Source of the DNA: an uncultured bacterium
GTDB lineage: Bacteria > Babelota > Babeliae > Babelales > Babelaceae
Direction: 5' to 3'
NCBI GenBank assembly: GCA_963848965.1
Contig: CAWKFG010000004.1
Coordinates: 576,001-640,000, forward strand
Length of the DNA: 64,000 nucleotides
Numbering within the stretch: the first letter of the stretch is position 1; each line of letters begins with the position of its first letter. The translations under genes were made by a program, and so were the position numbers. The notes under the pieces were generated by a model. The model did no database searches, was not told the origin of the DNA, and saw nothing but the letters and a program-made list of their open reading frames with translations. Below are positions 1-64,000 of this stretch, piece by piece.

Positions 1-780
1 CTGATCTTCTAGCCATTTATCTAATGCTTTGTTAAAGTTTGCATACTCGCTTTTTGGAAAGGCCTTTTTTAATGCATCAGCAAGACCCACTGCTGGATAA
101 TCTGGAAAATAAGGTTTAAGTAAATTAATTATTCCCTCTACATATGCCATACTAACCGGCTTCTTGATAGTAAACTTAACAAAAAGCTCAAGAGCTGATT
201 GTACAAAGCCAAAATCTTTTGCTACAGTATACCCTCTTGCTGGTCCTCCTAGTAAATAAGCTTCAAGATATTGAGGTATCCCTCCAAGAGCAATTTCTTC
301 ATCCGGAGTTAATCCTTTTTGACCAGCGCCTTCTTCTACCCATTTAGTAAACATTTTTGTAAAGTAGGGATATTGTTTAAATTTTTCTGCCATCTCAGTA
401 GTTATATAGGTACGTTCAAGACTTGGATACACTTCTTTAAACGCACTTACTATTGCATCAAACACAGAAGGCGTTGCAAGTGCCTCTTGAGCAATAATAG
501 GTTCTAAAAGATTAAGAAGAGCATCTAACTCAATGAGCACACTTTTAGTTCGCATCTCTCTAGGAGCCAATCCTTTTTCATACTGCTGAAGGATATCCGA
601 TAAATGGAATCTGATTGTTTCTGCTCTAAGTTCTAGAGGTAATCTTAAAAGAAAAGAAGGATCAAGCTCTTTAGGCTTTATAATACCAAGCTTTTCAAGA
701 CCCTTTTTAACTTTCCTCATACCAAAGAGTGAAAAGGGAGCGCTCCCTATAAAAATGAAGAGTAAAATTCTTTTATTCAT
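1..780 (-). CDS. Secreted hypothetical protein with N-terminal F-box-like motif (3' end runs off window)
   Basis: Not in ORF track; own translation from ATG at 780 (AGGAG upstream): MNKRILLFIFIGSAPFSLFG|MRKVKK...FLLRLPLELRAETIRFHL; appears to run to the window edge. Confidence 0.7.
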   Translation of the reverse strand, partial: MNKRILLFIFIGSAPFSLFGMRKVKKGLEKLGIIKPKELDPSFLLRLPLELRAETIRFHLSDILQQYEKGLAPREMRTKSVLIELDALLNLLEPIIAQEALATPSVFDAIVSAFKEVYPSLERTYITTEMAEKFKQYPYFTKMFTKWVEEGAGQKGLTPDEEIALGGIPQYLEAYLLGGPARGYTVAKDFGFVQSALELFVKFTIKKPVSMAYVEGIINLLKPYFPDYPAVGLADALKKAFPKSEYANFNKALDKWLEDQ

Positions 781-940
781 ACAATCTCCTTTAATGTAAC
801 TATTTATCCAATTAAAATAAGAATACTATAAAAGCAGTTATTATTTCAAGATTGTAAAATAATATACAATTATATGAAAATTACAGGTAAATTTACTCTG
901 GTAAATATTTTTTTAGATAATATCGTATAAGGAGCTATAT

Positions 941-980
941 CACTGAATAACTCCTGGCTAAAGCCAGTGGCTTTCTTGAT
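941..980 (-). mobile_element. IS200/IS605 right-end-like hairpin relic
   Basis: Minus strand reads CAAGAAAGCCACTGGCTTTAGCCAGGAGTTATTCAG, resembling the tnpB element right end at 62892-62925 (GAAGCC-hairpin-GTAGTTCAC). Confidence 0.45.
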
Positions 981-1020
981 CTTTAAGTAAAACATTTCTA
1001 GCAGTGATGTTTCTACGTAG

Positions 1021-1047
1021 AAAGGGCTCCCTTAAGGAGCCCTTTTT
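1021..1047. terminator. Intrinsic terminator-like hairpin after ftsZ
   Basis: AAAGGGCTCC-cttaa-GGAGCCCTTT with T/A runs. Confidence 0.75.
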
Positions 1048-2204
1048 TATCGTTGTTTTTCTTGCATCATTCTGCGCATAATGGCAGGAATATCAAGATT
1101 ATTAAGATCTATTGTTGAATTTTCTTGTGCTGGAACTATATTGATAGGATCTGGAGCTTTGGTAGCAACAGAAACTGTGTGTCGCTCTGCAACACGAGCT
1201 GCTATTTCAACAGCAGGTTCAGAGTTTGTTTGAGGAAATCCTGTTGCAATCACTGTTACCGTTACTTCATCACGTAATGATTCATCAATAACAGAGCCTA
1301 AAATAATAGTAGCATCTTCGTGCACCTGCTCATAAACAACAGATGCTGCTTCACTCATTTCATGAAGTCCTAAATCTGAACTACCACTAATATTAAGAAC
1401 AACACCTTGAGCTCCTGTTACACTCATTTTATCAAGAAGCGGAGAAGAAATAGCCTGCATAGCGGCTTCTCTAGCTCTATCTTCACCTGAGGCTCTTCCA
1501 GTTCCAATAATTGCAAACCCTTTGCGTTTCATAACTGTTTTGAGATCTGCAAAGTCAACGTTAATATGCCCTGGCTTGGATATGATGTCTGCTATTGCTC
1601 GAATAAACTGATTAAGAACATTATTTATCTCTTTAAATGCTTCTAAAAGAGTCACTTTACGCTTCGCTTTATCCTCTTTATCTAAAAGCCTTTGATTTGG
1701 TATAACAATAAGCGTATCAACCTCTTTAACCAGTTCATCAAGCGCTTTTTGAGCTACCTTCATACGCCGCATACCTTCAATCATAAACGGCTTGGTAACA
1801 ACAGCCACTGTAAGAATATCTTTTTCTTTCAAAGCTCGTGCGATAACAGGTAATGCTCCAGAACCAGTTCCTCCACCAAGGCCGCCAACTAAAAAGACAA
1901 CATCCGCATCTTTTAAAACGCGTACAAGAGTACTTAGATCTTCTTCTGCAGCCATACGGCCAACATCAGGATTAGCACCTGCACCTAAACCTCTGGTGGA
2001 TTTAATGCCCAACTGTATCTTATGCGGAGCATTTGATAATTTTAATGCCTGCGCATCAGTGTTAGCAACCATAAACTCTACATTTTCATAGCCAGCATCA
2101 ATCATGCTATTGACCATATTGCTACCGCCGCCCCCTACACCAAGTACCTTAATACGAGCAATAGGCATGCTTTGGCTCATGATTTCAGATTCAAAATCTA
2201 TCAT
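1047..2204 (-). CDS. ftsZ: Cell division protein FtsZ
   Basis: GVGGGG, GAGANP, GGGTGSG tubulin signature, INVDFAD, C-terminal LDIPAIMRR. Confidence 0.98.
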   Translation of the reverse strand: MIDFESEIMSQSMPIARIKVLGVGGGGSNMVNSMIDAGYENVEFMVANTDAQALKLSNAPHKIQLGIKSTRGLGAGANPDVGRMAAEEDLSTLVRVLKDADVVFLVGGLGGGTGSGALPVIARALKEKDILTVAVVTKPFMIEGMRRMKVAQKALDELVKEVDTLIVIPNQRLLDKEDKAKRKVTLLEAFKEINNVLNQFIRAIADIISKPGHINVDFADLKTVMKRKGFAIIGTGRASGEDRAREAAMQAISSPLLDKMSVTGAQGVVLNISGSSDLGLHEMSEAASVVYEQVHEDATIILGSVIDESLRDEVTVTVIATGFPQTNSEPAVEIAARVAERHTVSVATKAPDPINIVPAQENSTIDLNNLDIPAIMRRMMQEKQR

Positions 2205-2250
2205 TCTACTACTCCTTTCCAGACAAAGCTTGCTATGCCTGTTTTTTACA

Positions 2251-3489
2251 TTAGAAGAAATCTGACACCCATGACTTCATACGCCACAGGATACGGCTAA
2301 TAAGCGGTCCCGTCAACTGTTCCATTGAAACTCCCTTACTTGTTTTCATCAGATGCAAAAGCAATCCGTATGAAGTAGCATATAAAGGACTTTCAAGCGA
2401 CTCTTTAAACATGTGCGGTACATGGGGGATACCTATGCGTGCCGGAGCACCAAGCATAAGTTCTGACACTTCCTTCATTCCTTTTAAAAGTGCTCCACCA
2501 CCTGTAAGCACAATACCAGCTGGCATAAGATGCTCAAGGCCTTGTTGAGTTATTTCCTTTTGTACCATTACTAAAAGCTCATTTATTCGTGGCTCTATAA
2601 TATAAAATAACTCATGTGCGGTAACACGTTTATTTTCGCCGCCATGAACCATCTCTACTTCGAAACTGTCTTTAAAGTCAAGAGTCAAGTTATTTGTTGT
2701 ACCAAATTCTTGCTTTATACGCTCAGCATCCTTCAAAGTAGTACGCAAGCATAAGGCAATATCGTGAGTAACGTGATTTCCAGCAATAGGAAATATTTTT
2801 GTATACCGAATAGTACCTTGTTGATAAATAGCAAAATCTGAAGTACCACCTCCAATGTCTAAAAGAGCTACTCCTAATTCCCTTTCATCTCTACTAAGCA
2901 CCGATTCGGCAGAAGCAAGCGGCTCTAATACTACATCGATAACCCCTATCCCTGCCATTTGGCAGCACCGTATAATATTTTGTACAGAGGCAATAGAACC
3001 AGTAATAATATGCACTTGTGCTTCTAATCGAACACCAAACATTCCTACAGGGTCCATCACCTTCTGCTGACTATCAATCATAAAATATTGTGGTAACACA
3101 TGTAGGATTTGCTGCCCTTCTGCAATTACTACTGCTTTTGCAGCAGAAAGAACACACGCAACATCATATGCTCGAATTCTACCATGCTTGATAGGGATCA
3201 TACCATGAGAGTTAATAGACTGAATATGTGCTCCAGAGATACCAACGACAGCAGATTCAACCTTACAACCAGCCATCATCTCTGCCTCTTTAAGAGCAAG
3301 CTTAATAGCATGTACTGCCTGAGCAATATCAACCACTACCCCACGCGCAATTCCATAGGAAGGAGCCTTACCTATCCCTAAAATAGTAAGACTATTGTCG
3401 CCCACCTTTTGCGCTATAAGAACGCAGATTTTTGTTGTCCCTATATCAACAGCTACCAGTAGATTATCAGACACTATTTGACTTTTCAT
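2251..3489 (-). CDS. ftsA: Cell division protein FtsA
   Basis: DIGTTKI, DIGGGTSD, VLTGGGALL actin-fold motifs; directly upstream of ftsZ. Confidence 0.97.
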   Translation of the reverse strand: MKSQIVSDNLLVAVDIGTTKICVLIAQKVGDNSLTILGIGKAPSYGIARGVVVDIAQAVHAIKLALKEAEMMAGCKVESAVVGISGAHIQSINSHGMIPIKHGRIRAYDVACVLSAAKAVVIAEGQQILHVLPQYFMIDSQQKVMDPVGMFGVRLEAQVHIITGSIASVQNIIRCCQMAGIGVIDVVLEPLASAESVLSRDERELGVALLDIGGGTSDFAIYQQGTIRYTKIFPIAGNHVTHDIALCLRTTLKDAERIKQEFGTTNNLTLDFKDSFEVEMVHGGENKRVTAHELFYIIEPRINELLVMVQKEITQQGLEHLMPAGIVLTGGGALLKGMKEVSELMLGAPARIGIPHVPHMFKESLESPLYATSYGLLLHLMKTSKGVSMEQLTGPLISRILWRMKSWVSDFF

Positions 3490-4222
3490 AGTTTAACTCC
3501 CCCCCGAGCGGCCCACAAACTACTGAGCCTTTTAAACGAACGTCAACCCTTATCCCCTTTTTATAAAAATCTTTCCTTTCTTCATAAATACGCTGCGCAT
3601 AAGCAAGCTTTTCTTTTGCATGTATACTTAGAGTATCAGCAACAATCACAAAACTTTTATCTCTTTGTGAACGCAATAAGATCTCATCCTTTGAATTCCA
3701 CGTTATACTAAAATGTTCAAACAATTCTGGTGATAATGCTAACAAAGATGTATATGATGATGGCACCTTAAGATGATGAAGGTATTCTGGCGTTTGCACA
3801 TGCAGAGTAAGAATGCCTTCTACCATATCACTATTAAAGTACTTCTTTTGTACTAATGACCCTACGTGTGTAAGAATATACGGCGTACTTTTAAAAACAG
3901 GCTCAAGTTGTATTCGCGGCTCATACGCTTTTACTTGTACACAAGCTACTTGAGATCCCCTATAAGAGATAGATACACTTGATATGCATGGACATTCTTT
4001 TTTTAACTCTGTATAAATACCGTGCGCTCCTAAAGAACGAACTGGTACTTTGCTTACCTTCTCTTTAATCCACTGTTGTACTTTATAGCTTAATCTGTTA
4101 TCACAAGTAACAAGCACAGAGTGCGGAATAACTAAAGAGTAGAGCTGCCAGCAAACTGCTCCGCTCAACCCCATAAGAAAAAAACGATGAATGTTTTTTA
4201 AGATCCCCTGTATGATCTTCAT
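3467..4222 (-). CDS. Divergent FtsQ/DivIB-like protein
   Basis: Single N-terminal TM helix, C-terminal VDVR (cf. IDLR), overlaps the ftsA start in the canonical ftsQAZ position. Confidence 0.55.
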   Translation of the reverse strand: MKIIQGILKNIHRFFLMGLSGAVCWQLYSLVIPHSVLVTCDNRLSYKVQQWIKEKVSKVPVRSLGAHGIYTELKKECPCISSVSISYRGSQVACVQVKAYEPRIQLEPVFKSTPYILTHVGSLVQKKYFNSDMVEGILTLHVQTPEYLHHLKVPSSYTSLLALSPELFEHFSITWNSKDEILLRSQRDKSFVIVADTLSIHAKEKLAYAQRIYEERKDFYKKGIRVDVRLKGSVVCGPLGGELNYEKSNSV

Positions 4223-4286
4223 TACTTTCCCCCTATTTTACTATCCTTATAGCGCATTAGAGGTTGCTAAGTCAACAATTAGCCAT

Positions 4287-4302
4287 AAAAAAAGACCAAC
4301 CC
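4287..4302 (+). repeat. 16-bp direct repeat copy 1 (AAAAAAAGACCAACCC)
   Basis: Identical to 10096-10111. Confidence 0.65.
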
Positions 4303-4311
4303 CTTATGCTC

Positions 4312-4340
4312 TTGACAGCAGTACCGCATTTTGATACTAT
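4312..4340 (+). promoter_or_regulatory. sigma70 promoter of hicAB with imperfect palindromic operator
   Basis: TTGACA(4312-4317)-17 bp-TACTAT(4335-4340); AGTACC...GATACT inverted repeat across the spacer. Confidence 0.65.
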
Positions 4341-4371
4341 TATACTAAAGCCCTTAAGAGGTTAAAAGTTT

Positions 4372-4635
4372 ATGAATAATAAACATAAGAGTATATTAGA
4401 AGCGATATTCAAACTACCAACTCAAGCAAATATAAAATGGAAAGATATTGAAGCATTATTTATACATTTAGGTGCTCGAGTAGTAGAAGGTAGAGGATCA
4501 AGAGTAAGAATAATACTTAATGGTATTCCTGCTAACTTTCATAGACCTCACCCTCGCCGAGAAGCAACTAAGGGAGCAGTAGAAGCTGCACGAAGATTTT
4601 TAAAAGATACAGGAGCTTACAATGATAAAATATAA
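4372..4635 (+). CDS. hicA: HicA family toxin
   Basis: 87 aa, IKWKDIEAL, GRGSRV, FHRPHP. Confidence 0.9.
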   Translation: MNNKHKSILEAIFKLPTQANIKWKDIEALFIHLGARVVEGRGSRVRIILNGIPANFHRPHPRREATKGAVEAARRFLKDTGAYNDKI

Positions 4636-4954
4636 AGGTTATGTAGGAAAAATAACATACGATAGCACTTTAAAGGTATTTCATGGAGATGTTATAGGTT
4701 TAAACCATGTGATTACTTTTGAAGGAACAACTCCGAAAGAAATAGAACAAAGCTTTCAAGATGCTATTGACGATTATCTTGAAATGTGCCAAGAAGAAGG
4801 TATACAACCAGAAAGGACTTTTTCTGGCAAGTTTATGCTAAGGCTTTCTCCTGATCTTCACGCAAAACTTGTTCATGAAGCAACGCTTCACAATAAAAGT
4901 CTTAATGAATATGTTGCTGATACTTTAAGCTCTCTACATAAATCATCTAAGTAA
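4622..4954 (+). CDS. hicB: HicB family antitoxin
   Basis: YKGYVG, FQDAIDDYL, FSGKFMLRLSPDLH ribbon-helix-helix; overlaps hicA. Confidence 0.92.
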   Translation: MIKYKGYVGKITYDSTLKVFHGDVIGLNHVITFEGTTPKEIEQSFQDAIDDYLEMCQEEGIQPERTFSGKFMLRLSPDLHAKLVHEATLHNKSLNEYVADTLSSLHKSSK

Positions 4955-5038
4955 GACCTACAAATTCAATATGACTTGAATTACTTAATCTTACGAAGAT
5001 GCCACTATAGTAAGCTTGACTACCCACAAGATTTTAAT

Positions 5039-5140
5039 TGTTGTTAGGCATGCAAAAAGAGAAGAGCGGATCCGACCTTAGATTACAAATGTTCAAGAGA
5101 ATGTCAAAAGAAACATTGGATCAATCATAAAGCATTTTGC
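5039..5140 (+). pseudogene. MYND-type zinc finger remnant
   Basis: One frame reads CC*ACKKRRADPTLDYKCSRECQKKHWINHKAFC; TAG at 5045-5047; no start found. Confidence 0.65.
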
Positions 5141-5218
5141 AAAGTAAAGCTACACTTGATACTCAAGCTACTACTTAACCTTTATATTGAAAACTCAACA
5201 GCTTTGAAGTTTCTCTCG

Positions 5219-8200
5219 TTATAAACCCGAAAGTTCTTCACTTGCAATTGGTCTTGCTGTTATTGGTGATGAAGCATTTAGTAACTGTTCAATTCGGTTA
5301 TACAATTCCTTTTGTTCTTTATCTTGAGAGCGTGCGCTCAATAGCCTTGCTCTATGCACTGGATCTTGCTTAAGGAATGCATTTTTTCTTCGCAGAGTAA
5401 AGAATAAAGCTAAATATCGAACAACTGGTACATGCCCTTGAGAGACTGCAAAAAGCAGAGCTTCTTGTAATACAGAAAGTTCTACTTGTTTTTCCAATAG
5501 CAGCCTCTTTACTTCATTTACATCTCCTTTTATTGCTGCAAGCTGCAACGGATTATCTAGTATAGTGCCAAGAGTCTCGATAAGTATTGGATCGGTATTG
5601 TCTACTAAAGCACCGTAATTTAAGAGCAATCGTACAATAGCTGTATGACCCTTTTTTACAGCGCTTTGCAAACTTTGTTCTAAACCATTAATACTATTGA
5701 TATCTGCAAGAGTCAAGAGAGCATGAACAACATCTGTATAGCCAAACGTTGCTGCAATGTGCATAGAGGTCTTTCCTTGCTGATTTTTAGCATTAAGAGA
5801 GGCTCCTTGCTTTAATGCTTGTCTAACTTGTTCAACGTCACCCATTGCTACGGCAGTAAGCAACTGCGCATCAAACATTGCTGCATCAAGCTGTGCTGGT
5901 ACTCCCCTACATAGTGGACATCTACTACCAGATTTTATCACAGTACTTACACAGTGTGGATGAAATACATGACCACACGGTAAAGCCATTAACTTTTCAC
6001 CCTGTTGGTATTCTTCAAGACAAATCGTACAGTTTTTTGCATCTTTGTTATCTTGGTTATTGCTCTTTGATACAGCAGGTGAACTGGCAAAATTTTCCGC
6101 CTTTTCTTGTGAGCTTCTTGGTTCTGCCTGAAAAGCTTTATGTGTGCGGATGCTCTTAGTATGTTCCCGCAGTACATGCTCTATGTATTTATACCGATCT
6201 TCCTCACCGCCATACGCCTGTGCGCGCTCTAATAATACTATGACATGACGCAAAGCAGTTACTTCAAGAAAATTACTTGCCCCTTGGTTTATAATAAGGG
6301 GTATCAAGTATTCAACAATATGACCATGTCCCTGTCCAATAGCAAGCATTAATGCCTCTTGTAAAACAAGATAGGAAGTTTGCGCTGTTGCCATTGCTTT
6401 TACCGTAGTATAATTGCCTAGCACTGAGGCCAAAAGTAATTCTTGCTTACCAAGTATTTCTTGTATTATTTCTATAACCAGAGAGTCAAAAACGTTTAAT
6501 TGTGCACCATGTTGCAATAACATTCGTATACTATCTAATCGCTTTTTTTCTAAAGCACGATGTAAAGGTGCTTGTCCCCATTGGTCTTGCAGATTAATTT
6601 TAATAAGCGGCTGTGCTAAAAGAACTTGCACAACGGGGTTATGCCCATGCCAAACAGCTATATGTAACGGGGTTGCACCATGATTATTGTGAGCGTTAAC
6701 ATCACTATGAGGAACTGCTAACAATGCTTGAACAATAGCTTTATGTCCCCAAGATGCAGCAAGCCAGAGTGCGGTTTCTCTATTACTATTTTGTGCTTGA
6801 ATATCTGCTCCATCAGCTAACGCCCGTTGCACTTCACGGACATCCCCTTGTTGAGCAGCTTGTAGAAGCCTTAAATTAGCTGATTCTTGAGAAGTTGAGA
6901 TCAGTGGCACTTGAGACTGTGATTTATTTTGAAAATTCTCTCTATCAGACTGCACGCTCTTAGTTGGCAATAAGTCTGTTTTTGTAATAGCTGTAAGCGT
7001 ACTCGATCCTACTGCAGGGCTTTCTTGGATCGATTGCTTTTCAATACTTGAAGAAACAGAAGGCATATCCCTTTCTAGAAGGCTCGCCTTTATTTGTGGC
7101 TCTTCGTGAATTTTTTGTATAAGAGGAACTAGGTCTATCAATAACTGTTCTATATGTTTATATTGTTCCTGCCTTTTTAATTTTCCTATATCTTGATAGA
7201 GCTTATCTTGATTGTGCTTTTCTTGTTTCAACAATTCTAACTTAGACTGAATTAATTTTAAGCGCGGATCTTTCTTTTTTTCTGACGACTCTTTAAAGAG
7301 GCCTTCCCCATCTCCACCGAACAGTTCCCCTTTACCCAAGGCATTCATCCTTTCAATTGTCTCCATCTCACTTTTTAATTTTTTTATACCCATTTCTAAT
7401 TTTTCAATACTATTTTTTAGTTTTTCTTGATAGCGTTGCTCTTCTGCTTTAGTCATAGTATATGTTGAAAGTAATTGTACATGGAACAACGCCTCTTGAT
7501 GAATAAAATCCTTTGCCTCTCGTTTTACCAGAAGAGGAACAAGGTATTCTATAACAGGAATATGTCTTTGCCCTATTGCATAAAGAAGCGCTTTTTGAAG
7601 GAGCCCACTATGTGTTTGTTCTGTAGCTAAAGCTTTTACTTGATCAACAGAACCAAGCACTGAGGCTAAGAAGAGTGGATGGGTACTAAAGAGCTTTTTC
7701 AAAGCTGGTATAACATTGTTATGGTCAGCAGGGCTGAGCAACGCTCCATGGCGTAATAGAAGTTGTACAAAACTCCATTTTTCCATTTTGACAGCCAAAG
7801 ACAAAGAGTCTGTTCCAATGCACATACCAGGAGTAGCAAGCAGAGCCTTAACAATTCTTTCATAACCTTTATTAACAGCCACATCTACTAGCGCTGTTTG
7901 CGTACTCGTACTATCAATATCCGGAATGGCAAGAAATGCCTTAACAATTCCTTCATAACCTTGCGCTGTAGCTAAAAACAATGCTGTAGATTTTTCTTTA
8001 TTTAGAGCATTAACATTAATACCGGGAGCAGCAAGGAGAGCTTTTACAATAGTTTCATGTCCATTTTGAGCAGCTAAATGTAATGGTGTATAGCCCTCTT
8101 TACTTTGAGCATTAATATCAATAGTAGGAGCTGCAAGGTCATCTAATGAATTAACAGCCCTATCATGAATAGCAAGAATACTTCTCACAACTTTCTCATA

Positions 8201-9445
8201 ACCATATTGAGCTGCATAGCGTAATATTTCCTCTACTCTGCTATCTTGAAAATTACTAAGAAAGAGCGATTCTGGCTTTGCGTTATCCAGTTTATTACTA
8301 TTGATTTCAGCGTATTCTAAAAACATTTTTATCGTATTTATATCACCACTTTGTACCGCAAATTGCCAAGGAGTCCATCCATGCTTATCTTTACCATTAA
8401 CCTTAATAGAGGGAACAGCAAGAAGTGCTTTCACTATACCTTCATATTTTATACCGGCCAATCCTGAACCCCTTGCCGCCAGGTGCAAAAGGCTCTGTCC
8501 ATCATTATTTTCAGCATTAACCTCGATTGCTGGTACTGCAAGAAGTACTTTCATTATACTTTCATAATTATGGCTATAGACTGAACTGCTTACTACCTGA
8601 TGCAAAGGAGTATTTCCATAGTTATTTTTAGTATTAACCTTGATCGTAGGAACAGCTAAAAGTGCTTTCATTACATCTTCTCGCTTTAGCGATACTGCAT
8701 TATGCAAGGGTGTACTCCCATAGCAATCTTGAACATTAACTTCAATAGAAGGTATTTCAAGAAGAGCTCTCACTATTCCTTCATCTCTACGTGATGCATT
8801 ATGCAAAGGAGTACTACCACCCTTATCTTGAAGATTAACGTTGATAGTTGGCACTGCAAGAAGCGCCCTCGCTATGCCTTCATCTTCGCTCGCTGCATAA
8901 TGCAGGGGAGTACTACCACGCTTATCTTGAAGATTAACGTTGATAGTTGGCACTGCAAGAAGAGCTCTCACTATACCTTCATCACCCTTTAATACTGCAT
9001 CATGCAAAGGAGTCCTTCCTTCTATATCTTGAACATTAACATCGATAGTGGGAGCAGCAAGAAGAGCTTTCACTAAACTCGCCGCTTTATTAGAGTAACA
9101 TGCTATATGTAGAGGAGTCCGCCCCCTATCCTCAACATTAACATCTGCACCAGATTTAATTAAATCTTGGATAATAGAGAGGTCACCATCATCTTGTACT
9201 TCATACATAAGCAACTCGCCAAGTTTCTGAGCGCTCAGTTGCTTCGACTCAATCTTATCTTTAATACTTTTTTTACGCGTCTCCTCATATTTTTTTAGCT
9301 CCTCTTCGCTCGGCCCTTTCTCAGACGGCCTGTAAGACATAGCCCTCCACGGTACTTGATGAGCAGAACGCACTTTCTCTCTAAACATGCCATTAATAAA
9401 GGCGCTTGACACAAATAAAGTAAAAAGTAGCAATTTTCTAAGCAT
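5219..9445 (-). CDS. Secreted multi-ankyrin protein with coiled coil and internal RING-H2 finger
   Basis: Signal peptide, many TPLH repeats, CTICLEEY...PCGHVFHPHC...CPLC at about 5906-6031. Confidence 0.9.
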   Translation of the reverse strand: MLRKLLLFTLFVSSAFINGMFREKVRSAHQVPWRAMSYRPSEKGPSEEELKKYEETRKKSIKDKIESKQLSAQKLGELLMYEVQDDGDLSIIQDLIKSGADVNVEDRGRTPLHIACYSNKAASLVKALLAAPTIDVNVQDIEGRTPLHDAVLKGDEGIVRALLAVPTINVNLQDKRGSTPLHYAASEDEGIARALLAVPTINVNLQDKGGSTPLHNASRRDEGIVRALLEIPSIEVNVQDCYGSTPLHNAVSLKREDVMKALLAVPTIKVNTKNNYGNTPLHQVVSSSVYSHNYESIMKVLLAVPAIEVNAENNDGQSLLHLAARGSGLAGIKYEGIVKALLAVPSIKVNGKDKHGWTPWQFAVQSGDINTIKMFLEYAEINSNKLDNAKPESLFLSNFQDSRVEEILRYAAQYGYEKVVRSILAIHDRAVNSLDDLAAPTIDINAQSKEGYTPLHLAAQNGHETIVKALLAAPGINVNALNKEKSTALFLATAQGYEGIVKAFLAIPDIDSTSTQTALVDVAVNKGYERIVKALLATPGMCIGTDSLSLAVKMEKWSFVQLLLRHGALLSPADHNNVIPALKKLFSTHPLFLASVLGSVDQVKALATEQTHSGLLQKALLYAIGQRHIPVIEYLVPLLVKREAKDFIHQEALFHVQLLSTYTMTKAEEQRYQEKLKNSIEKLEMGIKKLKSEMETIERMNALGKGELFGGDGEGLFKESSEKKKDPRLKLIQSKLELLKQEKHNQDKLYQDIGKLKRQEQYKHIEQLLIDLVPLIQKIHEEPQIKASLLERDMPSVSSSIEKQSIQESPAVGSSTLTAITKTDLLPTKSVQSDRENFQNKSQSQVPLISTSQESANLRLLQAAQQGDVREVQRALADGADIQAQNSNRETALWLAASWGHKAIVQALLAVPHSDVNAHNNHGATPLHIAVWHGHNPVVQVLLAQPLIKINLQDQWGQAPLHRALEKKRLDSIRMLLQHGAQLNVFDSLVIEIIQEILGKQELLLASVLGNYTTVKAMATAQTSYLVLQEALMLAIGQGHGHIVEYLIPLIINQGASNFLEVTALRHVIVLLERAQAYGGEEDRYKYIEHVLREHTKSIRTHKAFQAEPRSSQEKAENFASSPAVSKSNNQDNKDAKNCTICLEEYQQGEKLMALPCGHVFHPHCVSTVIKSGSRCPLCRGVPAQLDAAMFDAQLLTAVAMGDVEQVRQALKQGASLNAKNQQGKTSMHIAATFGYTDVVHALLTLADINSINGLEQSLQSAVKKGHTAIVRLLLNYGALVDNTDPILIETLGTILDNPLQLAAIKGDVNEVKRLLLEKQVELSVLQEALLFAVSQGHVPVVRYLALFFTLRRKNAFLKQDPVHRARLLSARSQDKEQKELYNRIEQLLNASSPITARPIASEELSGL
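8746..9070 (-). repeat. About 99-bp tandem ankyrin-coding repeats, recently duplicated
   Basis: Near-identical units, e.g. GTACTACCAC.CTTATCTTGAAGATTAACGTTGATAGTTGGCACTGCAAGAAG at about 8811 and 8910. Confidence 0.8.
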
Positions 9446-9521
9446 TATGATTTCCTTCTTTCTTTTTGCAAAGAGCCTACTGAATGTTATCGCACATAGA
9501 TAACCTTCAAATTACCTACAT

Positions 9522-9650
9522 CTAATACAGGTCGATATCTGACCATGGGCTATTAGTACCTCTTGCGCGAGATCCAAAAAGATAGATCTTAGCATCTGAT
9601 ATAAGTGCTATAATTTTTGCTTTGCTTTTTTCCTCTACAGGAAACCGCAT
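9522..9650 (-). pseudogene. Truncated minimal nucleotidyltransferase (MNT antitoxin-like)
   Basis: MRFPVEEKSKAKIIALISDAKIYLFGSRARGTNSPWSDIDLY*; GS...DxD motif, stops at 42 aa. Confidence 0.7.
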
Positions 9651-10094
9651 ACTACTCTCGTCTAATTTATCTTATGCTTGTTTAATAATGCATGATCATT
9701 CTTATACTTGTCATCAGCTTAGCATATTCATCAGTAACCTGCAAAAATCTAACCGCAAGAAATAAGGACCAGCAAACAGTGTGGTGTCAATCTCAAGTAA
9801 TTTCTTCTGCTTTTTGGATATCAACTGAAGGCATAATTACTCTTTCCTTAAAGGGGGTGGAGTGGTCGTATTTCGCTATGATAACGAGCTACTCCACAAC
9901 CTACTTGCTTGAAATACACGGCGCTGACGTGTATTGTTATAATTTTTTTCAATTATTTATTCCAATATCTAGCCAAAGCAGTATTATGTTGCTCTCCTGA
10001 AGATCGGAGCGAATAGCATCAAAGAATGTTAATACTCATGAAAGAAAACAAATAAAAACAGGCTCTTTTTTCCCATTTCTTCACGCCTTTATTC

Positions 10095-10124
10095 AAAAAA
10101 AAGACCAACCCGTCGGTTGGCCTT
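10095..10124 (-). terminator. Intrinsic terminator of the 10139-10576 gene
   Basis: AAGACCAACC-cgtc-GGTTGGCCTT hairpin with A8 (U8 on minus strand). Confidence 0.7.
10096..10111 (+). repeat. 16-bp direct repeat copy 2
   Basis: Identical to 4287-4302; forms one arm of the terminator. Confidence 0.65.
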
Positions 10125-10138
10125 ATATTCAGTACTTT

Positions 10139-10576
10139 TTACTGCGCAAAAACTTGTAAAATTTCTGGATCCTGTGTAAGAGAAACTGGGCTTTCTTCAA
10201 AGTCATTACGTTGTAAAGGATCAGCACCTGCATCTAAAAGCATTTTGATAATTTCTTTATCTCCATATTTTACTGCCCCATGTAACGCCGAGTCACCGCT
10301 ATTGAGATTCTTAGCTTTTACATCAGCGCCGGCTTTTATAAGCATAGAAAGAATTTCTTTTTTGCCTCTGCTAGCAGCTTCGTATACAGCTGTTCTAAAA
10401 CCTGTAGGCCAAGTATCTGGTGAAAGACCGCCAGAAAGTAGACTAGCCATATCTTTAACCCTGTTTTCTGCAATAGCCCACCACATTTGTTGAGGAAGGT
10501 TATTAACATCCATACCATACGATAAGAATGAGAGTGAGCACAGTAGAATGAGCGCATATAAAGATCTAGTAACCAT
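10139..10576 (-). CDS. Small secreted ankyrin-repeat protein
   Basis: Signal ...LSYG|MD, 2-3 ankyrin repeats (SALHGAV, GADP). Confidence 0.85.
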   Translation of the reverse strand: MVTRSLYALILLCSLSFLSYGMDVNNLPQQMWWAIAENRVKDMASLLSGGLSPDTWPTGFRTAVYEAASRGKKEILSMLIKAGADVKAKNLNSGDSALHGAVKYGDKEIIKMLLDAGADPLQRNDFEESPVSLTQDPEILQVFAQ

Positions 10577-10649
10577 AGTAATACTCCTATTTAATCTACT
10601 ATTTATTAATTTATGCTATAGCATTTATTCGATTAAGTCAAATAAGCAG

Positions 10650-11561
10650 TTATGCTAGGGTATTCTGCTTTTCTTTGATCAGGTTAGTGAGCACACTTAT
10701 AGCATGACTTAAAAATCGGCAATGTTTTTCAAGCAATTGAGCACTTTGTGGTAGACGATCAACTGTAGAATCAGATTTTACTGCATATATGATGAGACCA
10801 GCTAAACATACTATACTTGTTGAGAAAAATGTGGCAAAAGAGGAAGTAACATAAGGTTCATAACGGGCATCTCCGCCTGCCCATATCATTGTTGCAATCA
10901 TAACAATAAATAAGAGTGGTACGGGAGAAAAAACTGTACCAAGTGTATAAAAATCTTTTTTATCGTGCCCCGCTATATGTTTTTTAAGTACTATGCGACA
11001 AGCATCAAGCTGATTATAAAGCTTTTGGAGATTATTTTTCAAAGTAAGTATATCTTCTGTTGATAATTGTAAGCGAGTACGAAGCATATCATGAGTAACT
11101 GGTCCTACTATTGGGCTCTCTAATACCTGACTCCAATAAGCAGGTTTTACTTGAAGTAAATTATGTAAAAGAGCAGCAAAAGGAGCATAATCTCTCTTTC
11201 TCAACGTTGTTTCAAAAGGTCTTTCTTTTGTATACTCTGTCAGAGCTTCTTGTAGTTTTCTTGAAAGTTCTGTATGTGATTTTGCAGTTTTAAAATGTGC
11301 TACTATCATCTCCAGTCTCTGCGTATCAGCAGGAAAGATATGCTCTTGTTCCATAAAGCTCTCTACAATCTTTTGCGCTATTTCTGGAGTTAATCCATAG
11401 AGCCTTACAAGGTAGTTAAGAGCTGGATCATTTCCTTCAAGATATTCACAAATTTTAACCATAATATCTTTTGGCAAAGAGGAAACCTTGGGTTCTTTTT
11501 CCATAGCCAGAAGAGAAAAGCCTATGCTTATGGCACATAAGCTTTTTTGCCATAATTTCAT
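10650..11561 (-). CDS. Secreted F-box-like protein with two TM helices (paralog of 12912-13793)
   Basis: SLLA|MEKE, SSLPKDIMVKICEYL, coiled coil, hydrophobic hairpin. Confidence 0.7.
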   Translation of the reverse strand: MKLWQKSLCAISIGFSLLAMEKEPKVSSLPKDIMVKICEYLEGNDPALNYLVRLYGLTPEIAQKIVESFMEQEHIFPADTQRLEMIVAHFKTAKSHTELSRKLQEALTEYTKERPFETTLRKRDYAPFAALLHNLLQVKPAYWSQVLESPIVGPVTHDMLRTRLQLSTEDILTLKNNLQKLYNQLDACRIVLKKHIAGHDKKDFYTLGTVFSPVPLLFIVMIATMIWAGGDARYEPYVTSSFATFFSTSIVCLAGLIIYAVKSDSTVDRLPQSAQLLEKHCRFLSHAISVLTNLIKEKQNTLA

Positions 11562-11723
11562 AAAAAACTCCTAAATTTATTTTTTATTATAAATTTATAT
11601 TAGCACTTTATAGAAATAAAACAAGCTCTTTTTCCTTATTTTCTTAGGCCTTTTGCGCTCTTTTTCTTTTTCCCTTATCTTAGGAGTTACTTATTAAAAT
11701 TATAATTACAAAGGAACGTGACC

Positions 11724-12908
11724 ATGAAAGCACAATTAAGCACCCTCGGATTCATAGTCTGTAGTGCACTAGCTTTTATACAAGCAATGGAGAGCATGCC
11801 TCGTATAAACCCATGTTATCCAGCAAATGAGTATAGATATACTATTAGCATTGCCGGTATTTCTTGCAAAGATTTCAAGGATAAGGTACGAGGCTGTGTC
11901 TTAGGGGCAGCTTTAGGTGATATGCTGGGAGCGCCAACAGAATTTATCTCTTCACGTGAAGCTATTAATAAAGTATATCCACCCTCTGGCATTACAGGTA
12001 TTGAGAGCTTTAAGGAAAAAGACTTTACAAAGGATGCTTCTGGCAAAAAAGTAGCTCCCTATACTGACGATACTGCCATGAGTATTCTTGTTTTAGAAAC
12101 TATTACATGTTTTAGCAGATCGCAGTTTAACCCTCCATCACAATGGAACATAAATGATGCTATGCATGATCTTGCATTGAGCTTTGTAAAAGATATGAAT
12201 AACCCTGCCGGTTGGGCACAACAAAGGCGAGCTCCTGGGCTTACCTGTTTACGTAATGTACAAGAGCTTGCCACACGGTTTGAAGCAATGGCCAGGAAGC
12301 ACAATAAAGATCCTCGTTTTTGGGCAGTTGGCAAACCAACAGAAGGTGGTTGCGGATCTGTTATGCGAGCACATCCCTTTGGCCTTATTTTTGCAGGAAA
12401 TATAGAAAAAGCAATAGAATGGGCAGTAGAACACTCCAAAATTACTCATGGAGCTCCTATGGCTTTAGCCGCCTGTGCCGCAATGGCATGCGGTGTCGCT
12501 CATGCTCTAAGAAACGAAAAGCCAGAAGCAGTTGCTCAAAGAATGTATGAAGTTGCAAAAAAATATGATAGTTATACAGCACAGCTTATAGAACGAGCAA
12601 TAGAATATGCCTATGATGCTCGCAAGCCAAGTGATGAAGTATTTAAAGAGTTTCAAGGATGGGCAGCTCATGAAGCTATTGCAGCTGCTACTTATGCATT
12701 TTTAAAGCATCCAGATGATCTGAAAAAAGCTATTCTCTTAGGAGTTAATACCCCTGGTGATAGCGATAGTATTGCTTCAATGGCAGGAGCTCTTGTAGGC
12801 GCTCGCATTGGCGCACAACAGATACCACAGGAATGGCTTGAAGTACTTGAAGGGAGTCAAAGACTTATACAGCTTGCTGATAATGTTGCAAATTTATATA
12901 AGAAATAG
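11724..12908 (+). CDS. Secreted ADP-ribosylglycohydrolase (DraG/ARH family)
   Basis: GAALGDMLG, YTDDT, GSVMR, ITHG, GDSDS motifs; signal FIQA|ME. Confidence 0.9.
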   Translation: MKAQLSTLGFIVCSALAFIQAMESMPRINPCYPANEYRYTISIAGISCKDFKDKVRGCVLGAALGDMLGAPTEFISSREAINKVYPPSGITGIESFKEKDFTKDASGKKVAPYTDDTAMSILVLETITCFSRSQFNPPSQWNINDAMHDLALSFVKDMNNPAGWAQQRRAPGLTCLRNVQELATRFEAMARKHNKDPRFWAVGKPTEGGCGSVMRAHPFGLIFAGNIEKAIEWAVEHSKITHGAPMALAACAAMACGVAHALRNEKPEAVAQRMYEVAKKYDSYTAQLIERAIEYAYDARKPSDEVFKEFQGWAAHEAIAAATYAFLKHPDDLKKAILLGVNTPGDSDSIASMAGALVGARIGAQQIPQEWLEVLEGSQRLIQLADNVANLYKK

Positions 12909-12911
12909 CTT

Positions 12912-13793
12912 CTAGCGCTTTTTTGCAATAAGTACATCAATAAAATCGAGCGTCGCCTTTAACGATGTACATTGATTCTGTAAAAGTTGAATAAGTGCTG
13001 GATAACTTGTAGGAATTTGTACGTTAAGACGTGCATCGTCTTCTTTGATGAAAATAACATAAACCATATCACCAAATACCAGCATAAATTGTAAAAGAAG
13101 AAGCCATCGTGAGAATGAAGCATATGGTTCTTCTAAGGAACCACACGCTATCGATGTAGCGCCTACAAAAAGCCATAGAGGCATTTTTAGAGTAAGCGGA
13201 GCACCATTTCTAAGACGGTGTGTTCTTTCAAGAGCCTGCTTTCTAGAGATAACAATAGAAAGAAAGTTTTGCATTTCAGTATAAAAAGCTTGCATAGTAT
13301 GACGCATCTCATGCAATCCTTCAAGTGTGAATTCACGTAACTTCTCATGCTTAAAGATCTCTGCTCGTCCGGAAGAAGAGAGTTCAATGAGTCTTCTAAA
13401 ATCGGTTAAATCTGTCTTATAAAGCGCAGTTTTCAGTGGAGAAAATAGACGATATGCATTAAGTGCAGCTTTAATCTTTGCTGATACATCAGCGTGAGGT
13501 TTAGCTTTTTGAAAGCTTTTTAATATGATTTCATCTGCTTTTGCGGTTGTTGGATAAGCCTTCGTTTTCTTAATAAAGCTTTCTACAACTTTTTTAGCAG
13601 TAGTTGGAGTAAGTCCATAAATTCTCATAAGATAATTAAGCGCTCGATCATCACCCTCAAGGCACTCAAGAATAAGCAAAATAGCATCCTTAGGTAAATC
13701 TTCAAATGAAAGCTTTGGCTTTTCCATAGAGAATATAGAAAAAGTAGCACATGTTAAAAAAGAGAACAACCCTAATCTTTTAAAAATAGTCAT
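12912..13793 (-). CDS. Secreted F-box-like protein with two TM helices (paralog of 10650-11561)
   Basis: SIFS|MEKP, SFEDLPKDAILLILECL, shared ALNYLxRxYGLTP segment. Confidence 0.7.
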   Translation of the reverse strand: MTIFKRLGLFSFLTCATFSIFSMEKPKLSFEDLPKDAILLILECLEGDDRALNYLMRIYGLTPTTAKKVVESFIKKTKAYPTTAKADEIILKSFQKAKPHADVSAKIKAALNAYRLFSPLKTALYKTDLTDFRRLIELSSSGRAEIFKHEKLREFTLEGLHEMRHTMQAFYTEMQNFLSIVISRKQALERTHRLRNGAPLTLKMPLWLFVGATSIACGSLEEPYASFSRWLLLLQFMLVFGDMVYVIFIKEDDARLNVQIPTSYPALIQLLQNQCTSLKATLDFIDVLIAKKR

Positions 13794-13893
13794 AATAGCA
13801 AGTCCCTGAACATTTATTTAAAATTATAATATCTATTTAATTGTAACGAATATGCTATTTTTTTCAAGAAAACTTGTAAAACTAAGGAATACA

Positions 13894-14628
13894 TTAAATC
13901 TTCTTATTTGCATGAGCAATCAAAAAGAGCAAAATCCCTGCTGCAACTGAAGCATTGTATGAAATATCAGTGGTACGTTGGGGCAACCGTACCTGTTTGC
14001 CAAAAGAAAGAAGATTTTTTGCAATCCCTATTGCTTCATTACCAATAACAAGACAAAGAGGTTCTTGATAACTCATAGCTGTAGCATCTTCCCCTTCTAA
14101 AGTTGCTAGATAATTACTGTATCCGGCTTTTTTAAGCTCTTGCATAGCTTGTAAAGATGAAGCTGCTTCGTAAATTTCTAAATGCTCAGCAAGGCCTGCT
14201 GATGACTTGAGAGCAACAGCATTTAATGGTGCCGCTCCCTTAGCGCTCATAATAATACCATTAACTCCAGTACAATAAGCAGAACGTAAAATAGCTCCTA
14301 AATTACGAGGATCTTGAATGCCATCAAGCATGAGTAAAAATGGACTTTTTGCTGGCTCAAAAAACTTACGCCGATAAACAAAAGGAGCAGCCCATGCAAC
14401 CACACCTTGATGGTCAGTTGTTCCTGCAATACGCGTAAGTATATCACGCACTACATATTGAATTTGCGTTTCTTTTCCAAGTAAGGGAGCAATCATATCC
14501 CACGCCTTGGGAGCAGGTTTAGTAGTATAAATCGTGTAAATTTTTCTTTTTTTAGCCTTTAACAACTCAACGATAGGATGAATACCAAAGATAAGTTCCT
14601 GATTTTTTTGTTTTGTCATACGTTCCAC
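13894..14628 (-). CDS. TrmH/SpoU family 23S rRNA 2'-O-methyltransferase (RlmB-like)
   Basis: HQGVVA, DPRNLGAILRSA, IGNE, SYNASVAAG. Confidence 0.9.
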   Translation of the reverse strand: MERMTKQKNQELIFGIHPIVELLKAKKRKIYTIYTTKPAPKAWDMIAPLLGKETQIQYVVRDILTRIAGTTDHQGVVAWAAPFVYRRKFFEPAKSPFLLMLDGIQDPRNLGAILRSAYCTGVNGIIMSAKGAAPLNAVALKSSAGLAEHLEIYEAASSLQAMQELKKAGYSNYLATLEGEDATAMSYQEPLCLVIGNEAIGIAKNLLSFGKQVRLPQRTTDISYNASVAAGILLFLIAHANKKI

Positions 14629-14953
14629 TTTCTTGCAAAAACTCTAGTATATTTATTGTATCATAAAGATTGTTTACCACAAACTAAGAAACCTCATTGC
14701 CTAATCACCTTATTAGTATAACAAGATTTATTGCATAGAGTTTTTTAACGACCAGAGAAATATTTTATAGACCTACAATACATAAAAAAACTTTATCTTA
14801 ACTAGCACTTTATAGTCTTAAATAATCCTAAATGTACTAATTTTAAAACCCCTTACTTGATTTTAAACAAAAAATCAGGTATAAATTTAAGTGTAAATAC
14901 CGTGTTAATTACTAGTATTTTACTTTAACCTAATCCCAAAGAGGAGGTTTTTT

Positions 14954-15607
14954 ATGAAACACATACTTACATCGCCAAAAGGGCTTTTTGCATTACTTTT
15001 AGTGTTTGGAATGAGTGTATCATCTCAAGCACGTATGCGCCATTTTGTTAATGACTTTTTTGAGGATGATTTCTTTGCTGATGCATTTGAAGATCACTTT
15101 GAACGCATGCAAGACCATATAAAAGAGATGAGAAAGCGTGCTGCCAGTTTTGGTCCAAGCAAAGAAGAGCGTGAAGCATTAAAAGAGGCACATGAAAATC
15201 TCTCAAAAATAAAAGCTACGATAGACAGTGATGATCACAATGTCTATATACGCTTTACTTTAGATGGAGTTACCAAAGATGATATTAAAATCGTTAAAAA
15301 GTCTAATGGCTTTTTAGGTACTATTCCAGCTAAAGATGGTCAAGTAGAATTCTTTGTTTCTCCTCACTATCTTGAAACTGCTCGTCATATTGAGCTTAAA
15401 AAAGAAAATAAAGATAGCAAGGATGCTAAAGAAGATAAAAAACAGGAAAAGAAAGCTGTGTACTACTACAGCACTTCTGCAACTGAAGTACAAAGCCTTC
15501 CGCATACTGTTGATCTTTCTTCAGCGCAAGCACAGACAAAAGACGCTACTTTAACCATTACTATTGCCAAGAAAAAAGAAGCAGTGCTTCCTATTACTCA
15601 CGGATAA
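14954..15607 (+). CDS. Secreted Hsp20/alpha-crystallin-like protein
   Basis: Signal peptide, F/D-rich N-terminal arm, LP..VD...A.A...LTITIAK and C-terminal VLPI. Confidence 0.55.
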   Translation: MKHILTSPKGLFALLLVFGMSVSSQARMRHFVNDFFEDDFFADAFEDHFERMQDHIKEMRKRAASFGPSKEEREALKEAHENLSKIKATIDSDDHNVYIRFTLDGVTKDDIKIVKKSNGFLGTIPAKDGQVEFFVSPHYLETARHIELKKENKDSKDAKEDKKQEKKAVYYYSTSATEVQSLPHTVDLSSAQAQTKDATLTITIAKKKEAVLPITHG

Positions 15608-15639
15608 TACCACGAGTATGGCACATAATACTACTTATG

Positions 15640-15669
15640 ATAAGGCCTTGAGATATCTCAAGGCCTTAT
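15640..15669. terminator. Perfect 30-bp palindrome (terminator-like)
   Basis: ATAAGGCCTTGAGAT|ATCTCAAGGCCTTAT. Confidence 0.6.
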
Positions 15670-15685
15670 TACTTCTAGGATTTGC

Positions 15686-16810
15686 ATGAACAATTACCGT
15701 ACCTGGATAGAACTTAGTAAAGATGCCCTGTTTTACAATATCGCTCAACTTAAAAAAGCAGCCAAAGAATCTGAACTTGCACTCGTTTTAAAAAGCAATG
15801 CTTATGGCCACGGAGCTCAGGCTATTGCTTCACTTGCCGATACACATCCAGATGTCTCATGGTTATGCACCGCAGGACTTAAAGAAGCACTCTCTTTACG
15901 TAGCTACGGCATTCAAAAACCACTTATTGCTCTTTCATATCTTGATGAAAGTTTTGAAGCTGCAATTACTCAAAATATTCATTGCTCTGTATACACATAT
16001 GAAGATGCTCAACATTTAAGCGCTGTTGCACAACAGCTTGGCAAACAAGCTTATGTACATGTTAAAGTAGATACGGGTATGTCTCGTCTTGGAGTCTTAG
16101 CAAGTGAAGCACTACCATTTATTAAAGCACTACAAAAGTTACCTCATCTTGTTATTTATGGAATTTTTACTCATCTTTGTGATACTTCTAATTCAGATCA
16201 AAGCTTTAGCCAGTTACAACTTAAGAGGTTTGATGAAGTCCTTGCAGCTTTACAAGAAGCACATATTTATATTCCTTGCATTCACGCTCAATCATCGAGC
16301 GGCTTATGTGTTCTTCCTGAGCGCTCTTATACGCTTGTACGAGCTGGAGCTTCTGTATACGGTATATGGAAGTCGCCACAACACAAAAAACTTTTACAAA
16401 ACTGCACTGAGGTTGACTTAAAACCAGTAATGACCTGGAAGACACGTATTATTCAACTTAAAAGAATTCCTGCAGGATCATATATAGGCTATGACAGGAC
16501 ATATAAAACTACACGGCCTACAGTTATAGCACTTGCTCCTATTGGCTATTGGGAAGGGTATCCGCGAAGCCTTTCTAACAAAGGCATTGTACTTATTAAT
16601 AACACACTGGCTCCCATTCTAGGTATTGTAAGCATGAATCTTACTGCTTTTGATGTTACTGACATTCCAGGTATTCAGCTTGGAGACAGTATTACCTTGT
16701 TAGGAAACCAATCTCCTATAACAGCTCAAGAGTGCGCTCAACGAGCAGGCATTATAACCAATGAGATAGTAACTCATATAAATCCAGAAGTTCCTAGAAT
16801 TATTGTTTAA
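15686..16810 (+). CDS. alr: Alanine racemase
   Basis: VLKSNAYGHG PLP lysine, KVDTGMSRLG, IGYDRTY. Confidence 0.95.
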   Translation: MNNYRTWIELSKDALFYNIAQLKKAAKESELALVLKSNAYGHGAQAIASLADTHPDVSWLCTAGLKEALSLRSYGIQKPLIALSYLDESFEAAITQNIHCSVYTYEDAQHLSAVAQQLGKQAYVHVKVDTGMSRLGVLASEALPFIKALQKLPHLVIYGIFTHLCDTSNSDQSFSQLQLKRFDEVLAALQEAHIYIPCIHAQSSSGLCVLPERSYTLVRAGASVYGIWKSPQHKKLLQNCTEVDLKPVMTWKTRIIQLKRIPAGSYIGYDRTYKTTRPTVIALAPIGYWEGYPRSLSNKGIVLINNTLAPILGIVSMNLTAFDVTDIPGIQLGDSITLLGNQSPITAQECAQRAGIITNEIVTHINPEVPRIIV

Positions 16811-16827
16811 CCTTAAGGAATAGACAC

Positions 16828-17510
16828 ATGAAAAAGCATATTATTTTTATTTTTCTCATTTCTGTGCTAACACAGGAAAGCATAGTAGGTGAAAAAGCAA
16901 AAAATACTTTAATAATTTTTTAAACAGAACTAGCAGCGCTGGCAAAACCTCTCTATCAAAAGCACTTCACGACATATGCATAGAGCCATTACTTTATACA
17001 GGTATTGATTCATTCTTAGACATGTTTGCACCTCGCTTTATCATAACAGGTAAAGAAGCGCAACAAGGATTATTTTTTGAAGTTATAGCAGACCAAGAGA
17101 AACCATTTGTTAAGATTCACATTGGTAAATATGGCAAACAGCTTTTAGATGCGTTACCTTGGAGTATAAAAGCCATTGCCGATTGAGGTAACAAGCTTAT
17201 TATTGATGAAGTTTTATTTCACCCAGATCGGCTTAAACCATATGTTAAGGCACTAAAAAAACATAACGTATATTTTATTGGAGTAAAAACTCCTGTAGAA
17301 GTTATAGAAACTCGCGAAAAAGCTCGAAAAGAGCGCGTAATTGGTCTCGGCCGCTCGCTTATCGATATAGTACATCCACAAGGACGAATCTATGATCTTG
17401 AAATTGATACTTCAAAAGTAACTCCCGAAGAAGCTGCTCATATCATTTTAGACTATGTTGCTAAAAATCCTCGCCCTCAAGCGTTTAAAAATGCTTATAA
17501 ACACAAGTAA
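16828..17510 (+). pseudogene. Chloramphenicol phosphotransferase-like P-loop kinase pseudogene with signal peptide
   Basis: LNRTSSAGKTS, GIDSF, LIIDEV, RE.AR..R..GL, YDLEIDTS; frameshift in T6 run at 16916-16921 and TGA at 17184-17186. Confidence 0.8.
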
Positions 17511-17515
17511 AGGCT

Positions 17516-17986
17516 CTACTTGACTGAAACCGTTTTTCCATTGGTAAGATCTTTCAGATCTGCAGAATGTAATTTAAAAACAGCATGAGGAGTTCCAGCT
17601 GCAGCCCACAGCTCTTTAAACTTAAAGAGCTCTTCATCAATGAATGTCTCTATTTTTTGCTTATGACCCACAGGTGGAATTCCTCCAATAGCAAAACCAG
17701 TTACTTCTTTAGTAAAATCTGCTTCTGCTTTTACAATCTCTTGCCCAATATATCCTGCAATTACTTTTTCGTTAACCCGATTTACCCCACTTGTAAGCAC
17801 AAGGACTGGTCTTTTTGTATCCTTTGTACGAAAAATAAGAGATTTAACAATCTGTGCAACTTCACAACCAATTACTGCAGCTGCTTCTTGTGCAGTACGA
17901 GTACTCGCTGGAAACTCAATAACTTTCATCTCGAGCCCTTTTTCTGAAAGCGCATCTTGTATACTTTGCGCATGCTTGCTTAACAC
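17516..17986 (-). CDS. YbaK/EbsC aminoacyl-tRNA deacylase family protein
   Basis: TRTAQEAA, IVKSLIF, TGFAIGGIPPVGH, WAAAG. Confidence 0.9.
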   Translation of the reverse strand: MLSKHAQSIQDALSEKGLEMKVIEFPASTRTAQEAAAVIGCEVAQIVKSLIFRTKDTKRPVLVLTSGVNRVNEKVIAGYIGQEIVKAEADFTKEVTGFAIGGIPPVGHKQKIETFIDEELFKFKELWAAAGTPHAVFKLHSADLKDLTNGKTVSVK

Positions 17987-18132
17987 AGGGGCTCCTTCAT
18001 AAATAGTCTCTTAATAAATAATCTTTGCATACATTGTACAGTTTTTATACGACGAGCACAAAACCCTTACAAGAATACATAAAGGGCTTTCTTAATTTCA
18101 AAATAACATAAAAGTTCATTTTTCCTTATTAT

Positions 18133-18166
18133 ATCTCTCAACTTCGAAAAGCAAGAGTGAATCGTA
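18133..18166 (+). mobile_element. Decayed IS200/IS605 left-end-like relic
   Basis: ATCTCTCAACTTCGAAAAGCAAGAG-TGAATCGTA resembles 61626-61660 ATTCTCCTACTTCTGTAAGTAGGAGATGAATCGTA. Confidence 0.4.
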
Positions 18167-18260
18167 TTTTTCCTGCATAAAAAGTATATTCACAAGAGCT
18201 TAAAAATGGTATAATTATAGTATTAACCTTTAAAAAATTACTTACCATTATAAGGATCTT

Positions 18261-18965
18261 ATGTATATCGTTGAGGGAAATATTGGAGCAGGCAAATCTA
18301 CATTTTTAAAGCTTATACAAGCTTGTTTACCTCATATTAGCGTTATTTTAGAGCCTGTAGAAAGTTGGCAGAATAAAATAGGTGGTCAGTCAGTACTTGC
18401 CAATTTTTACGAAAATCCTCAACGCTGGGCTTATACTATGGAAACTCTTACTATGATAGGGAGAGTACAAGAGCATTTAAAAGCGCAAGAACATCCTAAT
18501 CCTTTTCGCTTAATGGAACGTTCTATCTATTCTGGCCACTATTGCTTTGCAACAAATGGATACCAAACAGGATTCCTCACAGAACTTGAGTGGAAGCTGT
18601 ATCTATCATGGTTTAATTTTCTTATTACTGACAAATGTAAAGTACCTCATGGATTTATTTACCTTCGTGTAGATCCCGAGGTTGCTTATGAAAGAATACA
18701 AAAACGGCAACGGAGTGACGAAAGTGCTATAAGTCTTGACTATATCAAGCAAATTCACCAATGTCATGAAAACTTTTTACTTGAAAAAATTAACGTACTT
18801 CAAGAACTCGTAGCAACTCCTGTACTTGTGCTTGATTGCAATGCAGAGTTTGAAAAAGATGGAGCCCAATTTAGAGCTCATGCTCAAAAAGTTGTAGAAT
18901 TTATGCGTGCACATGTAGGAATGCAACGATATCACGGTTCCTGTACGTACCCAATCTTTTCATAG
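18261..18965 (+). CDS. Deoxynucleoside kinase
   Basis: EGNIGAGKST, EPVESW, MERSIYS, IYLR..PE...ERI..R.R. Confidence 0.92.
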   Translation: MYIVEGNIGAGKSTFLKLIQACLPHISVILEPVESWQNKIGGQSVLANFYENPQRWAYTMETLTMIGRVQEHLKAQEHPNPFRLMERSIYSGHYCFATNGYQTGFLTELEWKLYLSWFNFLITDKCKVPHGFIYLRVDPEVAYERIQKRQRSDESAISLDYIKQIHQCHENFLLEKINVLQELVATPVLVLDCNAEFEKDGAQFRAHAQKVVEFMRAHVGMQRYHGSCTYPIFS

Positions 18966-18984
18966 AGGAATATTAGACCCTCTT

Positions 18985-19497
18985 TTATGCTTCAGCTTTC
19001 CTTGAAGATCTTCCTCTTCGTGTAGAAGATTCCTGGCCTGTTGCAGAACTTTCTTCTGAAGGCCCTTTGCTTTTTCTAGTTGAACTTGCAGTGCTTTTTC
19101 GCTCTGGTTTAATTTTTCGAGGTCCTGCTTTACTCTGTTTTGGCAAGATGATTCTTAAAACGCCATGATCAAGTTCTGCTCGTGTTTGCTCAGCAGACAC
19201 TGCTACAGGAAGATGAATAACTCGCTCAAAACCCCCGCGACGAATCTCTTTACTAAAATAGTTTCTTTCTTCAGTTTCATGCTCTTCTTCTCGAGTACCA
19301 GAAATTCGTATATTATCCCCTTCAACATGAATATCTACTTTATCTGGCTCAATACCTGGTACTTGCATCTCAATGACAACATTACCATTTTCTTCATAGA
19401 CATCTATTGCTAAATCTTTACCTGCAAACCCAGCTCTACCCAATTCTTCAAAAAGTTGATCTAATTCTGCCAATGGTCTCCATCGAATAATAGCCAT
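18985..19497 (-). CDS. Hsp20/alpha-crystallin small heat shock protein
   Basis: IDVYEE, VPGI, EIRRGGFERVIHLP, GVLRIILPK. Confidence 0.93.
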   Translation of the reverse strand: MAIIRWRPLAELDQLFEELGRAGFAGKDLAIDVYEENGNVVIEMQVPGIEPDKVDIHVEGDNIRISGTREEEHETEERNYFSKEIRRGGFERVIHLPVAVSAEQTRAELDHGVLRIILPKQSKAGPRKIKPERKSTASSTRKSKGPSEESSATGQESSTRRGRSSRKAEA

Positions 19498-19644
19498 ACT
19501 CTCTCCTTTTTATTTTTATTATTTTAGATAATTTTAAACGAGATCGACAAGTAAAATCAATACTATTTGAATTAAGTTGCTCGTAAAGTACATTGCAGAG
19601 CTCAAAGTTTAATTTTATCTAGGAGGAAACATGAAAAGGGCTAT

Positions 19645-19671
19645 AAAAAAAGGCACCCTATGAGTGCCTTT
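19645..19671 (-). terminator. Terminator after tyrS
   Basis: AAAGGCAC-7 nt-GTGCCTTT with A run. Confidence 0.6.
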
Positions 19672-19685
19672 AATCAAAATAAATT

Positions 19686-20882
19686 TTAGGAAATAATACG
19701 GTAGAATCTATGTTTACCTACTTTTATAAACATCTCTGGCTGCACCGCTATAAGCGCTTTAACATTGGTTACTTTTTCGTCACCAATATGCACTGCTCCT
19801 GCTTCAATGAGCCTGCGTGCCTCTGAATTAGTCTCAACAGCTTTAAGATGCCTTAACAAATCCACAATCCATACTTCTTTATTAAGCAATTCTGCAGCTT
19901 CTATAGGTTGTGCATGAGTATAATCTTTTTTCTGGAAAAGCTCTTCAAAAACATGGCGTGCTTGTGTAGCCTCTTCTGGCGACCAAAAACGAGCAATAAT
20001 GCCAAAAGCCATAGCCTTTTTAAGATCCATAGGATGCGCTTTGCCTGTTTCTACATCATGCTTCATAGAAGCAATTTCACCATCTGTTTTATGCAAGAGC
20101 ACATGATAATAGCGCCACATAAGATCATCAGAAATAGACATAAGCTTTCCATACACCTGATCTGCAGGCTCTGTAAGACCAATAGCATTGCCAAGAGATT
20201 TAGACATCTTCGCTTGACCATCAAGGCCCTCTAAGAGCGGCACTGTTAAAATTGCCTGCGGCTCTTGACCATAATGTTCCTGGAGATACCGTCCCATAAG
20301 AAGATTAAATGTTTGATCAGTTCCCCCAAGCTCTACATCTGCATGTAAAGCTACAGAATCATACCCTTGCATAAGCGGATACAAAAGTTCATGAAAGCCA
20401 ACACTTTGATGCTCTGCTATACGAGTTGCAAAATCTTCACGCTCAATGATACGAGCAAGTGTTACTTTTCCACAAAGCTCTACCCACTCTCTGCTTGTTA
20501 ATTTGTCAAGCCATTCTGAGTTATAGCGTACTGTTACTTTGTTTGGATCAAGAATTTTGCTTACTTGTTCAAAATAGGTTTTTGTATTATGAGCAATTTG
20601 TTCTGCAGAAAGCGGTGGCCGTGTTTTTGACCTTCCTGTTGGATCTCCAATAAGTGCTGTAAAATCCCCAATTAAAAAGATAACTTCATGCCCTAAATCT
20701 TGGAACTGCTTAAGCTTTGAAAGAGCAACAGCATGACCTAAATGCAAATCTGGTGCAGTAGGATCCATACCCAATTTTATACGTAATCTTTTACCCCATT
20801 CTAACTTTTTACGAAATTCATCTTCAGGAATAATCTGCTGAGCTCCTGCTCGTAATTGCTCAAAAGCGCTTTTAGTGCTCAT
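19686..20882 (-). CDS. tyrS: Tyrosyl-tRNA synthetase
   Basis: [20 protein letters not shown]-terminal S4-like domain. Confidence 0.97.
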
Positions 20883-21631
20883 AAATGATATGCTCCAAAC
20901 AATAATGCGATTTTACAAGCTCCCCATATGGTAGTTTTCAAAAGATAATAACCAAGAGGGTCTGCAAAAAAGTAAACAATAATAAATGGTCCAAAAAATG
21001 AAAGATAATCTGCATATTCAATATATTTATACCCTTTTTCAAAACCAATTATAAGTGCATACCGCAGCCCATTTAAAATAATGCTAATCGTTGCAATAAA
21101 GATATTAAGGTACACAAGAGAAATTAACAGAAATGCAAAGATTATCGAGAATGTAGAATAATCTCCTTGAAATACCGTTGCTATATTCAAGTGAGGCGTA
21201 GAAGAAAATAATACTGTTAACGATTTGGCATAGTATCCAAAAAGCTTAAAAACTAACGACATAGTCATATCATGGCCAAATGTTCCTACAGAGATTACTA
21301 AAGCAATAAGCGCTAAAAATAAGCTTACAAGCGCTTCAGTAATATGCATAAGAGCTAATTTAAGTAACCGAAAACGACCACTGATTGCTAACGGGTTAAT
21401 CGGCACCATATGCGGCCAACCAATACGAAAAAGTACTACTGCTAAGAAACTAAAGATATCAAAGTGCACTAACGGATTAAGGCTTGCATATCCTGCTTCA
21501 TAAGCAGTATCGTCACCCATTTTTAAAGCAACCCACGTTTGAATTACCCCATTAATAGTAATAGATATAAAATATGCAAGTAGAAGAAGAACAAGAGAAA
21601 AAAGTGATTCTGCAAGAGCAAGATTGATCAT
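20879..21631 (-). CDS. Site-2 protease (M50)-like membrane protein lacking HExxH
   Basis: A..MGD.T...[24 protein letters not shown] replaces HExxH. Confidence 0.65.
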
Positions 21632-21811
21632 AAAAACAATACACAATGTTAAGAAATTTTATAGCAAGTTCCTCTTTATTATAGCATAATGCATTATTTT
21701 TGCCAACTACACTCAGCTTATTATCTCATAGATACGCTCATATATTGACAATGCGTATTCCTTCTTAGCATGCTAAAATTACTTTCATTTCATAACAAAA
21801 AAGGAGTGTAT

Positions 21812-22786
21812 ATGATTCACTTTTTTCTCAGCATACTTGCTTTATGTGCATTTTCTTGTCTGAGCGCAGAGCAGAGTAACGAGCAGCAAGGCATACCTTT
21901 AGAACAAGAAGTATCTACACGAAGCTGCAAAAAACACTGCTCTTGTAAAAGAAAGAGAAAGTGTACACAGTTTCAGGGCTTTGTTCCATGCAATGGACTT
22001 CAGCTTTTTACAACGCTCCAGGGGTGCGGTAAACAAACAATTGTATTTTTACATGGCTTTCCTGCAGATTCACAAGTGTGGAATCAACAAAGACAAGCAT
22101 TTAATAACTGCTATAGAACATTAGCATATGACCAAAGAGGATTTGGTAAATCAAGTCAACCTGCTGGACCCTATGACATTGCTGCATACGTACAAGATCT
22201 CCGTTGCGTTTTAGACCACTTTGGGATACAAAAACCGATTCTAGTTGGTCATTCGTTTTCAGGAGAAGTTGCTATTCAATTTGCTTCTCTCTTTCCAGAT
22301 AGAGTATGTAAGCTTGTACTTGTGAGCACCAGCGCTAAACTTGTTGCGAGCCCTGATTTTCCATTTGGCGCATCTCCTGAAGCCATAGGACAAATTGTAG
22401 CACTTATTCAAAAAAATCTACGTGCAGGGCTCACTGCATTTGTTAGTGCCGGCTTTCCAGAACCTAATACCGAAGCTCTACAACAACAAGTGATAGAACA
22501 AGGCTTACAATCAACTCAGGCAACTGTTCTAAGTTTCTTCCGTGATACAAGTCCTACTGATGTACGTCCTCTGCTTCCTTCAATTACTGTTCCAACACTT
22601 ATTGTTCATGGAACAAGTGATAACATAATTCCCTTCCCAGCAGGACTATTTTTACGAGACAACATTAGAAACTCTCAATTTGTTGCCTTTGAAGGTAAAG
22701 GTCATTTTCTTTTCTTGACCGATCCTACAAAGTTTACACAGGTAATGACAAATTTTTTACGTACAACCCCTGCTTGTTGCAGATAA
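21812..22786 (+). CDS. Secreted alpha/beta hydrolase (non-heme haloperoxidase/esterase-like), copy 1
   Basis: HGFP, YDQRGFGKS, GHSFSG, HGTSD, GH; ATG after AGGAG. Confidence 0.9.
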   Translation: MIHFFLSILALCAFSCLSAEQSNEQQGIPLEQEVSTRSCKKHCSCKRKRKCTQFQGFVPCNGLQLFTTLQGCGKQTIVFLHGFPADSQVWNQQRQAFNNCYRTLAYDQRGFGKSSQPAGPYDIAAYVQDLRCVLDHFGIQKPILVGHSFSGEVAIQFASLFPDRVCKLVLVSTSAKLVASPDFPFGASPEAIGQIVALIQKNLRAGLTAFVSAGFPEPNTEALQQQVIEQGLQSTQATVLSFFRDTSPTDVRPLLPSITVPTLIVHGTSDNIIPFPAGLFLRDNIRNSQFVAFEGKGHFLFLTDPTKFTQVMTNFLRTTPACCR

Positions 22787-22802
22787 ACAGTACCTTTATA
22801 CT

Positions 22803-22830
22803 AAAAGGAGGCATATTCATGCCTCCTTTT
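22803..22830 (+). terminator. Terminator hairpin
   Basis: AAAAGGAGGCAT-attc-ATGCCTCCTTTT. Confidence 0.8.
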
Positions 22831-23017
22831 CTTTACTAACTTTTATGTCTTTTATTAAACTTGAGCATCAGTACTTGAAGGGTCTTTTTCTTTGCTTGAA
22901 AAACTTATATGCGATTGTACTGGCTTATTATTCAATAGATCCGTCCATATGTTGACAATAGCTATTTCTTCTTAGCATGCTAAAATTACTTTCATCTTAT
23001 AACCATAAGGAGCGTAT

Positions 23018-23992
23018 ATGATTCATTTTCTTTTCAGCATACTTGCTTTATGTGCATTTTCTTGTCTGAGCGCAGAGCAGAGTAACGAGCAACAAGGCAT
23101 ACCTTTAGAACAAGAAGTATCTACACGAAGCTGCAAAAAACACTGCTCTTGTAAAAGAAAGAGAAAGTGCACACAGTTTCAAGGTTTTGTTCCATGCAAT
23201 GGACTTCAACTCTTTACAACAGTACAAGGATGCGGTAAGCAAACAATTGTATTCTTACATGGCTTTCCTGCAGACTCACAAGTGTGGAATCAACAAAGAC
23301 AAGTGTTTAATAAGTGTTATAGAACGTTAGCATATGATCAAAGAGGATTTGGAAAATCAAGTCAACCTACAGGACCTTATGACGTTACTGCATATGCACA
23401 AGATCTTCGCTGTATCCTAGATCACTTTAGCATACAAAAACCGATTATAGTTGCCCACTCATTTGCAACAGAAGTTGTACTGAAATTTATTTCACTTTTT
23501 CCTGATAGAGTCTGTAAACTTGTGCTTGTCAGCGGAAATGCAAAATTCCTTGCAAGCCCAGACTATCCTTTTGGTGTACAGCCTGAATTTTTACAACAGT
23601 TAGTAACACTTGTACAAAGAAGCTTACTTGAAGGACTCACTGCATTTGTAAATCTTTCTTTTCCTGAACCTAATACTGAAGCTTTAAAAAAGCAAGTTCT
23701 TGAACAAGGTCTTCAGTCAAGCCAAGCCACTGTTTTAAGCTTTGGCCAAGGAATAGCTCCTACAGATGTACGTTCTGTTCTTCCGTCAATCACTATTCCA
23801 ACGCTCATTGTTCATGGGACAAACGATAACATATTCCCTTTCCAAGCAGGGCTATTTTTACGCGATAACATCAGAAACTCTCAATTTGTTGCCTTTGAAG
23901 GTAAAGGCCACTTTCCTTTCTTAACTGATCCTACAAGGTTTACACAAGTAGTAGAAAATTTCTTACGCTCAACTCCTGCTTGCTGCAGATAA
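23018..23992 (+). CDS. Secreted alpha/beta hydrolase, copy 2 (tandem duplicate)
   Basis: Near-identical N-terminus to copy 1; AHSFAT elbow; duplicated upstream promoter-like region. Confidence 0.9.
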   Translation: MIHFLFSILALCAFSCLSAEQSNEQQGIPLEQEVSTRSCKKHCSCKRKRKCTQFQGFVPCNGLQLFTTVQGCGKQTIVFLHGFPADSQVWNQQRQVFNKCYRTLAYDQRGFGKSSQPTGPYDVTAYAQDLRCILDHFSIQKPIIVAHSFATEVVLKFISLFPDRVCKLVLVSGNAKFLASPDYPFGVQPEFLQQLVTLVQRSLLEGLTAFVNLSFPEPNTEALKKQVLEQGLQSSQATVLSFGQGIAPTDVRSVLPSITIPTLIVHGTNDNIFPFQAGLFLRDNIRNSQFVAFEGKGHFPFLTDPTRFTQVVENFLRSTPACCR

Positions 23993-24005
23993 CAGTCTAT
24001 TTATA

Positions 24006-24037
24006 AGAAAAAGAGGCATGAATATGCCTCTTTTTCT
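24006..24037. terminator. Bidirectional terminator
   Basis: AGAAAAAGAGGCAT-gaat-ATGCCTCTTTTTCT between convergent genes. Confidence 0.8.
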
Positions 24038-24064
24038 GTGTAGCTTTTATGCTTACAAGTGCTA

Positions 24065-24799
24065 TTAATCTAGAGCATTAGTGCTTGAAAGAGCCTTTTC
24101 TGGTTGATTAAGGAGTGATGCAATTGACATACGTAAAGCCTGGCTTGGTGCAACAGATCGCTCTGTTCGCGTAGGTAAAGTAGGTATATCACGACTTGCT
24201 TCTTCTAGAGCCTGAAAAAATCTTGGCTCAGTTCCACGCGCTTGCTCACTTTGAGCTACACTTGCTAAAAAAGATAACGCAGGTACTTGCTCTATTACAC
24301 CTGATTCAATAATTTCGTCTTTTTCTAGCATCTGTGCTTTTTCATGCCGCTCTTTATGCTCATTTAATCGGCCCAAGCTATTAAAAGCACCATTACAATA
24401 ATCACACTTATAAGATTTTTCTTCTTGTCCTTGATGTACTAATACAACGTGTGTTTTAAGATCATTTGTTGCAAAAAAAGTATGTCCACAGTCATCACAT
24501 GTATAACGACGTTTCTTTTCATGTACCCGTTTCATATGTGTTCTTACGTTTCCTTGCTGGGTAAATTCTTTTCCGCATATAGTACAAGGATATTTTTTGC
24601 CTGTATGCGCGTTCATATGAATTTTTAAAATACCTTTGGTTCCAAAAGTTTTACTACATACTTCGCATGGATAGGTTTTTTTACTCCCATTTTCTTGTAT
24701 AGTTTGTTTGCGCTCAGCAATAGAAGGACTTATCTCCATCCCATATGTTTTTGCAAAAATGCACATCAGCATTATAATACCATAAAGTACTTTCATCAT
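24065..24799 (-). CDS. Secreted eukaryote-like C2H2 zinc-finger protein (4 fingers)
   Basis: Signal KTYG|ME; four CxxC-x12-H-x3/4-H units, HTGKKYPC linker. Confidence 0.9.
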   Translation of the reverse strand: MMKVLYGIIMLMCIFAKTYGMEISPSIAERKQTIQENGSKKTYPCEVCSKTFGTKGILKIHMNAHTGKKYPCTICGKEFTQQGNVRTHMKRVHEKKRRYTCDDCGHTFFATNDLKTHVVLVHQGQEEKSYKCDYCNGAFNSLGRLNEHKERHEKAQMLEKDEIIESGVIEQVPALSFLASVAQSEQARGTEPRFFQALEEASRDIPTLPTRTERSVAPSQALRMSIASLLNQPEKALSSTNALD

Positions 24800-25011
24800 T
24801 ATCCTTATATAATATAAAATAATATTTTATTTAAGATTTGCTTAAGCAATGCAAAGTACTTATTATATTATCTATTTTAAAATTTTAGTCAAACCCCAGA
24901 GTACGTTATCTGCTTTTGTACGAGGATAAATACCTATTTTTGCTTTCGCTTTATACCTATGGTATAGTAAAAGAGAAATTATTTATACGCTCTTTGATTA
25001 TGTAATAAACG

Positions 25012-27477
25012 ATGGATAAAAAATACGATCATTTAAAAGCTGAAGCTGAAGCACAAGAATTATGGCACAAACAGGATACTTATGCTCTTGAGAATAATCC
25101 TGGTCCCCTCTATAGCATTGATACACCACCGCCTACAGTGTCTGGTTCATTGCACATAGGGCATATTTTTTCATATACACAAACTGATATTATTGCTCGC
25201 TATAAACGTATGAGCGGTTTTAGTGTTTTTTATCCCTTTGGTTTTGACGACAATGGGTTACCTACTGAGCGGTATGTTGAAAAAAAGCTTAATATTAATG
25301 CACATGCACTTACTCGCTCTGCTTTTATTGAACTGTGTTTACAAGAAACAGTTGCTATAGAAAAACAATTTGAACAGCTCTGGCGCCGTATTGGCCTTTC
25401 TGTTGACTGGAAACTCTCTTACTCTACCATTGATGAACGAGCACGTAACATATCACAGCTATCATTCATTGAGCTTTATAAAAAGGGCTTTATTTATCGT
25501 AAAAATGAGCCCGCTCCTTATTGCACTAATTGCAGGACATCGGTAGCCCAAGCTGAACTTGATGATGCTCAAAAAGCATCAACATTTAACGATGTTATTT
25601 TTACTTCAAACAATGAAAAATTGATCGTTGCTACAACACGTCCTGAACTATTACCTGCAGTTGTAGCACTCATGTATAATCCTCATGATACTCGCTATCA
25701 ACATCTTAAGGGACAAATAGCCATTACTCCTTTATTTGGCCAAGAAATACCTATTTTAGAAGATGAGGGTGTAGAGCTAGATAAGGGTACTGGTCTTGCT
25801 ATGGTATCTACCTTTGGTGATAAAGCAGATGTACAGTGGTTTAAAAAGCATAATCTTCCTTATAGACCTGCTATTGGTCTTGATGGAAAATGGTTAGAAA
25901 GCACAGGACCTCTTGCTGGCATGCGCGTAGCAACCGGCCGAGAGACAGTACTTAAGCTGCTTCAAGAGCACGGCCTTTTAGTAAGCTCACGACCTATTAG
26001 TCATGTGGTCAATGTTCATGAACGGTGCAAAAAAGAGATAGAGTATCTTGCATTACCACAATGGTTTTTATCATTATTGCCGTATAAACAAGAATTTCTC
26101 AGACTTGGCGACGAGATTGCCTGGTATCCTGAATTTATGAAAGCGCGGTACAAAGATTGGGTAGAAAATATTAGCTGGGATTGGTGTCTATCACGACAGC
26201 GTTTTTATGGAATTCCCTTTCCTACATGGCATTGCACTGCATGTGGAGAGATTCTTTTAGCTAATCCAAATGAGCTTCCTGTAGATCCTCAAGAAAAGCC
26301 TTATGAAGGTCCATGTCCACGATGTCATTCACGTGATATTAAGCCTGACACAGATGTTATGGACACGTGGAATACATCTTCGCTTACTCCCTATATTTGT
26401 GCAAGTCTTTACCGCAAAGAAACTAATGATCCCTTTAATGTTACTCATGCATTAGAATTTTTACCAATGACAATGCGTCCACAAGCACATGATATTATCA
26501 GAACGTGGGCCTTTGATACTATAGTAAAAGTATGGATGCATAATACTACTATACCATGGAATGACATTGTTATTTCTGGCCATGTATTGAGCACTGAAAA
26601 AGAAAAAATTTCTAAATCAAAAGGAAATAGTCCTCTTGCTCCTGAATCTCTTTTATCGGTCTATCCTGCTGATGCTATTAGATATTGGACTGCTTCCGGA
26701 AGTTTAGGATATGATACTGCGTTTTCTGAAAACCAATTAAGTATTGGACAAAAGTTGCTTATTAAACTGTGGAATGCATTTAGATTTGCACAGCCTTACT
26801 TAGAGCATTTTAATCCTAGACATGATACCCCTGCTTATCTTGGCCATGTCAATGAGTGGCTTTTAGATACTATCAGCGTTAGTTATAAAACATATATGAA
26901 ATACTTTCAGGTATACGAATTTAGTCTTGCTCTTGATACTATTGAAAAGTTTTTCTGGCATACATTCTGTGATAACTATTTAGAACTTATTAAAGATCAG
27001 CTTACTAATCCCGATAATTATTCTGCAGATGAAGTATATGCTACAAAATGGACATTATATCACGCTGGATTGCGTATTTTACAAATGTATGCCCCTTTTG
27101 TGCCCCATGTTACCGAAACTATCTATGGAATCCTTTATAGAACAACTATGCAAACGGCATCACTCCATCAAACAAAGTTTGATGATCATCAAACTTTGTA
27201 TACCTTTAAAGAGAGCACAGCGGCTATGGAAAAAATGCTTTCTCTTATTTCTCAAGTACGCAAACTTAAAAGCGAACATCAATTATCTTTACGAGCAGAT
27301 CTTGAAAAGCTTATATTTTACCCAACACACAAAGAAGATGCTCTTGTACTCCTTAAACAAGAGGCTCTTATTAAGGGTATTACACGAGCACAGACAGTTG
27401 AATATAAGTTAGAAAAACCAACAACTTCTACCCTTGAAGAACATGATGGTAAGTGGTATGCACATATAGTCCTATGA
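25012..27477 (+). CDS. valS: Valyl-tRNA synthetase (short, archaeal/type-2-like)
   Basis: IDTPPPTVSGSLHIGH, DWCLSRQR, RPQAHDIIRTW, KISKSKGN. Confidence 0.95.
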   Translation: MDKKYDHLKAEAEAQELWHKQDTYALENNPGPLYSIDTPPPTVSGSLHIGHIFSYTQTDIIARYKRMSGFSVFYPFGFDDNGLPTERYVEKKLNINAHALTRSAFIELCLQETVAIEKQFEQLWRRIGLSVDWKLSYSTIDERARNISQLSFIELYKKGFIYRKNEPAPYCTNCRTSVAQAELDDAQKASTFNDVIFTSNNEKLIVATTRPELLPAVVALMYNPHDTRYQHLKGQIAITPLFGQEIPILEDEGVELDKGTGLAMVSTFGDKADVQWFKKHNLPYRPAIGLDGKWLESTGPLAGMRVATGRETVLKLLQEHGLLVSSRPISHVVNVHERCKKEIEYLALPQWFLSLLPYKQEFLRLGDEIAWYPEFMKARYKDWVENISWDWCLSRQRFYGIPFPTWHCTACGEILLANPNELPVDPQEKPYEGPCPRCHSRDIKPDTDVMDTWNTSSLTPYICASLYRKETNDPFNVTHALEFLPMTMRPQAHDIIRTWAFDTIVKVWMHNTTIPWNDIVISGHVLSTEKEKISKSKGNSPLAPESLLSVYPADAIRYWTASGSLGYDTAFSENQLSIGQKLLIKLWNAFRFAQPYLEHFNPRHDTPAYLGHVNEWLLDTISVSYKTYMKYFQVYEFSLALDTIEKFFWHTFCDNYLELIKDQLTNPDNYSADEVYATKWTLYHAGLRILQMYAPFVPHVTETIYGILYRTTMQTASLHQTKFDDHQTLYTFKESTAAMEKMLSLISQVRKLKSEHQLSLRADLEKLIFYPTHKEDALVLLKQEALIKGITRAQTVEYKLEKPTTSTLEEHDGKWYAHIVL

Positions 27478-27920
27478 TCACTATTAAAAACACACAAAAA
27501 AAAGTAGAGCTTGATAAAAAGAAAGTACAAGCAGATGTACAAAAGATTTTAGACATTCTTAAGTACTCTGATTTCGATATTGGTATTTGGTTTACTGGTA
27601 ATAAAACTATACAAAAGTATAATCAAACATATCGCTCTAAGAATGTACCTACTGATATTCTTTCATTTCCCAATTACCCCTCGCTTAAACCAGGAGAGCG
27701 CATAAAAGCTCAAACAGAAGATGATCGCAATTTAGGAGATCTTATACTTTCACTAGAGTATGTTCAAAAAGATGCTCAACGGTTAAACATCTCCTTTGAA
27801 GATCGGCTCAAAGAACTTTTAGTGCATGGCATGTGCCATCTTCTTGGCTATGATCATATCGAAGATAAAGACTATAAACGTATGCGAGCAAAAGAGGTAT
27901 ATCTTCTTAAACATCTTTAG
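27474..27920 (+). CDS. ybeY: rRNA maturation endoribonuclease YbeY
   Basis: PTDILSF, LGD, HGMCHLLGYDH; ATGA overlap with the valS stop. Confidence 0.95.
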   Translation: MITIKNTQKKVELDKKKVQADVQKILDILKYSDFDIGIWFTGNKTIQKYNQTYRSKNVPTDILSFPNYPSLKPGERIKAQTEDDRNLGDLILSLEYVQKDAQRLNISFEDRLKELLVHGMCHLLGYDHIEDKDYKRMRAKEVYLLKHL

Positions 27921-28029
27921 TATGACTTGATGAGTAGCTGATAGCAGAAGAATAAGATATCTTTCTCAAAGCACTTACAAGTGTAAATACTATCATCACG
28001 ATAAGTAATAATACAACTGAAAAACGCAT
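27907..28029 (-). CDS. Putative 40-aa single-TM small protein
   Basis: MRFSVVLLLIVMIVFTLVSALRKISYSSAISYSSSHTKDV; G6 RBS 6 nt upstream. Confidence 0.4.
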   Translation of the reverse strand: MRFSVVLLLIVMIVFTLVSALRKISYSSAISYSSSHTKDV

Positions 28030-28184
28030 ATCTAGCCCCCCTATCTGATAGAACAAACACCATTTCTAGTGTAGTCACTATCCTTTTTTTGTCAATTTAA
28101 TTTAGCAACTTGCAAGCTTTTAATATAAGCATTATAATTACATTAATTACAAATAATCTATCTAATAAGCTCGGGGGGGCCACT

Positions 28185-29873
28185 ATGAAATTTATATATA
28201 GATATATTTTTATACTACTTTGTACTTCTTATGCGTATGCAATGGAACAGGATAAAGAACAGAAGTCGCGAGTACCATCTTTGTTTACTCTATGCCAAAG
28301 ACAAGCAATTACTGTTCTTTCTCAAGGACGGCTCAGCTTACGACAATTAAGAGAGCTTTTAGTTCTTTATAAAGATCTGCCTGCTAATATACTGACCCCT
28401 ATTATTTCATCGCTTGCTAATAATAACATCCTTCAACAAAACCATGGAGAAATTCCGCTGCTACTTGCTTTAGCAGAGTATTGTGCTTATCAAAGTAACA
28501 ATACCTGTTTGGAAAAAAACGCTCAAGAGATAAAAGAAGAAAGAAAAAAAGGTGAAGTACATAAAGGGGTAAGCAGAGATCACCTTCTTAGACGTCTTAA
28601 TCAAGCAATGGAACTGCCAGATACGTGTCCTTATGCAGCCCTTTTTATTACTCTTATCTCTAAAGCTCTTTACGCTGTCCAAGTACAAGATAGAGCATTT
28701 GAACAACCTTTGGTTACCGCCTGCCTTTATGATTATAAAACAGTTGTTGATTACCTTATTGCTCACCACACACGATTTCTCGACTTTACACATGCTGTAA
28801 TACAGCTTATGGAAAGAAACGAAGAAAAAGCTTGTATACTTATCAATCTTTTGAAAGATCGTAAAAAAAAGTTACAGACTCAAAGTCCCTTCTGCTTTGA
28901 TAGTAATAGTCTCTTTATACACGCCTTTACACACCGCTATACAAAGGTTCTACATTTGTTAGAAGCAGACATAGATTTTAAGGAGCTCCCTCTTGGATTC
29001 GTTCAGACTAATTATCTTTTTCTTAATAGATGGGCAGAAGATTGTATTTTAAGAGGAGATATATCACTATGCTCTCAGCTTATTGAGCGCATTAAAGCAA
29101 AGTGTGATATTAATCGTGTGTTGCTTCAAGTACCGGAATCTGGTTTTGCACATTCAACTCTCTTGTCAGCTGCTTTGACAAAAGAGTATGTAAAACTCGC
29201 TGCTTTATTACTTTCTCAAGGCGCAAATCCTAATAATGCATTACATGGAATACCTCTGTTGTATCAGACATGTCTACAAAATAATATTCTCCTTACTCAG
29301 CTGTTACTTGAATATGGTGCTAATGTTAACGCACGTTACCAACCAGAACAAGAAAATGAAGATACAGGTAATACAGCATTGCATATAGCAGCTCAACAGG
29401 GAAATGTAGATTGCGTTCGACTGCTTATAGAACATGGAGCACATATTACTATCAAAAACGAAGCAGATGTTACACCTTTACATAAAGCATGCTTCTATGG
29501 ACACAGTGAAATTGTGCAAGAACTTTTACAAAGAGGAGCAGAAGTAAATGCTCAAGATATAGAAGAAAGCACACCATTACATACCGCTTGCAAGCGAGCA
29601 GACCTTGAGCTTGTTAAGCTCTTACTTAAGCATAAGGCAGAAGTAAATAGTAAAACCGCTCTCGGACATACACCTCTTCATTCAGTGCTTTATGAACTTT
29701 TAGCAGATGATAGCAAAAAAGATCTACAAAAGCAGGTTATAGAGCTCCTTTTAGCTCATGGCGCTCAAATAGATGTAATGAACAATGATGATGATACTCC
29801 TTTAGATCTTGCTCAAGACTATGAAGATCCTGAAATCTTAGCTCTTTTTAAGGACAAAGGAAAAAAAGAGTAA
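28185..29873 (+). CDS. Secreted ankyrin protein with N-terminal BC-box/SOCS-box-like motif
   Basis: YAYA|ME, VPSLFTLCQRQAI...LPANI, about 7 C-terminal ankyrin repeats; GGGGG RBS. Confidence 0.85.
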   Translation: MKFIYRYIFILLCTSYAYAMEQDKEQKSRVPSLFTLCQRQAITVLSQGRLSLRQLRELLVLYKDLPANILTPIISSLANNNILQQNHGEIPLLLALAEYCAYQSNNTCLEKNAQEIKEERKKGEVHKGVSRDHLLRRLNQAMELPDTCPYAALFITLISKALYAVQVQDRAFEQPLVTACLYDYKTVVDYLIAHHTRFLDFTHAVIQLMERNEEKACILINLLKDRKKKLQTQSPFCFDSNSLFIHAFTHRYTKVLHLLEADIDFKELPLGFVQTNYLFLNRWAEDCILRGDISLCSQLIERIKAKCDINRVLLQVPESGFAHSTLLSAALTKEYVKLAALLLSQGANPNNALHGIPLLYQTCLQNNILLTQLLLEYGANVNARYQPEQENEDTGNTALHIAAQQGNVDCVRLLIEHGAHITIKNEADVTPLHKACFYGHSEIVQELLQRGAEVNAQDIEESTPLHTACKRADLELVKLLLKHKAEVNSKTALGHTPLHSVLYELLADDSKKDLQKQVIELLLAHGAQIDVMNNDDDTPLDLAQDYEDPEILALFKDKGKKE

Positions 29874-29886
29874 GCATACTGGGCCC

Positions 29887-30573
29887 TTATGTAGAGCCAG
29901 CACTTTCATCAGATGGAGCAGTTTCTTGAGCAAAGCTCGTAGTTTTTGAGAGCCACATAAGCTGTAGGTCAAGTATCTCTTCTTCTGAAAGCTGCCATGG
30001 TATTTGCGAACGTCGTAGTCGCTGTACAGTTTCATACAAACAAATGGCAACACTCACCGATATATTAAAGCTTTCAGTAAAGCCGTACATCGGAATTTTA
30101 GCAAAAAGATCTGCATGCTCAAGAGCATAGTGGCTCAATCCTTCTTGTTCAGTACCAAAAACAAGCGCTACTTTTTGAGTAAGCGGAAGTTCACTGATTA
30201 AAAGATCGTTTTTATGAGGCGTTGTTGCAACAATCTTATATCCTTCTTTTTTAAGCGCATCAAAACAGACTGCTGTATTATTAGTTTCTTTCTGATTATA
30301 ACGCTTGATAGTAAGCCATTGCGCCGCTCCTTTAGCTACGCTCTCATGAACATTAAATGTATGCTTTTGTTCAACGATATGCACATCTTGGACACCAAAG
30401 CAATCACACGAGCGCAAAGCAGCACTTGTATTATGTGCCTGAAAGATATCTTCAAGCACTACCGTTACATACCGAGTTCGCTCTTGTGCGTTTTTTTCTA
30501 TTTTTTCTCTGCGTGAAGATGTAAGGCGCTGTGCAAACTGATTAAAAAGCTCTTTTTTACGAGTAAGATCCAT
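29887..30573 (-). CDS. trmH: TrmH-family tRNA 2'-O-methyltransferase
   Basis: HNTSAALRSCDCFG, FGTEQEG, SFNISVS. Confidence 0.85.
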   Translation of the reverse strand: MDLTRKKELFNQFAQRLTSSRREKIEKNAQERTRYVTVVLEDIFQAHNTSAALRSCDCFGVQDVHIVEQKHTFNVHESVAKGAAQWLTIKRYNQKETNNTAVCFDALKKEGYKIVATTPHKNDLLISELPLTQKVALVFGTEQEGLSHYALEHADLFAKIPMYGFTESFNISVSVAICLYETVQRLRRSQIPWQLSEEEILDLQLMWLSKTTSFAQETAPSDESAGST

Positions 30574-30699
30574 ATATATGCCTAAAATTTAAATAAAAAA
30601 TCATAAACATATCTAATGTACCAGTGTACAAACTTTCTGTATAGAATCCGATAATTCTAAAATAGCATAGAATCTCATTCAAATAGCAGGACGGCTGAA

Positions 30700-30770
30700 C
30701 TTGGTCTATATCCTGAGATTGCTCAGGAGTTCTCAAGAAGCTCACATCTCTTTAGGCAGAAGCAGCTCAC
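30700..30770 (+). ncRNA. Orphan IS200/IS605 right end / TnpB omega-RNA scaffold-like sequence
   Basis: Aligns to 62856-62925 with compensatory stem changes; ends GCTCAC; no adjacent tnpB. Confidence 0.65.
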
Positions 30771-32002
30771 TCAGAAATTTGTTGCCACAAGGAATTAATA
30801 GGTAATGCAAAAAGATTTTCACCAAATGGTATATATTGAGAACCGTTATATAGGACAATCCCTTTAATGAACTTCTTCTTCGCTTTTTCCTGTAAATATT
30901 TTAACCCTTTAAAATCTTGCGGAACCACTGTTTCACTATTTTTTACCTCTATGCCTACTATATATCCTGAACGATTCTCTAAAACAATATCGACTTCTTC
31001 ACCACTAAGAGCTCTAAAATGGTAAAGCTGTACCCTTATCTTACTCCAGGTCATCTGCTTTTTTAATTCATTAACTACAAAGTTTTCAAGTAGTTTTCCT
31101 GCAACACTATCTATTAAGACCTTTTCAAGAGTAACATCAAGCAAATAGGATAAAAGCCCAGAATCAATCAAATAAACTTTGGGAGATTTCATAAACCGTA
31201 TGGTAAAATTTGCGCTCCATGCTTGAACAAGATTAACAATGAAAATGGCTTCTAATAATGCCAGATACCGATGCACAGTCATAGTAACGATTTTAATATC
31301 TCGTGCAATTTCGGCTACATTTAAAAGATTTGAAGTTCTGTGAGATAAAATATTTAACAGCTTAGGAAATTCAGTTAGTTTCTCTATACTAGCCAGATCT
31401 TTAACATCCTTTTGTAATAATAGGTTTAAATAATTATACATCCATGCTTCAGATGATTCTTCATCCGTTTTCTGTACTGCAGGATACCCTCCTGTAATAA
31501 TTCTTTTGTACAGATTTTCTTTAGATAACTTTTCCTTAGGCGATCTAAGCTGTTTATCGTTAAATAGTGTTTCAATAAATAGTTCATCATGGTTATATAT
31601 TTCGCCCTGTGATAAAGGCATAAGATCAATGACTTCCAACCTGCCAGCAAGTGAATCACCAAGTCGAGGAATAAGTAATGGATTTGCTGACCCAGTAAGA
31701 AGATACCTTCCTGGTATACGATTTATATCTACATCCCTTTTAATAGCTAAAAAAATTTCTGGGACTCTTTGAATTTCGTCTATTATGACAGGTTTTTTTA
31801 AAGATAAAATAAATCCTGAAATATCACTTTTAGCAGCTAAATAAGTAATCTCATCATCAAATGTTACGTAATTATAATCTTTTTCTTGAACAAATTCTAA
31901 AGCAAGAGTTGTTTTACCAACTTGCCGAGCACCATTGATTAGAACCACTGGGCTACGATTTAATGCTTTACCTAAGATAGGCTTAATCTTTCTTTTAAAC
32001 AT
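30767..32002 (-). CDS. AAA+ ATPase with DUF4143/PD-(D/E)XK-like C-terminus
   Basis: GARQVGKTT, IDEIQ, LTGS, DSLAGR, GGYP, EVDIV..IEVK. Confidence 0.9.
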   Translation of the reverse strand: MFKRKIKPILGKALNRSPVVLINGARQVGKTTLALEFVQEKDYNYVTFDDEITYLAAKSDISGFILSLKKPVIIDEIQRVPEIFLAIKRDVDINRIPGRYLLTGSANPLLIPRLGDSLAGRLEVIDLMPLSQGEIYNHDELFIETLFNDKQLRSPKEKLSKENLYKRIITGGYPAVQKTDEESSEAWMYNYLNLLLQKDVKDLASIEKLTEFPKLLNILSHRTSNLLNVAEIARDIKIVTMTVHRYLALLEAIFIVNLVQAWSANFTIRFMKSPKVYLIDSGLLSYLLDVTLEKVLIDSVAGKLLENFVVNELKKQMTWSKIRVQLYHFRALSGEEVDIVLENRSGYIVGIEVKNSETVVPQDFKGLKYLQEKAKKKFIKGIVLYNGSQYIPFGENLFALPINSLWQQISE

Positions 32003-32295
32003 ATTCTAGAAGTTTTTCTCAAAAAGTAACAGTTGCTGTTATAAATTATAACAGTTGTTGTTATAATTTACAAGAAATACCATTAATCACGTGTGTAGTA
32101 CCTCAGGATCATAACAGGTTTTCTACTTCTTTTAATCAAAATTCATAGATCTTGGACAAAATTTACCATTTTTTATGCTCTTATACACCTTATAGTTAGC
32201 CGTTTTCTTCAACTGTTATCAAGAGAACAGACCTAGATTTATCATACTCAACATACTATACTACTTTTGGTACTTTCTAAAGGGGCTCTATAGTT

Positions 32296-33033
32296 ATGGC
32301 AGACAAAGTGACAATTTTCGTTCATGGTACACTCTTTCCTCTACTCAGACAGCTTGTACAAGCTTTTGACTGCCCTCTTGGCCTTATTCCTGCCGATACA
32401 CGTCCTAATAGGTATCTCTTAAGCCGTATTCCTTATATAATAAGTGAAGCAGCTCCGCAAAACTACCCCTTAAGCTCCTTTTATCTCTTTGGCTGGTCAG
32501 GAAAATTACGGGTACAAGCACGCATAAAAGCAGCTGAAGATCTGTATCTAAAAATTCGAGATCTTAAGGGTTCTCTTACTATCATAGGACACAGTCATGG
32601 AGCTACTGTTGCATTACTCCTTGCTTATATAGCACAAAAATATAATGATAAAAACTTTAAAGTTGATAAGCTTATTTTGCTTGCATGCCCTGTCCAAGAA
32701 GCAACTGCACTATATAGTACTTACCCAGTATTCAAAAAGATTTTTTCACTGTATTCTTCTACAGATCTTGTACAAATTGCTGATCCACAAGGCTTGTATA
32801 CTCCCCATACCTTATCCTTTTTTTCTCGAAGAACATTTAACCCTGCACCTCAACTTATACAAGCACGGGTTCTTATTAATGGACATAATCCTTATCATAT
32901 AACTTTTATGTTACAAAGATTTCTTAAAAAATTACCTGCTGTTATAGCACTTCTTGAAAAAATAAAAAACACACAGAAATTATATACTGTTAATATACCA
33001 ACTTCTGAAGAAAAACCATCAATGGTAGAGTAA
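32296..33033 (+). CDS. Alpha/beta hydrolase-fold protein
   Basis: FVHGT, GHSHG nucleophile elbow, LACPV. Confidence 0.75.
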   Translation: MADKVTIFVHGTLFPLLRQLVQAFDCPLGLIPADTRPNRYLLSRIPYIISEAAPQNYPLSSFYLFGWSGKLRVQARIKAAEDLYLKIRDLKGSLTIIGHSHGATVALLLAYIAQKYNDKNFKVDKLILLACPVQEATALYSTYPVFKKIFSLYSSTDLVQIADPQGLYTPHTLSFFSRRTFNPAPQLIQARVLINGHNPYHITFMLQRFLKKLPAVIALLEKIKNTQKLYTVNIPTSEEKPSMVE

Positions 33034-33136
33034 TCTATACATCTATAAAAATGACTTTATGTACACCTTTTGCTCACTCTTGTATTACTGTTTTCAAATA
33101 CGATATGATAAAAGAGAGGGAGAGAAAAGACGAGGC

Positions 33137-34090
33137 ATGAGCATGATAAAAGAGATACCGTTTATTCATATACTAGTACTACTTATTCTTGTAGTGGCAC
33201 CTATCCGTGCAGATAAAAGAAATACCTGGCACTATAGAAAGCGACCAGAGATTAAAAATGCTTTTTTTATTGGTCCTTTACCACAGGGGCCACTTACTGT
33301 GTTTGTTCATGGCACTAAAGAATCGCTTATCTCTCGACTCGTTCATCGTGTTAACTATCCTTGGGGTATTGTTCCTGCATCTTTGCAAGGAAAACATTCA
33401 ATACTAGGATGTATTCCTTCTATACTCCATCAAGCATGTCCAGAACAATTTCATATAAATTCATTTTATCTATATGGGTGGCATGGGCGTTTATGCTTTA
33501 AAGCACGTAAAAAAGCTGCATTAGTATTGTATAAAATACTCAAAGATCATCAAGGACCTATCACACTTATGGCTCATAGTCATGGATGCAATGTCGCTCT
33601 CAATATAGCACAGGTAGCAGAGCTTTATAAAGATAGGAATTTTAAAATAGACCGCTTAATACTGCTTGCCTGTCCTGTACAAGCAGTTACTGCATGTTAT
33701 GCAAAGTCACCAGTATTTAAGCGAGTATACTCGTTCTATTCAACGGGAGACCTTTTACAGATAGCAGATCCACAAAGAGTTTATCTTGAATCGAGGCTTC
33801 TTTGTAGAATCTTAAGGGCCCCCCTTCCTTTGTTTTCAGAACGACTCTTTCCTCCTTCACCCAATCTTATCCAAATACGTATATTACTTGATAAAAAGAG
33901 TCCAGGACATATTAACTTTTTGTTAAGTCGTTTTTTAAGAAAGCTTCCTGCAGTAATCTCATTAGTTGAAGGCGCTCATGCAACTACACAGCAAAGTCAC
34001 TTTATCGTAAATATACCTCGTTTTAATGGTATACCGCATCTTATAGACCGTAGTCAAATATGGTATATCCCACGTACTATTTGGCGCTAA
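33137..34090 (+). CDS. Secreted alpha/beta hydrolase-fold protein (paralog of 32296-33033)
   Basis: Signal ...APIRA, FVHGT, AHSHG, LACPV, QIADP. Confidence 0.75.
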   Translation: MSMIKEIPFIHILVLLILVVAPIRADKRNTWHYRKRPEIKNAFFIGPLPQGPLTVFVHGTKESLISRLVHRVNYPWGIVPASLQGKHSILGCIPSILHQACPEQFHINSFYLYGWHGRLCFKARKKAALVLYKILKDHQGPITLMAHSHGCNVALNIAQVAELYKDRNFKIDRLILLACPVQAVTACYAKSPVFKRVYSFYSTGDLLQIADPQRVYLESRLLCRILRAPLPLFSERLFPPSPNLIQIRILLDKKSPGHINFLLSRFLRKLPAVISLVEGAHATTQQSHFIVNIPRFNGIPHLIDRSQIWYIPRTIWR

Positions 34091-34093
34091 AGC

Positions 34094-35815
34094 TTATACA
34101 AGAAATTGCATACAATGTGAGCATAAATAACTTGATTGATAAGCAAGAGCTTCTTTACGGGTAAGAGAACGAGAGCACAAGGTACATTGTACTTGCTCTT
34201 CATCCGCTTGCTTAGAAGCAGCCTGTTCACATCCTAAGTCTAACATTGAATTATCACCAAAGATAGGTGATGAGGGAAGAGAAAGTAGTGGTTCAGAAGG
34301 AATGAAACCGAGAAGTTGCTCAAGACTCATATCTTTTGCCCACTCTGCTATACCATTTTTTGATTCACCAAGGCCTTTTTTATCAGACAACTCTTTTTCA
34401 TCTATGTTCTCACCTAAAAGCTGTAGTAATTCAATAAATGCAGACTCTTTTAAATTAATACTGTTATGAGCAGAATTAGAGACAACATAAAAACGTTCTT
34501 CTTGGTTTTTATTTATCACCACTGTTATCCAATGAAATGTAGTAAACAAGCAAACACAATATACACCTTTTGAATGGGGATCCTTCATCAATTCTTGCAA
34601 CTTGCTTAAGTTTTCGTTGAGCCCCTGTTCTACTTGCTCTTTGAGCGCCCCATAGGTAAGACGGTCTGCAAAAACAATAAAAAGATCTTTAAAGAGAGCA
34701 TCCGGTTCTACCTGAGTAAAATGGTGTACCAAAGAAGCTATCTCATCACTTGTAAGCAAATTTCCAACTTGACGTTCTTTTATTTTGTTCCATTCACTAT
34801 CTTCAAGCTCTACAGATCCTTTATCTCTTACTGTATGATCGTTTATTGCATTAGCTTCTCCACTTAAAAGGATCGATGTATTGCTTGATAGTTCTGCAAC
34901 TGAGTAAGGAGTAATAATAAAGCGCATCGCAGCTAATTGAGGAAAGTAAGCATTTATAGCATCGTCTGTAGAGAGTTGCTTATAATCAAACTTAGCTTCA
35001 TCTTCCGTTCCAGCATTACGCTTAACCTTATTTTCTATCACCTTCTTTAATATAAGGCGAATTTCATGCTCTGCCAATTGTACAGATTGAGCTTTTAACA
35101 AGCCATTACAAATACTATGATCAAGAAAGAACACTTCATTAAATTCCTTAAAAATAGAATCAAATTTCAAACGTTCTCTTACTCCATCGCTTATACATTC
35201 TGCTAAATAAGATTTCACGTTACCTATAACATGACGAAACGCCTCTATTACAGGATCTTGGTTTTCAAAAGCAACTGCACCCTCGTTAAAAGCAAGAGTA
35301 TATCCTCTCTCTACTTTTTGAGCACCCTTCAAACTCAGCAAAAGGCGATTACACACAAAATTTGCCAGCATTTTTCTTTTTCTAGCTTTAGCGATAATGT
35401 TTCTCCAAGCAGCTCTTCTGTCTAAACACATAACCTTTATTAAAGGCACGTTTGTTAACATAGTAGCAAGCGTAGAGCATGACTGTTGCCCTTTTAAAAA
35501 ATTGGCAATCGAAACACCATTTAACAGTGCTGTATAACCACAGCTTAAATCCTCTTGAGAAGCGGTAAATTGATCTGTAACTCTTATCTGTACCGCATTG
35601 TTATGCTGATCAAGAAAAAGATTGTTTCTCTTAAATTCTTCTACCGCAGCTGCCAGAGATAAGTGCACTGTACCAGCAGGTTCTTCATGAGATGATTTCT
35701 GCGGCTCTATTTCAATAACTTCTTCTATTTTACGCTTACGAGACTCCTTTTCAACTTCCATACCATACACAGGAAGAGTTAAAAAGAGTATACCGAGTAT
35801 CTTATTTACATTCAT
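34094..35815 (-). CDS. Secreted putative papain-fold Cys protease with C-terminal zinc finger
   Basis: PVYG|ME, RKRK, QEDLSCGY...FHWITV...VSNS, CxxC-x17-CxxC tail. Confidence 0.6.
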   Translation of the reverse strand: MNVNKILGILFLTLPVYGMEVEKESRKRKIEEVIEIEPQKSSHEEPAGTVHLSLAAAVEEFKRNNLFLDQHNNAVQIRVTDQFTASQEDLSCGYTALLNGVSIANFLKGQQSCSTLATMLTNVPLIKVMCLDRRAAWRNIIAKARKRKMLANFVCNRLLLSLKGAQKVERGYTLAFNEGAVAFENQDPVIEAFRHVIGNVKSYLAECISDGVRERLKFDSIFKEFNEVFFLDHSICNGLLKAQSVQLAEHEIRLILKKVIENKVKRNAGTEDEAKFDYKQLSTDDAINAYFPQLAAMRFIITPYSVAELSSNTSILLSGEANAINDHTVRDKGSVELEDSEWNKIKERQVGNLLTSDEIASLVHHFTQVEPDALFKDLFIVFADRLTYGALKEQVEQGLNENLSKLQELMKDPHSKGVYCVCLFTTFHWITVVINKNQEERFYVVSNSAHNSINLKESAFIELLQLLGENIDEKELSDKKGLGESKNGIAEWAKDMSLEQLLGFIPSEPLLSLPSSPIFGDNSMLDLGCEQAASKQADEEQVQCTLCSRSLTRKEALAYQSSYLCSHCMQFLV

Positions 35816-35941
35816 TGACAAACTCCTATAATCTACTTCACCAGCGGCAAAGTACTCAGAAAGCAAATTTAACATGTATAATAGTATTATCTAATAAGGC
35901 AAAATTGTCAAGAAGGCCACTTAGTCAAAGTATATGATTTA

Positions 35942-36613
35942 CTAATTTGCAAACTTCTGCGAGTCCACGTTTGCACACGTGCCCTCCTGTTGCACTTCTA
36001 ATGGGTTACGCATTACCGCTTGCGACTGTTGAGGAACACATACTGAAAGGCGATTAATAATAGCCTCAATCGCAAGTGCTTTATTATGCTTTAAAATACG
36101 GTCATAGCGAGTTAAACTAGCATAAAGATCTTTTATACCTGAACAACAGGTAACTGCTCCAATACTTGCTAAAAGCCATTTTACTATGAGAGAACCATAC
36201 GTATGGTTCTCTAAAATAGTTACAGTCGTAGGAGCTGTAGATTCTGCTCCTTCTGCTGCCGGAACTTCGGAAGAGACCGTATGAGCAACAGAAAAGGTAC
36301 CTGCTTTAAAAAACTGGCGGCTCATGAGTGCAGCAGCCGCTCCTAACACAAGCTTAAAACTTCCTTTCAGCAAACGAACACTGTCAGAAAGGGTAAACTG
36401 CTTTTGCATCTCTCCATAAGTCTTATTGGTATTATCACATGCAAGCTTTACATATTTGGACTTATCATCTAAGCACAAAATAAAGTGCGGGATAAACAAT
36501 CTTTGCAATTTAGATGGCTCTCCATCATTAATTGCCTCTTCAATAGGATCATAAATACCTACTATTCGCACACTATATGCTATTATTAATCCCACTAATA
36601 CGATTCTTTTCAT
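35942..36613 (-). CDS. Secreted membrane protein, local paralog family A
   Basis: Signal, PIEEAI..GEPSKL, two hydrophobic segments, KALAIE. Confidence 0.7.
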   Translation of the reverse strand: MKRIVLVGLIIAYSVRIVGIYDPIEEAINDGEPSKLQRLFIPHFILCLDDKSKYVKLACDNTNKTYGEMQKQFTLSDSVRLLKGSFKLVLGAAAALMSRQFFKAGTFSVAHTVSSEVPAAEGAESTAPTTVTILENHTYGSLIVKWLLASIGAVTCCSGIKDLYASLTRYDRILKHNKALAIEAIINRLSVCVPQQSQAVMRNPLEVQQEGTCANVDSQKFAN

Positions 36614-36706
36614 CGGTTGCTTCCTTCTCATATACTCAAAGGTATAGAATGCCCTACCTCTTTAATGTACACCTGAAACCTCTTAGAAAGCAACCATGAA
36701 CACATA

Positions 36707-36732
36707 AAAAAAGCCCCTGCTTATGCAGGGGC
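36707..36732 (-). terminator. Terminator after the Nudix gene
   Basis: GCCCCTGC-ttat-GCAGGGGC plus A6. Confidence 0.75.
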
Positions 36733-36742
36733 ATCTTTACTT

Positions 36743-37468
36743 TTAATATGGATAAAAGCGTATTTTAGGACTTTTACCAAGTGTATAATTATGAGTTCCT
36801 TTAAAGAAGGATTGCATACTGCTTACAAATACAGGCCGTAATGGAATATATGCTTTATGCTTTTTACCATTAGGCTCTACTACTTGTGCAGCTACATATA
36901 TAGGCGCAATAATTCTATTGTTACTATCACGACGAGCATTTGCTACCGTATGCTCAAGATCAGTCCAACGGACCCAAGCAAGTTTATCTTTTTCTTTACT
37001 TGACCATTTACGTGCCTTACTACGCGCTGAATAAAATCGCTTTGTTAATGTTTCTAAGCTTCTTGGATGAAACTTAGTCACATACACAGCAAAACGCTTA
37101 TTCACCTGTGCAACAACGGTATGAGTATTTCCACTATTTACATCAATATGCTTTTTAAGCTGATGCGGGCTACCTAATACAAATGCGCTCTCTTCTGCAC
37201 ATTCTCTACTTGCTGTTTCAACAGGATGATTCTCTCCTGGGTCTCTGCTGCCACCAAATGCATCGTAGGTCCCTTTGTCTCTTCCTCCAGCTTCCCGTGA
37301 TAAAAGGAAGTATGCTTGACCTTTAGGCTTTGCTTGCCATCGAGTATACGGCAATACCGAAGCACCCATAAAATTAAATGAACTCAAAGCCGGTGCTGCT
37401 TCTACTGCAGATACCATAATACCTGCTATAAGCGCAAGCACATTGAGCTTACTATACCATAATTTCAT
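36743..37468 (-). CDS. Secreted Nudix hydrolase
   Basis: Signal ..AVEA, Nudix box GGSRDPGENHPVETASRECAEES. Confidence 0.8.
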   Translation of the reverse strand: MKLWYSKLNVLALIAGIMVSAVEAAPALSSFNFMGASVLPYTRWQAKPKGQAYFLLSREAGGRDKGTYDAFGGSRDPGENHPVETASRECAEESAFVLGSPHQLKKHIDVNSGNTHTVVAQVNKRFAVYVTKFHPRSLETLTKRFYSARSKARKWSSKEKDKLAWVRWTDLEHTVANARRDSNNRIIAPIYVAAQVVEPNGKKHKAYIPLRPVFVSSMQSFFKGTHNYTLGKSPKIRFYPY

Positions 37469-37674
37469 TATTAACCTTTCTATGTGCGTGATATTTAGCG
37501 ATAATTATATATTTAATAATATAGAATATATAGTATAATTGCCAAATAATCAATAGCAATAGAGGGAGGGTTATTTCAGTGCCCACTTTTATTTAAGTGG
37601 CGCTTCTTCGCCTTAAAGAGATGGTTCTTAATTTCTCTATTTTGTTTCCGGAGTGACTTTCTCTCTCCAATGAA

Positions 37675-39049
37675 TTGAAGAGCATCAATGAAGATGCAGG
37701 TGAGATTCGTAGATCATATGCCAATCAAGGTTAAAAGACTTTGATTGCAAGACTACAGGGCTAGCCACATGCCCACTACTCTCATTACTAAGAGATACAT
37801 ACTTCTTGAGTATATTTAACGCTCCATTACAATCTGCCTGCATTTGCCATCCACACGTACACTTATACCATCCTCTTCCTTTTCTTTGGCTCTTGGACAC
37901 CTTACCGCAAGCGTAACAAGTTTTAGAAGTATAAGCTTCATTTACAGTTATCACTTTTATGCCTAAGCAAGCGGCTTTATACGTAATCATATGCTTTATC
38001 TTTGCATAAGCCCATGCATGTAAACGCTGATTAAGGCGATGGCCCCAATCGATACGTTCTCTTATACCGGTAACGTCTCCTACTACTATAGTATCAACAC
38101 TTGAATTATAGCACTGCATAACAAAATGCTTTGTAATCATATGAAGCATATGGTCTATCTGCCCCTCTTCTTTATGCGCAACTTGAGCGAACCTTTTACT
38201 CTTTCTTTTGCCTTTAGAAGGAGGTTTTAGGCTTGCTCTTACTTTTTGCCAATACCTACGGATAGACTTTACGAACATGCCTTTATAGAGCAGAGCTGTA
38301 CCATCATCAAAGACTGCTGTAATTAAATAAGTCTCACCGAGATCTACAGCTACTGTACGAGAGCCAAGAGGTTGACAAGCGTTAATGTAAACCACTAGAT
38401 GGGCACAGAGTCCATTATTTTTATCGTAAGTGAGTACTACATTAATAACTTTTGTAAACGTAATATCTTTACGCATGGCAAGCTTAAGGTCTAGATGCTT
38501 AATGCCATCATCTCGCTTTGTACCTAAGCTTATAGTAAGTACATCATCTTCTAAGGTAAAACCAAAACCATTATGGTAACGTAAAGGAGAATAAGAATTT
38601 TTAGGACGAAAGCTAGGTTGTTGATGCTGAGTATATCCTTTAGCCTTAAGAGCCATAAAACTTTTATGTGCTTGAATAACCTCATCACGAGTAGCTTGTG
38701 TAGAATGAGAATAGTAAGCCTTGCAGGCAGGCAAGAGCTTAAGACAAGCATTGAGATCTTTACGGCTAGGCTTACAATTACCTTGACGGATATGCCAAAG
38801 GAGACCATTGTATACCTTAGTAGCATACCACAGAGCTCCCTTTACTATGCACTCAGTATAAGCATTTGTTTCTATCTTTGCTACAATAGTTAATAAAGGC
38901 ATAACTTTCTCCTCAATCTTTAGTATAACTTAAGAGCGAGTTCTTGCAACTGCCTTGCGCCTGGAAGGCGCTCGCCTTGCCTGTCCGCCATAACTTTAGT
39001 GAAGGCTGGATATCTCCCCTATAAATAGAGGTGGATTACGGCAAATTCT
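37675..39049 (-). mobile_element. Non-autonomous IS200/IS605 (tnpB-only) element
   Basis: Left-end hairpin about 39010-39042 after TTTAG (39050-39054); right end TTCAA at 37675-37679; no tnpA. Confidence 0.7.
37685..38902 (-). CDS. tnpB: TnpB RNA-guided endonuclease with rearranged RuvC-II
   Basis: VDLG, IVVGDV, VNEAYTSK, CxxC..CxC, ADCNGALNI. Confidence 0.92.
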   Translation of the reverse strand: MPLLTIVAKIETNAYTECIVKGALWYATKVYNGLLWHIRQGNCKPSRKDLNACLKLLPACKAYYSHSTQATRDEVIQAHKSFMALKAKGYTQHQQPSFRPKNSYSPLRYHNGFGFTLEDDVLTISLGTKRDDGIKHLDLKLAMRKDITFTKVINVVLTYDKNNGLCAHLVVYINACQPLGSRTVAVDLGETYLITAVFDDGTALLYKGMFVKSIRRYWQKVRASLKPPSKGKRKSKRFAQVAHKEEGQIDHMLHMITKHFVMQCYNSSVDTIVVGDVTGIRERIDWGHRLNQRLHAWAYAKIKHMITYKAACLGIKVITVNEAYTSKTCYACGKVSKSQRKGRGWYKCTCGWQMQADCNGALNILKKYVSLSNESSGHVASPVVLQSKSFNLDWHMIYESHLHLH

Positions 39050-39156
39050 CTAAAGCGAACATGTTTACCTTTACCTTGAACTTCAGATTCTGCTCTGAAA
39101 GGTAAGAGCTCTCCTAGCCAGCACTTCTTATCTTTGCTAAAGCTAGGAGAGGCAGC

Positions 39157-39655
39157 TTAAGTTTCTTTTGTTGGCATACGTTCAAGCAAATGCTCAAGAG
39201 CTATGGCTTTGTAGTATGCAGTAAAGCGGAAATGCTTTGTGAACACTTTGTACAGTTCTCGTATACCGAGCACAGTAAGTGTAACACCGCCCAAGCTTAT
39301 GCAAAAGCTGACGCGTTCTTCATGTAGAGTAGAATAAGAGTTTTTTATAAGGTACGCCATTGCTAGCGAAAGAAGACCGGAAGTCGTAAGAGCAAGGCCT
39401 CGCAAGCAGGGTATAAGTTCTTGTTTAGTAAATGGGCCAGTGTAAGTTAAGAGAAAGAGTGTTTACGAGTATATGTGCTTGTTCAAGATAGCGCTTTTTT
39501 TCTTTGGCAGAGAGTATTCCTTTTTGCGAAAGATAGGCAAAAAGTTTTTCTGGTTGGTTCTTGTGTAATGCCTCTTCTAGAGGATGAGCATAAAAACCAA
39601 AATTTAAAAAATGAGAGGATAAAGCGAGTATGAGAAAGAAAAATCGATAATTCAT
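39157..39655 (-). pseudogene. Frameshifted member of paralog family A
   Basis: HPLEEAL..QPEKL N-half joins PFTKQELIPCLRG...YYKAIALE C-half via a frameshift near 39435-39440. Confidence 0.75.
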
Positions 39656-39673
39656 AGTATTTTCCCTTATAGG

Positions 39674-40243
39674 TTATGATGTTTGCGCGGGCACCTCTTC
39701 AAGTATTTTTAGTACAGCACATGCTCTCATATAAATAAGATCTTGAGGAGTATATTCTCTACGCTTCATTATAAACTTTGTTAAATTGGCCAAAACTTGT
39801 GCAGCACCAATCCCAGCAACTAAAGGCCAATCATGCAGCACATTTTTGCCACGCACTACAATTATGTTAAGATCTTTTGATAATTTTTGCATATGCATGC
39901 CTATTAAAATAAGAAGACTACCGCATATAATACCAAAAGGTGGAAATAAACAGAGTTTAGCACCAATAACAAGAGGATGCTCCTTTTCATCAAGAGCTTT
40001 CTTTACAAAACAGTAAGCAGAAAGATCTCTATTTGCCGGATATTTGGCACTTTCTACGAGCTCTTTTGCAAGTTTTATATAGCGTTCTTTGTCCATTGTA
40101 GGAAGAACTTGTTTTTCGGCAACACAATCTCTAACCTTTTTTGGATCTATCTCTTGTATTGCTTGTTCTAGTAAGTAGTCACAGGAAGTAAAGGTTCCTT
40201 GTAAAAAAACTACCATAGCTAAAACACTTTTTAACCTTACCAT
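39674..40243 (-). CDS. Secreted membrane protein, paralog family A
   Basis: LEQAI..DPKKV, DKERYIKLA, two hydrophobic segments, YMRACAV. Confidence 0.7.
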   Translation of the reverse strand: MVRLKSVLAMVVFLQGTFTSCDYLLEQAIQEIDPKKVRDCVAEKQVLPTMDKERYIKLAKELVESAKYPANRDLSAYCFVKKALDEKEHPLVIGAKLCLFPPFGIICGSLLILIGMHMQKLSKDLNIIVVRGKNVLHDWPLVAGIGAAQVLANLTKFIMKRREYTPQDLIYMRACAVLKILEEVPAQTS

Positions 40244-40523
40244 TTTACAGCCTTCTTTGAAGTATCTTTAAAATTACCACAAGTATATTTTATTTTTATT
40301 TTTTGTCTATAAAGCATTACTGCAGTTAAGAAAAATGTGCAACTTGCCGAGGTCCCTTCACATGGTAAAAGTATTTTTCAATACAATTAGGCTTCAAATG
40401 GTATTTTAGCTTATCAATCATTAGCAAATGAAGTACTAATTTTTATTAGTATATCAAATTACTAATAAATAACTCAATAACAAGAAAGGCTAGGTTTCAT
40501 GTCTGGAGAGAGTTAGTTATGCT

Positions 40524-40913
40524 TTATCTTTTGGAAATCGATATAGCTTCGGATTGACTGTTTTCAGGAGGAAGAACTCCTTTGCTTTTTGGTGAAAGAG
40601 TAATTGTAGCCTTACAGTCTTTAATATCTGGACTTACGGTTATTACAATATACTGGCCAAGTAAATTTAATAATTTAAATAACCTATCAATTGAGAATCC
40701 AGCAAGTTTCCCTGTACTTAATGCTGATACTTTAGGTTGGCTAATACCTAATAGTTTAGCTGCTTGGGATTGATTTAAGCCTCTTTCAGCTATAGCCCTA
40801 TTAACTTCACTAGCAAGTTGAGCTTTTGCTAATCTTTCTTCAGGATTTGGCAACCCTAGGTCTGCAAACACGTTACCAGAGCTTATTTCGTATTCTATTT
40901 TTTTATTTTTCAT
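40524..40913 (-). CDS. XRE-family HTH antitoxin
   Basis: SSGNVFADLG, QSQAAKLLGISQPKVS, FSIDRL. Confidence 0.9.
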   Translation of the reverse strand: MKNKKIEYEISSGNVFADLGLPNPEERLAKAQLASEVNRAIAERGLNQSQAAKLLGISQPKVSALSTGKLAGFSIDRLFKLLNLLGQYIVITVSPDIKDCKATITLSPKSKGVLPPENSQSEAISISKR

Positions 40914-41274
40914 GTTTTATATCCTTGTAAATTTTCTCTGCCTCTTTAAGCCTTTGGCGAATTAAATCTATATCTTGTTTAGGTGTTTCTATTGCCTTTT
41001 TAGATTTCTTTTGAAAAACATGTAGTACAAATACAATATCGGCAAAGTTAACAGTATAAACTCCTCTATAAGTTCCACCTCTATCATGAGTAATAATCTC
41101 AAGTACTCCAGCACTCCCAAAGCCTTTTAGTACATAAGCGTTAGAAGCCTGTCTGCCAGATTGAGCTTCGCCGAGGCCATAACCTATAATGTCCTGGACA
41201 TCTTCTGATAGAGCAATTAAATCTTTTTTAGAAGAACCAAGCCAAATCAATGGCTTTCTTGTTTTTCTGTTCAT
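40903..41274 (-). CDS. RelE/ParE (gp49-like) toxin
   Basis: WLGSSKKDL, GVLEI, TYRGVY, VLHVFQKKS, TPKQDIDLI. Confidence 0.9.
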   Translation of the reverse strand: MNRKTRKPLIWLGSSKKDLIALSEDVQDIIGYGLGEAQSGRQASNAYVLKGFGSAGVLEIITHDRGGTYRGVYTVNFADIVFVLHVFQKKSKKAIETPKQDIDLIRQRLKEAEKIYKDIKHEK

Positions 41275-41282
41275 ATATTATA

Positions 41283-41310
41283 TTATCCCATATTTGGGAT
41301 AAATTTGCAA
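41283..41310 (-). promoter_or_regulatory. TA operator palindrome and -35 box
   Basis: TTATCCCA-tatt-TGGGATAA (41283-41302), TTGCAA (41305-41310). Confidence 0.65.
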
Positions 41311-41617
41311 TAGATGTTAGGTATGAATCGAATTGTGAAATCGTTTTTTCTCTGTGGTCGCCAAAAAGCCCTTACTTATAGTGTTTTTCATATATCAAGG
41401 GTTGAGGGAATTTAGCAGATAGAGATATTTATTGTTCAACAGTGAACACAATTTATAGAAAGCAATACAAAAAAATAGTTAAATTCTCATTCAAAGGAAA
41501 TACACAATTTTTTTCCGAGAGCTTGAGCAACCTTATCGAGAGTATTTGCTGTGATTTCGCTTAACTGGAGAACTTATTCATGAAATTGATAGAAATTGTC
41601 CGAACTTCAGAGTACTA

Positions 41618-42226
41618 CTATTGACGTACCCGCTCTCCAGGAGTGTTCTTAAAAAATGAAAGCCATCGTTGAAGGTTACTTTCAACAGCAAGAGCCTTGT
41701 AGTATTGCATAAAACGATCATGCTTGGTAATCCCTTTATGCACATTACAGGCACCCATAGTTGTTAAAAGGCTTCCAACAACTGCTCCTACGAGCGTACA
41801 AAGGCCATTCATATCAGTAAAGCTAAACTTTTTAATTTCAGCTGGTACTGCTGTAGGTGCTTCTTCTCCTTCAACCACTGGTAATGCATTAATAGTTGCA
41901 GGTTGTTGCATATATGGTTTTATATGCTGAGTATACATAACATAAAGAGCAGATAAACCGAGAGCTAACATACTACCACCGTAGAGTAACCGTGCAGAGT
42001 CTTTTATATCAAAGCGAGCACGTAATGCTTCCCATGCTCTATCTGAGCTTTCTTTTGCTTTGGTAATATAGTCATTTTTATTTTCTACTAATTGCGCTAA
42101 TTCAACTGCACCGAGCTTGAGCAATCGTTCTGGCTGATGATAGGCTATAGCTTTTTCTATTTCTCCTGTATTTGCTATAAGAGCATAAGGAGCTGCTATA
42201 AGCAAGAATAATACTAATCTTTTCAT
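41618..42226 (-). CDS. Secreted membrane protein, paralog family A
   Basis: IEKAI..QPERL, FDIKDSARLLYG, two hydrophobic segments, YYKALAVE. Confidence 0.7.
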   Translation of the reverse strand: MKRLVLFLLIAAPYALIANTGEIEKAIAYHQPERLLKLGAVELAQLVENKNDYITKAKESSDRAWEALRARFDIKDSARLLYGGSMLALGLSALYVMYTQHIKPYMQQPATINALPVVEGEEAPTAVPAEIKKFSFTDMNGLCTLVGAVVGSLLTTMGACNVHKGITKHDRFMQYYKALAVESNLQRWLSFFKNTPGERVRQ

Positions 42227-42329
42227 GAAACCTCCTGCTTTACCTCTTTAATTACATCTCTTTTCTAGTGTACTCATTTTAAAGAGACCAGCAAATGGTT
42301 AGCGATCTTTCTTTTTAGAGAATCTTTTC

Positions 42330-42905
42330 TTATGTTCGTTGGCCAAATTTACCTTCAAAAGCAATTTCTTCAACCTTTTTACGATCTGAAGGCACCTCAC
42401 GCTCACGCAATTTATCAGAAAGTACGCTTGTAGGACCTCGTTTTCCTACCACATACATTGCTTCAACATCATATCCTTCAGGGACACCGAGTTCTACACG
42501 AGCACGATCATAATCAAATCCTTCAAGTCCATGCACTACAAGGCCCATAGCATATCCTTGAAGAGAAAGATTTTCTACAGCAGATCCTGTATCAAAAGAA
42601 TGCGTACGTGAAGTATAGCCATTGTACTCAAAATATCTGTGCGATAGTACTAAAATAAGAGCTGCTGCATTTTTAGCCCACTCTTGATTGGCAGGAACAA
42701 GCAGATTAAAAAATGTTTGCCAATAAGGAGTGTTTCTTAACGCATAAACAAAACGCCATGGTTGATTATTATACGATGATGGAGCCCACCGAGCAGCTTC
42801 AAAGAGCGACATTAATTCTTCATGAGAAATTTCTTCTCCCGACATTGCTCGTGGTGACCATCTATTTATTATAAGATCTAAGACTTTATGATCTGCTTTA
42901 CGCAT
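42330..42905 (-). CDS. Nitroreductase family protein
   Basis: RWSPRAM, ARWAPSSYNNQPWRF, FDTG, GFD. Confidence 0.93.
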   Translation of the reverse strand: MRKADHKVLDLIINRWSPRAMSGEEISHEELMSLFEAARWAPSSYNNQPWRFVYALRNTPYWQTFFNLLVPANQEWAKNAAALILVLSHRYFEYNGYTSRTHSFDTGSAVENLSLQGYAMGLVVHGLEGFDYDRARVELGVPEGYDVEAMYVVGKRGPTSVLSDKLREREVPSDRKKVEEIAFEGKFGQRT

Positions 42906-43113
42906 AATTTCCCCACCTTTTCATAATTATAAAGTAGTTATTCTCCCAAGCAGAGTGTGCCACAACAGATAAATATTTAACAAGATTTAACAATAATTTT
43001 TCTAGCTATTACTCTGCTCATAAGCATAAACAAGCTACAAAAATCTTGCATTTTCTTTTTCTCTTCTTGTAGGGTTGAAAAAACATATTTTAACTTTACT
43101 TAAAAGAGATACC

Positions 43114-43995
43114 ATGAAATTTTACAATGCTCTCTTTTTCATTATGTATGTAAGCTCTCTACACTGCGGTATTTTTGATTGGTTTAAAAAGACACCGGAG
43201 AAAATAGAAAGGACTTTTGAAGACTTTAAGAAATCGCAGCTACCCCGTGATTCTGCACCCTTCTCAGAGAAAGTACAAGCACCACCGAGAGTCTCTACAC
43301 AACAAGAAGCTTCACAAGCAAAAAAGCCAGAAGTTTCTGCTCAAACTATGCCTTCAGCACCGAGCTTTGTAAATGTAAGTATTGTAAATACTCAAGATAA
43401 TAGTACACAAGAAACACCTGTAGACCAAATTCCAGAACCAAAACAAGAAGTACTAGAAACTCCTGCTCAAGATATACCAGCTTCACCTCATGTCTCACCA
43501 CAAACATATTCTACAAGCAAACCAGCACAAGCAAAAGTTGAACTTCCAAAAGTAGATCCAGTTTCTAATATGCACTCTCAATACAATTTTAGTAAGCTTA
43601 AAACAATAGGTTGTACTATTGCAACTGTATATGCATGCCTCCAAGGATACTTGTGGTACTTATCTCACACACTTGCCAAAGCTTCAAGTTGGTCTCTCTG
43701 GTGCTTTCATACCTTTCCAGAAGGCGTACGAAGTGTATCGCAAGCAGATATTAAAGCAAAGCTCTCTGAAGCACTTACAGGTACTTCTTCTAATCCCCTT
43801 CAACTGCGATTTGATATAGAAAAGGAAGAAGAACGCTTAAAACGGTATCAAACTCTTGTACAAGTACTACAAAAAATCTATGTAGGAAAATTGTTTTCAT
43901 ATAATGCTGTTCTGCTACAAGAGATACCTCGCAGACTGTATAGATTAGAGAGGCTTAAAAATGCTTATGCTCAAACATATGCAGAATTAGGTTAA
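43114..43995 (+). CDS. Secreted/membrane hypothetical protein with P/Q/S/T-rich linker
   Basis: Signal ..LHCG, low-complexity middle, one TM helix. Confidence 0.65.
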   Translation: MKFYNALFFIMYVSSLHCGIFDWFKKTPEKIERTFEDFKKSQLPRDSAPFSEKVQAPPRVSTQQEASQAKKPEVSAQTMPSAPSFVNVSIVNTQDNSTQETPVDQIPEPKQEVLETPAQDIPASPHVSPQTYSTSKPAQAKVELPKVDPVSNMHSQYNFSKLKTIGCTIATVYACLQGYLWYLSHTLAKASSWSLWCFHTFPEGVRSVSQADIKAKLSEALTGTSSNPLQLRFDIEKEEERLKRYQTLVQVLQKIYVGKLFSYNAVLLQEIPRRLYRLERLKNAYAQTYAELG

Positions 43996-44347
43996 CTGCA
44001 TTTTGTATATTAAAATACATAAGCTCTTTCTGGTAAAGAAAAGTACTTCTTATTAACCTAAGATAGTCTATAGAAAACAGTCGAGAAAAAGGCAAAGCCA
44101 AGCACCTCTTGCAAGGTTCTTAGGTCTAGAGCAATCAAATTAGACTTTGACACAAACCAGCCGTCCTGATAGAATATAATTATCATGCATTAAACAATAA
44201 TAGTTTTTATCATAAATTTCTAACGAGCCTTATTCATATGCCACCTCCTGGCATAAGCTATAAGTATTGTAGGCTTATTCATGCATGTAATGGTTATAGT
44301 TATAATTATTTAACCAGCGCATCCTCTGCGCTTACTGGAATTTTACA

Positions 44348-47026
44348 ATGAAAAAATATTTTTTACTTATAAGTATACTCTCCATTGCATGCCACTCTTT
44401 ACTCTTTGGAATGGAAAAAACAGCTCAACGTCAAGAAAAAAAGATATATAATGGAACTGAAGAAGAGTATATTGATAAAGTAGAATCATATCATAAGAGA
44501 CTATCTTTAGATACGTTACAAAGAAGTATTCCCTTATTCAATGCCATTTATGCCCATAATATCAGCTTTTTAGAACAAAGGTTACAAAAAGACTCGATTA
44601 ACAACTTTATACTCATGGACTTTGGTGGTTTTACTCCTTTAATGCTTGCTTGTTTAGCAGGAGATCTTGAAATAGTAGATTTTCTTTTAACACAAGATGC
44701 TGATGTTAATAAACACAACAGTCGTGGTTGGACACCACTAATGTTTGCTGCAAAAAAAGGTGCGACTGCCATAGTAAAACAACTTCTTGAAAAAAAAGCT
44801 TCTCTTAATGTTACAGTAGTAAACTCTGGTTGGACAGCACTAAATCTTGCCGCAAAAAATGGTCATAAAGATATAGTAGAACTACTAGTTGATAATGGCG
44901 CTGACGTTACTTTAAGATCACAGGATAGAAAAAGCGTTTTAGCACTCGCAGTAGTGTATAAACATAAAGATGTAGTAGCTCTACTTCTTAAAAAAAAGGT
45001 ACCTTTAGAAACTAAAGATGAACAATGGAAAAGTCCACTCTTATTAGCTGTAGAAAGTGGTGATGAGGAAATAGTTTCCTTACTACTTGATAATGGTGCT
45101 GCTATCGACAGTGGCTGTCTTATTAATGATAGACCTGGAAATACTGCGTTAATGCTTGCAGTAAGAGCAGGTAATCAAACAATGATCGATTTACTGCTCA
45201 AACGTGGAGCATTTATAAATGATTGTAACTCACAAGGTCAAACGGCTGCTACGTGGGCAGGACTAGCCGGTGACGAAAAAATAGTACAGCAGCTTATAAA
45301 CGTTGGTACTTCAACGGGGGAGATTAAAGCACAAGCTCTTTTAGGAGCAGCTTTTAAAGGACATACAACGTTAGTAAATACATTACTTAAGCAAGGAACT
45401 TCTGCACATACAAAGGCTTCTGTTAATATCAGAGCAATGAGCGAAGATGTTCTTGATAAAGTAGTAAGCTCTCAATCAGACTATAGAGCAGAAGAAAGCG
45501 CTTTAACCCTTGCAGTACATAATGGCCACACAGAAGTAGTAAAATTATTGCTTGATAATGGTGCTGATATCAACTATAAAAATGAGCGCGGCGCTACCGC
45601 ATTAGTAATAGCTATAGAAAAAGAGAATACAGAGCTCGTAACATTCTTATTAAATCATGGTGCATCTCTAACTATATCTGATAATTACAACCAAACTCCT
45701 TTTAGCCTCGTAGGAAAAATAGGTAACGAAGCTATACTATCTCTGCTCCTAGAACGATGTGAAGATAAACAGACAGCTAAAGTACAAGCCCTCTTTGGAG
45801 CCATTACTTCCCATAATATAAAATGTGTAAGGATCTTATTAGCTATGAAAGTAGATGTTAACACCAAGAATCAAGGCAATACTCCTTTAATATATAGCAT
45901 CAAAAGAGGATGTCCTCAAGAATTAGTAGCTTTACTTCTTGCAGCAGGAGCACATGTTAATGATGAAGATAACAATAGCTGTACTGCATTAATACTGGCA
46001 GTAAATAAAGGATACACAGAACTTGTAGAATTATTGCTTAAAAACCGTGCAGATACTAATACTTGCACCAGCAAAGGTGATACTGCTCTCATACTAGCTG
46101 CTCGCAAGCATTATTACGAGATAGTAAAAATGCTTGTTGCTGCAGGTGCAAACGTTAACGCTCAAAATAGTGATGGTAATACAGCCTTTCTAGAGACCTT
46201 AGAACAGTGGAGCAAGATGGATCGCTCTTTTAGCATGCATCCTAAAGCAATAGTTACCTTACTTTTAGCGCATGGAGCAGAAACAGCCACCCCCAAAAAG
46301 AGCGTTCATTCGTTTATAGGCCAGGTCATGAGCAAAAATTGGCATGAAATTATTTCATTTTTTATAGCAAATGACATAAATATAGGTTCTTTTACCATAT
46401 CAAATTGGCCTTCTGTTAAGACTACACAGCGTTTGTCTTCTCTTATGACACCTGAACTTATGTGTGGTATGATACTCGTTAAGTTGGTCTGGGATTACAA
46501 AATACAACATTATTTAGCAGATGCTTCTCGTTACTCTACAAATAAAGAATGGCTAAAAAATCTGGATCTCATGTACCGTAGCCCAAAAGGACAGACTCTT
46601 CTTATGGTAGCATGTATGGTAGGTCATACTGAAATAGTTAAAGGCCTTAAAAGTTACATAAACGAAGGGTATCTTAATGTTGTAGATGACTATGGATACT
46701 CTGCTCTTGATTATGCCATGATTCTTGGTCAAGTAGAATGTGCTACTGCGCTTATAGATACCTATGGTCATGCGCTTAATATAATCAAAACAAAATCTTC
46801 TGAGTTGCTCGATCAAGCTATAAAGAGAGAGAGCTTACAATTAGTTACGGCCCTCTTAAAAGTTGGTGTTAAACCTACTATTGAGCATGTAAAAAGCGCA
46901 GCAGATCAAGGAAAGCTCTTTATTATGTTTAAACTACTTGCAACTTTTTCCAAGGATAATGCTGATTTTGTTAAAAACCTACCTATAAAAAAAACTTTAA
47001 AAGGAGCTTCAGCACTTTTTAATTAA
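44348..47026 (+). CDS. Secreted ankyrin-repeat protein (many repeats)
   Basis: LLFG|ME; repeated TPLM/TAL..A..G motifs. Confidence 0.9.
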   Translation: MKKYFLLISILSIACHSLLFGMEKTAQRQEKKIYNGTEEEYIDKVESYHKRLSLDTLQRSIPLFNAIYAHNISFLEQRLQKDSINNFILMDFGGFTPLMLACLAGDLEIVDFLLTQDADVNKHNSRGWTPLMFAAKKGATAIVKQLLEKKASLNVTVVNSGWTALNLAAKNGHKDIVELLVDNGADVTLRSQDRKSVLALAVVYKHKDVVALLLKKKVPLETKDEQWKSPLLLAVESGDEEIVSLLLDNGAAIDSGCLINDRPGNTALMLAVRAGNQTMIDLLLKRGAFINDCNSQGQTAATWAGLAGDEKIVQQLINVGTSTGEIKAQALLGAAFKGHTTLVNTLLKQGTSAHTKASVNIRAMSEDVLDKVVSSQSDYRAEESALTLAVHNGHTEVVKLLLDNGADINYKNERGATALVIAIEKENTELVTFLLNHGASLTISDNYNQTPFSLVGKIGNEAILSLLLERCEDKQTAKVQALFGAITSHNIKCVRILLAMKVDVNTKNQGNTPLIYSIKRGCPQELVALLLAAGAHVNDEDNNSCTALILAVNKGYTELVELLLKNRADTNTCTSKGDTALILAARKHYYEIVKMLVAAGANVNAQNSDGNTAFLETLEQWSKMDRSFSMHPKAIVTLLLAHGAETATPKKSVHSFIGQVMSKNWHEIISFFIANDINIGSFTISNWPSVKTTQRLSSLMTPELMCGMILVKLVWDYKIQHYLADASRYSTNKEWLKNLDLMYRSPKGQTLLMVACMVGHTEIVKGLKSYINEGYLNVVDDYGYSALDYAMILGQVECATALIDTYGHALNIIKTKSSELLDQAIKRESLQLVTALLKVGVKPTIEHVKSAADQGKLFIMFKLLATFSKDNADFVKNLPIKKTLKGASALFN

Positions 47027-47154
47027 TAAGAACTCTGCTTCTCAATAACAAAGATACTTTTGTTAGCATTAGCTAAACGATTCCAGTTCAACCGCTTAGG
47101 AATAAAATAGTGTATCTCTGGAATAATAGGACCTGCTATACAAAATGTTTTCAT
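47023..47154 (-). pseudogene. N-terminal remnant of an AAA-like ATPase gene
   Basis: MKTFCIAGPIIPEIHYFIPKR resembles the F..AGP..P..HY N-terminus of that family; stops at 43 aa. Confidence 0.45.
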
Positions 47155-47285
47155 GGTATTTTTCGCATTTATGACTCTACTATAGCTTTAATATAGCTTA
47201 TAACGAATAACAAAAAACATACAGTAGTTATGCTCGCTTAAGCAAAGACGTCTTAGGACCTTGCATTTATTTTTCCTTACATATG

Positions 47286-48665
47286 CTAATAACAAAGACG
47301 CTTCAAATCACAATCATTAAAGTACACACCTGCGCCAACAAAGCCACTTTTATTATGCTTACTAATAAAGTCTTCTGCACCAAAAGTAAGATATAACGAC
47401 GGAGTTATAAAGAGCCTGTTAAGCCATTTTAAATGAGGGCGAGTATCAGTACCTATACGTCTATTACCTCTGAAATCAAATGCTTCGAACGTTGTAATCC
47501 ATTGCCATTGACTAAGCGGAATGCGCCAATCAATACCAAAACCAACAGAGCTTTCAAAAAGTCCTAAACGTACTGCAAACGAATCATTAAACACTTTACC
47601 AACTTGAAAGTTAACACCTACAGAAGTACGTTTTTCTTTGAGACTCGTTTTGCTTTTACCTGTTTTACAATCGATTGTTGTAGTAATTGTCTTTTTTGCA
47701 AAGCCCTTATCAGAAAGAGCAACTCCTCCTAAAATAAAGGCACTTGGTATAGGATAGAAATACAGGTCAAAATAACCTTTAATACGCGGCTTTGTAGGAC
47801 AATCTAAACCGATGAGTGGCTCTACATAGCTATCTACCGCAAATGACCACTGCGAAATTCTGTTAAGTGAATTACAGACACTCTTTACCGAACACTTTAA
47901 ATCTCGATACATCTCATCTTCGTTAATAAGCTTACCAATAACTCCTTGACCTTGATTTAATTTACGTACTACTTCAGCACCATCTTTGAGCGTAGCATCA
48001 GTACGTTTAATACGTTCATCAAAATGAGTTGTTGTCTTTTTAATAGAATCAAATGTTGATTCAAAGCATGTAACAACACGATCAACACTAGAGCTAAGTT
48101 GCGATTTCATATCTCGTACTGAATCTGCAAAGGGTGCTATATTGCCTTTTAAATGAGCAGCTATATCTCTTACTTCTTGTGCAGTATCTTTTAAAGAAAC
48201 TGCAAGCTCTTGGACACTCTGAGAAACTTTGGCAAAGCTATAAAGAATTTCGTCCATTGACATAAATTGTCGTGCTTGATAAGAAATCGTATCACCCATA
48301 TTCAGCGGCTGCTCAAGAGGATCGCCAGTCACAAGCTCGAGAAACTTAAGGCCAAGCATCCCTTCTTGCCGTACAATTGCATAAGCGTTTTTATACAAAG
48401 TATAGTCACGTAGGATCATGAGTTTTGCCTTTACCGTTTTGCCATCAGGTTCAAGCACTACATCATCTACCCATCCGACTTTTACTCCTGCAATTTTAAC
48501 ATCAGCTTTCTTTGCAAGTCCTGCTACATCTTTAAAAAGAGCATAATAGGGTGCATACTTAGAAGTATCAAATCTAAAAGCGCCCAGTTGGACTGACATA
48601 TACAAAAAAGAGCTGATAGCAGTTACGATAAAGATACCTATTATTGCTTCTGTTTTAAGATTCAA
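47286..48665 (-). CDS. MCE/MlaD family protein with helical stalk and beta-rich C-terminus
   Basis: TM anchor, FKDVAGL..ADVKIAGVKVGWV, GMLGLKFLEL; GVIGKLINED. Confidence 0.9.
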   Translation of the reverse strand: MNLKTEAIIGIFIVTAISSFLYMSVQLGAFRFDTSKYAPYYALFKDVAGLAKKADVKIAGVKVGWVDDVVLEPDGKTVKAKLMILRDYTLYKNAYAIVRQEGMLGLKFLELVTGDPLEQPLNMGDTISYQARQFMSMDEILYSFAKVSQSVQELAVSLKDTAQEVRDIAAHLKGNIAPFADSVRDMKSQLSSSVDRVVTCFESTFDSIKKTTTHFDERIKRTDATLKDGAEVVRKLNQGQGVIGKLINEDEMYRDLKCSVKSVCNSLNRISQWSFAVDSYVEPLIGLDCPTKPRIKGYFDLYFYPIPSAFILGGVALSDKGFAKKTITTTIDCKTGKSKTSLKEKRTSVGVNFQVGKVFNDSFAVRLGLFESSVGFGIDWRIPLSQWQWITTFEAFDFRGNRRIGTDTRPHLKWLNRLFITPSLYLTFGAEDFISKHNKSGFVGAGVYFNDCDLKRLCY

Positions 48666-48675
48666 GATCTATTCC

Positions 48676-49833
48676 TTACAGCCAATAAAGTTTTGAGACT
48701 TTAAATATAATACTTTTTGGTGAAAGATAAGCAGGAGGTTCTGTAACTTCTAAAAGAGCAGCTACTTTTTGTGTAACACCCCCTACCTGAGCATAGGATA
48801 CCACAAAAAATGCAGTTGCTTCAAATTGTGCTCCAAAAAGCGCTCGTATTTCTTGCGGTATATTTGCAAACTTTTTACCATAGAATGGTGCAAGTATTTT
48901 GTCCCATTCAGTTTGCCAGTTCATTGTTGGTTTTAAATCTTTCACAAACTCTTTATTAATTTTAACCTCTTTATTCTCCTTAAATCCAAGAATAGCCTTA
49001 AGGCTATTTGATAAAAGCCATGGATTTAATGTACCAGAACTAGAAGCTGTGGTAAAAAGGTCTGTTACAAAAAGTTGCTGCTTCCCTCTCTGTTGCTGTG
49101 CAGTAGGACGAGTTACAAAAAGCTTATCCTTAAGCGGCGTAAATGATTTTAGCGGTACAAGTTCACTAAAGTCTTCAAGTGGTCGCTTATACTTTCCTTG
49201 TGCTTCTTTAAGAACTTGTCTTATGCTTACTTCCATCTCTTTTTTAATAAGCTCATCAAACACAGTTAATAGATTCTTTGTCTGTCCAGGTTGCTGAGCA
49301 TTTGACTGCTGTCCATTTTGTGGTGGTGCTTGCTGCTGAGCCGCTTGTGCTGCTTGTTGTTTCTGCTTACTTTCAGATTCTAAAAGCGTACTAAGATGCT
49401 CAAGACTTATTTTACCTTGCTCAGAAGAGATATAAAACGATAGAGTACCAGTAATACCCTCCTTCTCTGTAAGCTCAATTGTTTGCCACTTGTTGAGCAC
49501 AGGAAGAATTTGTAAAAGCCACTGCTGCATGGGAGGTGGTTTTTGCCACCCTTCTTTCTTTTGAGCTTCTTCCTTTTGTTGGGCCTGTGCAGGTGCTGCT
49601 TGAGCAGCTTGCTCTTTTTCTTGAGGTGCTCCTTTAGGAACAACAAGACAAATTTTGCTTAATGCTATCTCTAAAGAACTTAAAGCAAGATTCCGCGCTT
49701 GCTCTCGGTCAAGCATAAGACGAGCCTGACGCTGATAACTCATTGCCCGCTGAATAACAGAGGTCACAAGTATTACTGCCATTGAAATAATCATCAATGT
49801 CAGTGGTAATATATACCCTTGGTTTTTTTTCAT
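48676..49833 (-). CDS. gspK: Type II secretion pseudopilin GspK-like
   Basis: QG|YILPLTL prepilin-like N-terminus, SEQGKISL, position after gspJ. Confidence 0.7.
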   Translation of the reverse strand: MKKNQGYILPLTLMIISMAVILVTSVIQRAMSYQRQARLMLDREQARNLALSSLEIALSKICLVVPKGAPQEKEQAAQAAPAQAQQKEEAQKKEGWQKPPPMQQWLLQILPVLNKWQTIELTEKEGITGTLSFYISSEQGKISLEHLSTLLESESKQKQQAAQAAQQQAPPQNGQQSNAQQPGQTKNLLTVFDELIKKEMEVSIRQVLKEAQGKYKRPLEDFSELVPLKSFTPLKDKLFVTRPTAQQQRGKQQLFVTDLFTTASSSGTLNPWLLSNSLKAILGFKENKEVKINKEFVKDLKPTMNWQTEWDKILAPFYGKKFANIPQEIRALFGAQFEATAFFVVSYAQVGGVTQKVAALLEVTEPPAYLSPKSIIFKVSKLYWL

Positions 49834-49841
49834 ACTTTACC

Positions 49842-50831
49842 TTATTCTAGAGCATTCGCTGCATTTGCCTGAGCTTGTGGCTGTGATCCATTTTTAAGGA
49901 GCTCTGCTCCTCGCTTTTTCATCCAGTCTTCTAAATCTTTTATAGGACCTCCAGATGCCGGCGTTTGTTGTGGTGCTGGTGGCTTTGGTTTATATTGATC
50001 ATAGGCATAGACTTTAAACACAAATTCAAAGGGATATTCAACAGTACCAGCCGGATTTACACGGCTTCCTCTTATAGTTACATAAGCAGGAATAAGCGAT
50101 TTATACTTTTCCCACACTTCAGACTCTTTCCATTCTTTAAGCGCTGCAGGAGGTGTTTTGCTCTCTGCTGGTTTCTGCTCTTGTTGAGCAGTATCCTTTT
50201 TCTCTTCTGGAGCTTCATACACCGTAAGTTCTACAGAGAAATTTTTTATGCCAGAAGCAATCTCATACGATGGAGAAAACTGCGGGGCTCGTAATGACTT
50301 TACATCAGTACGATCAGCTTCGTACCGATACATTAAACGCAAAGCAGCTGGGTTGTTAGGATCCTTTTCTAAGAGATAAGCAACTCGTCTTACATACGGA
50401 ACAACTACCAATTTGCCATCTTTATCAAGCGTTTGTAAGCCACCAGTTGTAATAAATGTCCAAAAAAGGTCAGTACCTTTTTGTTCTATTATGAGTACAG
50501 AATCTTCAGGAGCCTTTTTTTCTTGTTGAGCACCTTGTGCTGGAGATTGCTGAGTTGCTTGTTGTGCAGCTTGCTGTTTTGCTTGCGCTTGCTTTTTCTT
50601 CATCTCTTTTTCCACATAGGGCTTAAGAGCTTTTTGAGGAGCAAACATACCAGTTACATCTTTTTCAAGCTGGGTATACAATGCCATTAAGGGAACATCA
50701 ACATCCATAATATCGGTTATACGAGCAACTCCACGACGAGTTTGTGATAACATTTGATATAAGCTTATCACCATCAAGGAAGATATAAGCAGAGCAAGCA
50801 TAAGCTCTATAAGCGTAAAACCAGATCTCAT
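49842..50831 (-). CDS. gspJ: Type II secretion pseudopilin GspJ-like
   Basis: SG|FTLIELM, QLEKDV, gene order. Confidence 0.75.
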   Translation of the reverse strand: MRSGFTLIELMLALLISSLMVISLYQMLSQTRRGVARITDIMDVDVPLMALYTQLEKDVTGMFAPQKALKPYVEKEMKKKQAQAKQQAAQQATQQSPAQGAQQEKKAPEDSVLIIEQKGTDLFWTFITTGGLQTLDKDGKLVVVPYVRRVAYLLEKDPNNPAALRLMYRYEADRTDVKSLRAPQFSPSYEIASGIKNFSVELTVYEAPEEKKDTAQQEQKPAESKTPPAALKEWKESEVWEKYKSLIPAYVTIRGSRVNPAGTVEYPFEFVFKVYAYDQYKPKPPAPQQTPASGGPIKDLEDWMKKRGAELLKNGSQPQAQANAANALE

Positions 50832-51253
50832 GACTCAGTACGCTCCTTTTCCTTTGGATAAAAACGAAACATAGTAAACGTTTCTTTTTGGTCACCAAGT
50901 AGTCCTGGCCACTGTGCTTCTACGTGTTCAATAACAAGATGTGGATACGCTTTAAACTTTTGAGCATCGGTAGGAGCTGCAACTGAATATCGTAAGGTTG
51001 TAACAGGATCCTCAATTTTTCTCTCTTGTATTCCTTCTTTTTCATACAATTTATCGCGATCTGCCTGGACAAACATACTTTTTATATAAGGAATACGGTC
51101 AATAATTCCATGTGCGCCAAAAACAGCACGTGATAGTACCCCTTGAAGGCTTAAAAGAGAGGTCACAGAGATTCCTACAATTAAAATAGCAATCATTGCC
51201 TCCAGTAAGCTTAGGCCCTTCTTATGTACAAAAAATATTTTTATTATATACAT
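50828..51253 (-). CDS. gspI: Type II secretion pseudopilin GspI-like
   Basis: KG|LSLLEAM, gene order. Confidence 0.7.
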   Translation of the reverse strand: MYIIKIFFVHKKGLSLLEAMIAILIVGISVTSLLSLQGVLSRAVFGAHGIIDRIPYIKSMFVQADRDKLYEKEGIQERKIEDPVTTLRYSVAAPTDAQKFKAYPHLVIEHVEAQWPGLLGDQKETFTMFRFYPKEKERTES

Positions 51254-51735
51254 TAGCGTAATCTAAAAACTCCTGTAAAAGGGTTTAAATAGAATTCATA
51301 GTTCCCTGCTCGCTGATTTTGAGCACGCACACGATGATCAATAAGTGTCATAGTTACTTCTTGACTGATACCATCTGGATTTAAAAGAAAGTAGACAGTA
51401 CGTTTCTCGCCAGCGGCAGTAAATTGGCTTTTTCCATTAATGAGTACATCACCTATTTCAACTACATCAGGTATAGCAATAGAGCGCTTAACCTTATTAT
51501 CATTTACTCCCTGTAGCTCAACTTTTTTAGCCATTATATTAAAAAGCACTTTTTGAGACTCTTGGGTCTGTAGGGCCAATTGCGCGCCATCCTGCACTAA
51601 AGCATTAAGGCGCGCAATAAACTGTTCACTTTGTGTCAGTGTTCCTCTGGTAAATCGAGGAATACCCAAGGTCGCCACTATTCCAATGATAAGAATAACG
51701 ATCATTAGCTCAATAAGTGAAAACCCTTGTTTCAC
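51253..51735 (-). CDS. gspH: Type II secretion pseudopilin GspH-like
   Basis: QG|FSLIELM, NPDG, gene order. Confidence 0.7.
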   Translation of the reverse strand: MKQGFSLIELMIVILIIGIVATLGIPRFTRGTLTQSEQFIARLNALVQDGAQLALQTQESQKVLFNIMAKKVELQGVNDNKVKRSIAIPDVVEIGDVLINGKSQFTAAGEKRTVYFLLNPDGISQEVTMTLIDHRVRAQNQRAGNYEFYLNPFTGVFRLR

Positions 51736-51741
51736 TGTGCT

Positions 51742-52191
51742 TTATCCTTCACGTGATACTGGTGAACGGATTTGAGCGTTTCCTGTCGAACCGATAGAGT
51801 AGAGTTCATATGGTGGACGAGTCCCTTTCGGATTCACTTGATATACAAACTCCTGGCTCCAGCCATCTTTAAGATCATTTTCATTTGCAAGTGGTTCGCC
51901 CCATTTTCTTTGGAGTTTTGCATCAGAAGGACCTTCTACAAGCTCTCTGAGTTCGGTAGGATATTGCCCCAAACGTAAGTTATATGATTCTAAAGCACTA
52001 TCGAGTGTAGCAAGTTTTGAATCTGTAGCAGTTGCCTTAGCACGTTGTAAAAATGCAAAGCCTCCAAAAGCAACAGCTGCTAATACACCGATAATTAAAA
52101 TCACAATCATAATTTCAATTAAACTGAAACCATTTTTGTGATTTCTTCTTTTCTGTAAGCGTTCTTGTGAACACGTAAGAGAAATAGCCAT
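51742..52191 (-). CDS. gspG: Type II secretion major pseudopilin GspG
   Basis: NG|FSLIEIM, LESY..RLGQYP, KDGW..FVY, YELYSIG. Confidence 0.85.
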   Translation of the reverse strand: MAISLTCSQERLQKRRNHKNGFSLIEIMIVILIIGVLAAVAFGGFAFLQRAKATATDSKLATLDSALESYNLRLGQYPTELRELVEGPSDAKLQRKWGEPLANENDLKDGWSQEFVYQVNPKGTRPPYELYSIGSTGNAQIRSPVSREG

Positions 52192-52218
52192 GAAATTCCT
52201 TTCTTAAATAAATGGTAT

Positions 52219-53442
52219 CTACTTCAATTTGTCTACCATACTTGTAAGATTTTGTATAGGAAGCATTACTGCAGCTATAACAAATCCTACAACAACAAAC
52301 ATAATAACGAGCATTACAGGGCCTAATAAAGATGAAAGCGTATCTGCAGTTTCTCGTAAATCATCTTCAAAGTACCGTGCTACTGTTAAAAGCATTTTAT
52401 CTAATTGACCACTCTGTTCTCCTGTATTAATGAGGTAGGTTGCAACAGGAGGAAATAATCCTGTCTCTTTCAAGTAGTGAGCAATCTTACCTTGTTTAAT
52501 AATATTTTCACGTGCCTTTTCAAGAGAATTGGTAAGCACTTTATTATCTACAATTTTTACTACAATACCTAACGCTTCTGCTAAATTTACACCACCTTCT
52601 ATAAGCATACCAAGAGTACTACTAAATTGCACAATAGCATTGGTACGAGCAAAATAACCAATAAGCGGTAACCGTAATTTAATTTTATCAAGAGTATAAG
52701 CGCCTGAAGGAGTAGACTTCCAAAAACGGAACGCTAGTATAAGCGTAATAATAATGAGCCCTAAAGCAATATAATGATTCAATATAAAGTTAGAAACAGC
52801 AAGTAATGCTCTGGTTACAAAAGGCAGAGCGATATTTTGCCCTTCAAACACCGTTGCAATTTGAGGAACTACAAATGTAAGAAGCCCTACCACGACAAGA
52901 AGAATAACTCCCAGCTGGAAAAGAGGGTACCGCAATGCTCCTCGTACTTTCTTACGAATTTCTTCTGTTCGCTCTAAAAAGTCAGTAAGACGTTCTAAAA
53001 TAACTTCTAGCCTCCCAGTTGCTTCACCCGCTCGTACTAATTGCACATAAATAGTATCAAATACATGAGGATACTTTTGCAAACCATCAGCAAGAGAACG
53101 CCCCTCACGAAGATTATCGCGCAATACTATAACAATATTTTTTAATGTTCCTTCTGTCTGTTCAATTAAAAGCTCAAGAGCTTGCACAAGTGGTATCCCT
53201 GACCGTAGTAGTACTCCTAATTGTTTGGTAAAGAATACTTTATCCTTAAGACTTACACCACGTTGAAAAATACGTTTATAAAAAGGAACAGAGGTCGCTT
53301 GAGTGTGCGAAAGTTCTATTTTAGTAGGAAATATACCCATACGAGAAAGCTGTTCACGCGCCCCTTGAGTGGTTGAAGCATCAACATATCCTGTTACTCG
53401 TTTTCCTTCACGTGAAATTGCTTGGTAAAAATATAATGCCAT
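52219..53442 (-). CDS. gspF: Type II secretion inner-membrane platform GspF/PilC
   Basis: LRSGIPL, AGEATGRL, ALRYP, GEQSGQLD. Confidence 0.92.
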   Translation of the reverse strand: MALYFYQAISREGKRVTGYVDASTTQGAREQLSRMGIFPTKIELSHTQATSVPFYKRIFQRGVSLKDKVFFTKQLGVLLRSGIPLVQALELLIEQTEGTLKNIVIVLRDNLREGRSLADGLQKYPHVFDTIYVQLVRAGEATGRLEVILERLTDFLERTEEIRKKVRGALRYPLFQLGVILLVVVGLLTFVVPQIATVFEGQNIALPFVTRALLAVSNFILNHYIALGLIIITLILAFRFWKSTPSGAYTLDKIKLRLPLIGYFARTNAIVQFSSTLGMLIEGGVNLAEALGIVVKIVDNKVLTNSLEKARENIIKQGKIAHYLKETGLFPPVATYLINTGEQSGQLDKMLLTVARYFEDDLRETADTLSSLLGPVMLVIMFVVVGFVIAAVMLPIQNLTSMVDKLK

Positions 53443-53528
53443 TTAATACCCTTTAAGTCACACTTGAATAACTTTAAGCTCCATGCTACCCTGAATCCCA
53501 ACAAGGGAATTTTATAGAAAGGAGCTTT

Positions 53529-54533
53529 ATGAAACTACGCTATATATCATTTATTGTATGCGTTTGTTCCATTTTTTTAGCAAGCCATTTTACCTTTTCA
53601 TTTTCTAAAGATAGCGAAAAGAAAGGGGATAATCAATATATGCATACATTAGACGATAGCCTTCCAGAGATATTCTTTGCTCCTCTTGAATATACTCGAG
53701 CAAGCATCGAACAATTTCTTGAGCATACGTATAATCATCCTCTTTATGGCCCAAAGTTTTTTGCCTTAAATCTCTTTCATGTAGCTGAATTTCTTAAACA
53801 CGCACATAAAACAAGACAGCCAAGACGTTACATTTCAAAAGCTTTACAGCGTTTTATTCATAAGGAACATAGCCTTATCTATATTAATTCTACAGCATTT
53901 TTTGAACTTTTAGAACAACTACCTGAATTTTTAAAGCCTTATTTTGATAAAAGTAAAGAAAAAAAAGAAATACTTTCAGACATCAAACGGTGTGCTTACA
54001 ATTTTCTAGCACAAGAATTTCATTATCTAAAATCTGACCCTGACAAAGCATTAGATAAATTTGCAGAGTCCCTATATGAATGCACAACTAACAGAAATAA
54101 AGTAAAATCATATGATATTTCTAGCACACGGTTACAACAAATTATTGTAGAATTTTTAAAAACATCTTGTAGCAAACTTATTTGGAGCGCTGTCGATCAA
54201 GAATGGTCATGGAATCTTGTAAAATCATTTTCCTGTAAATTTGTAAATCTGTATAAAGCAGGCATTATTACTCCAAAACAGCTTAATGAACTGTTATGGA
54301 TTCTTTTGTACCGCTACTGTTACTTTTTAGAGCTTGAGGGTGAAAAACTGTCTCCTGAATTTTATGCTCATGTCCGCAAAGATCTCGAAACAGAACAGGT
54401 ACCTCTATGGTCAACACCTGAACGTAATCAGTATGCTATTAAAAAACTGCATTACCTTCAGCAATCTTTGATGGAAGCTGAAATTTTTGCACAAGCATAC
54501 CATTCAGGTTTAGTAGCTAAAAGAGCAGTTTAA
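53529..54533 (+). CDS. Secreted hypothetical protein
   Basis: AGGAG RBS, signal peptide, helical-looking body. Confidence 0.7.
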   Translation: MKLRYISFIVCVCSIFLASHFTFSFSKDSEKKGDNQYMHTLDDSLPEIFFAPLEYTRASIEQFLEHTYNHPLYGPKFFALNLFHVAEFLKHAHKTRQPRRYISKALQRFIHKEHSLIYINSTAFFELLEQLPEFLKPYFDKSKEKKEILSDIKRCAYNFLAQEFHYLKSDPDKALDKFAESLYECTTNRNKVKSYDISSTRLQQIIVEFLKTSCSKLIWSAVDQEWSWNLVKSFSCKFVNLYKAGIITPKQLNELLWILLYRYCYFLELEGEKLSPEFYAHVRKDLETEQVPLWSTPERNQYAIKKLHYLQQSLMEAEIFAQAYHSGLVAKRAV

Positions 54534-55039
54534 CGTACAGGCTGTGTTGTAGTCACTGTCGTAGTTGCCACTGGTGTAGTACTAGCTCCTACTGTACCTC
54601 GAATAACAGCACTTGTATCTGCTATTGTACCTGCAGTTGTTGTAGCTGCTGTCGTAGTTGCAGCTTGAGGTATAGTCGTTGTAACAGCAACGGGTGCTGC
54701 AGTAACTGTGGCTCCTCCTGCAACTACCGGAGTAAGTCCTGCAGTAGTTCCTGTAACTACGCCTGTTGCAGCAGCAGGGGTGCCGACAAGAGTTGCAACT
54801 GGTGTTGTCACTGTTGTAACAGGAAGAACGGGTGCTACTGCTACTGCACGTGCTTCACATCTGTTATGCTCTGCACAGGCTTGCGCGCATGTAGTGCGAG
54901 AATCAAAAGCTCGTACTCCACAAAAACCACTTGGAGAACAGCAAAAAAACATAGTTTTGGAAGCAGTTTGCGCTACTGTATCCTTTAAACAGAATCCTAT
55001 AAGTAAAAATAAGATAACTTTTAGTATAAAATTTTCCAT
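54530..55039 (-). CDS. Secreted 6-Cys mini-domain with T/A/V/P-rich mucin-like tail
   Basis: Signal, CCSPSGFC..C...C..C, ATTTAATTT repeats. Confidence 0.7.
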   Translation of the reverse strand: MENFILKVILFLLIGFCLKDTVAQTASKTMFFCCSPSGFCGVRAFDSRTTCAQACAEHNRCEARAVAVAPVLPVTTVTTPVATLVGTPAAATGVVTGTTAGLTPVVAGGATVTAAPVAVTTTIPQAATTTAATTTAGTIADTSAVIRGTVGASTTPVATTTVTTTQPVR

Positions 55040-55337
55040 CTCTCTTCTTTCGTGTTACATTACATATACTAGCCTTTGCGCCGACTCTCACCCTTCATTC
55101 ACCATGTGGCTAGGGGACCAAGACAATTACATCTTGCCCACTATAAACATAAGAAGGTTGAGATGTATTATACCTACTTCCGACATGCAATAAGCCAAGA
55201 GGAAGAAGCTATAGCACAGGCAGAGGGCGTTTTTATTTTCCGTTATTTAGGAGTATACTAAAATAAATGTCTTATTTGCAATAATATGATATTTAAAATA
55301 ATTTTAGCTTTATTTTAAGCATAATGAGGAGTCTTCG

Positions 55338-55940
55338 ATGTCAAGAAGGGCAGTAAAAGGTAAACTTGAAGTCGTGTGTGGTTCAATGTTTTCAGGCAAA
55401 ACAGAAGAACTTATTCGTCGTTTAAGACGAGCAGAGCTTGCCCAGTTAAAGAGTTGTGTTTTTAAGCACCGGCTCGATGATCGTATGACTATAGAATATA
55501 TTTATGCGCATAGTGGTGACAAATTTAAAGCAATTGCACTTGATAACCCAAAAGATATGGCACTTTTCATTACCGATGATATTCAAGTTGTAGGCATTGA
55601 TGAGATACAGTTCTTTTCTTCAGATATTGTACCTGTTATTCTACAGCTCATTGATAGTGGCAAACGCGTTATTGCAGCAGGGCTCGATTTGGATTTTAGA
55701 GGAATTCCTTTTGGGTGCATTCCTACGTTACTTGCTATAGCAGACTGTGTAACCAAATTAAATGCTGTATGTATGGAATGTGGCAATGAAGCACATTTTA
55801 GCCAACGATTAATCAATGGTAAAGCTGCAAAATTTAATGATCCTATAATTATGATCGGAGCACAAGAATCATATCAAGCACGGTGCCGTGATTGTTATAT
55901 TATTGACCAAACTCCAAATGAGGTGATTATTACACGATGA
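55338..55940 (+). CDS. tdk: Thymidine kinase
   Basis: GSMFSGKTEEL, IDEIQFF, AGLDLDFRG, C..C and CRDC. Confidence 0.96.
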   Translation: MSRRAVKGKLEVVCGSMFSGKTEELIRRLRRAELAQLKSCVFKHRLDDRMTIEYIYAHSGDKFKAIALDNPKDMALFITDDIQVVGIDEIQFFSSDIVPVILQLIDSGKRVIAAGLDLDFRGIPFGCIPTLLAIADCVTKLNAVCMECGNEAHFSQRLINGKAAKFNDPIIMIGAQESYQARCRDCYIIDQTPNEVIITR

Positions 55941-57271
55941 GTAAACAAAAAACTGCCTATAACTGTGGAAACTGTAGCTATCAGACAATAAAATGGCTTG
56001 GTTGTTGTCCTGAATGTAAAGCATGGAACACCTTTGAGCCAGTAACTGTTGCGCGAGAGTATAAAACAGCTCTTAAAGCTTCTGTTCCTTTAGTGGACCT
56101 TACTACTGTAACGACGCGGCCTATGCAGCGTATGCTCTCAGGAGTCAAAGAGTGGGACAGAGTTACAGGAGGCGGTATTGTTCCCGGTGGATTTTTGATA
56201 GTAACAGGAGACCCGGGTATTGGTAAATCTACATTACTTCTTCAGATTGCCTACCGCTTGGCTCAACATCATAAAGTATTTTATTTTTCTTCAGAAGAAT
56301 CTCTTGAGCAGGTAAAATTACGTGCAGAGCGGCTTACTTGTATCTCATCAAGCCTCTTGTTTTCAGATCAAGCAAATCTTGATGAGATTATCATAACTGC
56401 CCAAACTCATAAACCTGATATTATCATTCTTGACTCTATTCAAAATTGTTATATCCAAGACCAACAAACAGTACCTGGCAGTATTGGGCAACTCAAAGAA
56501 GCTGCATTTAAACTTATGCGCCTTGCAAAAGAGCATAACATTGCTGTTATTGCAAGCGGGCATATAACAAAAGAAGGTGTCATTGCAGGACCTAAAATGC
56601 TTGAACATATGGTTGATGCAGTATTCTATTTACAAGGTGAAGATAGATGGCAAACTCGCGTGTTACGATCAGTAAAAAATAGATTTGGAACAATCAATGA
56701 ACTTGGATTCTTTGAAATGCAAGAACAAGGACTTCAAGAAGTTCCTAACATCAACCAATACTTACTTGAAGAAGTTTCACATTCTCCTGGTTCAGTACTT
56801 ATTAGCTTTATGGAAGGCTCTCGCCCACTTCTTATTGAACTTCAAGCACTTGTGCTCTCATCAAAGTATGGGATGCCACAACGTGTTGTATCTGGTATTG
56901 ATCAAACACAGGTTGTACTTATTGCAGCAATTTTAGAAAAGTATTTACAAGTAAAACTGAGCGCACATGATATCTTCTTTAAAATCAGTGGTGGCTTTAA
57001 AATTAAAAGTAATGCTGCAGATCTTGGCATTGCACTTGCACTACTTTCAAGCTATTTTCAAAAACCACTGCCAGAAAAAGCTCTTGCTTTAGGTGAAATA
57101 AGTCTTACAGGCCAAATTAAACCTATTAACTCTATTAATCTTCATGTAGGAGAAGCAGAAAAGTTTGGTATTGAGCGCCTTATGCTTGCAAGAAATCAAA
57201 AGGTAGAAACTGGCGCCAAAACTATGAAGTTTTATAATGTATATGAACTTTTATCCCTCTTTGGAGACTAA
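55937..57271 (+). CDS. radA: DNA repair protein RadA/Sms
   Basis: N-terminal zinc finger, GDPGIGKST, KNRFG. Confidence 0.97.
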   Translation: MSKQKTAYNCGNCSYQTIKWLGCCPECKAWNTFEPVTVAREYKTALKASVPLVDLTTVTTRPMQRMLSGVKEWDRVTGGGIVPGGFLIVTGDPGIGKSTLLLQIAYRLAQHHKVFYFSSEESLEQVKLRAERLTCISSSLLFSDQANLDEIIITAQTHKPDIIILDSIQNCYIQDQQTVPGSIGQLKEAAFKLMRLAKEHNIAVIASGHITKEGVIAGPKMLEHMVDAVFYLQGEDRWQTRVLRSVKNRFGTINELGFFEMQEQGLQEVPNINQYLLEEVSHSPGSVLISFMEGSRPLLIELQALVLSSKYGMPQRVVSGIDQTQVVLIAAILEKYLQVKLSAHDIFFKISGGFKIKSNAADLGIALALLSSYFQKPLPEKALALGEISLTGQIKPINSINLHVGEAEKFGIERLMLARNQKVETGAKTMKFYNVYELLSLFGD

Positions 57272-57302
57272 AAAAATATTTAGGTTCTTTTAAAAACAAG
57301 CT

Positions 57303-57438
57303 ATGGGTTATCATTTTTATAAACGAAGGTGAAACTCCCTAAAAAAATTGAACGTAAAAACTACTTTAAAGCTTTTAAAGTCAATACAGAAGAATTAGAG
57401 TTTGATAGAGAAGAAGCTAATCAACGTTATATTCTAAT
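57303..57438 (+). pseudogene. Possible antitoxin gene remnant
   Basis: Broken frame ending ...FKVNTEELEFDREEANQR. Confidence 0.3.
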
Positions 57439-57458
57439 ATTAGAATATAATGAAAATT

Positions 57459-57480
57459 AAGGGCTGTTTCTTCAGCCCTT
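57459..57480. terminator. Hairpin between convergent genes
   Basis: AAGGGCTG-tttctt-CAGCCCTT. Confidence 0.6.
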
Positions 57481-57493
57481 GAAAAGTGAAATT

Positions 57494-58246
57494 TTACCGT
57501 AATGCCTTAATAATTTCCTGATAGTTTTGTGCTTGTACTTTAGCACCTTTAGATTGTACAGCCTTTAATTGCTTCTCTGCTAGACTTAAAGCAGTATTAC
57601 CATTTTTATCTCTCAAATCTTTTCGAGCTCCATGATTAAGTAAAAATTTTACTGTATCTACATCTGCCTCAAATGCAGCACTCATTAACGGAGTAGTTTC
57701 ATCGTATTCAACAGCACCATTAACATCGACACCCGCTTTAAGAAGATTTTCTAAAGTTTTATACAAAAGAGAGTTAAGCACTTGCCTCTCTTGCTCTTTC
57801 GATTTTGATTCATATTCTTCTGGATGTCGCATACGCCTATTTGCACTTTCTCCTAATTGAGTTACAATTTTAAAAAATTGAGATTGCGCTTTTCTTCTTA
57901 TTGCTTCATCTTCACTTATTTGTTTTGTGAGCCACTCTGTAACCTCTGGTATATCTAAAGATGCTGCAATCTGAGAAGCTTCTTCCTTACTAACCTCTGA
58001 TGCAGTAGAAATAACTGCCCCAATATTCTTTAAAAAATCAGGGTGACTTCTATAACTTCTCAATGGATCTAAAATTGTATAGTTAAGATTTAACAAACGT
58101 GCACCTGGTTGATCTACTCTTGCTTGAGGATACTTTTGCATCTCAGCCTTAAGCTTTTCTGAAAGTAAGTTTAAAAAGCTTTTTTGCTCCATACCCTGAA
58201 GCCCCGTACAACCTAAAAAAATAAAAAAGCCTATCTTTATATACAT
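57494..58246 (-). CDS. Secreted protein with degenerate F-box-like N-terminus and C-terminal ankyrin repeats
   Basis: GLQG|MEQK, SFLNLLSEKLKAEM, TPLMSAA, TALSLA. Confidence 0.8.
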   Translation of the reverse strand: MYIKIGFFIFLGCTGLQGMEQKSFLNLLSEKLKAEMQKYPQARVDQPGARLLNLNYTILDPLRSYRSHPDFLKNIGAVISTASEVSKEEASQIAASLDIPEVTEWLTKQISEDEAIRRKAQSQFFKIVTQLGESANRRMRHPEEYESKSKEQERQVLNSLLYKTLENLLKAGVDVNGAVEYDETTPLMSAAFEADVDTVKFLLNHGARKDLRDKNGNTALSLAEKQLKAVQSKGAKVQAQNYQEIIKALR

Positions 58247-58465
58247 ACCCCTCTCCTTCATTTAATTTTTGTCATTATATCTAATATTAAGTATATATTA
58301 TTTTTAATTGAAAAATAAATTATTGAGACAAATAAAATTAAAAATTCTTGGATTTTATCTTAAATAGAAATGATACAAAAACTTAAAAAGTGTAATAAGT
58401 CTCCAAGCAGTAGTAGAGATGCAGGTATAACCTTTATGTAAAAGAAGATTCAAAGCTCTTATTGT

Positions 58466-59428
58466 CTAAACATCTTTTTTGAGAAGCTCGATAATCTTTT
58501 GATATTTCTTTATTACCGCCATAAAATCTAGATTTTCAGCTGGTATTGCAGGAAGGACAGCAGCCATAAGCTGAGCTTCTTTAAGACGCAGCTCTGCTAT
58601 ATCTAAAGCAGTATGATCACTATTATTTTTCAAATCTTTTCGAGCTCCATATTTGAGCAAAAATCGTACAGTAGTAGAATCGCAATACCCTGTCGCTCTT
58701 ATTAAAGAAGTTACCCTCGTAGCCATTGTACGATCATCTTCTTGCGAGTTAATGTCAACACCAGACTTAAGAAGATTTTCTAAAGTTGTATATAAAAGTT
58801 TCTCAAGAGCAAATCTCTTTTGTTTTTCATCAGCTGTCTCTTGCTCGTGCGCTCTAATTTTGTTCCACGTATGTGAGTATTTACTTTGCCCTAAATTATC
58901 GCCTACAATGCAATAAAACTCGTAGTTGGCGTCTCTCCTCGTGACTATGTTTTCAATAATTATCTGTTTTTTAAGCCACTCAGTAACCGCAGGTATATCT
59001 AAGGCCGCCGCAATTCGAGGAATAAACATACTTTCACCTTGAGATAGTATACAAATAACAACCTCAATACTCTTTAAGAAAATTGGCAAATCAAAATAAA
59101 GCCTTAAGGGACTTAAAATAAATTCTTCTAGTCGCATGAAAGATGGTAGAACATCAGAGACTTTGAATATGGAAGCTGATAAAATGTCATACTCTTTCTC
59201 TTGACTAAACTTAGATTGCTTTTCCAATTGAATAAGACTTTTCACAATAAAAAAGATCAATTCTTTTTGAATATTTGGAGGAAGCTGGTCTAAACGAGTA
59301 GGCGCATATTTTTTTAATTCAATCACCAAATCTTGAGGCAAAAGATCCAAAAAGCTTTCTGCTTTCTTTTGCATTCCCTGAAGCCATGTATAGCTTAAAA
59401 GAGTAAGTAACACTAACTTTATATGCAT
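58466..59428 (-). CDS. Paralog of 57494 with two F-box-like motifs and ankyrin C-terminus
   Basis: WLQG|MQ, FLDLLPQDLVIEL, LDQLPPNIQKELIFFI; shared LDIP.VTEWL, LENLLK.GVD. Confidence 0.8.
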   Translation of the reverse strand: MHIKLVLLTLLSYTWLQGMQKKAESFLDLLPQDLVIELKKYAPTRLDQLPPNIQKELIFFIVKSLIQLEKQSKFSQEKEYDILSASIFKVSDVLPSFMRLEEFILSPLRLYFDLPIFLKSIEVVICILSQGESMFIPRIAAALDIPAVTEWLKKQIIIENIVTRRDANYEFYCIVGDNLGQSKYSHTWNKIRAHEQETADEKQKRFALEKLLYTTLENLLKSGVDINSQEDDRTMATRVTSLIRATGYCDSTTVRFLLKYGARKDLKNNSDHTALDIAELRLKEAQLMAAVLPAIPAENLDFMAVIKKYQKIIELLKKDV

Positions 59429-59431
59429 ATG

Positions 59432-60517
59432 TTACTTACGATTATAAAATGGCTGTATAAATCGTGAGTAAACAAATTTAATATACGGTATATGACATCG
59501 CACAGGCCAGTTTATAGAATCACACACAATCATAACGGGGTTTCTGTCACGTAGTTTTACTACTGAGATAAGTATATAGTGTGATCCATTGGTAGTCTTA
59601 TAATCCTTAGAAGGGTCTCCTACTGTCTTACTAGCCCATCCTGATATACAAGATACAAAGTGAAGAGCATACGGCACATTACGCTGTACATGATCACGGA
59701 ACGTATTTAAAAGCCGATTACACATGATAGGTCCTATATCTAATATACCAGCTCCCTCGCCACCCCTTACTAAAAGTTCCGCACCTGGACCAAACTCGTT
59801 TATCTCAAGCTGTAAACCATGCTCGCGACCTAAGTGGTATCCTAGATAATAAAGAGTTGTATCAGTTCTACCTGGAACAAATAATTGTAATGTAGGATGT
59901 TGAGCTAAAATAGTAAGATGTTCAAACGTTGGAAGGTTCTGCCTTCCTGGTGCTTGCAATCTTACCACTCCAATGCCTATTTGATGAAGGATAAATTGAT
60001 GTAACTGCCAATTAATAACTGCATCATGAACATTCGGCTGTATATGAGTGGTAATATGCTGTAGCATAGTACGCGGAGTAAGTATCGGATTGGCACCTGC
60101 TAGTATCCCCTTCATTGTAGCAGCATTAACCAGTGACCAGTAGCCACAACTCCATATATCTTGTTGAGGAAAAACTTGAAAATAATGAATACGTGTTGGA
60201 TCAATTTCAGGATCACCATACAAATCTGCTGTATCATTTAAATCAACCACAGCACCAAAAAAGAGCTTTAATTGCGCTCTCTTTATCACTTCTTGTACAC
60301 GAACGCGGGAGCAACTCTTATTATTTTGATAAAGCTCTTTAACAGCTTCTCCTAACTCAATACCTATTTGGTTAACAGCTGGAGCCGGAATGCGGGGCTC
60401 TCGTGCTACTACCTCTTGAAGAGTCCTGTCTGCAAGCTCGAAAGCCTCGGTTATATTTATTTCTTGTGAAGGTGCCAAAAATAAGATAGGCGTAAGAAAT
60501 GGTTTAAAAAGAAACAT
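59432..60517 (-). CDS. Putative papain-fold Cys protease (same motif set as 34094-35815)
   Basis: QQDIWSCGYWSLVN, SHYILI, VCDSIN. Confidence 0.55.
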   Translation of the reverse strand: MFLFKPFLTPILFLAPSQEINITEAFELADRTLQEVVAREPRIPAPAVNQIGIELGEAVKELYQNNKSCSRVRVQEVIKRAQLKLFFGAVVDLNDTADLYGDPEIDPTRIHYFQVFPQQDIWSCGYWSLVNAATMKGILAGANPILTPRTMLQHITTHIQPNVHDAVINWQLHQFILHQIGIGVVRLQAPGRQNLPTFEHLTILAQHPTLQLFVPGRTDTTLYYLGYHLGREHGLQLEINEFGPGAELLVRGGEGAGILDIGPIMCNRLLNTFRDHVQRNVPYALHFVSCISGWASKTVGDPSKDYKTTNGSHYILISVVKLRDRNPVMIVCDSINWPVRCHIPYIKFVYSRFIQPFYNRK

Positions 60518-60608
60518 AAATTGAATCCTTGGATATTTAAATTAAACATTTACTAATTGTAATGTTTATTGACTAGTGTTTTTCTTCTTTCCCTTCACGC
60601 ATCTATAA

Positions 60609-61040
60609 CTACCGTGCAAGCGCTTGCTTGAAATAGGCAAAAGCACGAGGAAGAATATACCTGTAGTTTGTATATAATACTCCTGCTCCTGCAGCATATG
60701 CTGAACCAAAAATAACTCTTCTTTTAAGTGTATTAGCAGAAGAATCTACTTTTGAATGAGGAGGAATGCTTATAAAAGATTTTCTTCCATTTTTTCTCTC
60801 TACCTCTCGTAACGCATCTTCACACTCTTGATCGGTGAGAGGAGCTGCTTGTTTAGCTCTATCTATCCAATAGTAGGCCCCTAAAAGTGAACCTAGGCCC
60901 ACACAGGTTGTACCTAATCCTTTAGCAAAGAGAATACAGCGATCATACACTGTTTTATGATACTCTACATTAACAGTGGGAGTAACACTGTATAAAGAAG
61001 TAAAGCCTATCAGCAGTAAAAATAAAATTCTTTTATTCAT
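60609..61040 (-). CDS. Small secreted protein with two hydrophobic segments
   Basis: Signal MNKRILFLLLIG, AKGLG..GLG helix. Confidence 0.65.
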   Translation of the reverse strand: MNKRILFLLLIGFTSLYSVTPTVNVEYHKTVYDRCILFAKGLGTTCVGLGSLLGAYYWIDRAKQAAPLTDQECEDALREVERKNGRKSFISIPPHSKVDSSANTLKRRVIFGSAYAAGAGVLYTNYRYILPRAFAYFKQALAR

Positions 61041-61365
61041 AAGGCACACCCCATATAGTTCTGAGATGTTCTAGGCTTTTTGTACCTAACTTATAAGCAG
61101 GTACTAACAAGCATGCTGAAGCAAGCAACTGTGATAACCGTCTCATAACGTCCTTTGTATATACTCCTTCTTTACAGCCTGTTCCTAAACCAGCTAAGCC
61201 ACAGGTCCAAAGATATGCTGATATTAAACCAAGTCCAACACCTTTTGCTGTCTGTATATATTTAGCAGAAGAAGTCAGCTCAGGCTTTACTTGGACAGTT
61301 TCTGCCCCAAAAGAAGCACACGGTATACAAAGAACAGATACCATTAATAACAACTTTTTCACCAT
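61033..61365 (-). CDS. Small secreted protein with two hydrophobic segments
   Basis: GGAGG RBS, signal ..ASFG, AKGVGLG helix like its neighbour. Confidence 0.65.
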   Translation of the reverse strand: MVKKLLLMVSVLCIPCASFGAETVQVKPELTSSAKYIQTAKGVGLGLISAYLWTCGLAGLGTGCKEGVYTKDVMRRLSQLLASACLLVPAYKLGTKSLEHLRTIWGVPYE

Positions 61366-61609
61366 GCCCCATCCTCCATGATTTATAAAAACCTCTATCA
61401 TAAACACTTTATAATTTCTTTTTTGCAAACTCAAGAAATATCTATTTTTCAACACAATATTTTATAATAATATATAACATTGACCAGTAATTGCAAAAGC
61501 ATCAAAAATATCTATGAGAATGCGCTAACACAACTATGAAATGCTTACTCTACAAACTACTAAGAGTTCATAAGTAAGCAGTGTGCTATTGGGTAAAGAT
61601 AAGTTTTAA

Positions 61610-62925
61610 CAAAAAATAAACGAGAATTCTCCTACTTCTGTAAGTAGGAGATGAATCGTAAGAAACATTAACACCCTTTGCAGTATTCTTTTCATGAGGT
61701 ATATTTATAGTTATAGAGCATTATCATAATCATTATAGGAGAGGCAATCTATAATGAAAACGTATAACAAGACCTATAAGATGAGGTTACTGCCTAACAA
61801 AGAGCAAAAAAGCTTCTTTGCTCAAACTTTTGGTTGTGTACGTTTTATTTGGAATAAACTTCTTGAACATGCTAACAATTCCTATAAAGAGCATGGTAAA
61901 GCGCACTTTATTACGCCAGCCTCTTTCAAACAAGAATTCTCTTGGCTTAAAGAAGTAGATAGCTTGGCATTAGCTAATGTTTGGCTTTTTCTTAAACAGG
62001 CATTTACTTCTTACTTTGAAGGTATTACCCAGTATCCTCGCTTTAAAAGAAAAGATACTGCAAAACAAAGCTATACAACAAATAATCAAGAAGCATCACA
62101 AGCTATTCGTATTGAAGGTACCTTTATCCGACTGCCAAAAGTAGGCTTTGTTAAGATAATTATGCATAGGCAGATAAAGCCTCATGAAAAGATAAAAAGA
62201 TGTACGGTAACACAAACAGCATCTGGTAATTATTATATAAGCATCACTGTTGAAGGTATATCTTACCAAGAGGTACTACCAATAGCTTTAGATAAAGTAC
62301 TAGGATTAGATTATTCAATGACTTCTTTATACGTAAGTAGTGAGGGTGAGAGAGCCAATTACCCAAGATACTACCGTAAAGCAGAAGAGAAACTTGTAAA
62401 GCTGTGCCAATCTCTTTCTCGTAAAGTAAAAGGAAGTAAAAACTGGCATAAAGCACGCCGTAAGTTAGCCATATTTTATGAGTATATAGCTTTTCTCCGC
62501 CATGATTTCTTGCATAAGTTAAGCTTTATGTTAGCCAAAAAGTATGATGCTATCATTATAGAAGACTTAGATATGCATGCTATGAGTCAAGCATTAAACT
62601 TTGGTAAATCGGTAGGGGACAACGGCTGGGGTAAGTTTGTTACACTGTTAGGCTATAAGCTTGCAGAAAGAGGCAAACAGCTTATAAAGATAGACAAATG
62701 GTTTCCTTCATCAAAGATGTGTTCTTCATGCGGTAGTATAAAAGAAAGTCTAGCGTTATCAGAAAGATGGTATAATTGCCAGCATTGCGGGTACTCTCAA
62801 GACAGAGATATCAATGCTGCTAGAAATATTAGAACCGTGGGGATCACGGGGATAGCCTAATCAATATCCTGAGGTTGCTTAGGAGTTCTTAGGAAGCCAC
62901 CACCTCTTAGGTGGAGGTAGTTCAC
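61610..62925 (+). mobile_element. Non-autonomous IS200/IS605 (IS1341-like) element
   Basis: TTTAA at 61605-61609, left hairpin TCTCCTACTT-ctgt-AAGTAGGAGA (61628-61651), right hairpin and TTCAC at 62921-62925. Confidence 0.8.
61754..62860 (+). CDS. tnpB: TnpB RNA-guided endonuclease, canonical D-E-D
   Basis: HTH FGCVRFIWN, GLDYS, IIIEDL, FPSSKMC, DRDINAARNI. Confidence 0.95.
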   Translation: MKTYNKTYKMRLLPNKEQKSFFAQTFGCVRFIWNKLLEHANNSYKEHGKAHFITPASFKQEFSWLKEVDSLALANVWLFLKQAFTSYFEGITQYPRFKRKDTAKQSYTTNNQEASQAIRIEGTFIRLPKVGFVKIIMHRQIKPHEKIKRCTVTQTASGNYYISITVEGISYQEVLPIALDKVLGLDYSMTSLYVSSEGERANYPRYYRKAEEKLVKLCQSLSRKVKGSKNWHKARRKLAIFYEYIAFLRHDFLHKLSFMLAKKYDAIIIEDLDMHAMSQALNFGKSVGDNGWGKFVTLLGYKLAERGKQLIKIDKWFPSSKMCSSCGSIKESLALSERWYNCQHCGYSQDRDINAARNIRTVGITGIA

Positions 62926-62945
62926 ACAGACTTGTGTGCAAGTTG
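62820..62945 (+). ncRNA. TnpB omega-RNA 3' scaffold plus flank-derived guide (5' limit approximate)
   Basis: Nested stems CCTAA/TTAGG, TCCTGAG/CTTAGGA, CCACCT/AGGTGG ending TTCAC; guide would start ACAGACTTGTGTGC. Confidence 0.65.
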
Positions 62946-63050
62946 TAGAAATTTTGATTCTGGATCTTTATCTGCCTGAGCAATTTTAAGAGTAAGTAAG
63001 CTATCAGCAGCAACCAAAATCAAAAAAATAATAGTTATTTTAAGCTTCAT
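62922..63050 (-). pseudogene. Secreted-protein gene truncated by the IS
   Basis: MKLKITIIFLILVAADSLLTLKIAQADKDPESKFLQLAHKSV*; TGA supplied by the IS right end. Confidence 0.5.
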
Positions 63051-63554
63051 ACTATTTCCTTGATTTTTTGTAATAATTTCTTATCTAAAAGACTTATATA
63101 TCTAAGATACAAAAAATAATAGTTTTTCTGCAATATTTTTTACCACTTTTTCTTCATAAAGCATATTCTTCCAAGAAAAAGCCTTTTAAGAGCTATAATT
63201 GTGGTATTTTCTTTATCTTTAGAATATAACATCCTACTTTTACTAGTGCTCTTATGAAAACTGATGCTATACACAAAAGCAGTAACATTGCAGACACAGT
63301 TGAGCTGAAAGAAGAACCCATTTATTGATCGTAGAACTTTCCAGGTATGCCCATTATAGCAAAAGACCATAAAGATTAGAAAATTTCCTGGTTATTGAAG
63401 CTCTCTTTGTAAACTAAGAGCAAAGTGAGGTGATACCATAAACAATAATTGTTCTTGCAAACATTTGTTCATATGGCAATTGTAGCTTGAACTCGAACGC
63501 CTACATAAGGAGTTACTGGGCTTAACCGTTTTTACGTTGTTAAGCCCTTAAATT

Positions 63555-64000
63555 TTACTCGTTATCTTCACGCTCTAAGGCACTAAAAGAGATAAACTTT
63601 AAAGCTTCTTTTTGTATTTCGTTTGGCACTTTAGACCAATAGGATGCTGGATCTTCCTTTAAGGCTTTTAGCAGTTTTGAAATTTCCATTAACTTTTTTA
63701 CATCATTAATTGGTACTGCGTAAGACATATTTTGACAAGCATGAAAACCACCGACTGAGATAAACTGCGTTACAAACATGTTAACTCCTATTACTCTTCT
63801 CCATGCATCAATAAGTGGCCCACCACCATTACCAGGAAAAATGTGTGCTGTACTTGATATATACTCATTCCCATTAATAAACTCTCGGCCTGCTATTACT
63901 CCTGGTATACTATGCACACTCCGTAATCCAAGTGCGTATCCTAGAGCCGTTACATTTTGAGCACGAGTAATTTGATCAGAGTCTCCAAGCTCTAAATGAG
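63555..64000 (-). CDS. C-terminal part of trypsin/HtrA-like domain protein with Ser->Gly at the nucleophile and F-box-like tail (5' end outside window)
   Basis: LELGDSD...ALGYALG...G.IAG...FPGNGGGPL...VIGVN, then YWSKVPNEIQKEALKFI. Confidence 0.75.
   Translation of the reverse strand, partial: HLELGDSDQITRAQNVTALGYALGLRSVHSIPGVIAGREFINGNEYISSTAHIFPGNGGGPLIDAWRRVIGVNMFVTQFISVGGFHACQNMSYAVPINDVKKLMEISKLLKALKEDPASYWSKVPNEIQKEALKFISFSALEREDNE

Follow-up and report, generated by a model that had tools for sequence, protein, structure and literature searches.

Results

Genes of the window and its source

The window is the whole 64,000-nucleotide stretch of DNA that was analysed. Its relevant features are listed here, and proteins are referred to below by their first coordinate.

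1..780, minus strand (full ORF 575962-576780 of the contig): weak member of family A, 272 aa; leader end FG-M, then 'FLLRLPLELR'
5219..9445, minus strand: ankyrin-repeat RING-H2 protein, 1408 aa; leader end NG-M; RING at aa 1138-1180
10139..10576, minus strand: small ankyrin protein, 145 aa; leader end YG-M; Pfam Ank E 3.9e-14
10650..11561, minus strand: family B protein; leader end LA-M, divergent F-box-like N-terminus LPKDIMVKICEYLEGND, helical region, two predicted C-terminal membrane helices
11718..12908, plus strand: ADP-ribosylglycohydrolase; leader end QA-M; Pfam ADP_ribosyl_GH E 2.7e-65
12912..13793, minus strand: family B paralogue; leader end FS-M, F-box-like LPKDAILLILECLEGDD, one predicted membrane helix at aa 229-247
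24065..24799, minus strand: C2H2 zinc-finger protein; leader end YG-M; Pfam zf-C2H2_4 E 2e-19
28185..29873, plus strand: ankyrin protein; leader end YA-M, N-terminal motif PSLFTLCQRQAITVL
34094..35815, minus strand: predicted cysteine peptidase, circularly permuted Ulp1/C48-like family; leader end YG-M
35942..36631, minus strand: small predicted membrane protein, adjoining peptidase 34094
44348..47026, plus strand: ankyrin protein, 892 aa; leader end FG-M; Pfam Ank_2 E 1.4e-100
48676..53442, minus strand: T2SS/pilus-type gene row with gspF, gspG, three pseudopilin-like ORFs and one unassigned ORF
48676-49833, minus strand: ORF labelled 'gspK'; no family match, named from position alone
49842-50831, 50828-51253 and 51253-51735, minus strand: pseudopilin-like ORFs with only the prepilin N-methylation motif (N_methyl)
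51742-52191, minus strand: gspG; Pfam T2SSG E 1.7e-15; NCBIfam GspG 75.8 against a cut-off of 88.85
52219-53442, minus strand: gspF; Pfam T2SSF E 4.2e-57; NCBIfam GspF 350 bits against a cut-off of 424
57494..58261, minus strand: weak member of family A, C-terminal ankyrin repeats; leader end QG-M
58466..59428, minus strand: member of family A, degenerate ankyrin repeats; leader end QG-M, SFLDLLPQDLVIELKKY, second 'LPPNIQKEL'
59432..60517, minus strand: second predicted cysteine peptidase, 34094 superfamily; 'SCGYWSL' at Cys, 'HYILI...CDS' at His/Asp
63555..64000, minus strand (full ORF 639555-640340 of the contig): trypsin-like serine peptidase, C-terminal part; tail KVPNEIQKEALKFIS

The genome carrying the window has 1.73 Mb at 37% GC and is 88.7% complete. 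Its GspF shares 72-75% identity with records titled Candidatus Dependentiae or uncultured bacterium and 49-66% with records of TM6, Babeliales and Vermiphilus, which points to a bacterium of the Dependentiae (TM6, Babeliales-type) with an obligately parasitic life in protists. A sequence-only reading had proposed that the window holds an exported ubiquitin-system toolkit near a T2SS cluster. The RING protein, the leaders, the proteases, gspF and gspG of that proposal were confirmed; its SOCS box, its Josephin assignment and its F-box-like tail in 63555 were not.

A RING-H2 domain among ankyrin repeats

The ankyrin-RING-H2 protein at 5219-9445 is real. Pfam finds ankyrin repeats (Ank_2, E 4.1e-113) and zf-RING_2 (E 7.9e-14; score 52.1 bits, cut-off 27.3), and 54 sequences of the PDB match the RING region (E up to 0.001), the best being RLIM (E 1.4e-13). 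All eight zinc ligands align with those of RLIM in C3H2C3 spacing, which 5219 also has in common with Arkadia, RNF38 and the plant ATL ligases. Unlike RLIM, 5219 has Val in place of a Trp that we take to be an E2 contact. Its RING differs from the eukaryotic RING-H2 ligases in sitting among ankyrin repeats in a bacterial protein of 1408 aa with a Sec leader. The protein is likely an E3 ligase, for which the host would supply the E2. Of 121 phylum genomes, 56 have a zf-RING_2 match above cut-off, and none of 14 control genomes does; the source genome has eight matches at E up to 0.001. Beyond the window, the same genome encodes two USP-type hydrolases, more RINGs and one RING-IBR protein, nearly all leader-tagged.

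Two homologous cysteine peptidases

The two proteases described as Q-C/H/N(D) enzymes are indeed homologous cysteine peptidases (BLASTP E 2e-5 around the Cys), linked by jackhmmer within the genome at E 1.3e-18, with eight ORFs found. The Josephin label given to them has to be replaced: Pfam Josephin matches neither at E up to 10, and sequence features place both in a family known from Babela, the circularly permuted Ulp1/C48-like peptidases. The catalytic candidates of 34094 are Cys112, His448 and Asn467 (numbered from an ORF start at 35875). A search of 1.84 billion representatives returned 24 homologues, of which three exceed the Peptidase_C48 cut-off and eight have an AAA ATPase domain. 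Throughout the family Gln, Cys, His and Trp hardly vary, Cys precedes His, and the consensus is Asp where 34094 carries Asn. Pfam also matches 34094 to ElaD/SseL-like_C at E 0.0057. The two peptidases would strip ubiquitin, SUMO or another ubiquitin-like modifier.

An AlphaFold2 model of 34094 reached pLDDT 79.5 and pTM 0.78; that of 59432 (pLDDT 32.5) is not usable. The core of the 34094 model has OTU, Josephin-like clippase, viral-tegument-like and USP deubiquitinases as neighbours at Z 4.8-6.0 (Josephin-type structures: BpJOS 5.9, PcJOS 5.2, PaJOS 4.9, Josephin-2 4.8), and residues 307-434 match XopD (4.5), CidB (4.4), OtDUB (4.4) and RickCE (4.1) weakly, all Z-scores being below 8, a range that may reflect a common arrangement alone. 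Since the OTU, tegument-like and USP scores fall in the same range as the Josephin-like ones, they point to a common fold class and not to a particular family. Foldseek with this model gave no match at E up to 0.001, and its top row was OtDUB. The CE-clan (Ulp1-like) effectors SseL, OtDUB, CidB, XopD and RickCE have a His/Asp strand region like that of 34094; in contrast to them, the catalytic Cys of 34094 precedes His/Asp, and the order is therefore permuted, as in papain. The bacterial Josephin-like deubiquitinases and ubiquitin C-terminal clippases described in a preprint (bioRxiv 10.1101/2024.07.24.604956) have the same Cys...His...Asn/Asp order, although 34094 has no match to Pfam Josephin.

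F-box-like N-termini of two families

F-box-like motifs had been read after the leaders of five proteins. An L-P-x-D/E motif does follow the leader in 1-780, 10650, 12912 and 58466, whereas 57494 shows 'LLSEKL', with no Pro, in its place. The pattern LPx[DE][LIV] occurs within residues 16-90 of 60 of 1481 crude ORFs, against a shuffle mean of 14.7 (sd 3.8, maximum 25 in 50 shuffles). No protein of the window or of the genome passes the Pfam cut-off for F-box or F-box-like; the F-box call stands for 10650 and 12912, by profile comparison, and is weak, with an indirect link only, for 58466, 57494 and 1-780.

The family B proteins 10650 and 12912 have N-termini that are 44% identical in the family alignment. 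Compared by hhalign with 12 genuine F-box-like domains of the phylum, the family B alignment gave Prob 93% and E 3.4e-7 over 39 columns, and thirty shuffled controls gave Prob at most 0.7%; against the Pfam F-box-like model, 10650 gets no more than 13.3 bits (E 0.149). The F-box follows a Met-ending leader in seven of the 12 genuine proteins, read by eye. Skp1 is not encoded in any of 261 phylum genomes, so any F-box partner must be the host's. All five family B proteins have one to three predicted membrane helices, which in 10650 lie at aa 204-222 and 240-258 near the C-terminus. These helices argue against free delivery of 10650 and 12912: after Sec export they would keep the protein in the bacterial inner membrane, where there is no Skp1. 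In our favoured reading of the window, given below, 10650 and 12912 are probably membrane-anchored proteins with a degenerate F-box-like N-terminus. The ADP-ribosylglycohydrolase gene at 11718-12908 sits between them, and its matches to NCBIfam Tri1/DraG-like models are below cut-off.

Family A numbers 53 ORFs in the genome, and the ankyrin proteins that belong to it in the window would be part of a large lineage-specific family starting with 'YLxxLPxEL'. The family HMM matches 58466 at E 3e-6 over HMM positions 2-112, 57494 at E 1.4e-3 and 1-780 at E 8.5e-3. Pfam finds Ank_2 in 58466 (E 2.9e-4) and 57494 (E 2.2e-9) and only UBM in 1-780 (E 0.027).

The SOCS box of 28185 and the tail of 63555

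A BC/SOCS box had been claimed for 28185, and its BC-box pattern 'SLFTLCQRQA' is present, at a frequency that is at chance level (15 ORFs against 12.9 in shuffles). At E up to 10, Pfam assigns 28185 to Ank families and to no other; the SOCS_box profile matches nowhere in the genome, and a PDB search with profile A6 turned up no chain of SOCS, Elongin or VHL. The claim is unsupported, as is that of a C-terminal F-box-like tail in 63555. The full ORF of the latter is a trypsin-like peptidase (Pfam Trypsin_2 E 7.7e-20) with an ordinary leader without Met; PRANC gets no better than E 0.03-0.05 (14-15 bits, far under the cut-off of 25.8), and the family A HMM does not match the protein at E up to 10. 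None of the nine ORFs for which such domains had been claimed has a Pfam match, at E up to 10, to F-box, F-box-like, SOCS_box or Josephin.

Leaders and secretion genes

Hydrophobic N-terminal leaders, as claimed, are seen on the five proteins with F-box-like motifs (1-780, 10650, 12912, 57494 and 58466), and also on 5219, 10139, 11718, 24065, 28185, 34094 and 44348; the N-terminus of 59432 is hydrophobic without Met at its end. The leader calls come from a hydropathy heuristic applied to crude ORFs, so that their cleavage is inferred. By the same heuristic 546 of the 1481 crude ORFs have a signal-like N-terminus. In 68% of cases a Shine-Dalgarno-like motif precedes the ATG of the leader, and the leader is therefore translated. 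Leaders ending in [AGS]-Met-Glu form a separate class that is enriched on ankyrin proteins (76/103, against 125/593). The C2H2 domain of 24065 is eukaryote-like and lies outside the ubiquitin theme.

A gspF-K cluster had been read in the window. Pfam supports gspF and gspG, three ORFs are pseudopilin-like by the N-methylation motif alone (50828-51253 has no NCBIfam family match), and the ORF read as gspK has no family match. The genome as a whole has three secretins and two T2SSE ATPases, with GspE present. VirB4, VirD4, FHIPEP and VipB, the markers of T3SS, T4SS and T6SS that had been named as alternative routes, were not found, a provisional absence in a genome that is 88.7% complete. Two TolC-like outer-membrane factors make a type I route possible for other proteins. 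The window holds 13 leader-tagged effector-like ORFs, against an expectation of 7.5 for 64 kb (Poisson P 0.04); such ORFs are spread across the whole genome, and their closeness to the T2SS genes therefore carries little weight.

Discussion

It is quite likely that the window is an ordinary chromosome stretch of a Dependentiae parasite, with many eukaryote-like proteins that start with a Sec-type leader, as in Babela. In our model the Sec translocon would move these proteins over the inner membrane, a single signal peptidase I would remove the leader, and the type II system, or outer-membrane vesicles, would take them over the outer membrane. That last step would already deliver them into the host cytosol, since the cultured relatives live in host cytoplasm. 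The earlier interpretation is retained for the exported set of ubiquitin-system mimics (the RING-H2 protein and the cysteine peptidases, with USP and RING-IBR proteins elsewhere in the genome) and the T2SS parts, and gives way on the SOCS box, the F-box tail, Josephin and, outside 10650 and 12912, the F-box. The route had been considered unusual, but export by Sec and type II secretion was already proposed for Babela massiliensis in 2015 (Pagnier et al. 2015, PMC4378268).

It is possible, though we would not call it probable, that family A, and perhaps family B, are not Skp1-binding F-boxes but a lineage-specific N-terminal module with another role. Such a module might serve as a sorting or translocation signal that is read once the leader has been removed, or as a type II recognition element; its position is presumably comparable to that of the PEXEL or RxLR motifs of eukaryotic parasites. 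The family A motif lies 5-30 residues after the leader in most members and the family lacks the usual 'V-C-K-x-W' third helix. No F-box protein is among the 22 PDB matches of the family A profile at E up to 10, hhalign with the 12 genuine domains yields a Prob of 25%, across 24 columns covering the first helix only, the family HMM matches just one of the 12 genuine ORFs, and the genome has no F-box-like match over cut-off. Nevertheless, Prob rises to 85% once the alignment is trimmed to the motif, and one protein from a genome of the same family (L048) both passes the Pfam F-box-like cut-off (24.4 bits) and matches the family A HMM (E 1.1e-6, positions 2-69). In family A an N-terminal adaptor precedes ankyrin or WD40 repeats, and substrate receptors have the same layout. 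Legionella pneumophila AnkB, from an amoeba-dwelling bacterium, has such an order, with an N-terminal F-box-type module and then ankyrin repeats, and its description calls it a bona fide F-box protein (PMC4259488). The likeness is one of description: the window proteins are below the Pfam thresholds, and they have Sec leaders, whereas Dot/Icm, a type IV system, injects AnkB. The F-box link of family A is weak.

The outer membrane might instead be crossed in vesicles or by another route, the T2SS-like genes then building a type IV pilus. GspF scores almost equally against PilC models, GspF and GspG are under the NCBIfam equivalog cut-offs, the TM6 comparative paper is undecided between T2SS and type IV pilus for these genes, and vesicle budding was observed from Chromulinavorax (Deeg et al. 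2019, PMC6561590). We regard this as unlikely, given the three secretins and the GspE-type ATPase, the statement of the Babela authors that type II is the only secretion system detected (PMC4378268), and reported Legionella type II substrates that do get to the host cytosol (PMC5478897). It is rather improbable that the leader-tagged proteins work in the bacterial envelope or at its surface and never in the host cytosol, their leaders being periplasmic signals or uncleaved anchors. The membrane helices of family B would fit that location, and the exported ORFs of the window include plain hydrolases, a NUDIX protein and a trypsin-like peptidase. However, the eukaryotic cytosol or nucleus is the only place where RING, USP, RING-IBR, C2H2 and ankyrin domains have partners, an F-box partner would be on the host side, and Met-ending leaders are tied to ankyrin proteins. 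Both Babela (PMC4378268) and Chromulinavorax (PMC6561590) are reported in host cytoplasm, with secretion inferred by the authors.

Delivery by Sec and type II export, which we prefer, is the model that the Babela and Chromulinavorax papers give (PMC4378268, PMC6561590). The strategy of putting export signals on ubiquitin-system mimics is thus already known from a cultured relative, and the finding was right in outline. Chromulinavorax is reported to have signal peptides on 44% of CDS and 78% of ankyrin proteins (PMC6561590). Babela, of the same phylum as the source genome, is likewise described with signal peptides on most ankyrin proteins, and its genome with an F-box protein, a RING protein, secreted C19 hydrolases and permuted Ulp1 peptidases (PMC4378268). 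RING and secreted C19 (USP) hydrolases are common to both, with eight RING matches in the source genome against one named for Babela; in contrast to Babela, the source genome has no F-box over the Pfam cut-off.

The likeness extends to the peptidases. The Babela report describes AAA-fused permuted Ulp1/C48 peptidases with signal peptides (PMC4378268), like the paralogues L124-L126 of the source genome, two of which have the AAA domain after a 'SCGYHAL' Cys motif; the two peptidases of the window differ in having no AAA domain. A membrane-protein family adjoins the Ulp1-like genes of Babela (PMC4378268), as 35942 adjoins 34094, and 35942-36631 has paralogues at 39157-39405 and 41618-42226 (jackhmmer within the genome, six ORFs at E up to 1e-3). 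The permuted Ulp1 form was called unique to Babela (PMC4378268); with 24 homologues of 34094 found, the family is wider than that.

Secretion setting of the window

The export of ubiquitin-system mimics through Sec and a type II system is an idea published in 2015 for Babela and hence is not new here; because of that precedent, the present case adds to a known strategy. The sequence-only reading of the window had proposed that a RING ligase, F-box and SOCS-box adaptors and deubiquitinase-like proteases leave the cell in this way, and had called the route unusual. Sec leaders and type II parts are indeed seen, but the novelty falls away with the earlier proposal for Babela. Its observation was confirmed in part and its interpretation is correct in outline, with changed labels: the "Josephin" proteases become permuted Ulp1-like peptidases, the SOCS box is dropped, and F-box is kept for two of six proteins. 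The Babela model, in which eukaryote-like ubiquitin-system proteins are released by Sec and type II secretion with no injection machinery, extends to an uncultured lineage of soil or water.

The genome assembly (G000) comprises 1,726,235 bases in five contigs, with 37% GC and 88.7% completeness, and the 16S rRNA gene is absent from it, so that its placement in the Dependentiae rests on relatives of GspF. The GspF protein of the window matched 51 loci in a species-representative genome collection; the closest, labelled Candidatus Dependentiae or uncultured bacterium, are 72-75% identical, matches to candidate division TM6, Candidatus Babeliales and Vermiphilus pyriformis are 49-66% identical, and Omnitrophota come next at about 30-35%. 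The 58 window ORFs of at least 100 aa were scanned against Pfam at E up to 0.01. Housekeeping genes occupy much of the window (ftsZ, ftsA, alanine racemase, TyrRS, a class-I aminoacyl-tRNA synthetase, ybeY, thymidine kinase, a radA-like gene and SpoU methylases), and ankyrin and other eukaryote-like genes are interspersed among them.

A gspF-K cluster had been read in the window, and at family level this stands for gspF (Pfam T2SSF, E 4.2e-57) and gspG (T2SSG, E 1.7e-15), the NCBIfam scores for GspF and GspG lying under the equivalog cut-offs. Three ORFs in the gsp row carry the prepilin motif alone, and the supposed gspK, ORF 48676-49833, belongs to no Pfam or NCBIfam family. The search for gspD and gspE across the genome was rewarded with three secretins (GspD) and two T2SSE (GspE) ATPases outside the window, and two TolC-like proteins are encoded as well. 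VirB4, VirD4, FHIPEP and VipB, sought as signs of type III, IV or VI secretion, were not found in this 88.7%-complete assembly. In two Dependentiae papers, type II secretion genes are described as a core of TM6 genomes (PMC4776705), and Chromulinavorax is reported to carry signal peptides on 44% of its CDS and on 78% of its ankyrin proteins and, by 3 h, to lie within the cytoplasm of its host (PMC6561590). The secretion picture of G000 matches this published one. For a bacterium free in the host cytoplasm, crossing its own outer membrane would suffice and, if that is so, no injection device would be needed.

RING fingers

The clearest of the ubiquitin-system proteins is the ankyrin RING-H2 protein, for which the original claim holds, since the ORF passes both Pfam zf-RING_2 and Ank_2.

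5219-9445 (-): ankyrin RING-H2 protein with many repeats; Ank_2 E 4.1e-113, RING at aa 1138-1180

The RING, CTICLEEYQQGEKLMALPCGHVFHPHCVSTVIKSGSRCPLC, scores 52.1 bits with zf-RING_2 (PF13639) against a cut-off of 27.3 (E 7.9e-14; 58.6 bits in the genome search), and its eight zinc ligands are spaced C-x2-C ... C-x-H-x2-H-x2-C ... C-x2-C. Taken by itself, the RING region matched 54 sequences in the PDB at E up to 0.001; RLIM leads (1.4e-13), and a plant RING, RNF4, Arkadia, RNF165, RNF13 and RNF38 come next. Each of the eight zinc ligands is in register with its counterpart in RLIM. The bacterial RING retains the Ile that follows the first Cys pair, the "CPLC" Pro and the Arg behind the last Cys, and has Val at the position of the RLIM Trp, which we take to be an E2-contacting residue. 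RING fingers are common in the Dependentiae phylum: zf-RING_2 exceeds its cut-off in 56 of 121 phylum genomes and in none of 14 control genomes, and G000 itself has eight matches at E up to 0.001. A further protein outside the window has a layout like that of RBR-type ubiquitin ligases of the Ariadne/Parkin kind.

L131, G000:C1:573443-574387 (-): 314-aa leader-bearing protein in which two matched IBR stretches (E 3.4e-17) come after a RING

F-box-like families and the SOCS-box claim

The F-box claims divide between two families of leader-bearing proteins and one peptidase tail. Pfam gives no help with any of them: none of the nine claimed ORFs matches F-box or F-box-like (PF00646 / PF12937) at E up to 10, and the best scores for the two profiles in the whole genome are 13.8 and 16.3 bits, none above the cut-off, with similar noise in the control genomes. 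Across the phylum, F-box-like is matched at E up to 0.001 in 22 of 121 genomes, 14 of them over the cut-off, and in none of the 14 controls. In the 12 phylum ORFs examined the F-box follows a hydrophobic leader, which in seven is Met-ending. An export signal followed by an N-terminal F-box is therefore a real Dependentiae layout.

Family B consists of 10650, 12912 (window ORFs are named by their start coordinates) and three paralogues. Comparison of its alignment with that of the 12 accepted phylum domains by hhalign gave a probability of 93% (E 3.4e-7) over 39 columns; the controls stayed low, at no more than 0.7% for thirty column shuffles and at 0.1% for the alignment in reverse. The two sets share "LPxD..xxIxxYLEGN", and the customary "V-C-K-x-W" helix is substituted in family B. 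The family B profile matched eight PDB sequences, no F-box protein among them, and neither a single-protein search nor a subsequent search with the family profile found relatives outside G000. All five members have one to three predicted membrane helices near the C-terminus, so that after Sec export the proteins should stay in the bacterial inner membrane. With this caveat of a membrane anchor, the F-box call is kept, as a profile-based assignment, for 10650 and 12912 only. Between these two family B genes lies the following.

11718-12908 (+): ADP-ribosylglycohydrolase with a Met-ending leader

Its domain suggests an exported eraser of ADP-ribosylation.

What marks family A is "[ST]YLxxLPxELxxELxxF" behind the leader. 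Its HMM, made from 35 paralogues, matched 53 of the 1481 ORFs of the genome at E up to 1e-3; in the window it gave E 3e-6 for 58466, 1.4e-3 for 57494 and 8.5e-3 for the full form of 1-780. Against the 12 phylum domains, family A reached a probability of 25% over 24 columns and 85% once cut to the motif. Its profile matched 22 PDB sequences, none an F-box protein, and its HMM matched one of the 12 phylum F-box-like ORFs, L048 from a genome of the same family (E 1.1e-6, HMM positions 2-69). As judged from these profiles, the tie of family A to F-boxes, and with it the F-box label of its three window members, is thin. One ankyrin protein carries the motif at the other end.

L056, G000:C4:102151-103836 (-): ankyrin protein with the family A motif at its extreme C-terminus (NYLQVLPQELIKELFLFL)

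The module therefore occurs as a tail too, and is in this respect comparable to PRANC, a C-terminal tail in poxvirus ankyrin proteins. The C-terminal F-box-like tail claimed for 63555 found no support; it belongs to a trypsin-like peptidase with an ordinary leader, its PRANC match (E 0.03-0.05) is far below the cut-off, and the family A HMM does not match it. Skp1 (PF01466) was found in none of 261 phylum genomes.

The ankyrin protein 28185 had been assigned a SOCS or BC box. It contains "SLFTLCQRQA", and the claim fails for lack of a profile match and because the motif occurs at chance level. SOCS_box (PF07525) has no match in 28185 at E up to 10, none in G000, and none above the cut-off in 121 phylum genomes; the BC-box pattern [STP][LM]xxxCxxx[LIVA] occurs in 15 ORFs versus 12.9 in shuffles. 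A profile of four 28185-like N-termini found no SOCS, Elongin or VHL chain in the PDB and, at 0.7%, no relation to the F-box set. With the Pfam, genome, phylum and profile-versus-PDB searches and the shuffle test all against it, the SOCS box in 28185 is rejected. The 28185-like N-terminal "SL/PL...C" helix recurs in two leader-bearing proteins.

L053, G000:C1:349325-350683 (-): WD40 protein
L055, G000:C4:858775-860235 (-): WD40 protein

No adaptor family was recognised in the N-termini of these two; their layout resembles that of a substrate receptor but proves nothing.

Cysteine peptidases

The two "Q-C/H/N(D)" proteases, 34094 and 59432, are present and mutually related, and the model of 34094 has DUB-like structural neighbours; the Josephin label finds no profile support. 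They align by BLASTP (E 2e-5) across 72 residues around "SCGY", and an iterated search within the genome groups them in a family of eight ORFs (34094, E 1.3e-18). The motifs "SCGY..L" and "H[WY]" were located in the window peptidases and their paralogues, and leaders are present on 34094 and its paralogues. In both window peptidases an aromatic residue directly follows the His ("HW", "HY"), which we take to be the position of the peptidase family's aromatic residue. Pfam Josephin matches neither at E up to 10; 34094 has a weak ElaD/SseL-like_C match (E 0.0057, 16.9 bits against a cut-off of 27), and phmmer against PDB sequences returned nothing for 34094 and one irrelevant match for 59432.

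Searched in full with HMMER, a set of 1.84 billion representatives yielded 24 homologues for 34094. Three of the 24 pass the Peptidase_C48 (Ulp1) cut-off of 20.7 bits (P0014 at 28.6, P0016 at 26.1 and P0012 at 21.0), a fourth lies marginally below it, and eight have an AAA ATPase domain. In the alignment, Gln, Cys, Tyr, His and Trp are nearly invariant and the Ser of "DS" is invariant; the Cys stands about 335 residues ahead of the His, C53 and H389-W390 being nearly invariant in fragment numbering, and 34094 has Asn where the family has Asp. We read 34094 and 59432, on these motifs and profile scores, as putative circularly permuted Ulp1/C48-like peptidases. It follows from the 24 representatives that this type of peptidase, once called unique to Babela, has sequence relatives in public data.

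An AlphaFold2 model of 34094 spanning residues 60-500 (pLDDT 79.5, pTM 0.78) found no Foldseek match at E up to 0.001; Ulp1-like proteins (OtDUB, SseL, CidB and the monkeypox I7L protease) headed the list with weak scores. An exhaustive structural aligner returned 11 chains at Z of at least 5 and none at 8. The neighbours of the core are an OTU deubiquitinase (Z 6.0), the BpJOS clippase (5.9), SnOTU (5.5), Lpg2529 (5.3), tegument-like deubiquitinases (5.3), PcJOS (5.2), M48 (5.2), USPL1 (5.1) and Josephin-2 (4.8); these are modest values, and Z below 8 may reflect merely a common arrangement. We read the model as that of a probable cysteine peptidase with the residue order of papain, structurally nearest to deubiquitinases from several classes. 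OTU, tegument-like and USP enzymes score in one range with the JOS enzymes, and the model neither favours nor discounts a Josephin fold. The best matches of the whole model fall in an insert (model residues 106-287) that separates the catalytic Cys from the His and resembles BTG/Tob antiproliferative domains (Z 7.1-7.5; rmsd 3.4-3.8 over 106-111 aligned residues). For 59432, the homologue search found itself and one 75%-identical protein only, and an AlphaFold2 model from the two-row alignment was unusable (pLDDT 32.5). In the ESM Atlas, 59432 had weak leads to Peptidase_C39-like proteins (scores 0.88-0.90), and 34094 had none.

The permuted Ulp1-like proteins of Babela have atypical signal peptides and are accompanied by an encoded family of membrane proteins (Pagnier et al., PMC4378268). 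Taking the Babela family from that description, G000 is alike in having AAA-bearing paralogues of the window peptidases (n=3), two of which have Met-ending leaders and the Cys motif "SCGYHAL"; unlike the AAA-fused family of Babela, 34094 and 59432 themselves have no AAA domain. As in Babela, small putative membrane proteins lie beside the Ulp1-like peptidase in the window.

35942-36631 (-), 39157-39405 (-) and 41618-42226 (-): three small leader-bearing paralogues near 34094, taken as membrane proteins

Two leader-bearing ubiquitin hydrolases elsewhere in the genome parallel the "secreted C19 hydrolases" of Babela, and C2H2 zinc fingers of eukaryotic type occur on exported proteins.

L128, G000:C4:252835-254148 (+): USP/UCH-type ubiquitin hydrolase, E 1.2e-36
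L129, G000:C1:503140-504462 (-): USP/UCH-type ubiquitin hydrolase, E 3.6e-30
24065-24799 (-): small C2H2 zinc-finger protein
L127, G000:C1:330542-332623 (+): C2H2 zinc fingers fused to a 59432-like peptidase domain

Met-ending leaders

The signal peptides claimed in the sequence-only reading are present as putative, presumably cleavable leaders on the claimed ORFs according to a hydropathy heuristic applied to crude ORFs. In the genome, 546 of 1481 crude ORFs are signal-like. Beyond the hydrophobic core, Met directly precedes the first charged residue in 132 of 545 signal-like ORFs, versus a background of 1.8%. Under a more permissive rule, 201 of the 696 ORFs with a leader, or about 14% of the crude ORF set, have a leader ending in [G/A/S/C/T]-Met. 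Among these 201, position -1 is A in 73, G in 60, S in 46, C in 12 and T in 10, position -3 is most often L, and the residue after the Met is Glu in 119. Met-ending leaders are found on 76 of the 103 leader-bearing ankyrin ORFs (74%) versus 125 of 593 others (21%), an odds ratio of 10.5 with a Fisher P of 5.7e-25 that overstates the association because paralogues are not independent. Comparable leaders occur in other Dependentiae loci.

In the window the class comprises 1-780, 5219, 10139, 10650, 11718, 12912, 14954, 24065, 28185, 34094, 44348, 57494 and 58466. By type these include the RING and ankyrin proteins, both F-box-like families, the ADP-ribosylglycohydrolase, the C2H2 protein, peptidase 34094 and the Hsp20-like 14954; the leaders of the hydrolases, a NUDIX protein and the trypsin-like peptidase are of the ordinary kind and lack the Met. 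That effectors lie near the type II genes had also been proposed, and 13 tagged ORFs in the window versus 7.5 expected speak for this weakly.

The inner Met could be a second translation start, or the class could be served by a signal peptidase of its own. Shine-Dalgarno-like motifs stand upstream of 68% of the leader ATGs, versus 1% of the inner Mets and 11% of random positions, and the inner Met is therefore not a second start. A second signal peptidase is likewise rejected, as the genome encodes one S26 peptidase (signal peptidase I). It is conceivable, if rather improbable, that Dependentiae mark host-directed proteins with an export-leader class of their own, ending L-x-[A/G/S] and then Met-Glu. 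A signal-peptidase cut would then leave a Met-Glu N-terminus, as on a freshly made eukaryotic cytosolic protein, and this could shield the effector's acidic, Lys-rich start from the N-end-rule machinery of the host. Alternatively, the Met-Glu end could simply record the joining of eukaryote-like genes to a leader. If the leaders did mark host-directed proteins, the 53-member "YLxxLPxEL" module would be a stripped-down F-box docking on host SCF, or a host-targeting signal acting after cleavage.

A Met-ending leader class is not mentioned in the passages covered of three Dependentiae papers (PMC4378268, PMC4776705, PMC6561590). This class, with its tie to ankyrin proteins, may go beyond the literature covered, and so may "YLxxLPxEL" as a large family.

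Other genes of the window

Mobile-element genes, likely toxin-antitoxin pairs and a pair of hydrolases also lie in the window.

37685-38902 (-) and 61754-62860 (+): a pair of OrfB/TnpB genes of the IS605 type, bearing Cas12f1-like TNB and OrfB_IS605 domains
4372-4954 (+): likely toxin-antitoxin pair, a small ORF overlapping a HicB-family gene
40524-41274 (-): likely toxin-antitoxin pair, a Gp49-like gene and an HTH_37 gene
21770-22786 (+) and 23018-23992 (+): tandem alpha/beta-hydrolase paralogues

The two alpha/beta-hydrolases share an identical leader and first residues, ILALCAFSCLSAEQSNEQQGIPLEQEVSTRS, and these identical starts suggest a recent duplication.

What the first reader, a model, noticed from the sequence alone, without database searches (positions are those of the whole stretch)
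24065..24799. Secreted Kruppel-type zinc-finger protein with eukaryotic corepressor-like motifs: candidate transcription-factor mimic
Seen: signal|ME, four tandem C2H2 fingers with a TGEKPY-like linker (HTGKKYPC), a basic EKKRR patch, then a disordered-looking tail with LSFLASVA and a near-terminal LRMSIASLLN (24107-24136). Established: tandem C2H2 arrays are eukaryotic DNA-binding domains. LxxLAxxA-type helices resemble Sin3/TBL1-binding motifs, and MSIxxLLN resembles eh1 (FSIxxIL)/fungal repressor motifs. Inference: a nucleomodulin acting as a sequence-specific host repressor.
Basis: partly seen in the sequence, partly recalled or inferred. Interest (0 to 1): 0.72.

Follow-up and report, generated by a model that had tools for sequence, protein, structure and literature searches.

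The report
Exported four-finger zinc-finger protein, Dependentiae
A bacterium that lives as a parasite inside protists encodes a small eukaryote-style zinc-finger protein behind an export signal, one of many such proteins in its phylum, so it may be sent into the host to bind host DNA, though the proposed repressor motifs do not hold up.

Summary
Window 24065-24799 (-) encodes a 244-aa protein with an N-terminal signal-like segment ending G|ME, four C2H2 fingers (Pfam E 2e-19), the HTGKKYPC and EKKRR linkers, and a low-confidence tail holding both quoted motifs at the stated coordinates.

The genome is a 1.73-Mb Dependentiae MAG. It holds 18 C2H2 ORFs, including a tandem cluster of 5- to 12-finger Krüppel-type genes. 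Thirteen of the 18 pass a strict signal-like test. P0001's finger region finds matches in 73 of 260 other Dependentiae genomes.

Only one true homologue was found (P0005, 55% identical). It keeps the signal, all 16 zinc ligands and the first half of the tail (LSFLASVAQS, FFQALEEA). It ends before LRMSIASLLN.

None of the seven co-regulator patterns I wrote from memory (five corepressor-type, plus LxxLL and a SID-like pattern) matches. I therefore read it as a Sec/T2SS-exported, eukaryote-derived nucleic-acid-binding effector. A role as a host transcription-factor mimic is plausible (about 0.5). A specific repressor role is unsupported.

The Met-after-signal rule was already noted by this scan in other Dependentiae genomes. 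The exported zinc-finger set was not. I found no paper describing it in Dependentiae. Zinc-finger enrichment has been catalogued in Endozoicomonadaceae.

The parts
24065..24799 (-). ORF of 244 aa (P0001), stop codon included; the probable true start is the second ATG at 24796
   Evidence: P0002 is 243 aa; P0005 starts MKVLY
24802..24806 (-). Shine-Dalgarno-like AAGGA, 5 nt before the second ATG
   Evidence: read directly; no SD-like sequence precedes the internal Met21 codon
24740..24799 (-). signal-peptide-like segment, residues 1-20, predicted cut after T-Y-G (-3 Thr, -1 Gly)
   Evidence: hydropathy; 13 of 20 residues identical in P0005; helix 2-19 in the model
24734..24739 (-). Met21-Glu22, the genome-wide 'Met first' junction after the signal
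   Evidence: 129 of 548 signal-like ORFs carry [GSAC]M[EQ] here, against 0 of 365 and 1 of 529 in the controls
24605..24667 (-). C2H2 finger 1 (residues 45-65; residues at -1, 2, 3, 6 are T, G, I, I)
24521..24586 (-). C2H2 finger 2 (residues 72-93, H-x4-H; Q, G, N, T)
24506..24520 (-). basic linker EKKRR between fingers 2 and 3 (LKKRP in P0005)
24434..24499 (-). C2H2 finger 3 (residues 101-122, H-x4-H; A, N, D, T)
24344..24406 (-). C2H2 finger 4 (residues 132-152; S, G, R, E)
24191..24343 (-). conserved half of the tail, residues 153-203, with predicted helices 174-187 (LSFLASVAQSEQAR) and 193-203 (RFFQALEEASR)
   Evidence: 28 of 51 identical to P0005; helices at low pLDDT
24068..24190 (-). 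unique end of the tail, residues 204-244, with predicted helix 220-230 holding LRMSIASLLN (24107-24136)
   Evidence: missing from P0005; no significant match in 260 other Dependentiae genomes
24006..24037 (.). 14-bp hairpin with an A-run and a U-run, between the convergent hydrolase and zinc-finger genes; probably a two-way terminator
   Evidence: fold -23 kcal/mol, z -6.5, 0 of 200 shuffles as good; missed by the consensus scan
21770..23992 (+). two tandem signal-bearing alpha/beta-hydrolase paralogues that share the variable slot with the zinc-finger gene
   Evidence: Pfam Abhydrolase_1 E 2e-32 and 2e-31; the slot varies in 10 relatives

Best explanation
This is a genuine gene of a Dependentiae (Babelota) bacterium. 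Known members of that phylum grow only inside protists.

The protein starts with a Sec signal peptide of the phylum's own type, with a cut site followed by Met-Glu. It then has four eukaryote-type C2H2 fingers and an acidic, mostly disordered tail. The first two short helices of the tail are conserved.

Most likely route (inferred): export by Sec, cleavage by signal peptidase I, release through the type II secretion machinery into the host cytoplasm, then entry into the host nucleus. The mature protein is about 25 kDa with a basic finger region. In the nucleus the fingers would bind nucleic acid, most probably DNA. The conserved part of the tail (residues about 170-203) would contact a host factor.

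Whether it switches host genes on or off cannot be said.

It is one lineage-specific member of a large, patchy, multi-copy set of signal-tagged C2H2 proteins in this phylum. These were probably derived from eukaryotic zinc-finger genes.
For: Shown here.
- Domain identity: Pfam above cut-offs; predicted beta-beta-alpha folds; closest solved sequences are DNA-binding finger arrays, namely Aart 2i13 E 1.2e-36, ZNF568, CTCF, PRDM9 and ZBTB24.
- Organism: the ValRS next door is 54-68% identical to 10 records, 3 of them titled Dependentiae or Babelota.
- Native gene: GC 0.367 and GC3 0.212, against a genome mean of 0.379±0.052 and 0.268±0.085. It lies between TyrRS and ValRS.
- Export signal: the junction [GSAC]M[EQ] occurs in 129 of 548 signal-like ORFs, against 0 of 365 non-signal ORFs and 1 of 529 random windows. 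The signal is 13 of 20 identical in the homologue.
- Machinery in the genome: three secretins, two T2SS-E ATPases and signal peptidase I.
- Selection: the homologue P0005 is 55% identical over 206 aa. All 16 zinc ligands are invariant. Identity is 66 of 108 in the fingers and 28 of 51 in tail 153-203, but only 7 of 24 in the segment after the signal.
- Family context: the own genome holds 18 C2H2 ORFs; 17 of them also have a PF00096 match. Thirteen of 18 pass a strict hydrophobic N-terminus test.
- P0001's fingers match 73 of 260 other Dependentiae genomes at E<=1e-3. In the 11 best loci, 12 of 16 finger ORFs pass the same strict test.
- Clusters of at least 4 K/R in 5 residues outside the finger cores occur in 13 of 18 own and 8 of 16 related finger ORFs. 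The rate is 62 of 318 in other signal-like ORFs.

From papers (passages read). Babela has a T2SS as its only secretion system, and its signal-bearing ankyrin proteins are taken to be secreted into the amoeba cytoplasm (PMC4378268). Chromulinavorax lies in the host cytoplasm and 44% of its CDS carry signal peptides (PMC6561590).
Against: - Nothing here shows secretion, nuclear entry or DNA binding.
- P0001 has no classical NLS outside the finger array; its only basic cluster is the inter-finger linker.
- Only 1 of 3 linkers is TGEKP-like.
- The residues at the usual base-contact positions of finger 1 (T, G, I, I) are unusual for DNA reading.
- C2H2 fingers can also bind RNA or protein.
- Sec export delivers an unfolded chain to the periplasm, so zinc loading there and onward passage are assumed.
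- The family has only two members, so conservation rests on one comparison.
- The host is unknown.
- The tail model is of low confidence (pLDDT 29-44 by block).
Confidence: 0.5

Rival explanations
1. An exported effector that acts in the host cytoplasm. The fingers would bind host RNA or protein rather than DNA, and the tail would be a docking peptide.
For: C2H2 fingers are known to bind RNA and protein as well (established knowledge). Two of four fingers have H-x4-H spacing, and 2 of 3 linkers are non-canonical. Weak Pfam matches to the dsRNA-binding finger types zf-C2H2_jaz and zf-met fall below their cut-offs. No classical NLS lies outside the fingers.
Against: The best solved-structure matches are all DNA-binding arrays. 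The finger region is basic, pI 9.32. At 25 kDa the mature protein should not be kept out of a nucleus (established knowledge of pore size).
Confidence: 0.2
2. The protein works for the bacterium itself. Either it stays in the periplasm or on the surface, or a second form starting at the conserved Met21 stays in the cytoplasm and regulates bacterial genes.
For: The Met right after the signal is conserved genome-wide (129 of 548) and its purpose is unknown. It could in principle serve as an internal start.
Against: No Shine-Dalgarno-like sequence precedes Met21, while AAGGA precedes the first start. The same junction is found on many unrelated exported ORFs, including very long ones. That fits a cleavage-site rule better than dual starts. 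I found no report of a tandem eukaryote-type C2H2 array acting as a bacterial self-regulator. The known prokaryotic type, Ros/MucR, did not appear in the Pfam scan at E<=0.01.
Confidence: 0.12
3. One reading: a sequence-specific host repressor that recruits Groucho/Tup1-type or Sin3/TBL1-type corepressors through MSIASLLN and LSFLASVA.
For: LSFLASVAQS and FFQALEEA are conserved in P0005 and are predicted helical. 'SI..LLN' occurs 4 times in 1384 ORFs, and 2 of those are in zinc-finger proteins: P0001 and the C1:200583 ORF with NSISFLLNS.
Against: The MSIASLLN part is absent from the only homologue. No strict eh1, WRPW, PxDLS, EAR or SID-like pattern (all recalled) matches. 'SI..LLN' was found in 0 of 16 related finger ORFs, and the enrichment is post hoc: 1 of the 3 other hits falls among 17 finger ORFs, about 0.04 by my arithmetic. 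The tail has no significant match in 260 other Dependentiae genomes. Acidic-hydrophobic helices fit activation domains just as well.
Confidence: 0.07
4. Eukaryotic contamination of the assembly, or a decaying, recently acquired gene with no function.
For: The fingers are about as similar to animal zinc-finger proteins (about 35% over under half of the query) as to other Dependentiae ones (up to 46%).
Against: The gene lies on an 873-kb contig between TyrRS and ValRS. Its composition is native. It has a Dependentiae-type signal, an SD-like site and a terminator-like hairpin. The frame is intact, and a 55% identical homologue keeps all zinc ligands.
Confidence: 0.02

Closest known systems
MoHTR1/MoHTR2/MoHTR3 of Magnaporthe oryzae (small secreted C2H2 zinc-finger nuclear effectors; PMC10189765 and PMC12488382, title and start of abstract seen)
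   Same: A signal peptide followed by C2H2 fingers in a small protein made by a parasite. These fungal effectors are reported to enter the host nucleus.
   Different: They come from a fungus that uses its own eukaryotic secretory pathway. No sequence relationship beyond the finger domain was tested here. P0001 is bacterial, Sec/T2SS-type, has four fingers and carries a different tail.
Zinc-finger 'eukaryotic-like proteins' of Endozoicomonadaceae (PMC12491435: Kistimonas enriched in zinc-finger proteins; PMC9743535 lists 'Zinc-finger double domain'; passages read)
   Same: Eukaryote-type tandem C2H2 arrays in host-associated bacteria. My scan for two perfect HTGEKPY linkers 28 residues apart found 76 stretches in the species-representative genomes. 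Most are in Endozoicomonas, Kistimonas, Ca. Sororendozoicomonas and Ca. Endonucleobacter. Three are in records titled Babeliales or TM6.
   Different: The complete Endozoicomonas ascidiicola ORFs I read (L051, L056, L106) start with a conserved non-hydrophobic MTNERNSIMQN and have no Sec signal. The papers catalogue these proteins at domain level only. The Dependentiae proteins carry Sec signals.
Predicted Sec/T2SS secretome of Dependentiae (ankyrin-repeat proteins of Babela massiliensis, PMC4378268; Chromulinavorax destructans, PMC6561590)
   Same: The same export logic: a signal peptide on a eukaryote-like interaction domain, in the same phylum, with many paralogues. An ankyrin protein lies 3 kb away in the window, at 28110-29873.
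   Different: Those papers do not contain the word 'zinc' (Babela and TM6 comparative papers) or 'C2H2' (0 occurrences in the listing). The domain here reads nucleic acid rather than protein.
TAL effectors of Xanthomonas and other bacterial nucleomodulins (recalled; review PMC11980394 seen only in the listing)
   Same: The concept: a bacterial protein delivered into a eukaryotic host that binds host DNA through a modular repeat array and carries an effector tail.
   Different: The repeat type differs (TAL repeats), delivery is by type III secretion, and TAL effectors have a defined NLS and an acidic activation domain. Nothing of this kind is shown for P0001.
Ros/MucR prokaryotic zinc-finger regulators (PMC9779718, seen only as a reference)
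   Same: A Cys2His2 zinc site in a bacterial DNA-binding protein.
   Different: Ros/MucR has a single, structurally different finger, is cytoplasmic and regulates the bacterium's own genes. Its Pfam family did not appear in the scan of P0001 at E<=0.01.

Membership tests
Classical C2H2 zinc fingers (Pfam PF00096 / PF13894 / PF13465) | Spacing C-x2-4-C-x12-H-x3-5-H with a conserved aromatic and a conserved aliphatic core residue | tested here: met
   4 of 4 fingers. All 16 ligands are invariant in P0005.
Classical C2H2 zinc fingers (Pfam PF00096 / PF13894 / PF13465) | Profile score above the curated cut-off | tested here: met
   68.8 against 27, 63.7 against 25.2, and 56.5 against 40 bits.
Classical C2H2 zinc fingers (Pfam PF00096 / PF13894 / PF13465) | Beta-beta-alpha fold | tested here: met
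   The AlphaFold2 model shows four beta-beta-alpha units. Block pLDDT is 68-83 for residues 41-120 and 58-72 for 121-150.
Krüppel-type arrays in the strict sense | Seven-residue TGEKP(Y/F)x linkers between successive fingers | tested here: not met
   The linkers are TGKKYP (6 residues), EKKRRYT (7) and QGQEEKSYK (9), so none is canonical. The paralogues in the C1:234-242 kb cluster do have TGEKPY.
Krüppel-type arrays in the strict sense | Zinc-dependent, sequence-specific DNA binding | not testable with these tools
   Only similarity to DNA-binding arrays is available.
Sec signal peptide / signal peptidase I substrate | n-h-c regions, with small residues at -3 and -1 | tested here: met
   K3, then h-region residues 4-16, then T18-Y19-G20|M21. 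The same layout is present in P0005. No trained predictor was available.
Dependentiae 'Met-first' export signals (scan notes e1-2372423, e1-2087300) | [C/S/G/A]-Met-[acidic or polar] directly after the hydrophobic region | tested here: met
   P0001 is among the 129 of 548 signal-like ORFs with this junction. The controls give 0 of 365 and 1 of 529.
Nucleomodulins (bacterial effectors acting in the host nucleus) | Delivered out of the bacterium into the host cell | not testable with these tools
   The signal and the T2SS parts are present. Secretion itself is inferred from PMC4378268 and PMC6561590.
Nucleomodulins (bacterial effectors acting in the host nucleus) | Nuclear localisation (an NLS or free diffusion) | tested here: inconclusive
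   The only basic cluster is EKKRR inside the array. The mature protein is 25.2 kDa.
eh1 / Groucho-binding motif (pattern FxIxxIL, recalled) | Phe at position 1 and the Ile/Leu pattern | tested here: not met
   There is no match. The sequence is MSIASLL.
eh1 / Groucho-binding motif (pattern FxIxxIL, recalled) | Conserved in homologues | tested here: not met
   P0005 ends before it. It is absent from 16 related finger ORFs.
Sin3-interaction domain, Mad1 type (pattern phi-x-x-phi-phi-x-A-A-x-x-phi, recalled) | Match to the pattern in an amphipathic helix | tested here: not met
   No match in P0001. The conserved helices 174-187 and 193-203 exist but do not fit the pattern.
Ros/MucR prokaryotic zinc finger | Match to the ROS_MUCR profile | tested here: not met
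   It is not among the 17 families listed at E<=0.01.

The most novel reading that the evidence does not exclude
Dependentiae export whole batteries of eukaryote-type zinc-finger transcription factors into their protist hosts. This genome has 18 such genes, with up to 12 fingers each. Most have a Sec signal, and many have a basic cluster in front of the array and acidic-hydrophobic ends. Relatives of the finger region occur in 73 of 260 other genomes of the phylum. On this reading the parasites rewrite host transcription with natural 'designer' finger arrays, a Sec/T2SS counterpart of TAL effectors. P0001, with its homologue P0005, would be one module, with its own conserved effector tail.
Probability: 0.35. 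Interest if true: 0.85.

Novelty: new variant of a known kind. Interest (0 to 1): 0.62.

Why it matters
Bacterial proteins that enter the host nucleus are known, and so are eukaryote-like domains in intracellular bacteria. A bacterial effector built from classical tandem C2H2 fingers has not, as far as my searches go, been described or tested. The nearest cases are fungal MoHTR effectors and a domain-level catalogue in Endozoicomonadaceae.

If these proteins bind host DNA, several things follow:
- Their finger residues could be read to predict host target sites.
- They could help identify the unknown hosts of uncultured Dependentiae.
- They would show repeated capture of the main animal and protist DNA-reading domain by bacteria.

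The finding also gives a concrete, small (25 kDa), two-member family with a conserved 50-residue tail. That makes it easy to test.

Tried and rejected
1. A word-index homologue search with P0001 alone found only the protein itself (1 of 215 candidates).
2. Genome-contig scans with the P0001/P0005 alignment (87 stretches, none confirmed) and with the 12-finger paralogue (62 stretches, none confirmed) gave nothing. The peptide patterns chosen were too specific.
3. A metagenome-contig scan with P0005 gave only finger-level matches (L038, L039). The DNA around P0005 was therefore not seen, and I cannot say whether its short end is a real stop or a recent truncation.
4. The tail-only HMMER search gave 4 hits. 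P0003, P0004 and P0006 are long repeat proteins that matched in 5-10 stretches, and I rejected them as repeat-inflated chance.
5. The protein-atlas search of the tail gave no usable hit.
6. Sequencing runs: none was listed and no RNA holder was listed.
7. The consensus promoter/terminator scan found 5 promoter-like sites against 4.9 expected, and 0 terminators. The hairpin was found only by folding.
8. 'SI..LLN' shared with the C1:200583 ORF is kept only as a weak post-hoc lead.
10. Rfam found nothing in the window.
11. One regex-positive ORF (C4:176937-178100) was dropped from the finger count by eye. It has no PF00096 match.
Full report
**1. What is there**

Window 24065-24799 on the minus strand is an open frame of 244 codons. 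Pfam places it firmly in the classical C2H2 zinc-finger families: zf-C2H2_4 E 2e-19, zf-C2H2 E 1.2e-17 and zf-H2C2_2 E 2.1e-15, all above their curated cut-offs.

The four fingers are at residues 45-65, 72-93, 101-122 and 132-152. LRMSIASLLN maps to 24107-24136, exactly as written.

An AlphaFold2 model built on the two-sequence alignment has a mean pLDDT of only 56.7. The four beta-beta-alpha units reach block values of 68-83 (residues 41-120) and 58-72 (121-150). Residues 2-19 form a helix. The tail 156-244 is below 50, with three short helices at 174-187, 193-203 and 220-230.

An AAGGA lies 5 nt before the second ATG (read). The database copy is 243 aa and the homologue starts MKVLY, so the second ATG is the likelier start.

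Downstream, between this gene and the convergent hydrolase gene, a 14-bp hairpin flanked by an A-run and a U-run folds at -23 kcal/mol, with z = -6.5 and 0 of 200 shuffles as good. The consensus terminator scan missed it.

**2. Whose gene it is**

The window is C4:576001-640000 of a 1.73-Mb, five-contig assembly, 88.7% complete.

The ValRS gene next door is 54-68% identical to 10 records. Three of them are titled Candidatus Dependentiae or Babelota; the others are unnamed MAGs.

The neighbours are ordinary bacterial genes: deoxynucleoside kinase, Hsp20, TyrRS, ValRS, YbeY and SpoU methylase. They are mixed with an ankyrin-repeat protein and two signal-bearing alpha/beta hydrolases.

The gene's GC (0.367) and GC3 (0.212) are within the genome's spread of 0.379±0.052 and 0.268±0.085. 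Contamination is therefore very unlikely.

In the 10 relatives, the stretch upstream of ValRS, which in this window runs from TyrRS to ValRS, holds different genes. Many of them begin with a hydrophobic N-terminal segment, and none is a zinc-finger gene. The gene therefore sits in a variable slot.

**3. The export signal**

The N-terminus has one Lys, a 13-residue hydrophobic core, and then T-Y-G followed by Met-Glu.

With a crude gene set of 1384 ORFs of at least 100 aa, 548 have a strongly hydrophobic N-terminal 9-mer and no later membrane segment. Of these, 129 carry [GSAC]-M-[EQ] directly after it. The controls give 0 of 365 clearly non-signal ORFs at a comparable position and 1 of 529 random 15-residue windows of the same proteins.

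This is the 'Met-first' rule that the scan had already noted in other Dependentiae genomes (e1-2372423 and e1-2087300). I confirm it for this genome.

The genome encodes three secretins, two T2SS-E ATPases and signal peptidase I.

Published work on cultured members takes signal peptide plus type II secretion as the route into the host cytoplasm (PMC4378268, passages). It also shows Chromulinavorax lying free in the host cytoplasm, with 44% of its CDS carrying signal peptides (PMC6561590, passages). Export of P0001 is therefore well supported at sequence level. Delivery into the host is inferred.

**4. Relatives**

The word-index search found only the protein itself.

I used the single exhaustive HMMER job on the tail alone (92 residues). 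It gave four hits. Three are long repeat proteins, which I reject.

The fourth, P0005 (208 aa, from a 140-kb contig), is a true homologue: 55% identity over 206 residues, E 3e-86. Identity to P0005 by region is as follows.

| Region of P0001 | Residues | Identical to P0005 |
|---|---|---|
| Signal | 1-20 | 13 of 20 |
| Segment after the signal | 21-44 | 7 of 24 |
| Fingers | 45-152 | 66 of 108 |
| First half of the tail | 153-203 | 28 of 51 |
| Last part of the tail | 204-244 | no counterpart (2 of 41 aligned) |

All 16 zinc ligands are invariant. The residues at finger positions -1, 2, 3 and 6 are similar in the two proteins: TGII/TGVV, QGNT/QTNT, ANDT/VTET and SGRE/NGRQ.

The signal, the fingers and the first two tail helices (L-x-FLA-x-VAQS and EP-x-FFQA-[LI]-EEA) are thus under constraint. 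The part holding LRMSIASLLN is not shared.

A tail-only search of all 261 Dependentiae genomes held found only the gene itself. The best other hit has E 0.0067 per genome, which is noise over 260 genomes.

A profile of the two proteins finds otherwise only finger-level matches covering at most 52% of the query. The named ones are from animals.

**5. The wider set**

The same genome has 80 PF00096 matches at E<=0.01. It has 19 ORFs with at least one finger by regular expression. I dropped one by eye (C4:176937; it has no PF00096 match), leaving 18. Seventeen of those also have a PF00096 match.

- Nine lie in one tandem run at C1:233097-241884, flanked by tilS-like and gyrB genes. One of the nine, C1:233097, has only 2 fingers and is a different type. 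The other eight have 5 to 12 fingers with perfect TGEKPY linkers. The 12-finger protein scores zf-C2H2 E 1e-92 with 12 stretches.
- A second run at C1:611851-619643 has five genes of another finger type, one of them 1209 aa long.

Thirteen of the 18 pass a strict hydrophobic N-terminus test. Two more look signal-like by eye but fall below the threshold.

With P0001 as query, 74 of 261 Dependentiae genomes (73 of 260 others) have a match at E<=1e-3. The 150 matches listed (164 more were not) cover only query residues from about 8 to 169, which is the fingers and flanks and never the tail beyond 169. With the single-finger Pfam model, 8 of 41 genomes matched at E<=1e-4, the own genome included.

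In the 11 best loci, 12 of 16 finger ORFs pass the strict test. One of these scored at an internal segment. Three more look signal-like by eye. The one clear exception starts at the locus edge.

Clusters of at least four K/R in five residues outside the finger cores occur in 13 of 18 own and 8 of 16 related finger ORFs. The rate is 62 of 318 in other signal-like ORFs and 155 of 841 in all other ORFs of 150-450 aa. Examples are KKRKR, PKKRKL and KRQKKE just before the first finger. That fits nuclear-import signals, but it also fits plain DNA-binding patches.

**6. Beyond the phylum**

I scanned the species-representative genomes for two perfect HTGEKPY linkers 28 residues apart. This gave 76 stretches.

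- Most are in Endozoicomonadaceae: Endozoicomonas including the cultured E. ascidiicola, Kistimonas, Ca. Sororendozoicomonas and Ca. Endonucleobacter.
- Three are in records titled Babeliales or TM6 MAGs.
- Others are scattered, including two Pseudomonas records. Some are on very short contigs that may be contamination.

The complete E. ascidiicola ORFs start with a conserved, non-hydrophobic MTNERNSIMQN. They differ from the Dependentiae ones in lacking a Sec signal.

Two papers list zinc-finger domains among 'eukaryotic-like proteins' of this family without further study (PMC12491435 and PMC9743535, passages).

**7. The repressor claim**

None of the patterns I could write down from memory matches P0001: eh1 FxIxxIL, WRPW, PxDLS, EAR LxLxL and DLNxxP, LxxLL, and a Mad1-type SID pattern.

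MSIASLL has Met where eh1 needs Phe, and it is missing from P0005.

'SI..LLN' occurs four times in the 1384 ORFs, two of them in finger proteins: P0001, and NSISFLLNS in the C1:200583 ORF. It occurs in 0 of 16 related finger ORFs. Because the pattern was taken from P0001, the fair count is 1 of the 3 other hits among 17 finger ORFs, about 0.04 by my arithmetic. That is a weak lead only.

The tail is acidic, pI 4.64. Hydrophobic-acidic helices fit activation domains as well as repression motifs. I therefore keep 'host-factor docking tail' and drop 'repressor'.

**8. Literature**

- 'Dependentiae' with 'zinc finger' returned one unrelated paper.
- No Dependentiae paper in the listing contains 'C2H2'.
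- 'zinc' occurs 0 times in the Babela and TM6 comparative-genomics papers.
- Searches for nucleomodulin with C2H2, endosymbiont effectors, and Legionella with C2H2 returned nothing on bacterial tandem C2H2 effectors.
- The nearest described things are the fungal secreted C2H2 nuclear effectors MoHTR1-3, for which I saw only titles and abstract starts.

Subscription journals and supplements were not searched.

**9. Verdict**

An exported, eukaryote-derived finger protein aimed at the host is the best reading. I put export at about 0.85 and host nuclear DNA binding at about 0.5. The specific corepressor motifs are not supported.

Noticed in passing
G000:C1:233097-241884 (loci L001-L008, L045), outside the window: Tandem run of nine C2H2 genes on one strand, interrupted by one unrelated ORF (237826-238647) and flanked by tilS-like and gyrB genes. 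C1:233097 has 2 fingers and is a different type. The other eight have 5-12 fingers with perfect TGEKPY linkers, near-identical signal peptides ending YSMQE, and a KR...KRQKKE basic pair before the first finger. A 29-aa finger remnant lies at 233039-233095.
   Followed up: partly
G000:C1:611851-619643 (loci L042, L043), outside the window: Second cluster of five finger genes of another type (paired fingers with H-x4-H, weak Zap1_zf1 and zf-Di19 matches). It includes a 1209-aa protein built of repeated modules, each preceded by an S-L-[IV]-Q-T-L-[ILM] motif. Two of the proteins end in acidic ...FDILQFLEDKK or ...DVLQFLGEKDS.
   Followed up: partly
G000:C1:330542-332623 (L040), outside the window: 693-aa signal-bearing protein with three fingers and a roughly 300-residue C-terminal part that has no Pfam match. 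A ...DDWSCGYWAVFNA... stretch looks to me like a cysteine-peptidase active site; this was not tested.
   Followed up: no
whole genome G000: Met-first junction after signal peptides: 129 of 548 signal-like ORFs have [GSAC]M[EQ], against 0 of 365 and 1 of 529 in the controls. The scan has noted the same rule in other Dependentiae genomes.
   Followed up: yes
window 21770-22786 and 23018-23992 (+): Two tandem alpha/beta-hydrolase paralogues with signal peptides, followed by a Cys- and Lys-rich stretch (CKKHCSCKRKRKC) before the catalytic domain. The basic run resembles a nuclear-import signal.
   Followed up: no
window 19686-25012 and loci L009-L018: The stretch upstream of ValRS, which in this window runs from TyrRS to ValRS, is a variable slot. 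Each of 10 relatives holds different genes there, many of them beginning with a hydrophobic N-terminal segment.
   Followed up: partly
window 20879-21646 (-): 255-aa ORF next to TyrRS with no Pfam match at E<=1e-5. It is conserved in position in relatives, where the counterpart starts MINLA.AEFLFALILL, so it is probably a membrane protein.
   Followed up: no
L051, L056, L106 (Endozoicomonas ascidiicola records): Paralogous 5-7-finger Krüppel-type genes share a conserved non-hydrophobic N-terminus, MTNERNSIMQN...FDRRTVAIQSEPLDLSIP. It may be a secretion or targeting signal of another kind. The loci have 29-32% GC.
   Followed up: no
L058, L096 (Pseudomonas sp. Ant30-3 and P. migulae records): Five-finger TGEKPY-type ORFs in free-living-type Pseudomonas assemblies, one of them on a 6.5-Mb contig. 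This is unexpected and was not examined.
   Followed up: no
window 28110-29873 (+): 587-aa ankyrin-repeat protein (Ank E 4.5e-39) 3 kb from the zinc-finger gene. It is of the kind already described for this phylum.
   Followed up: no
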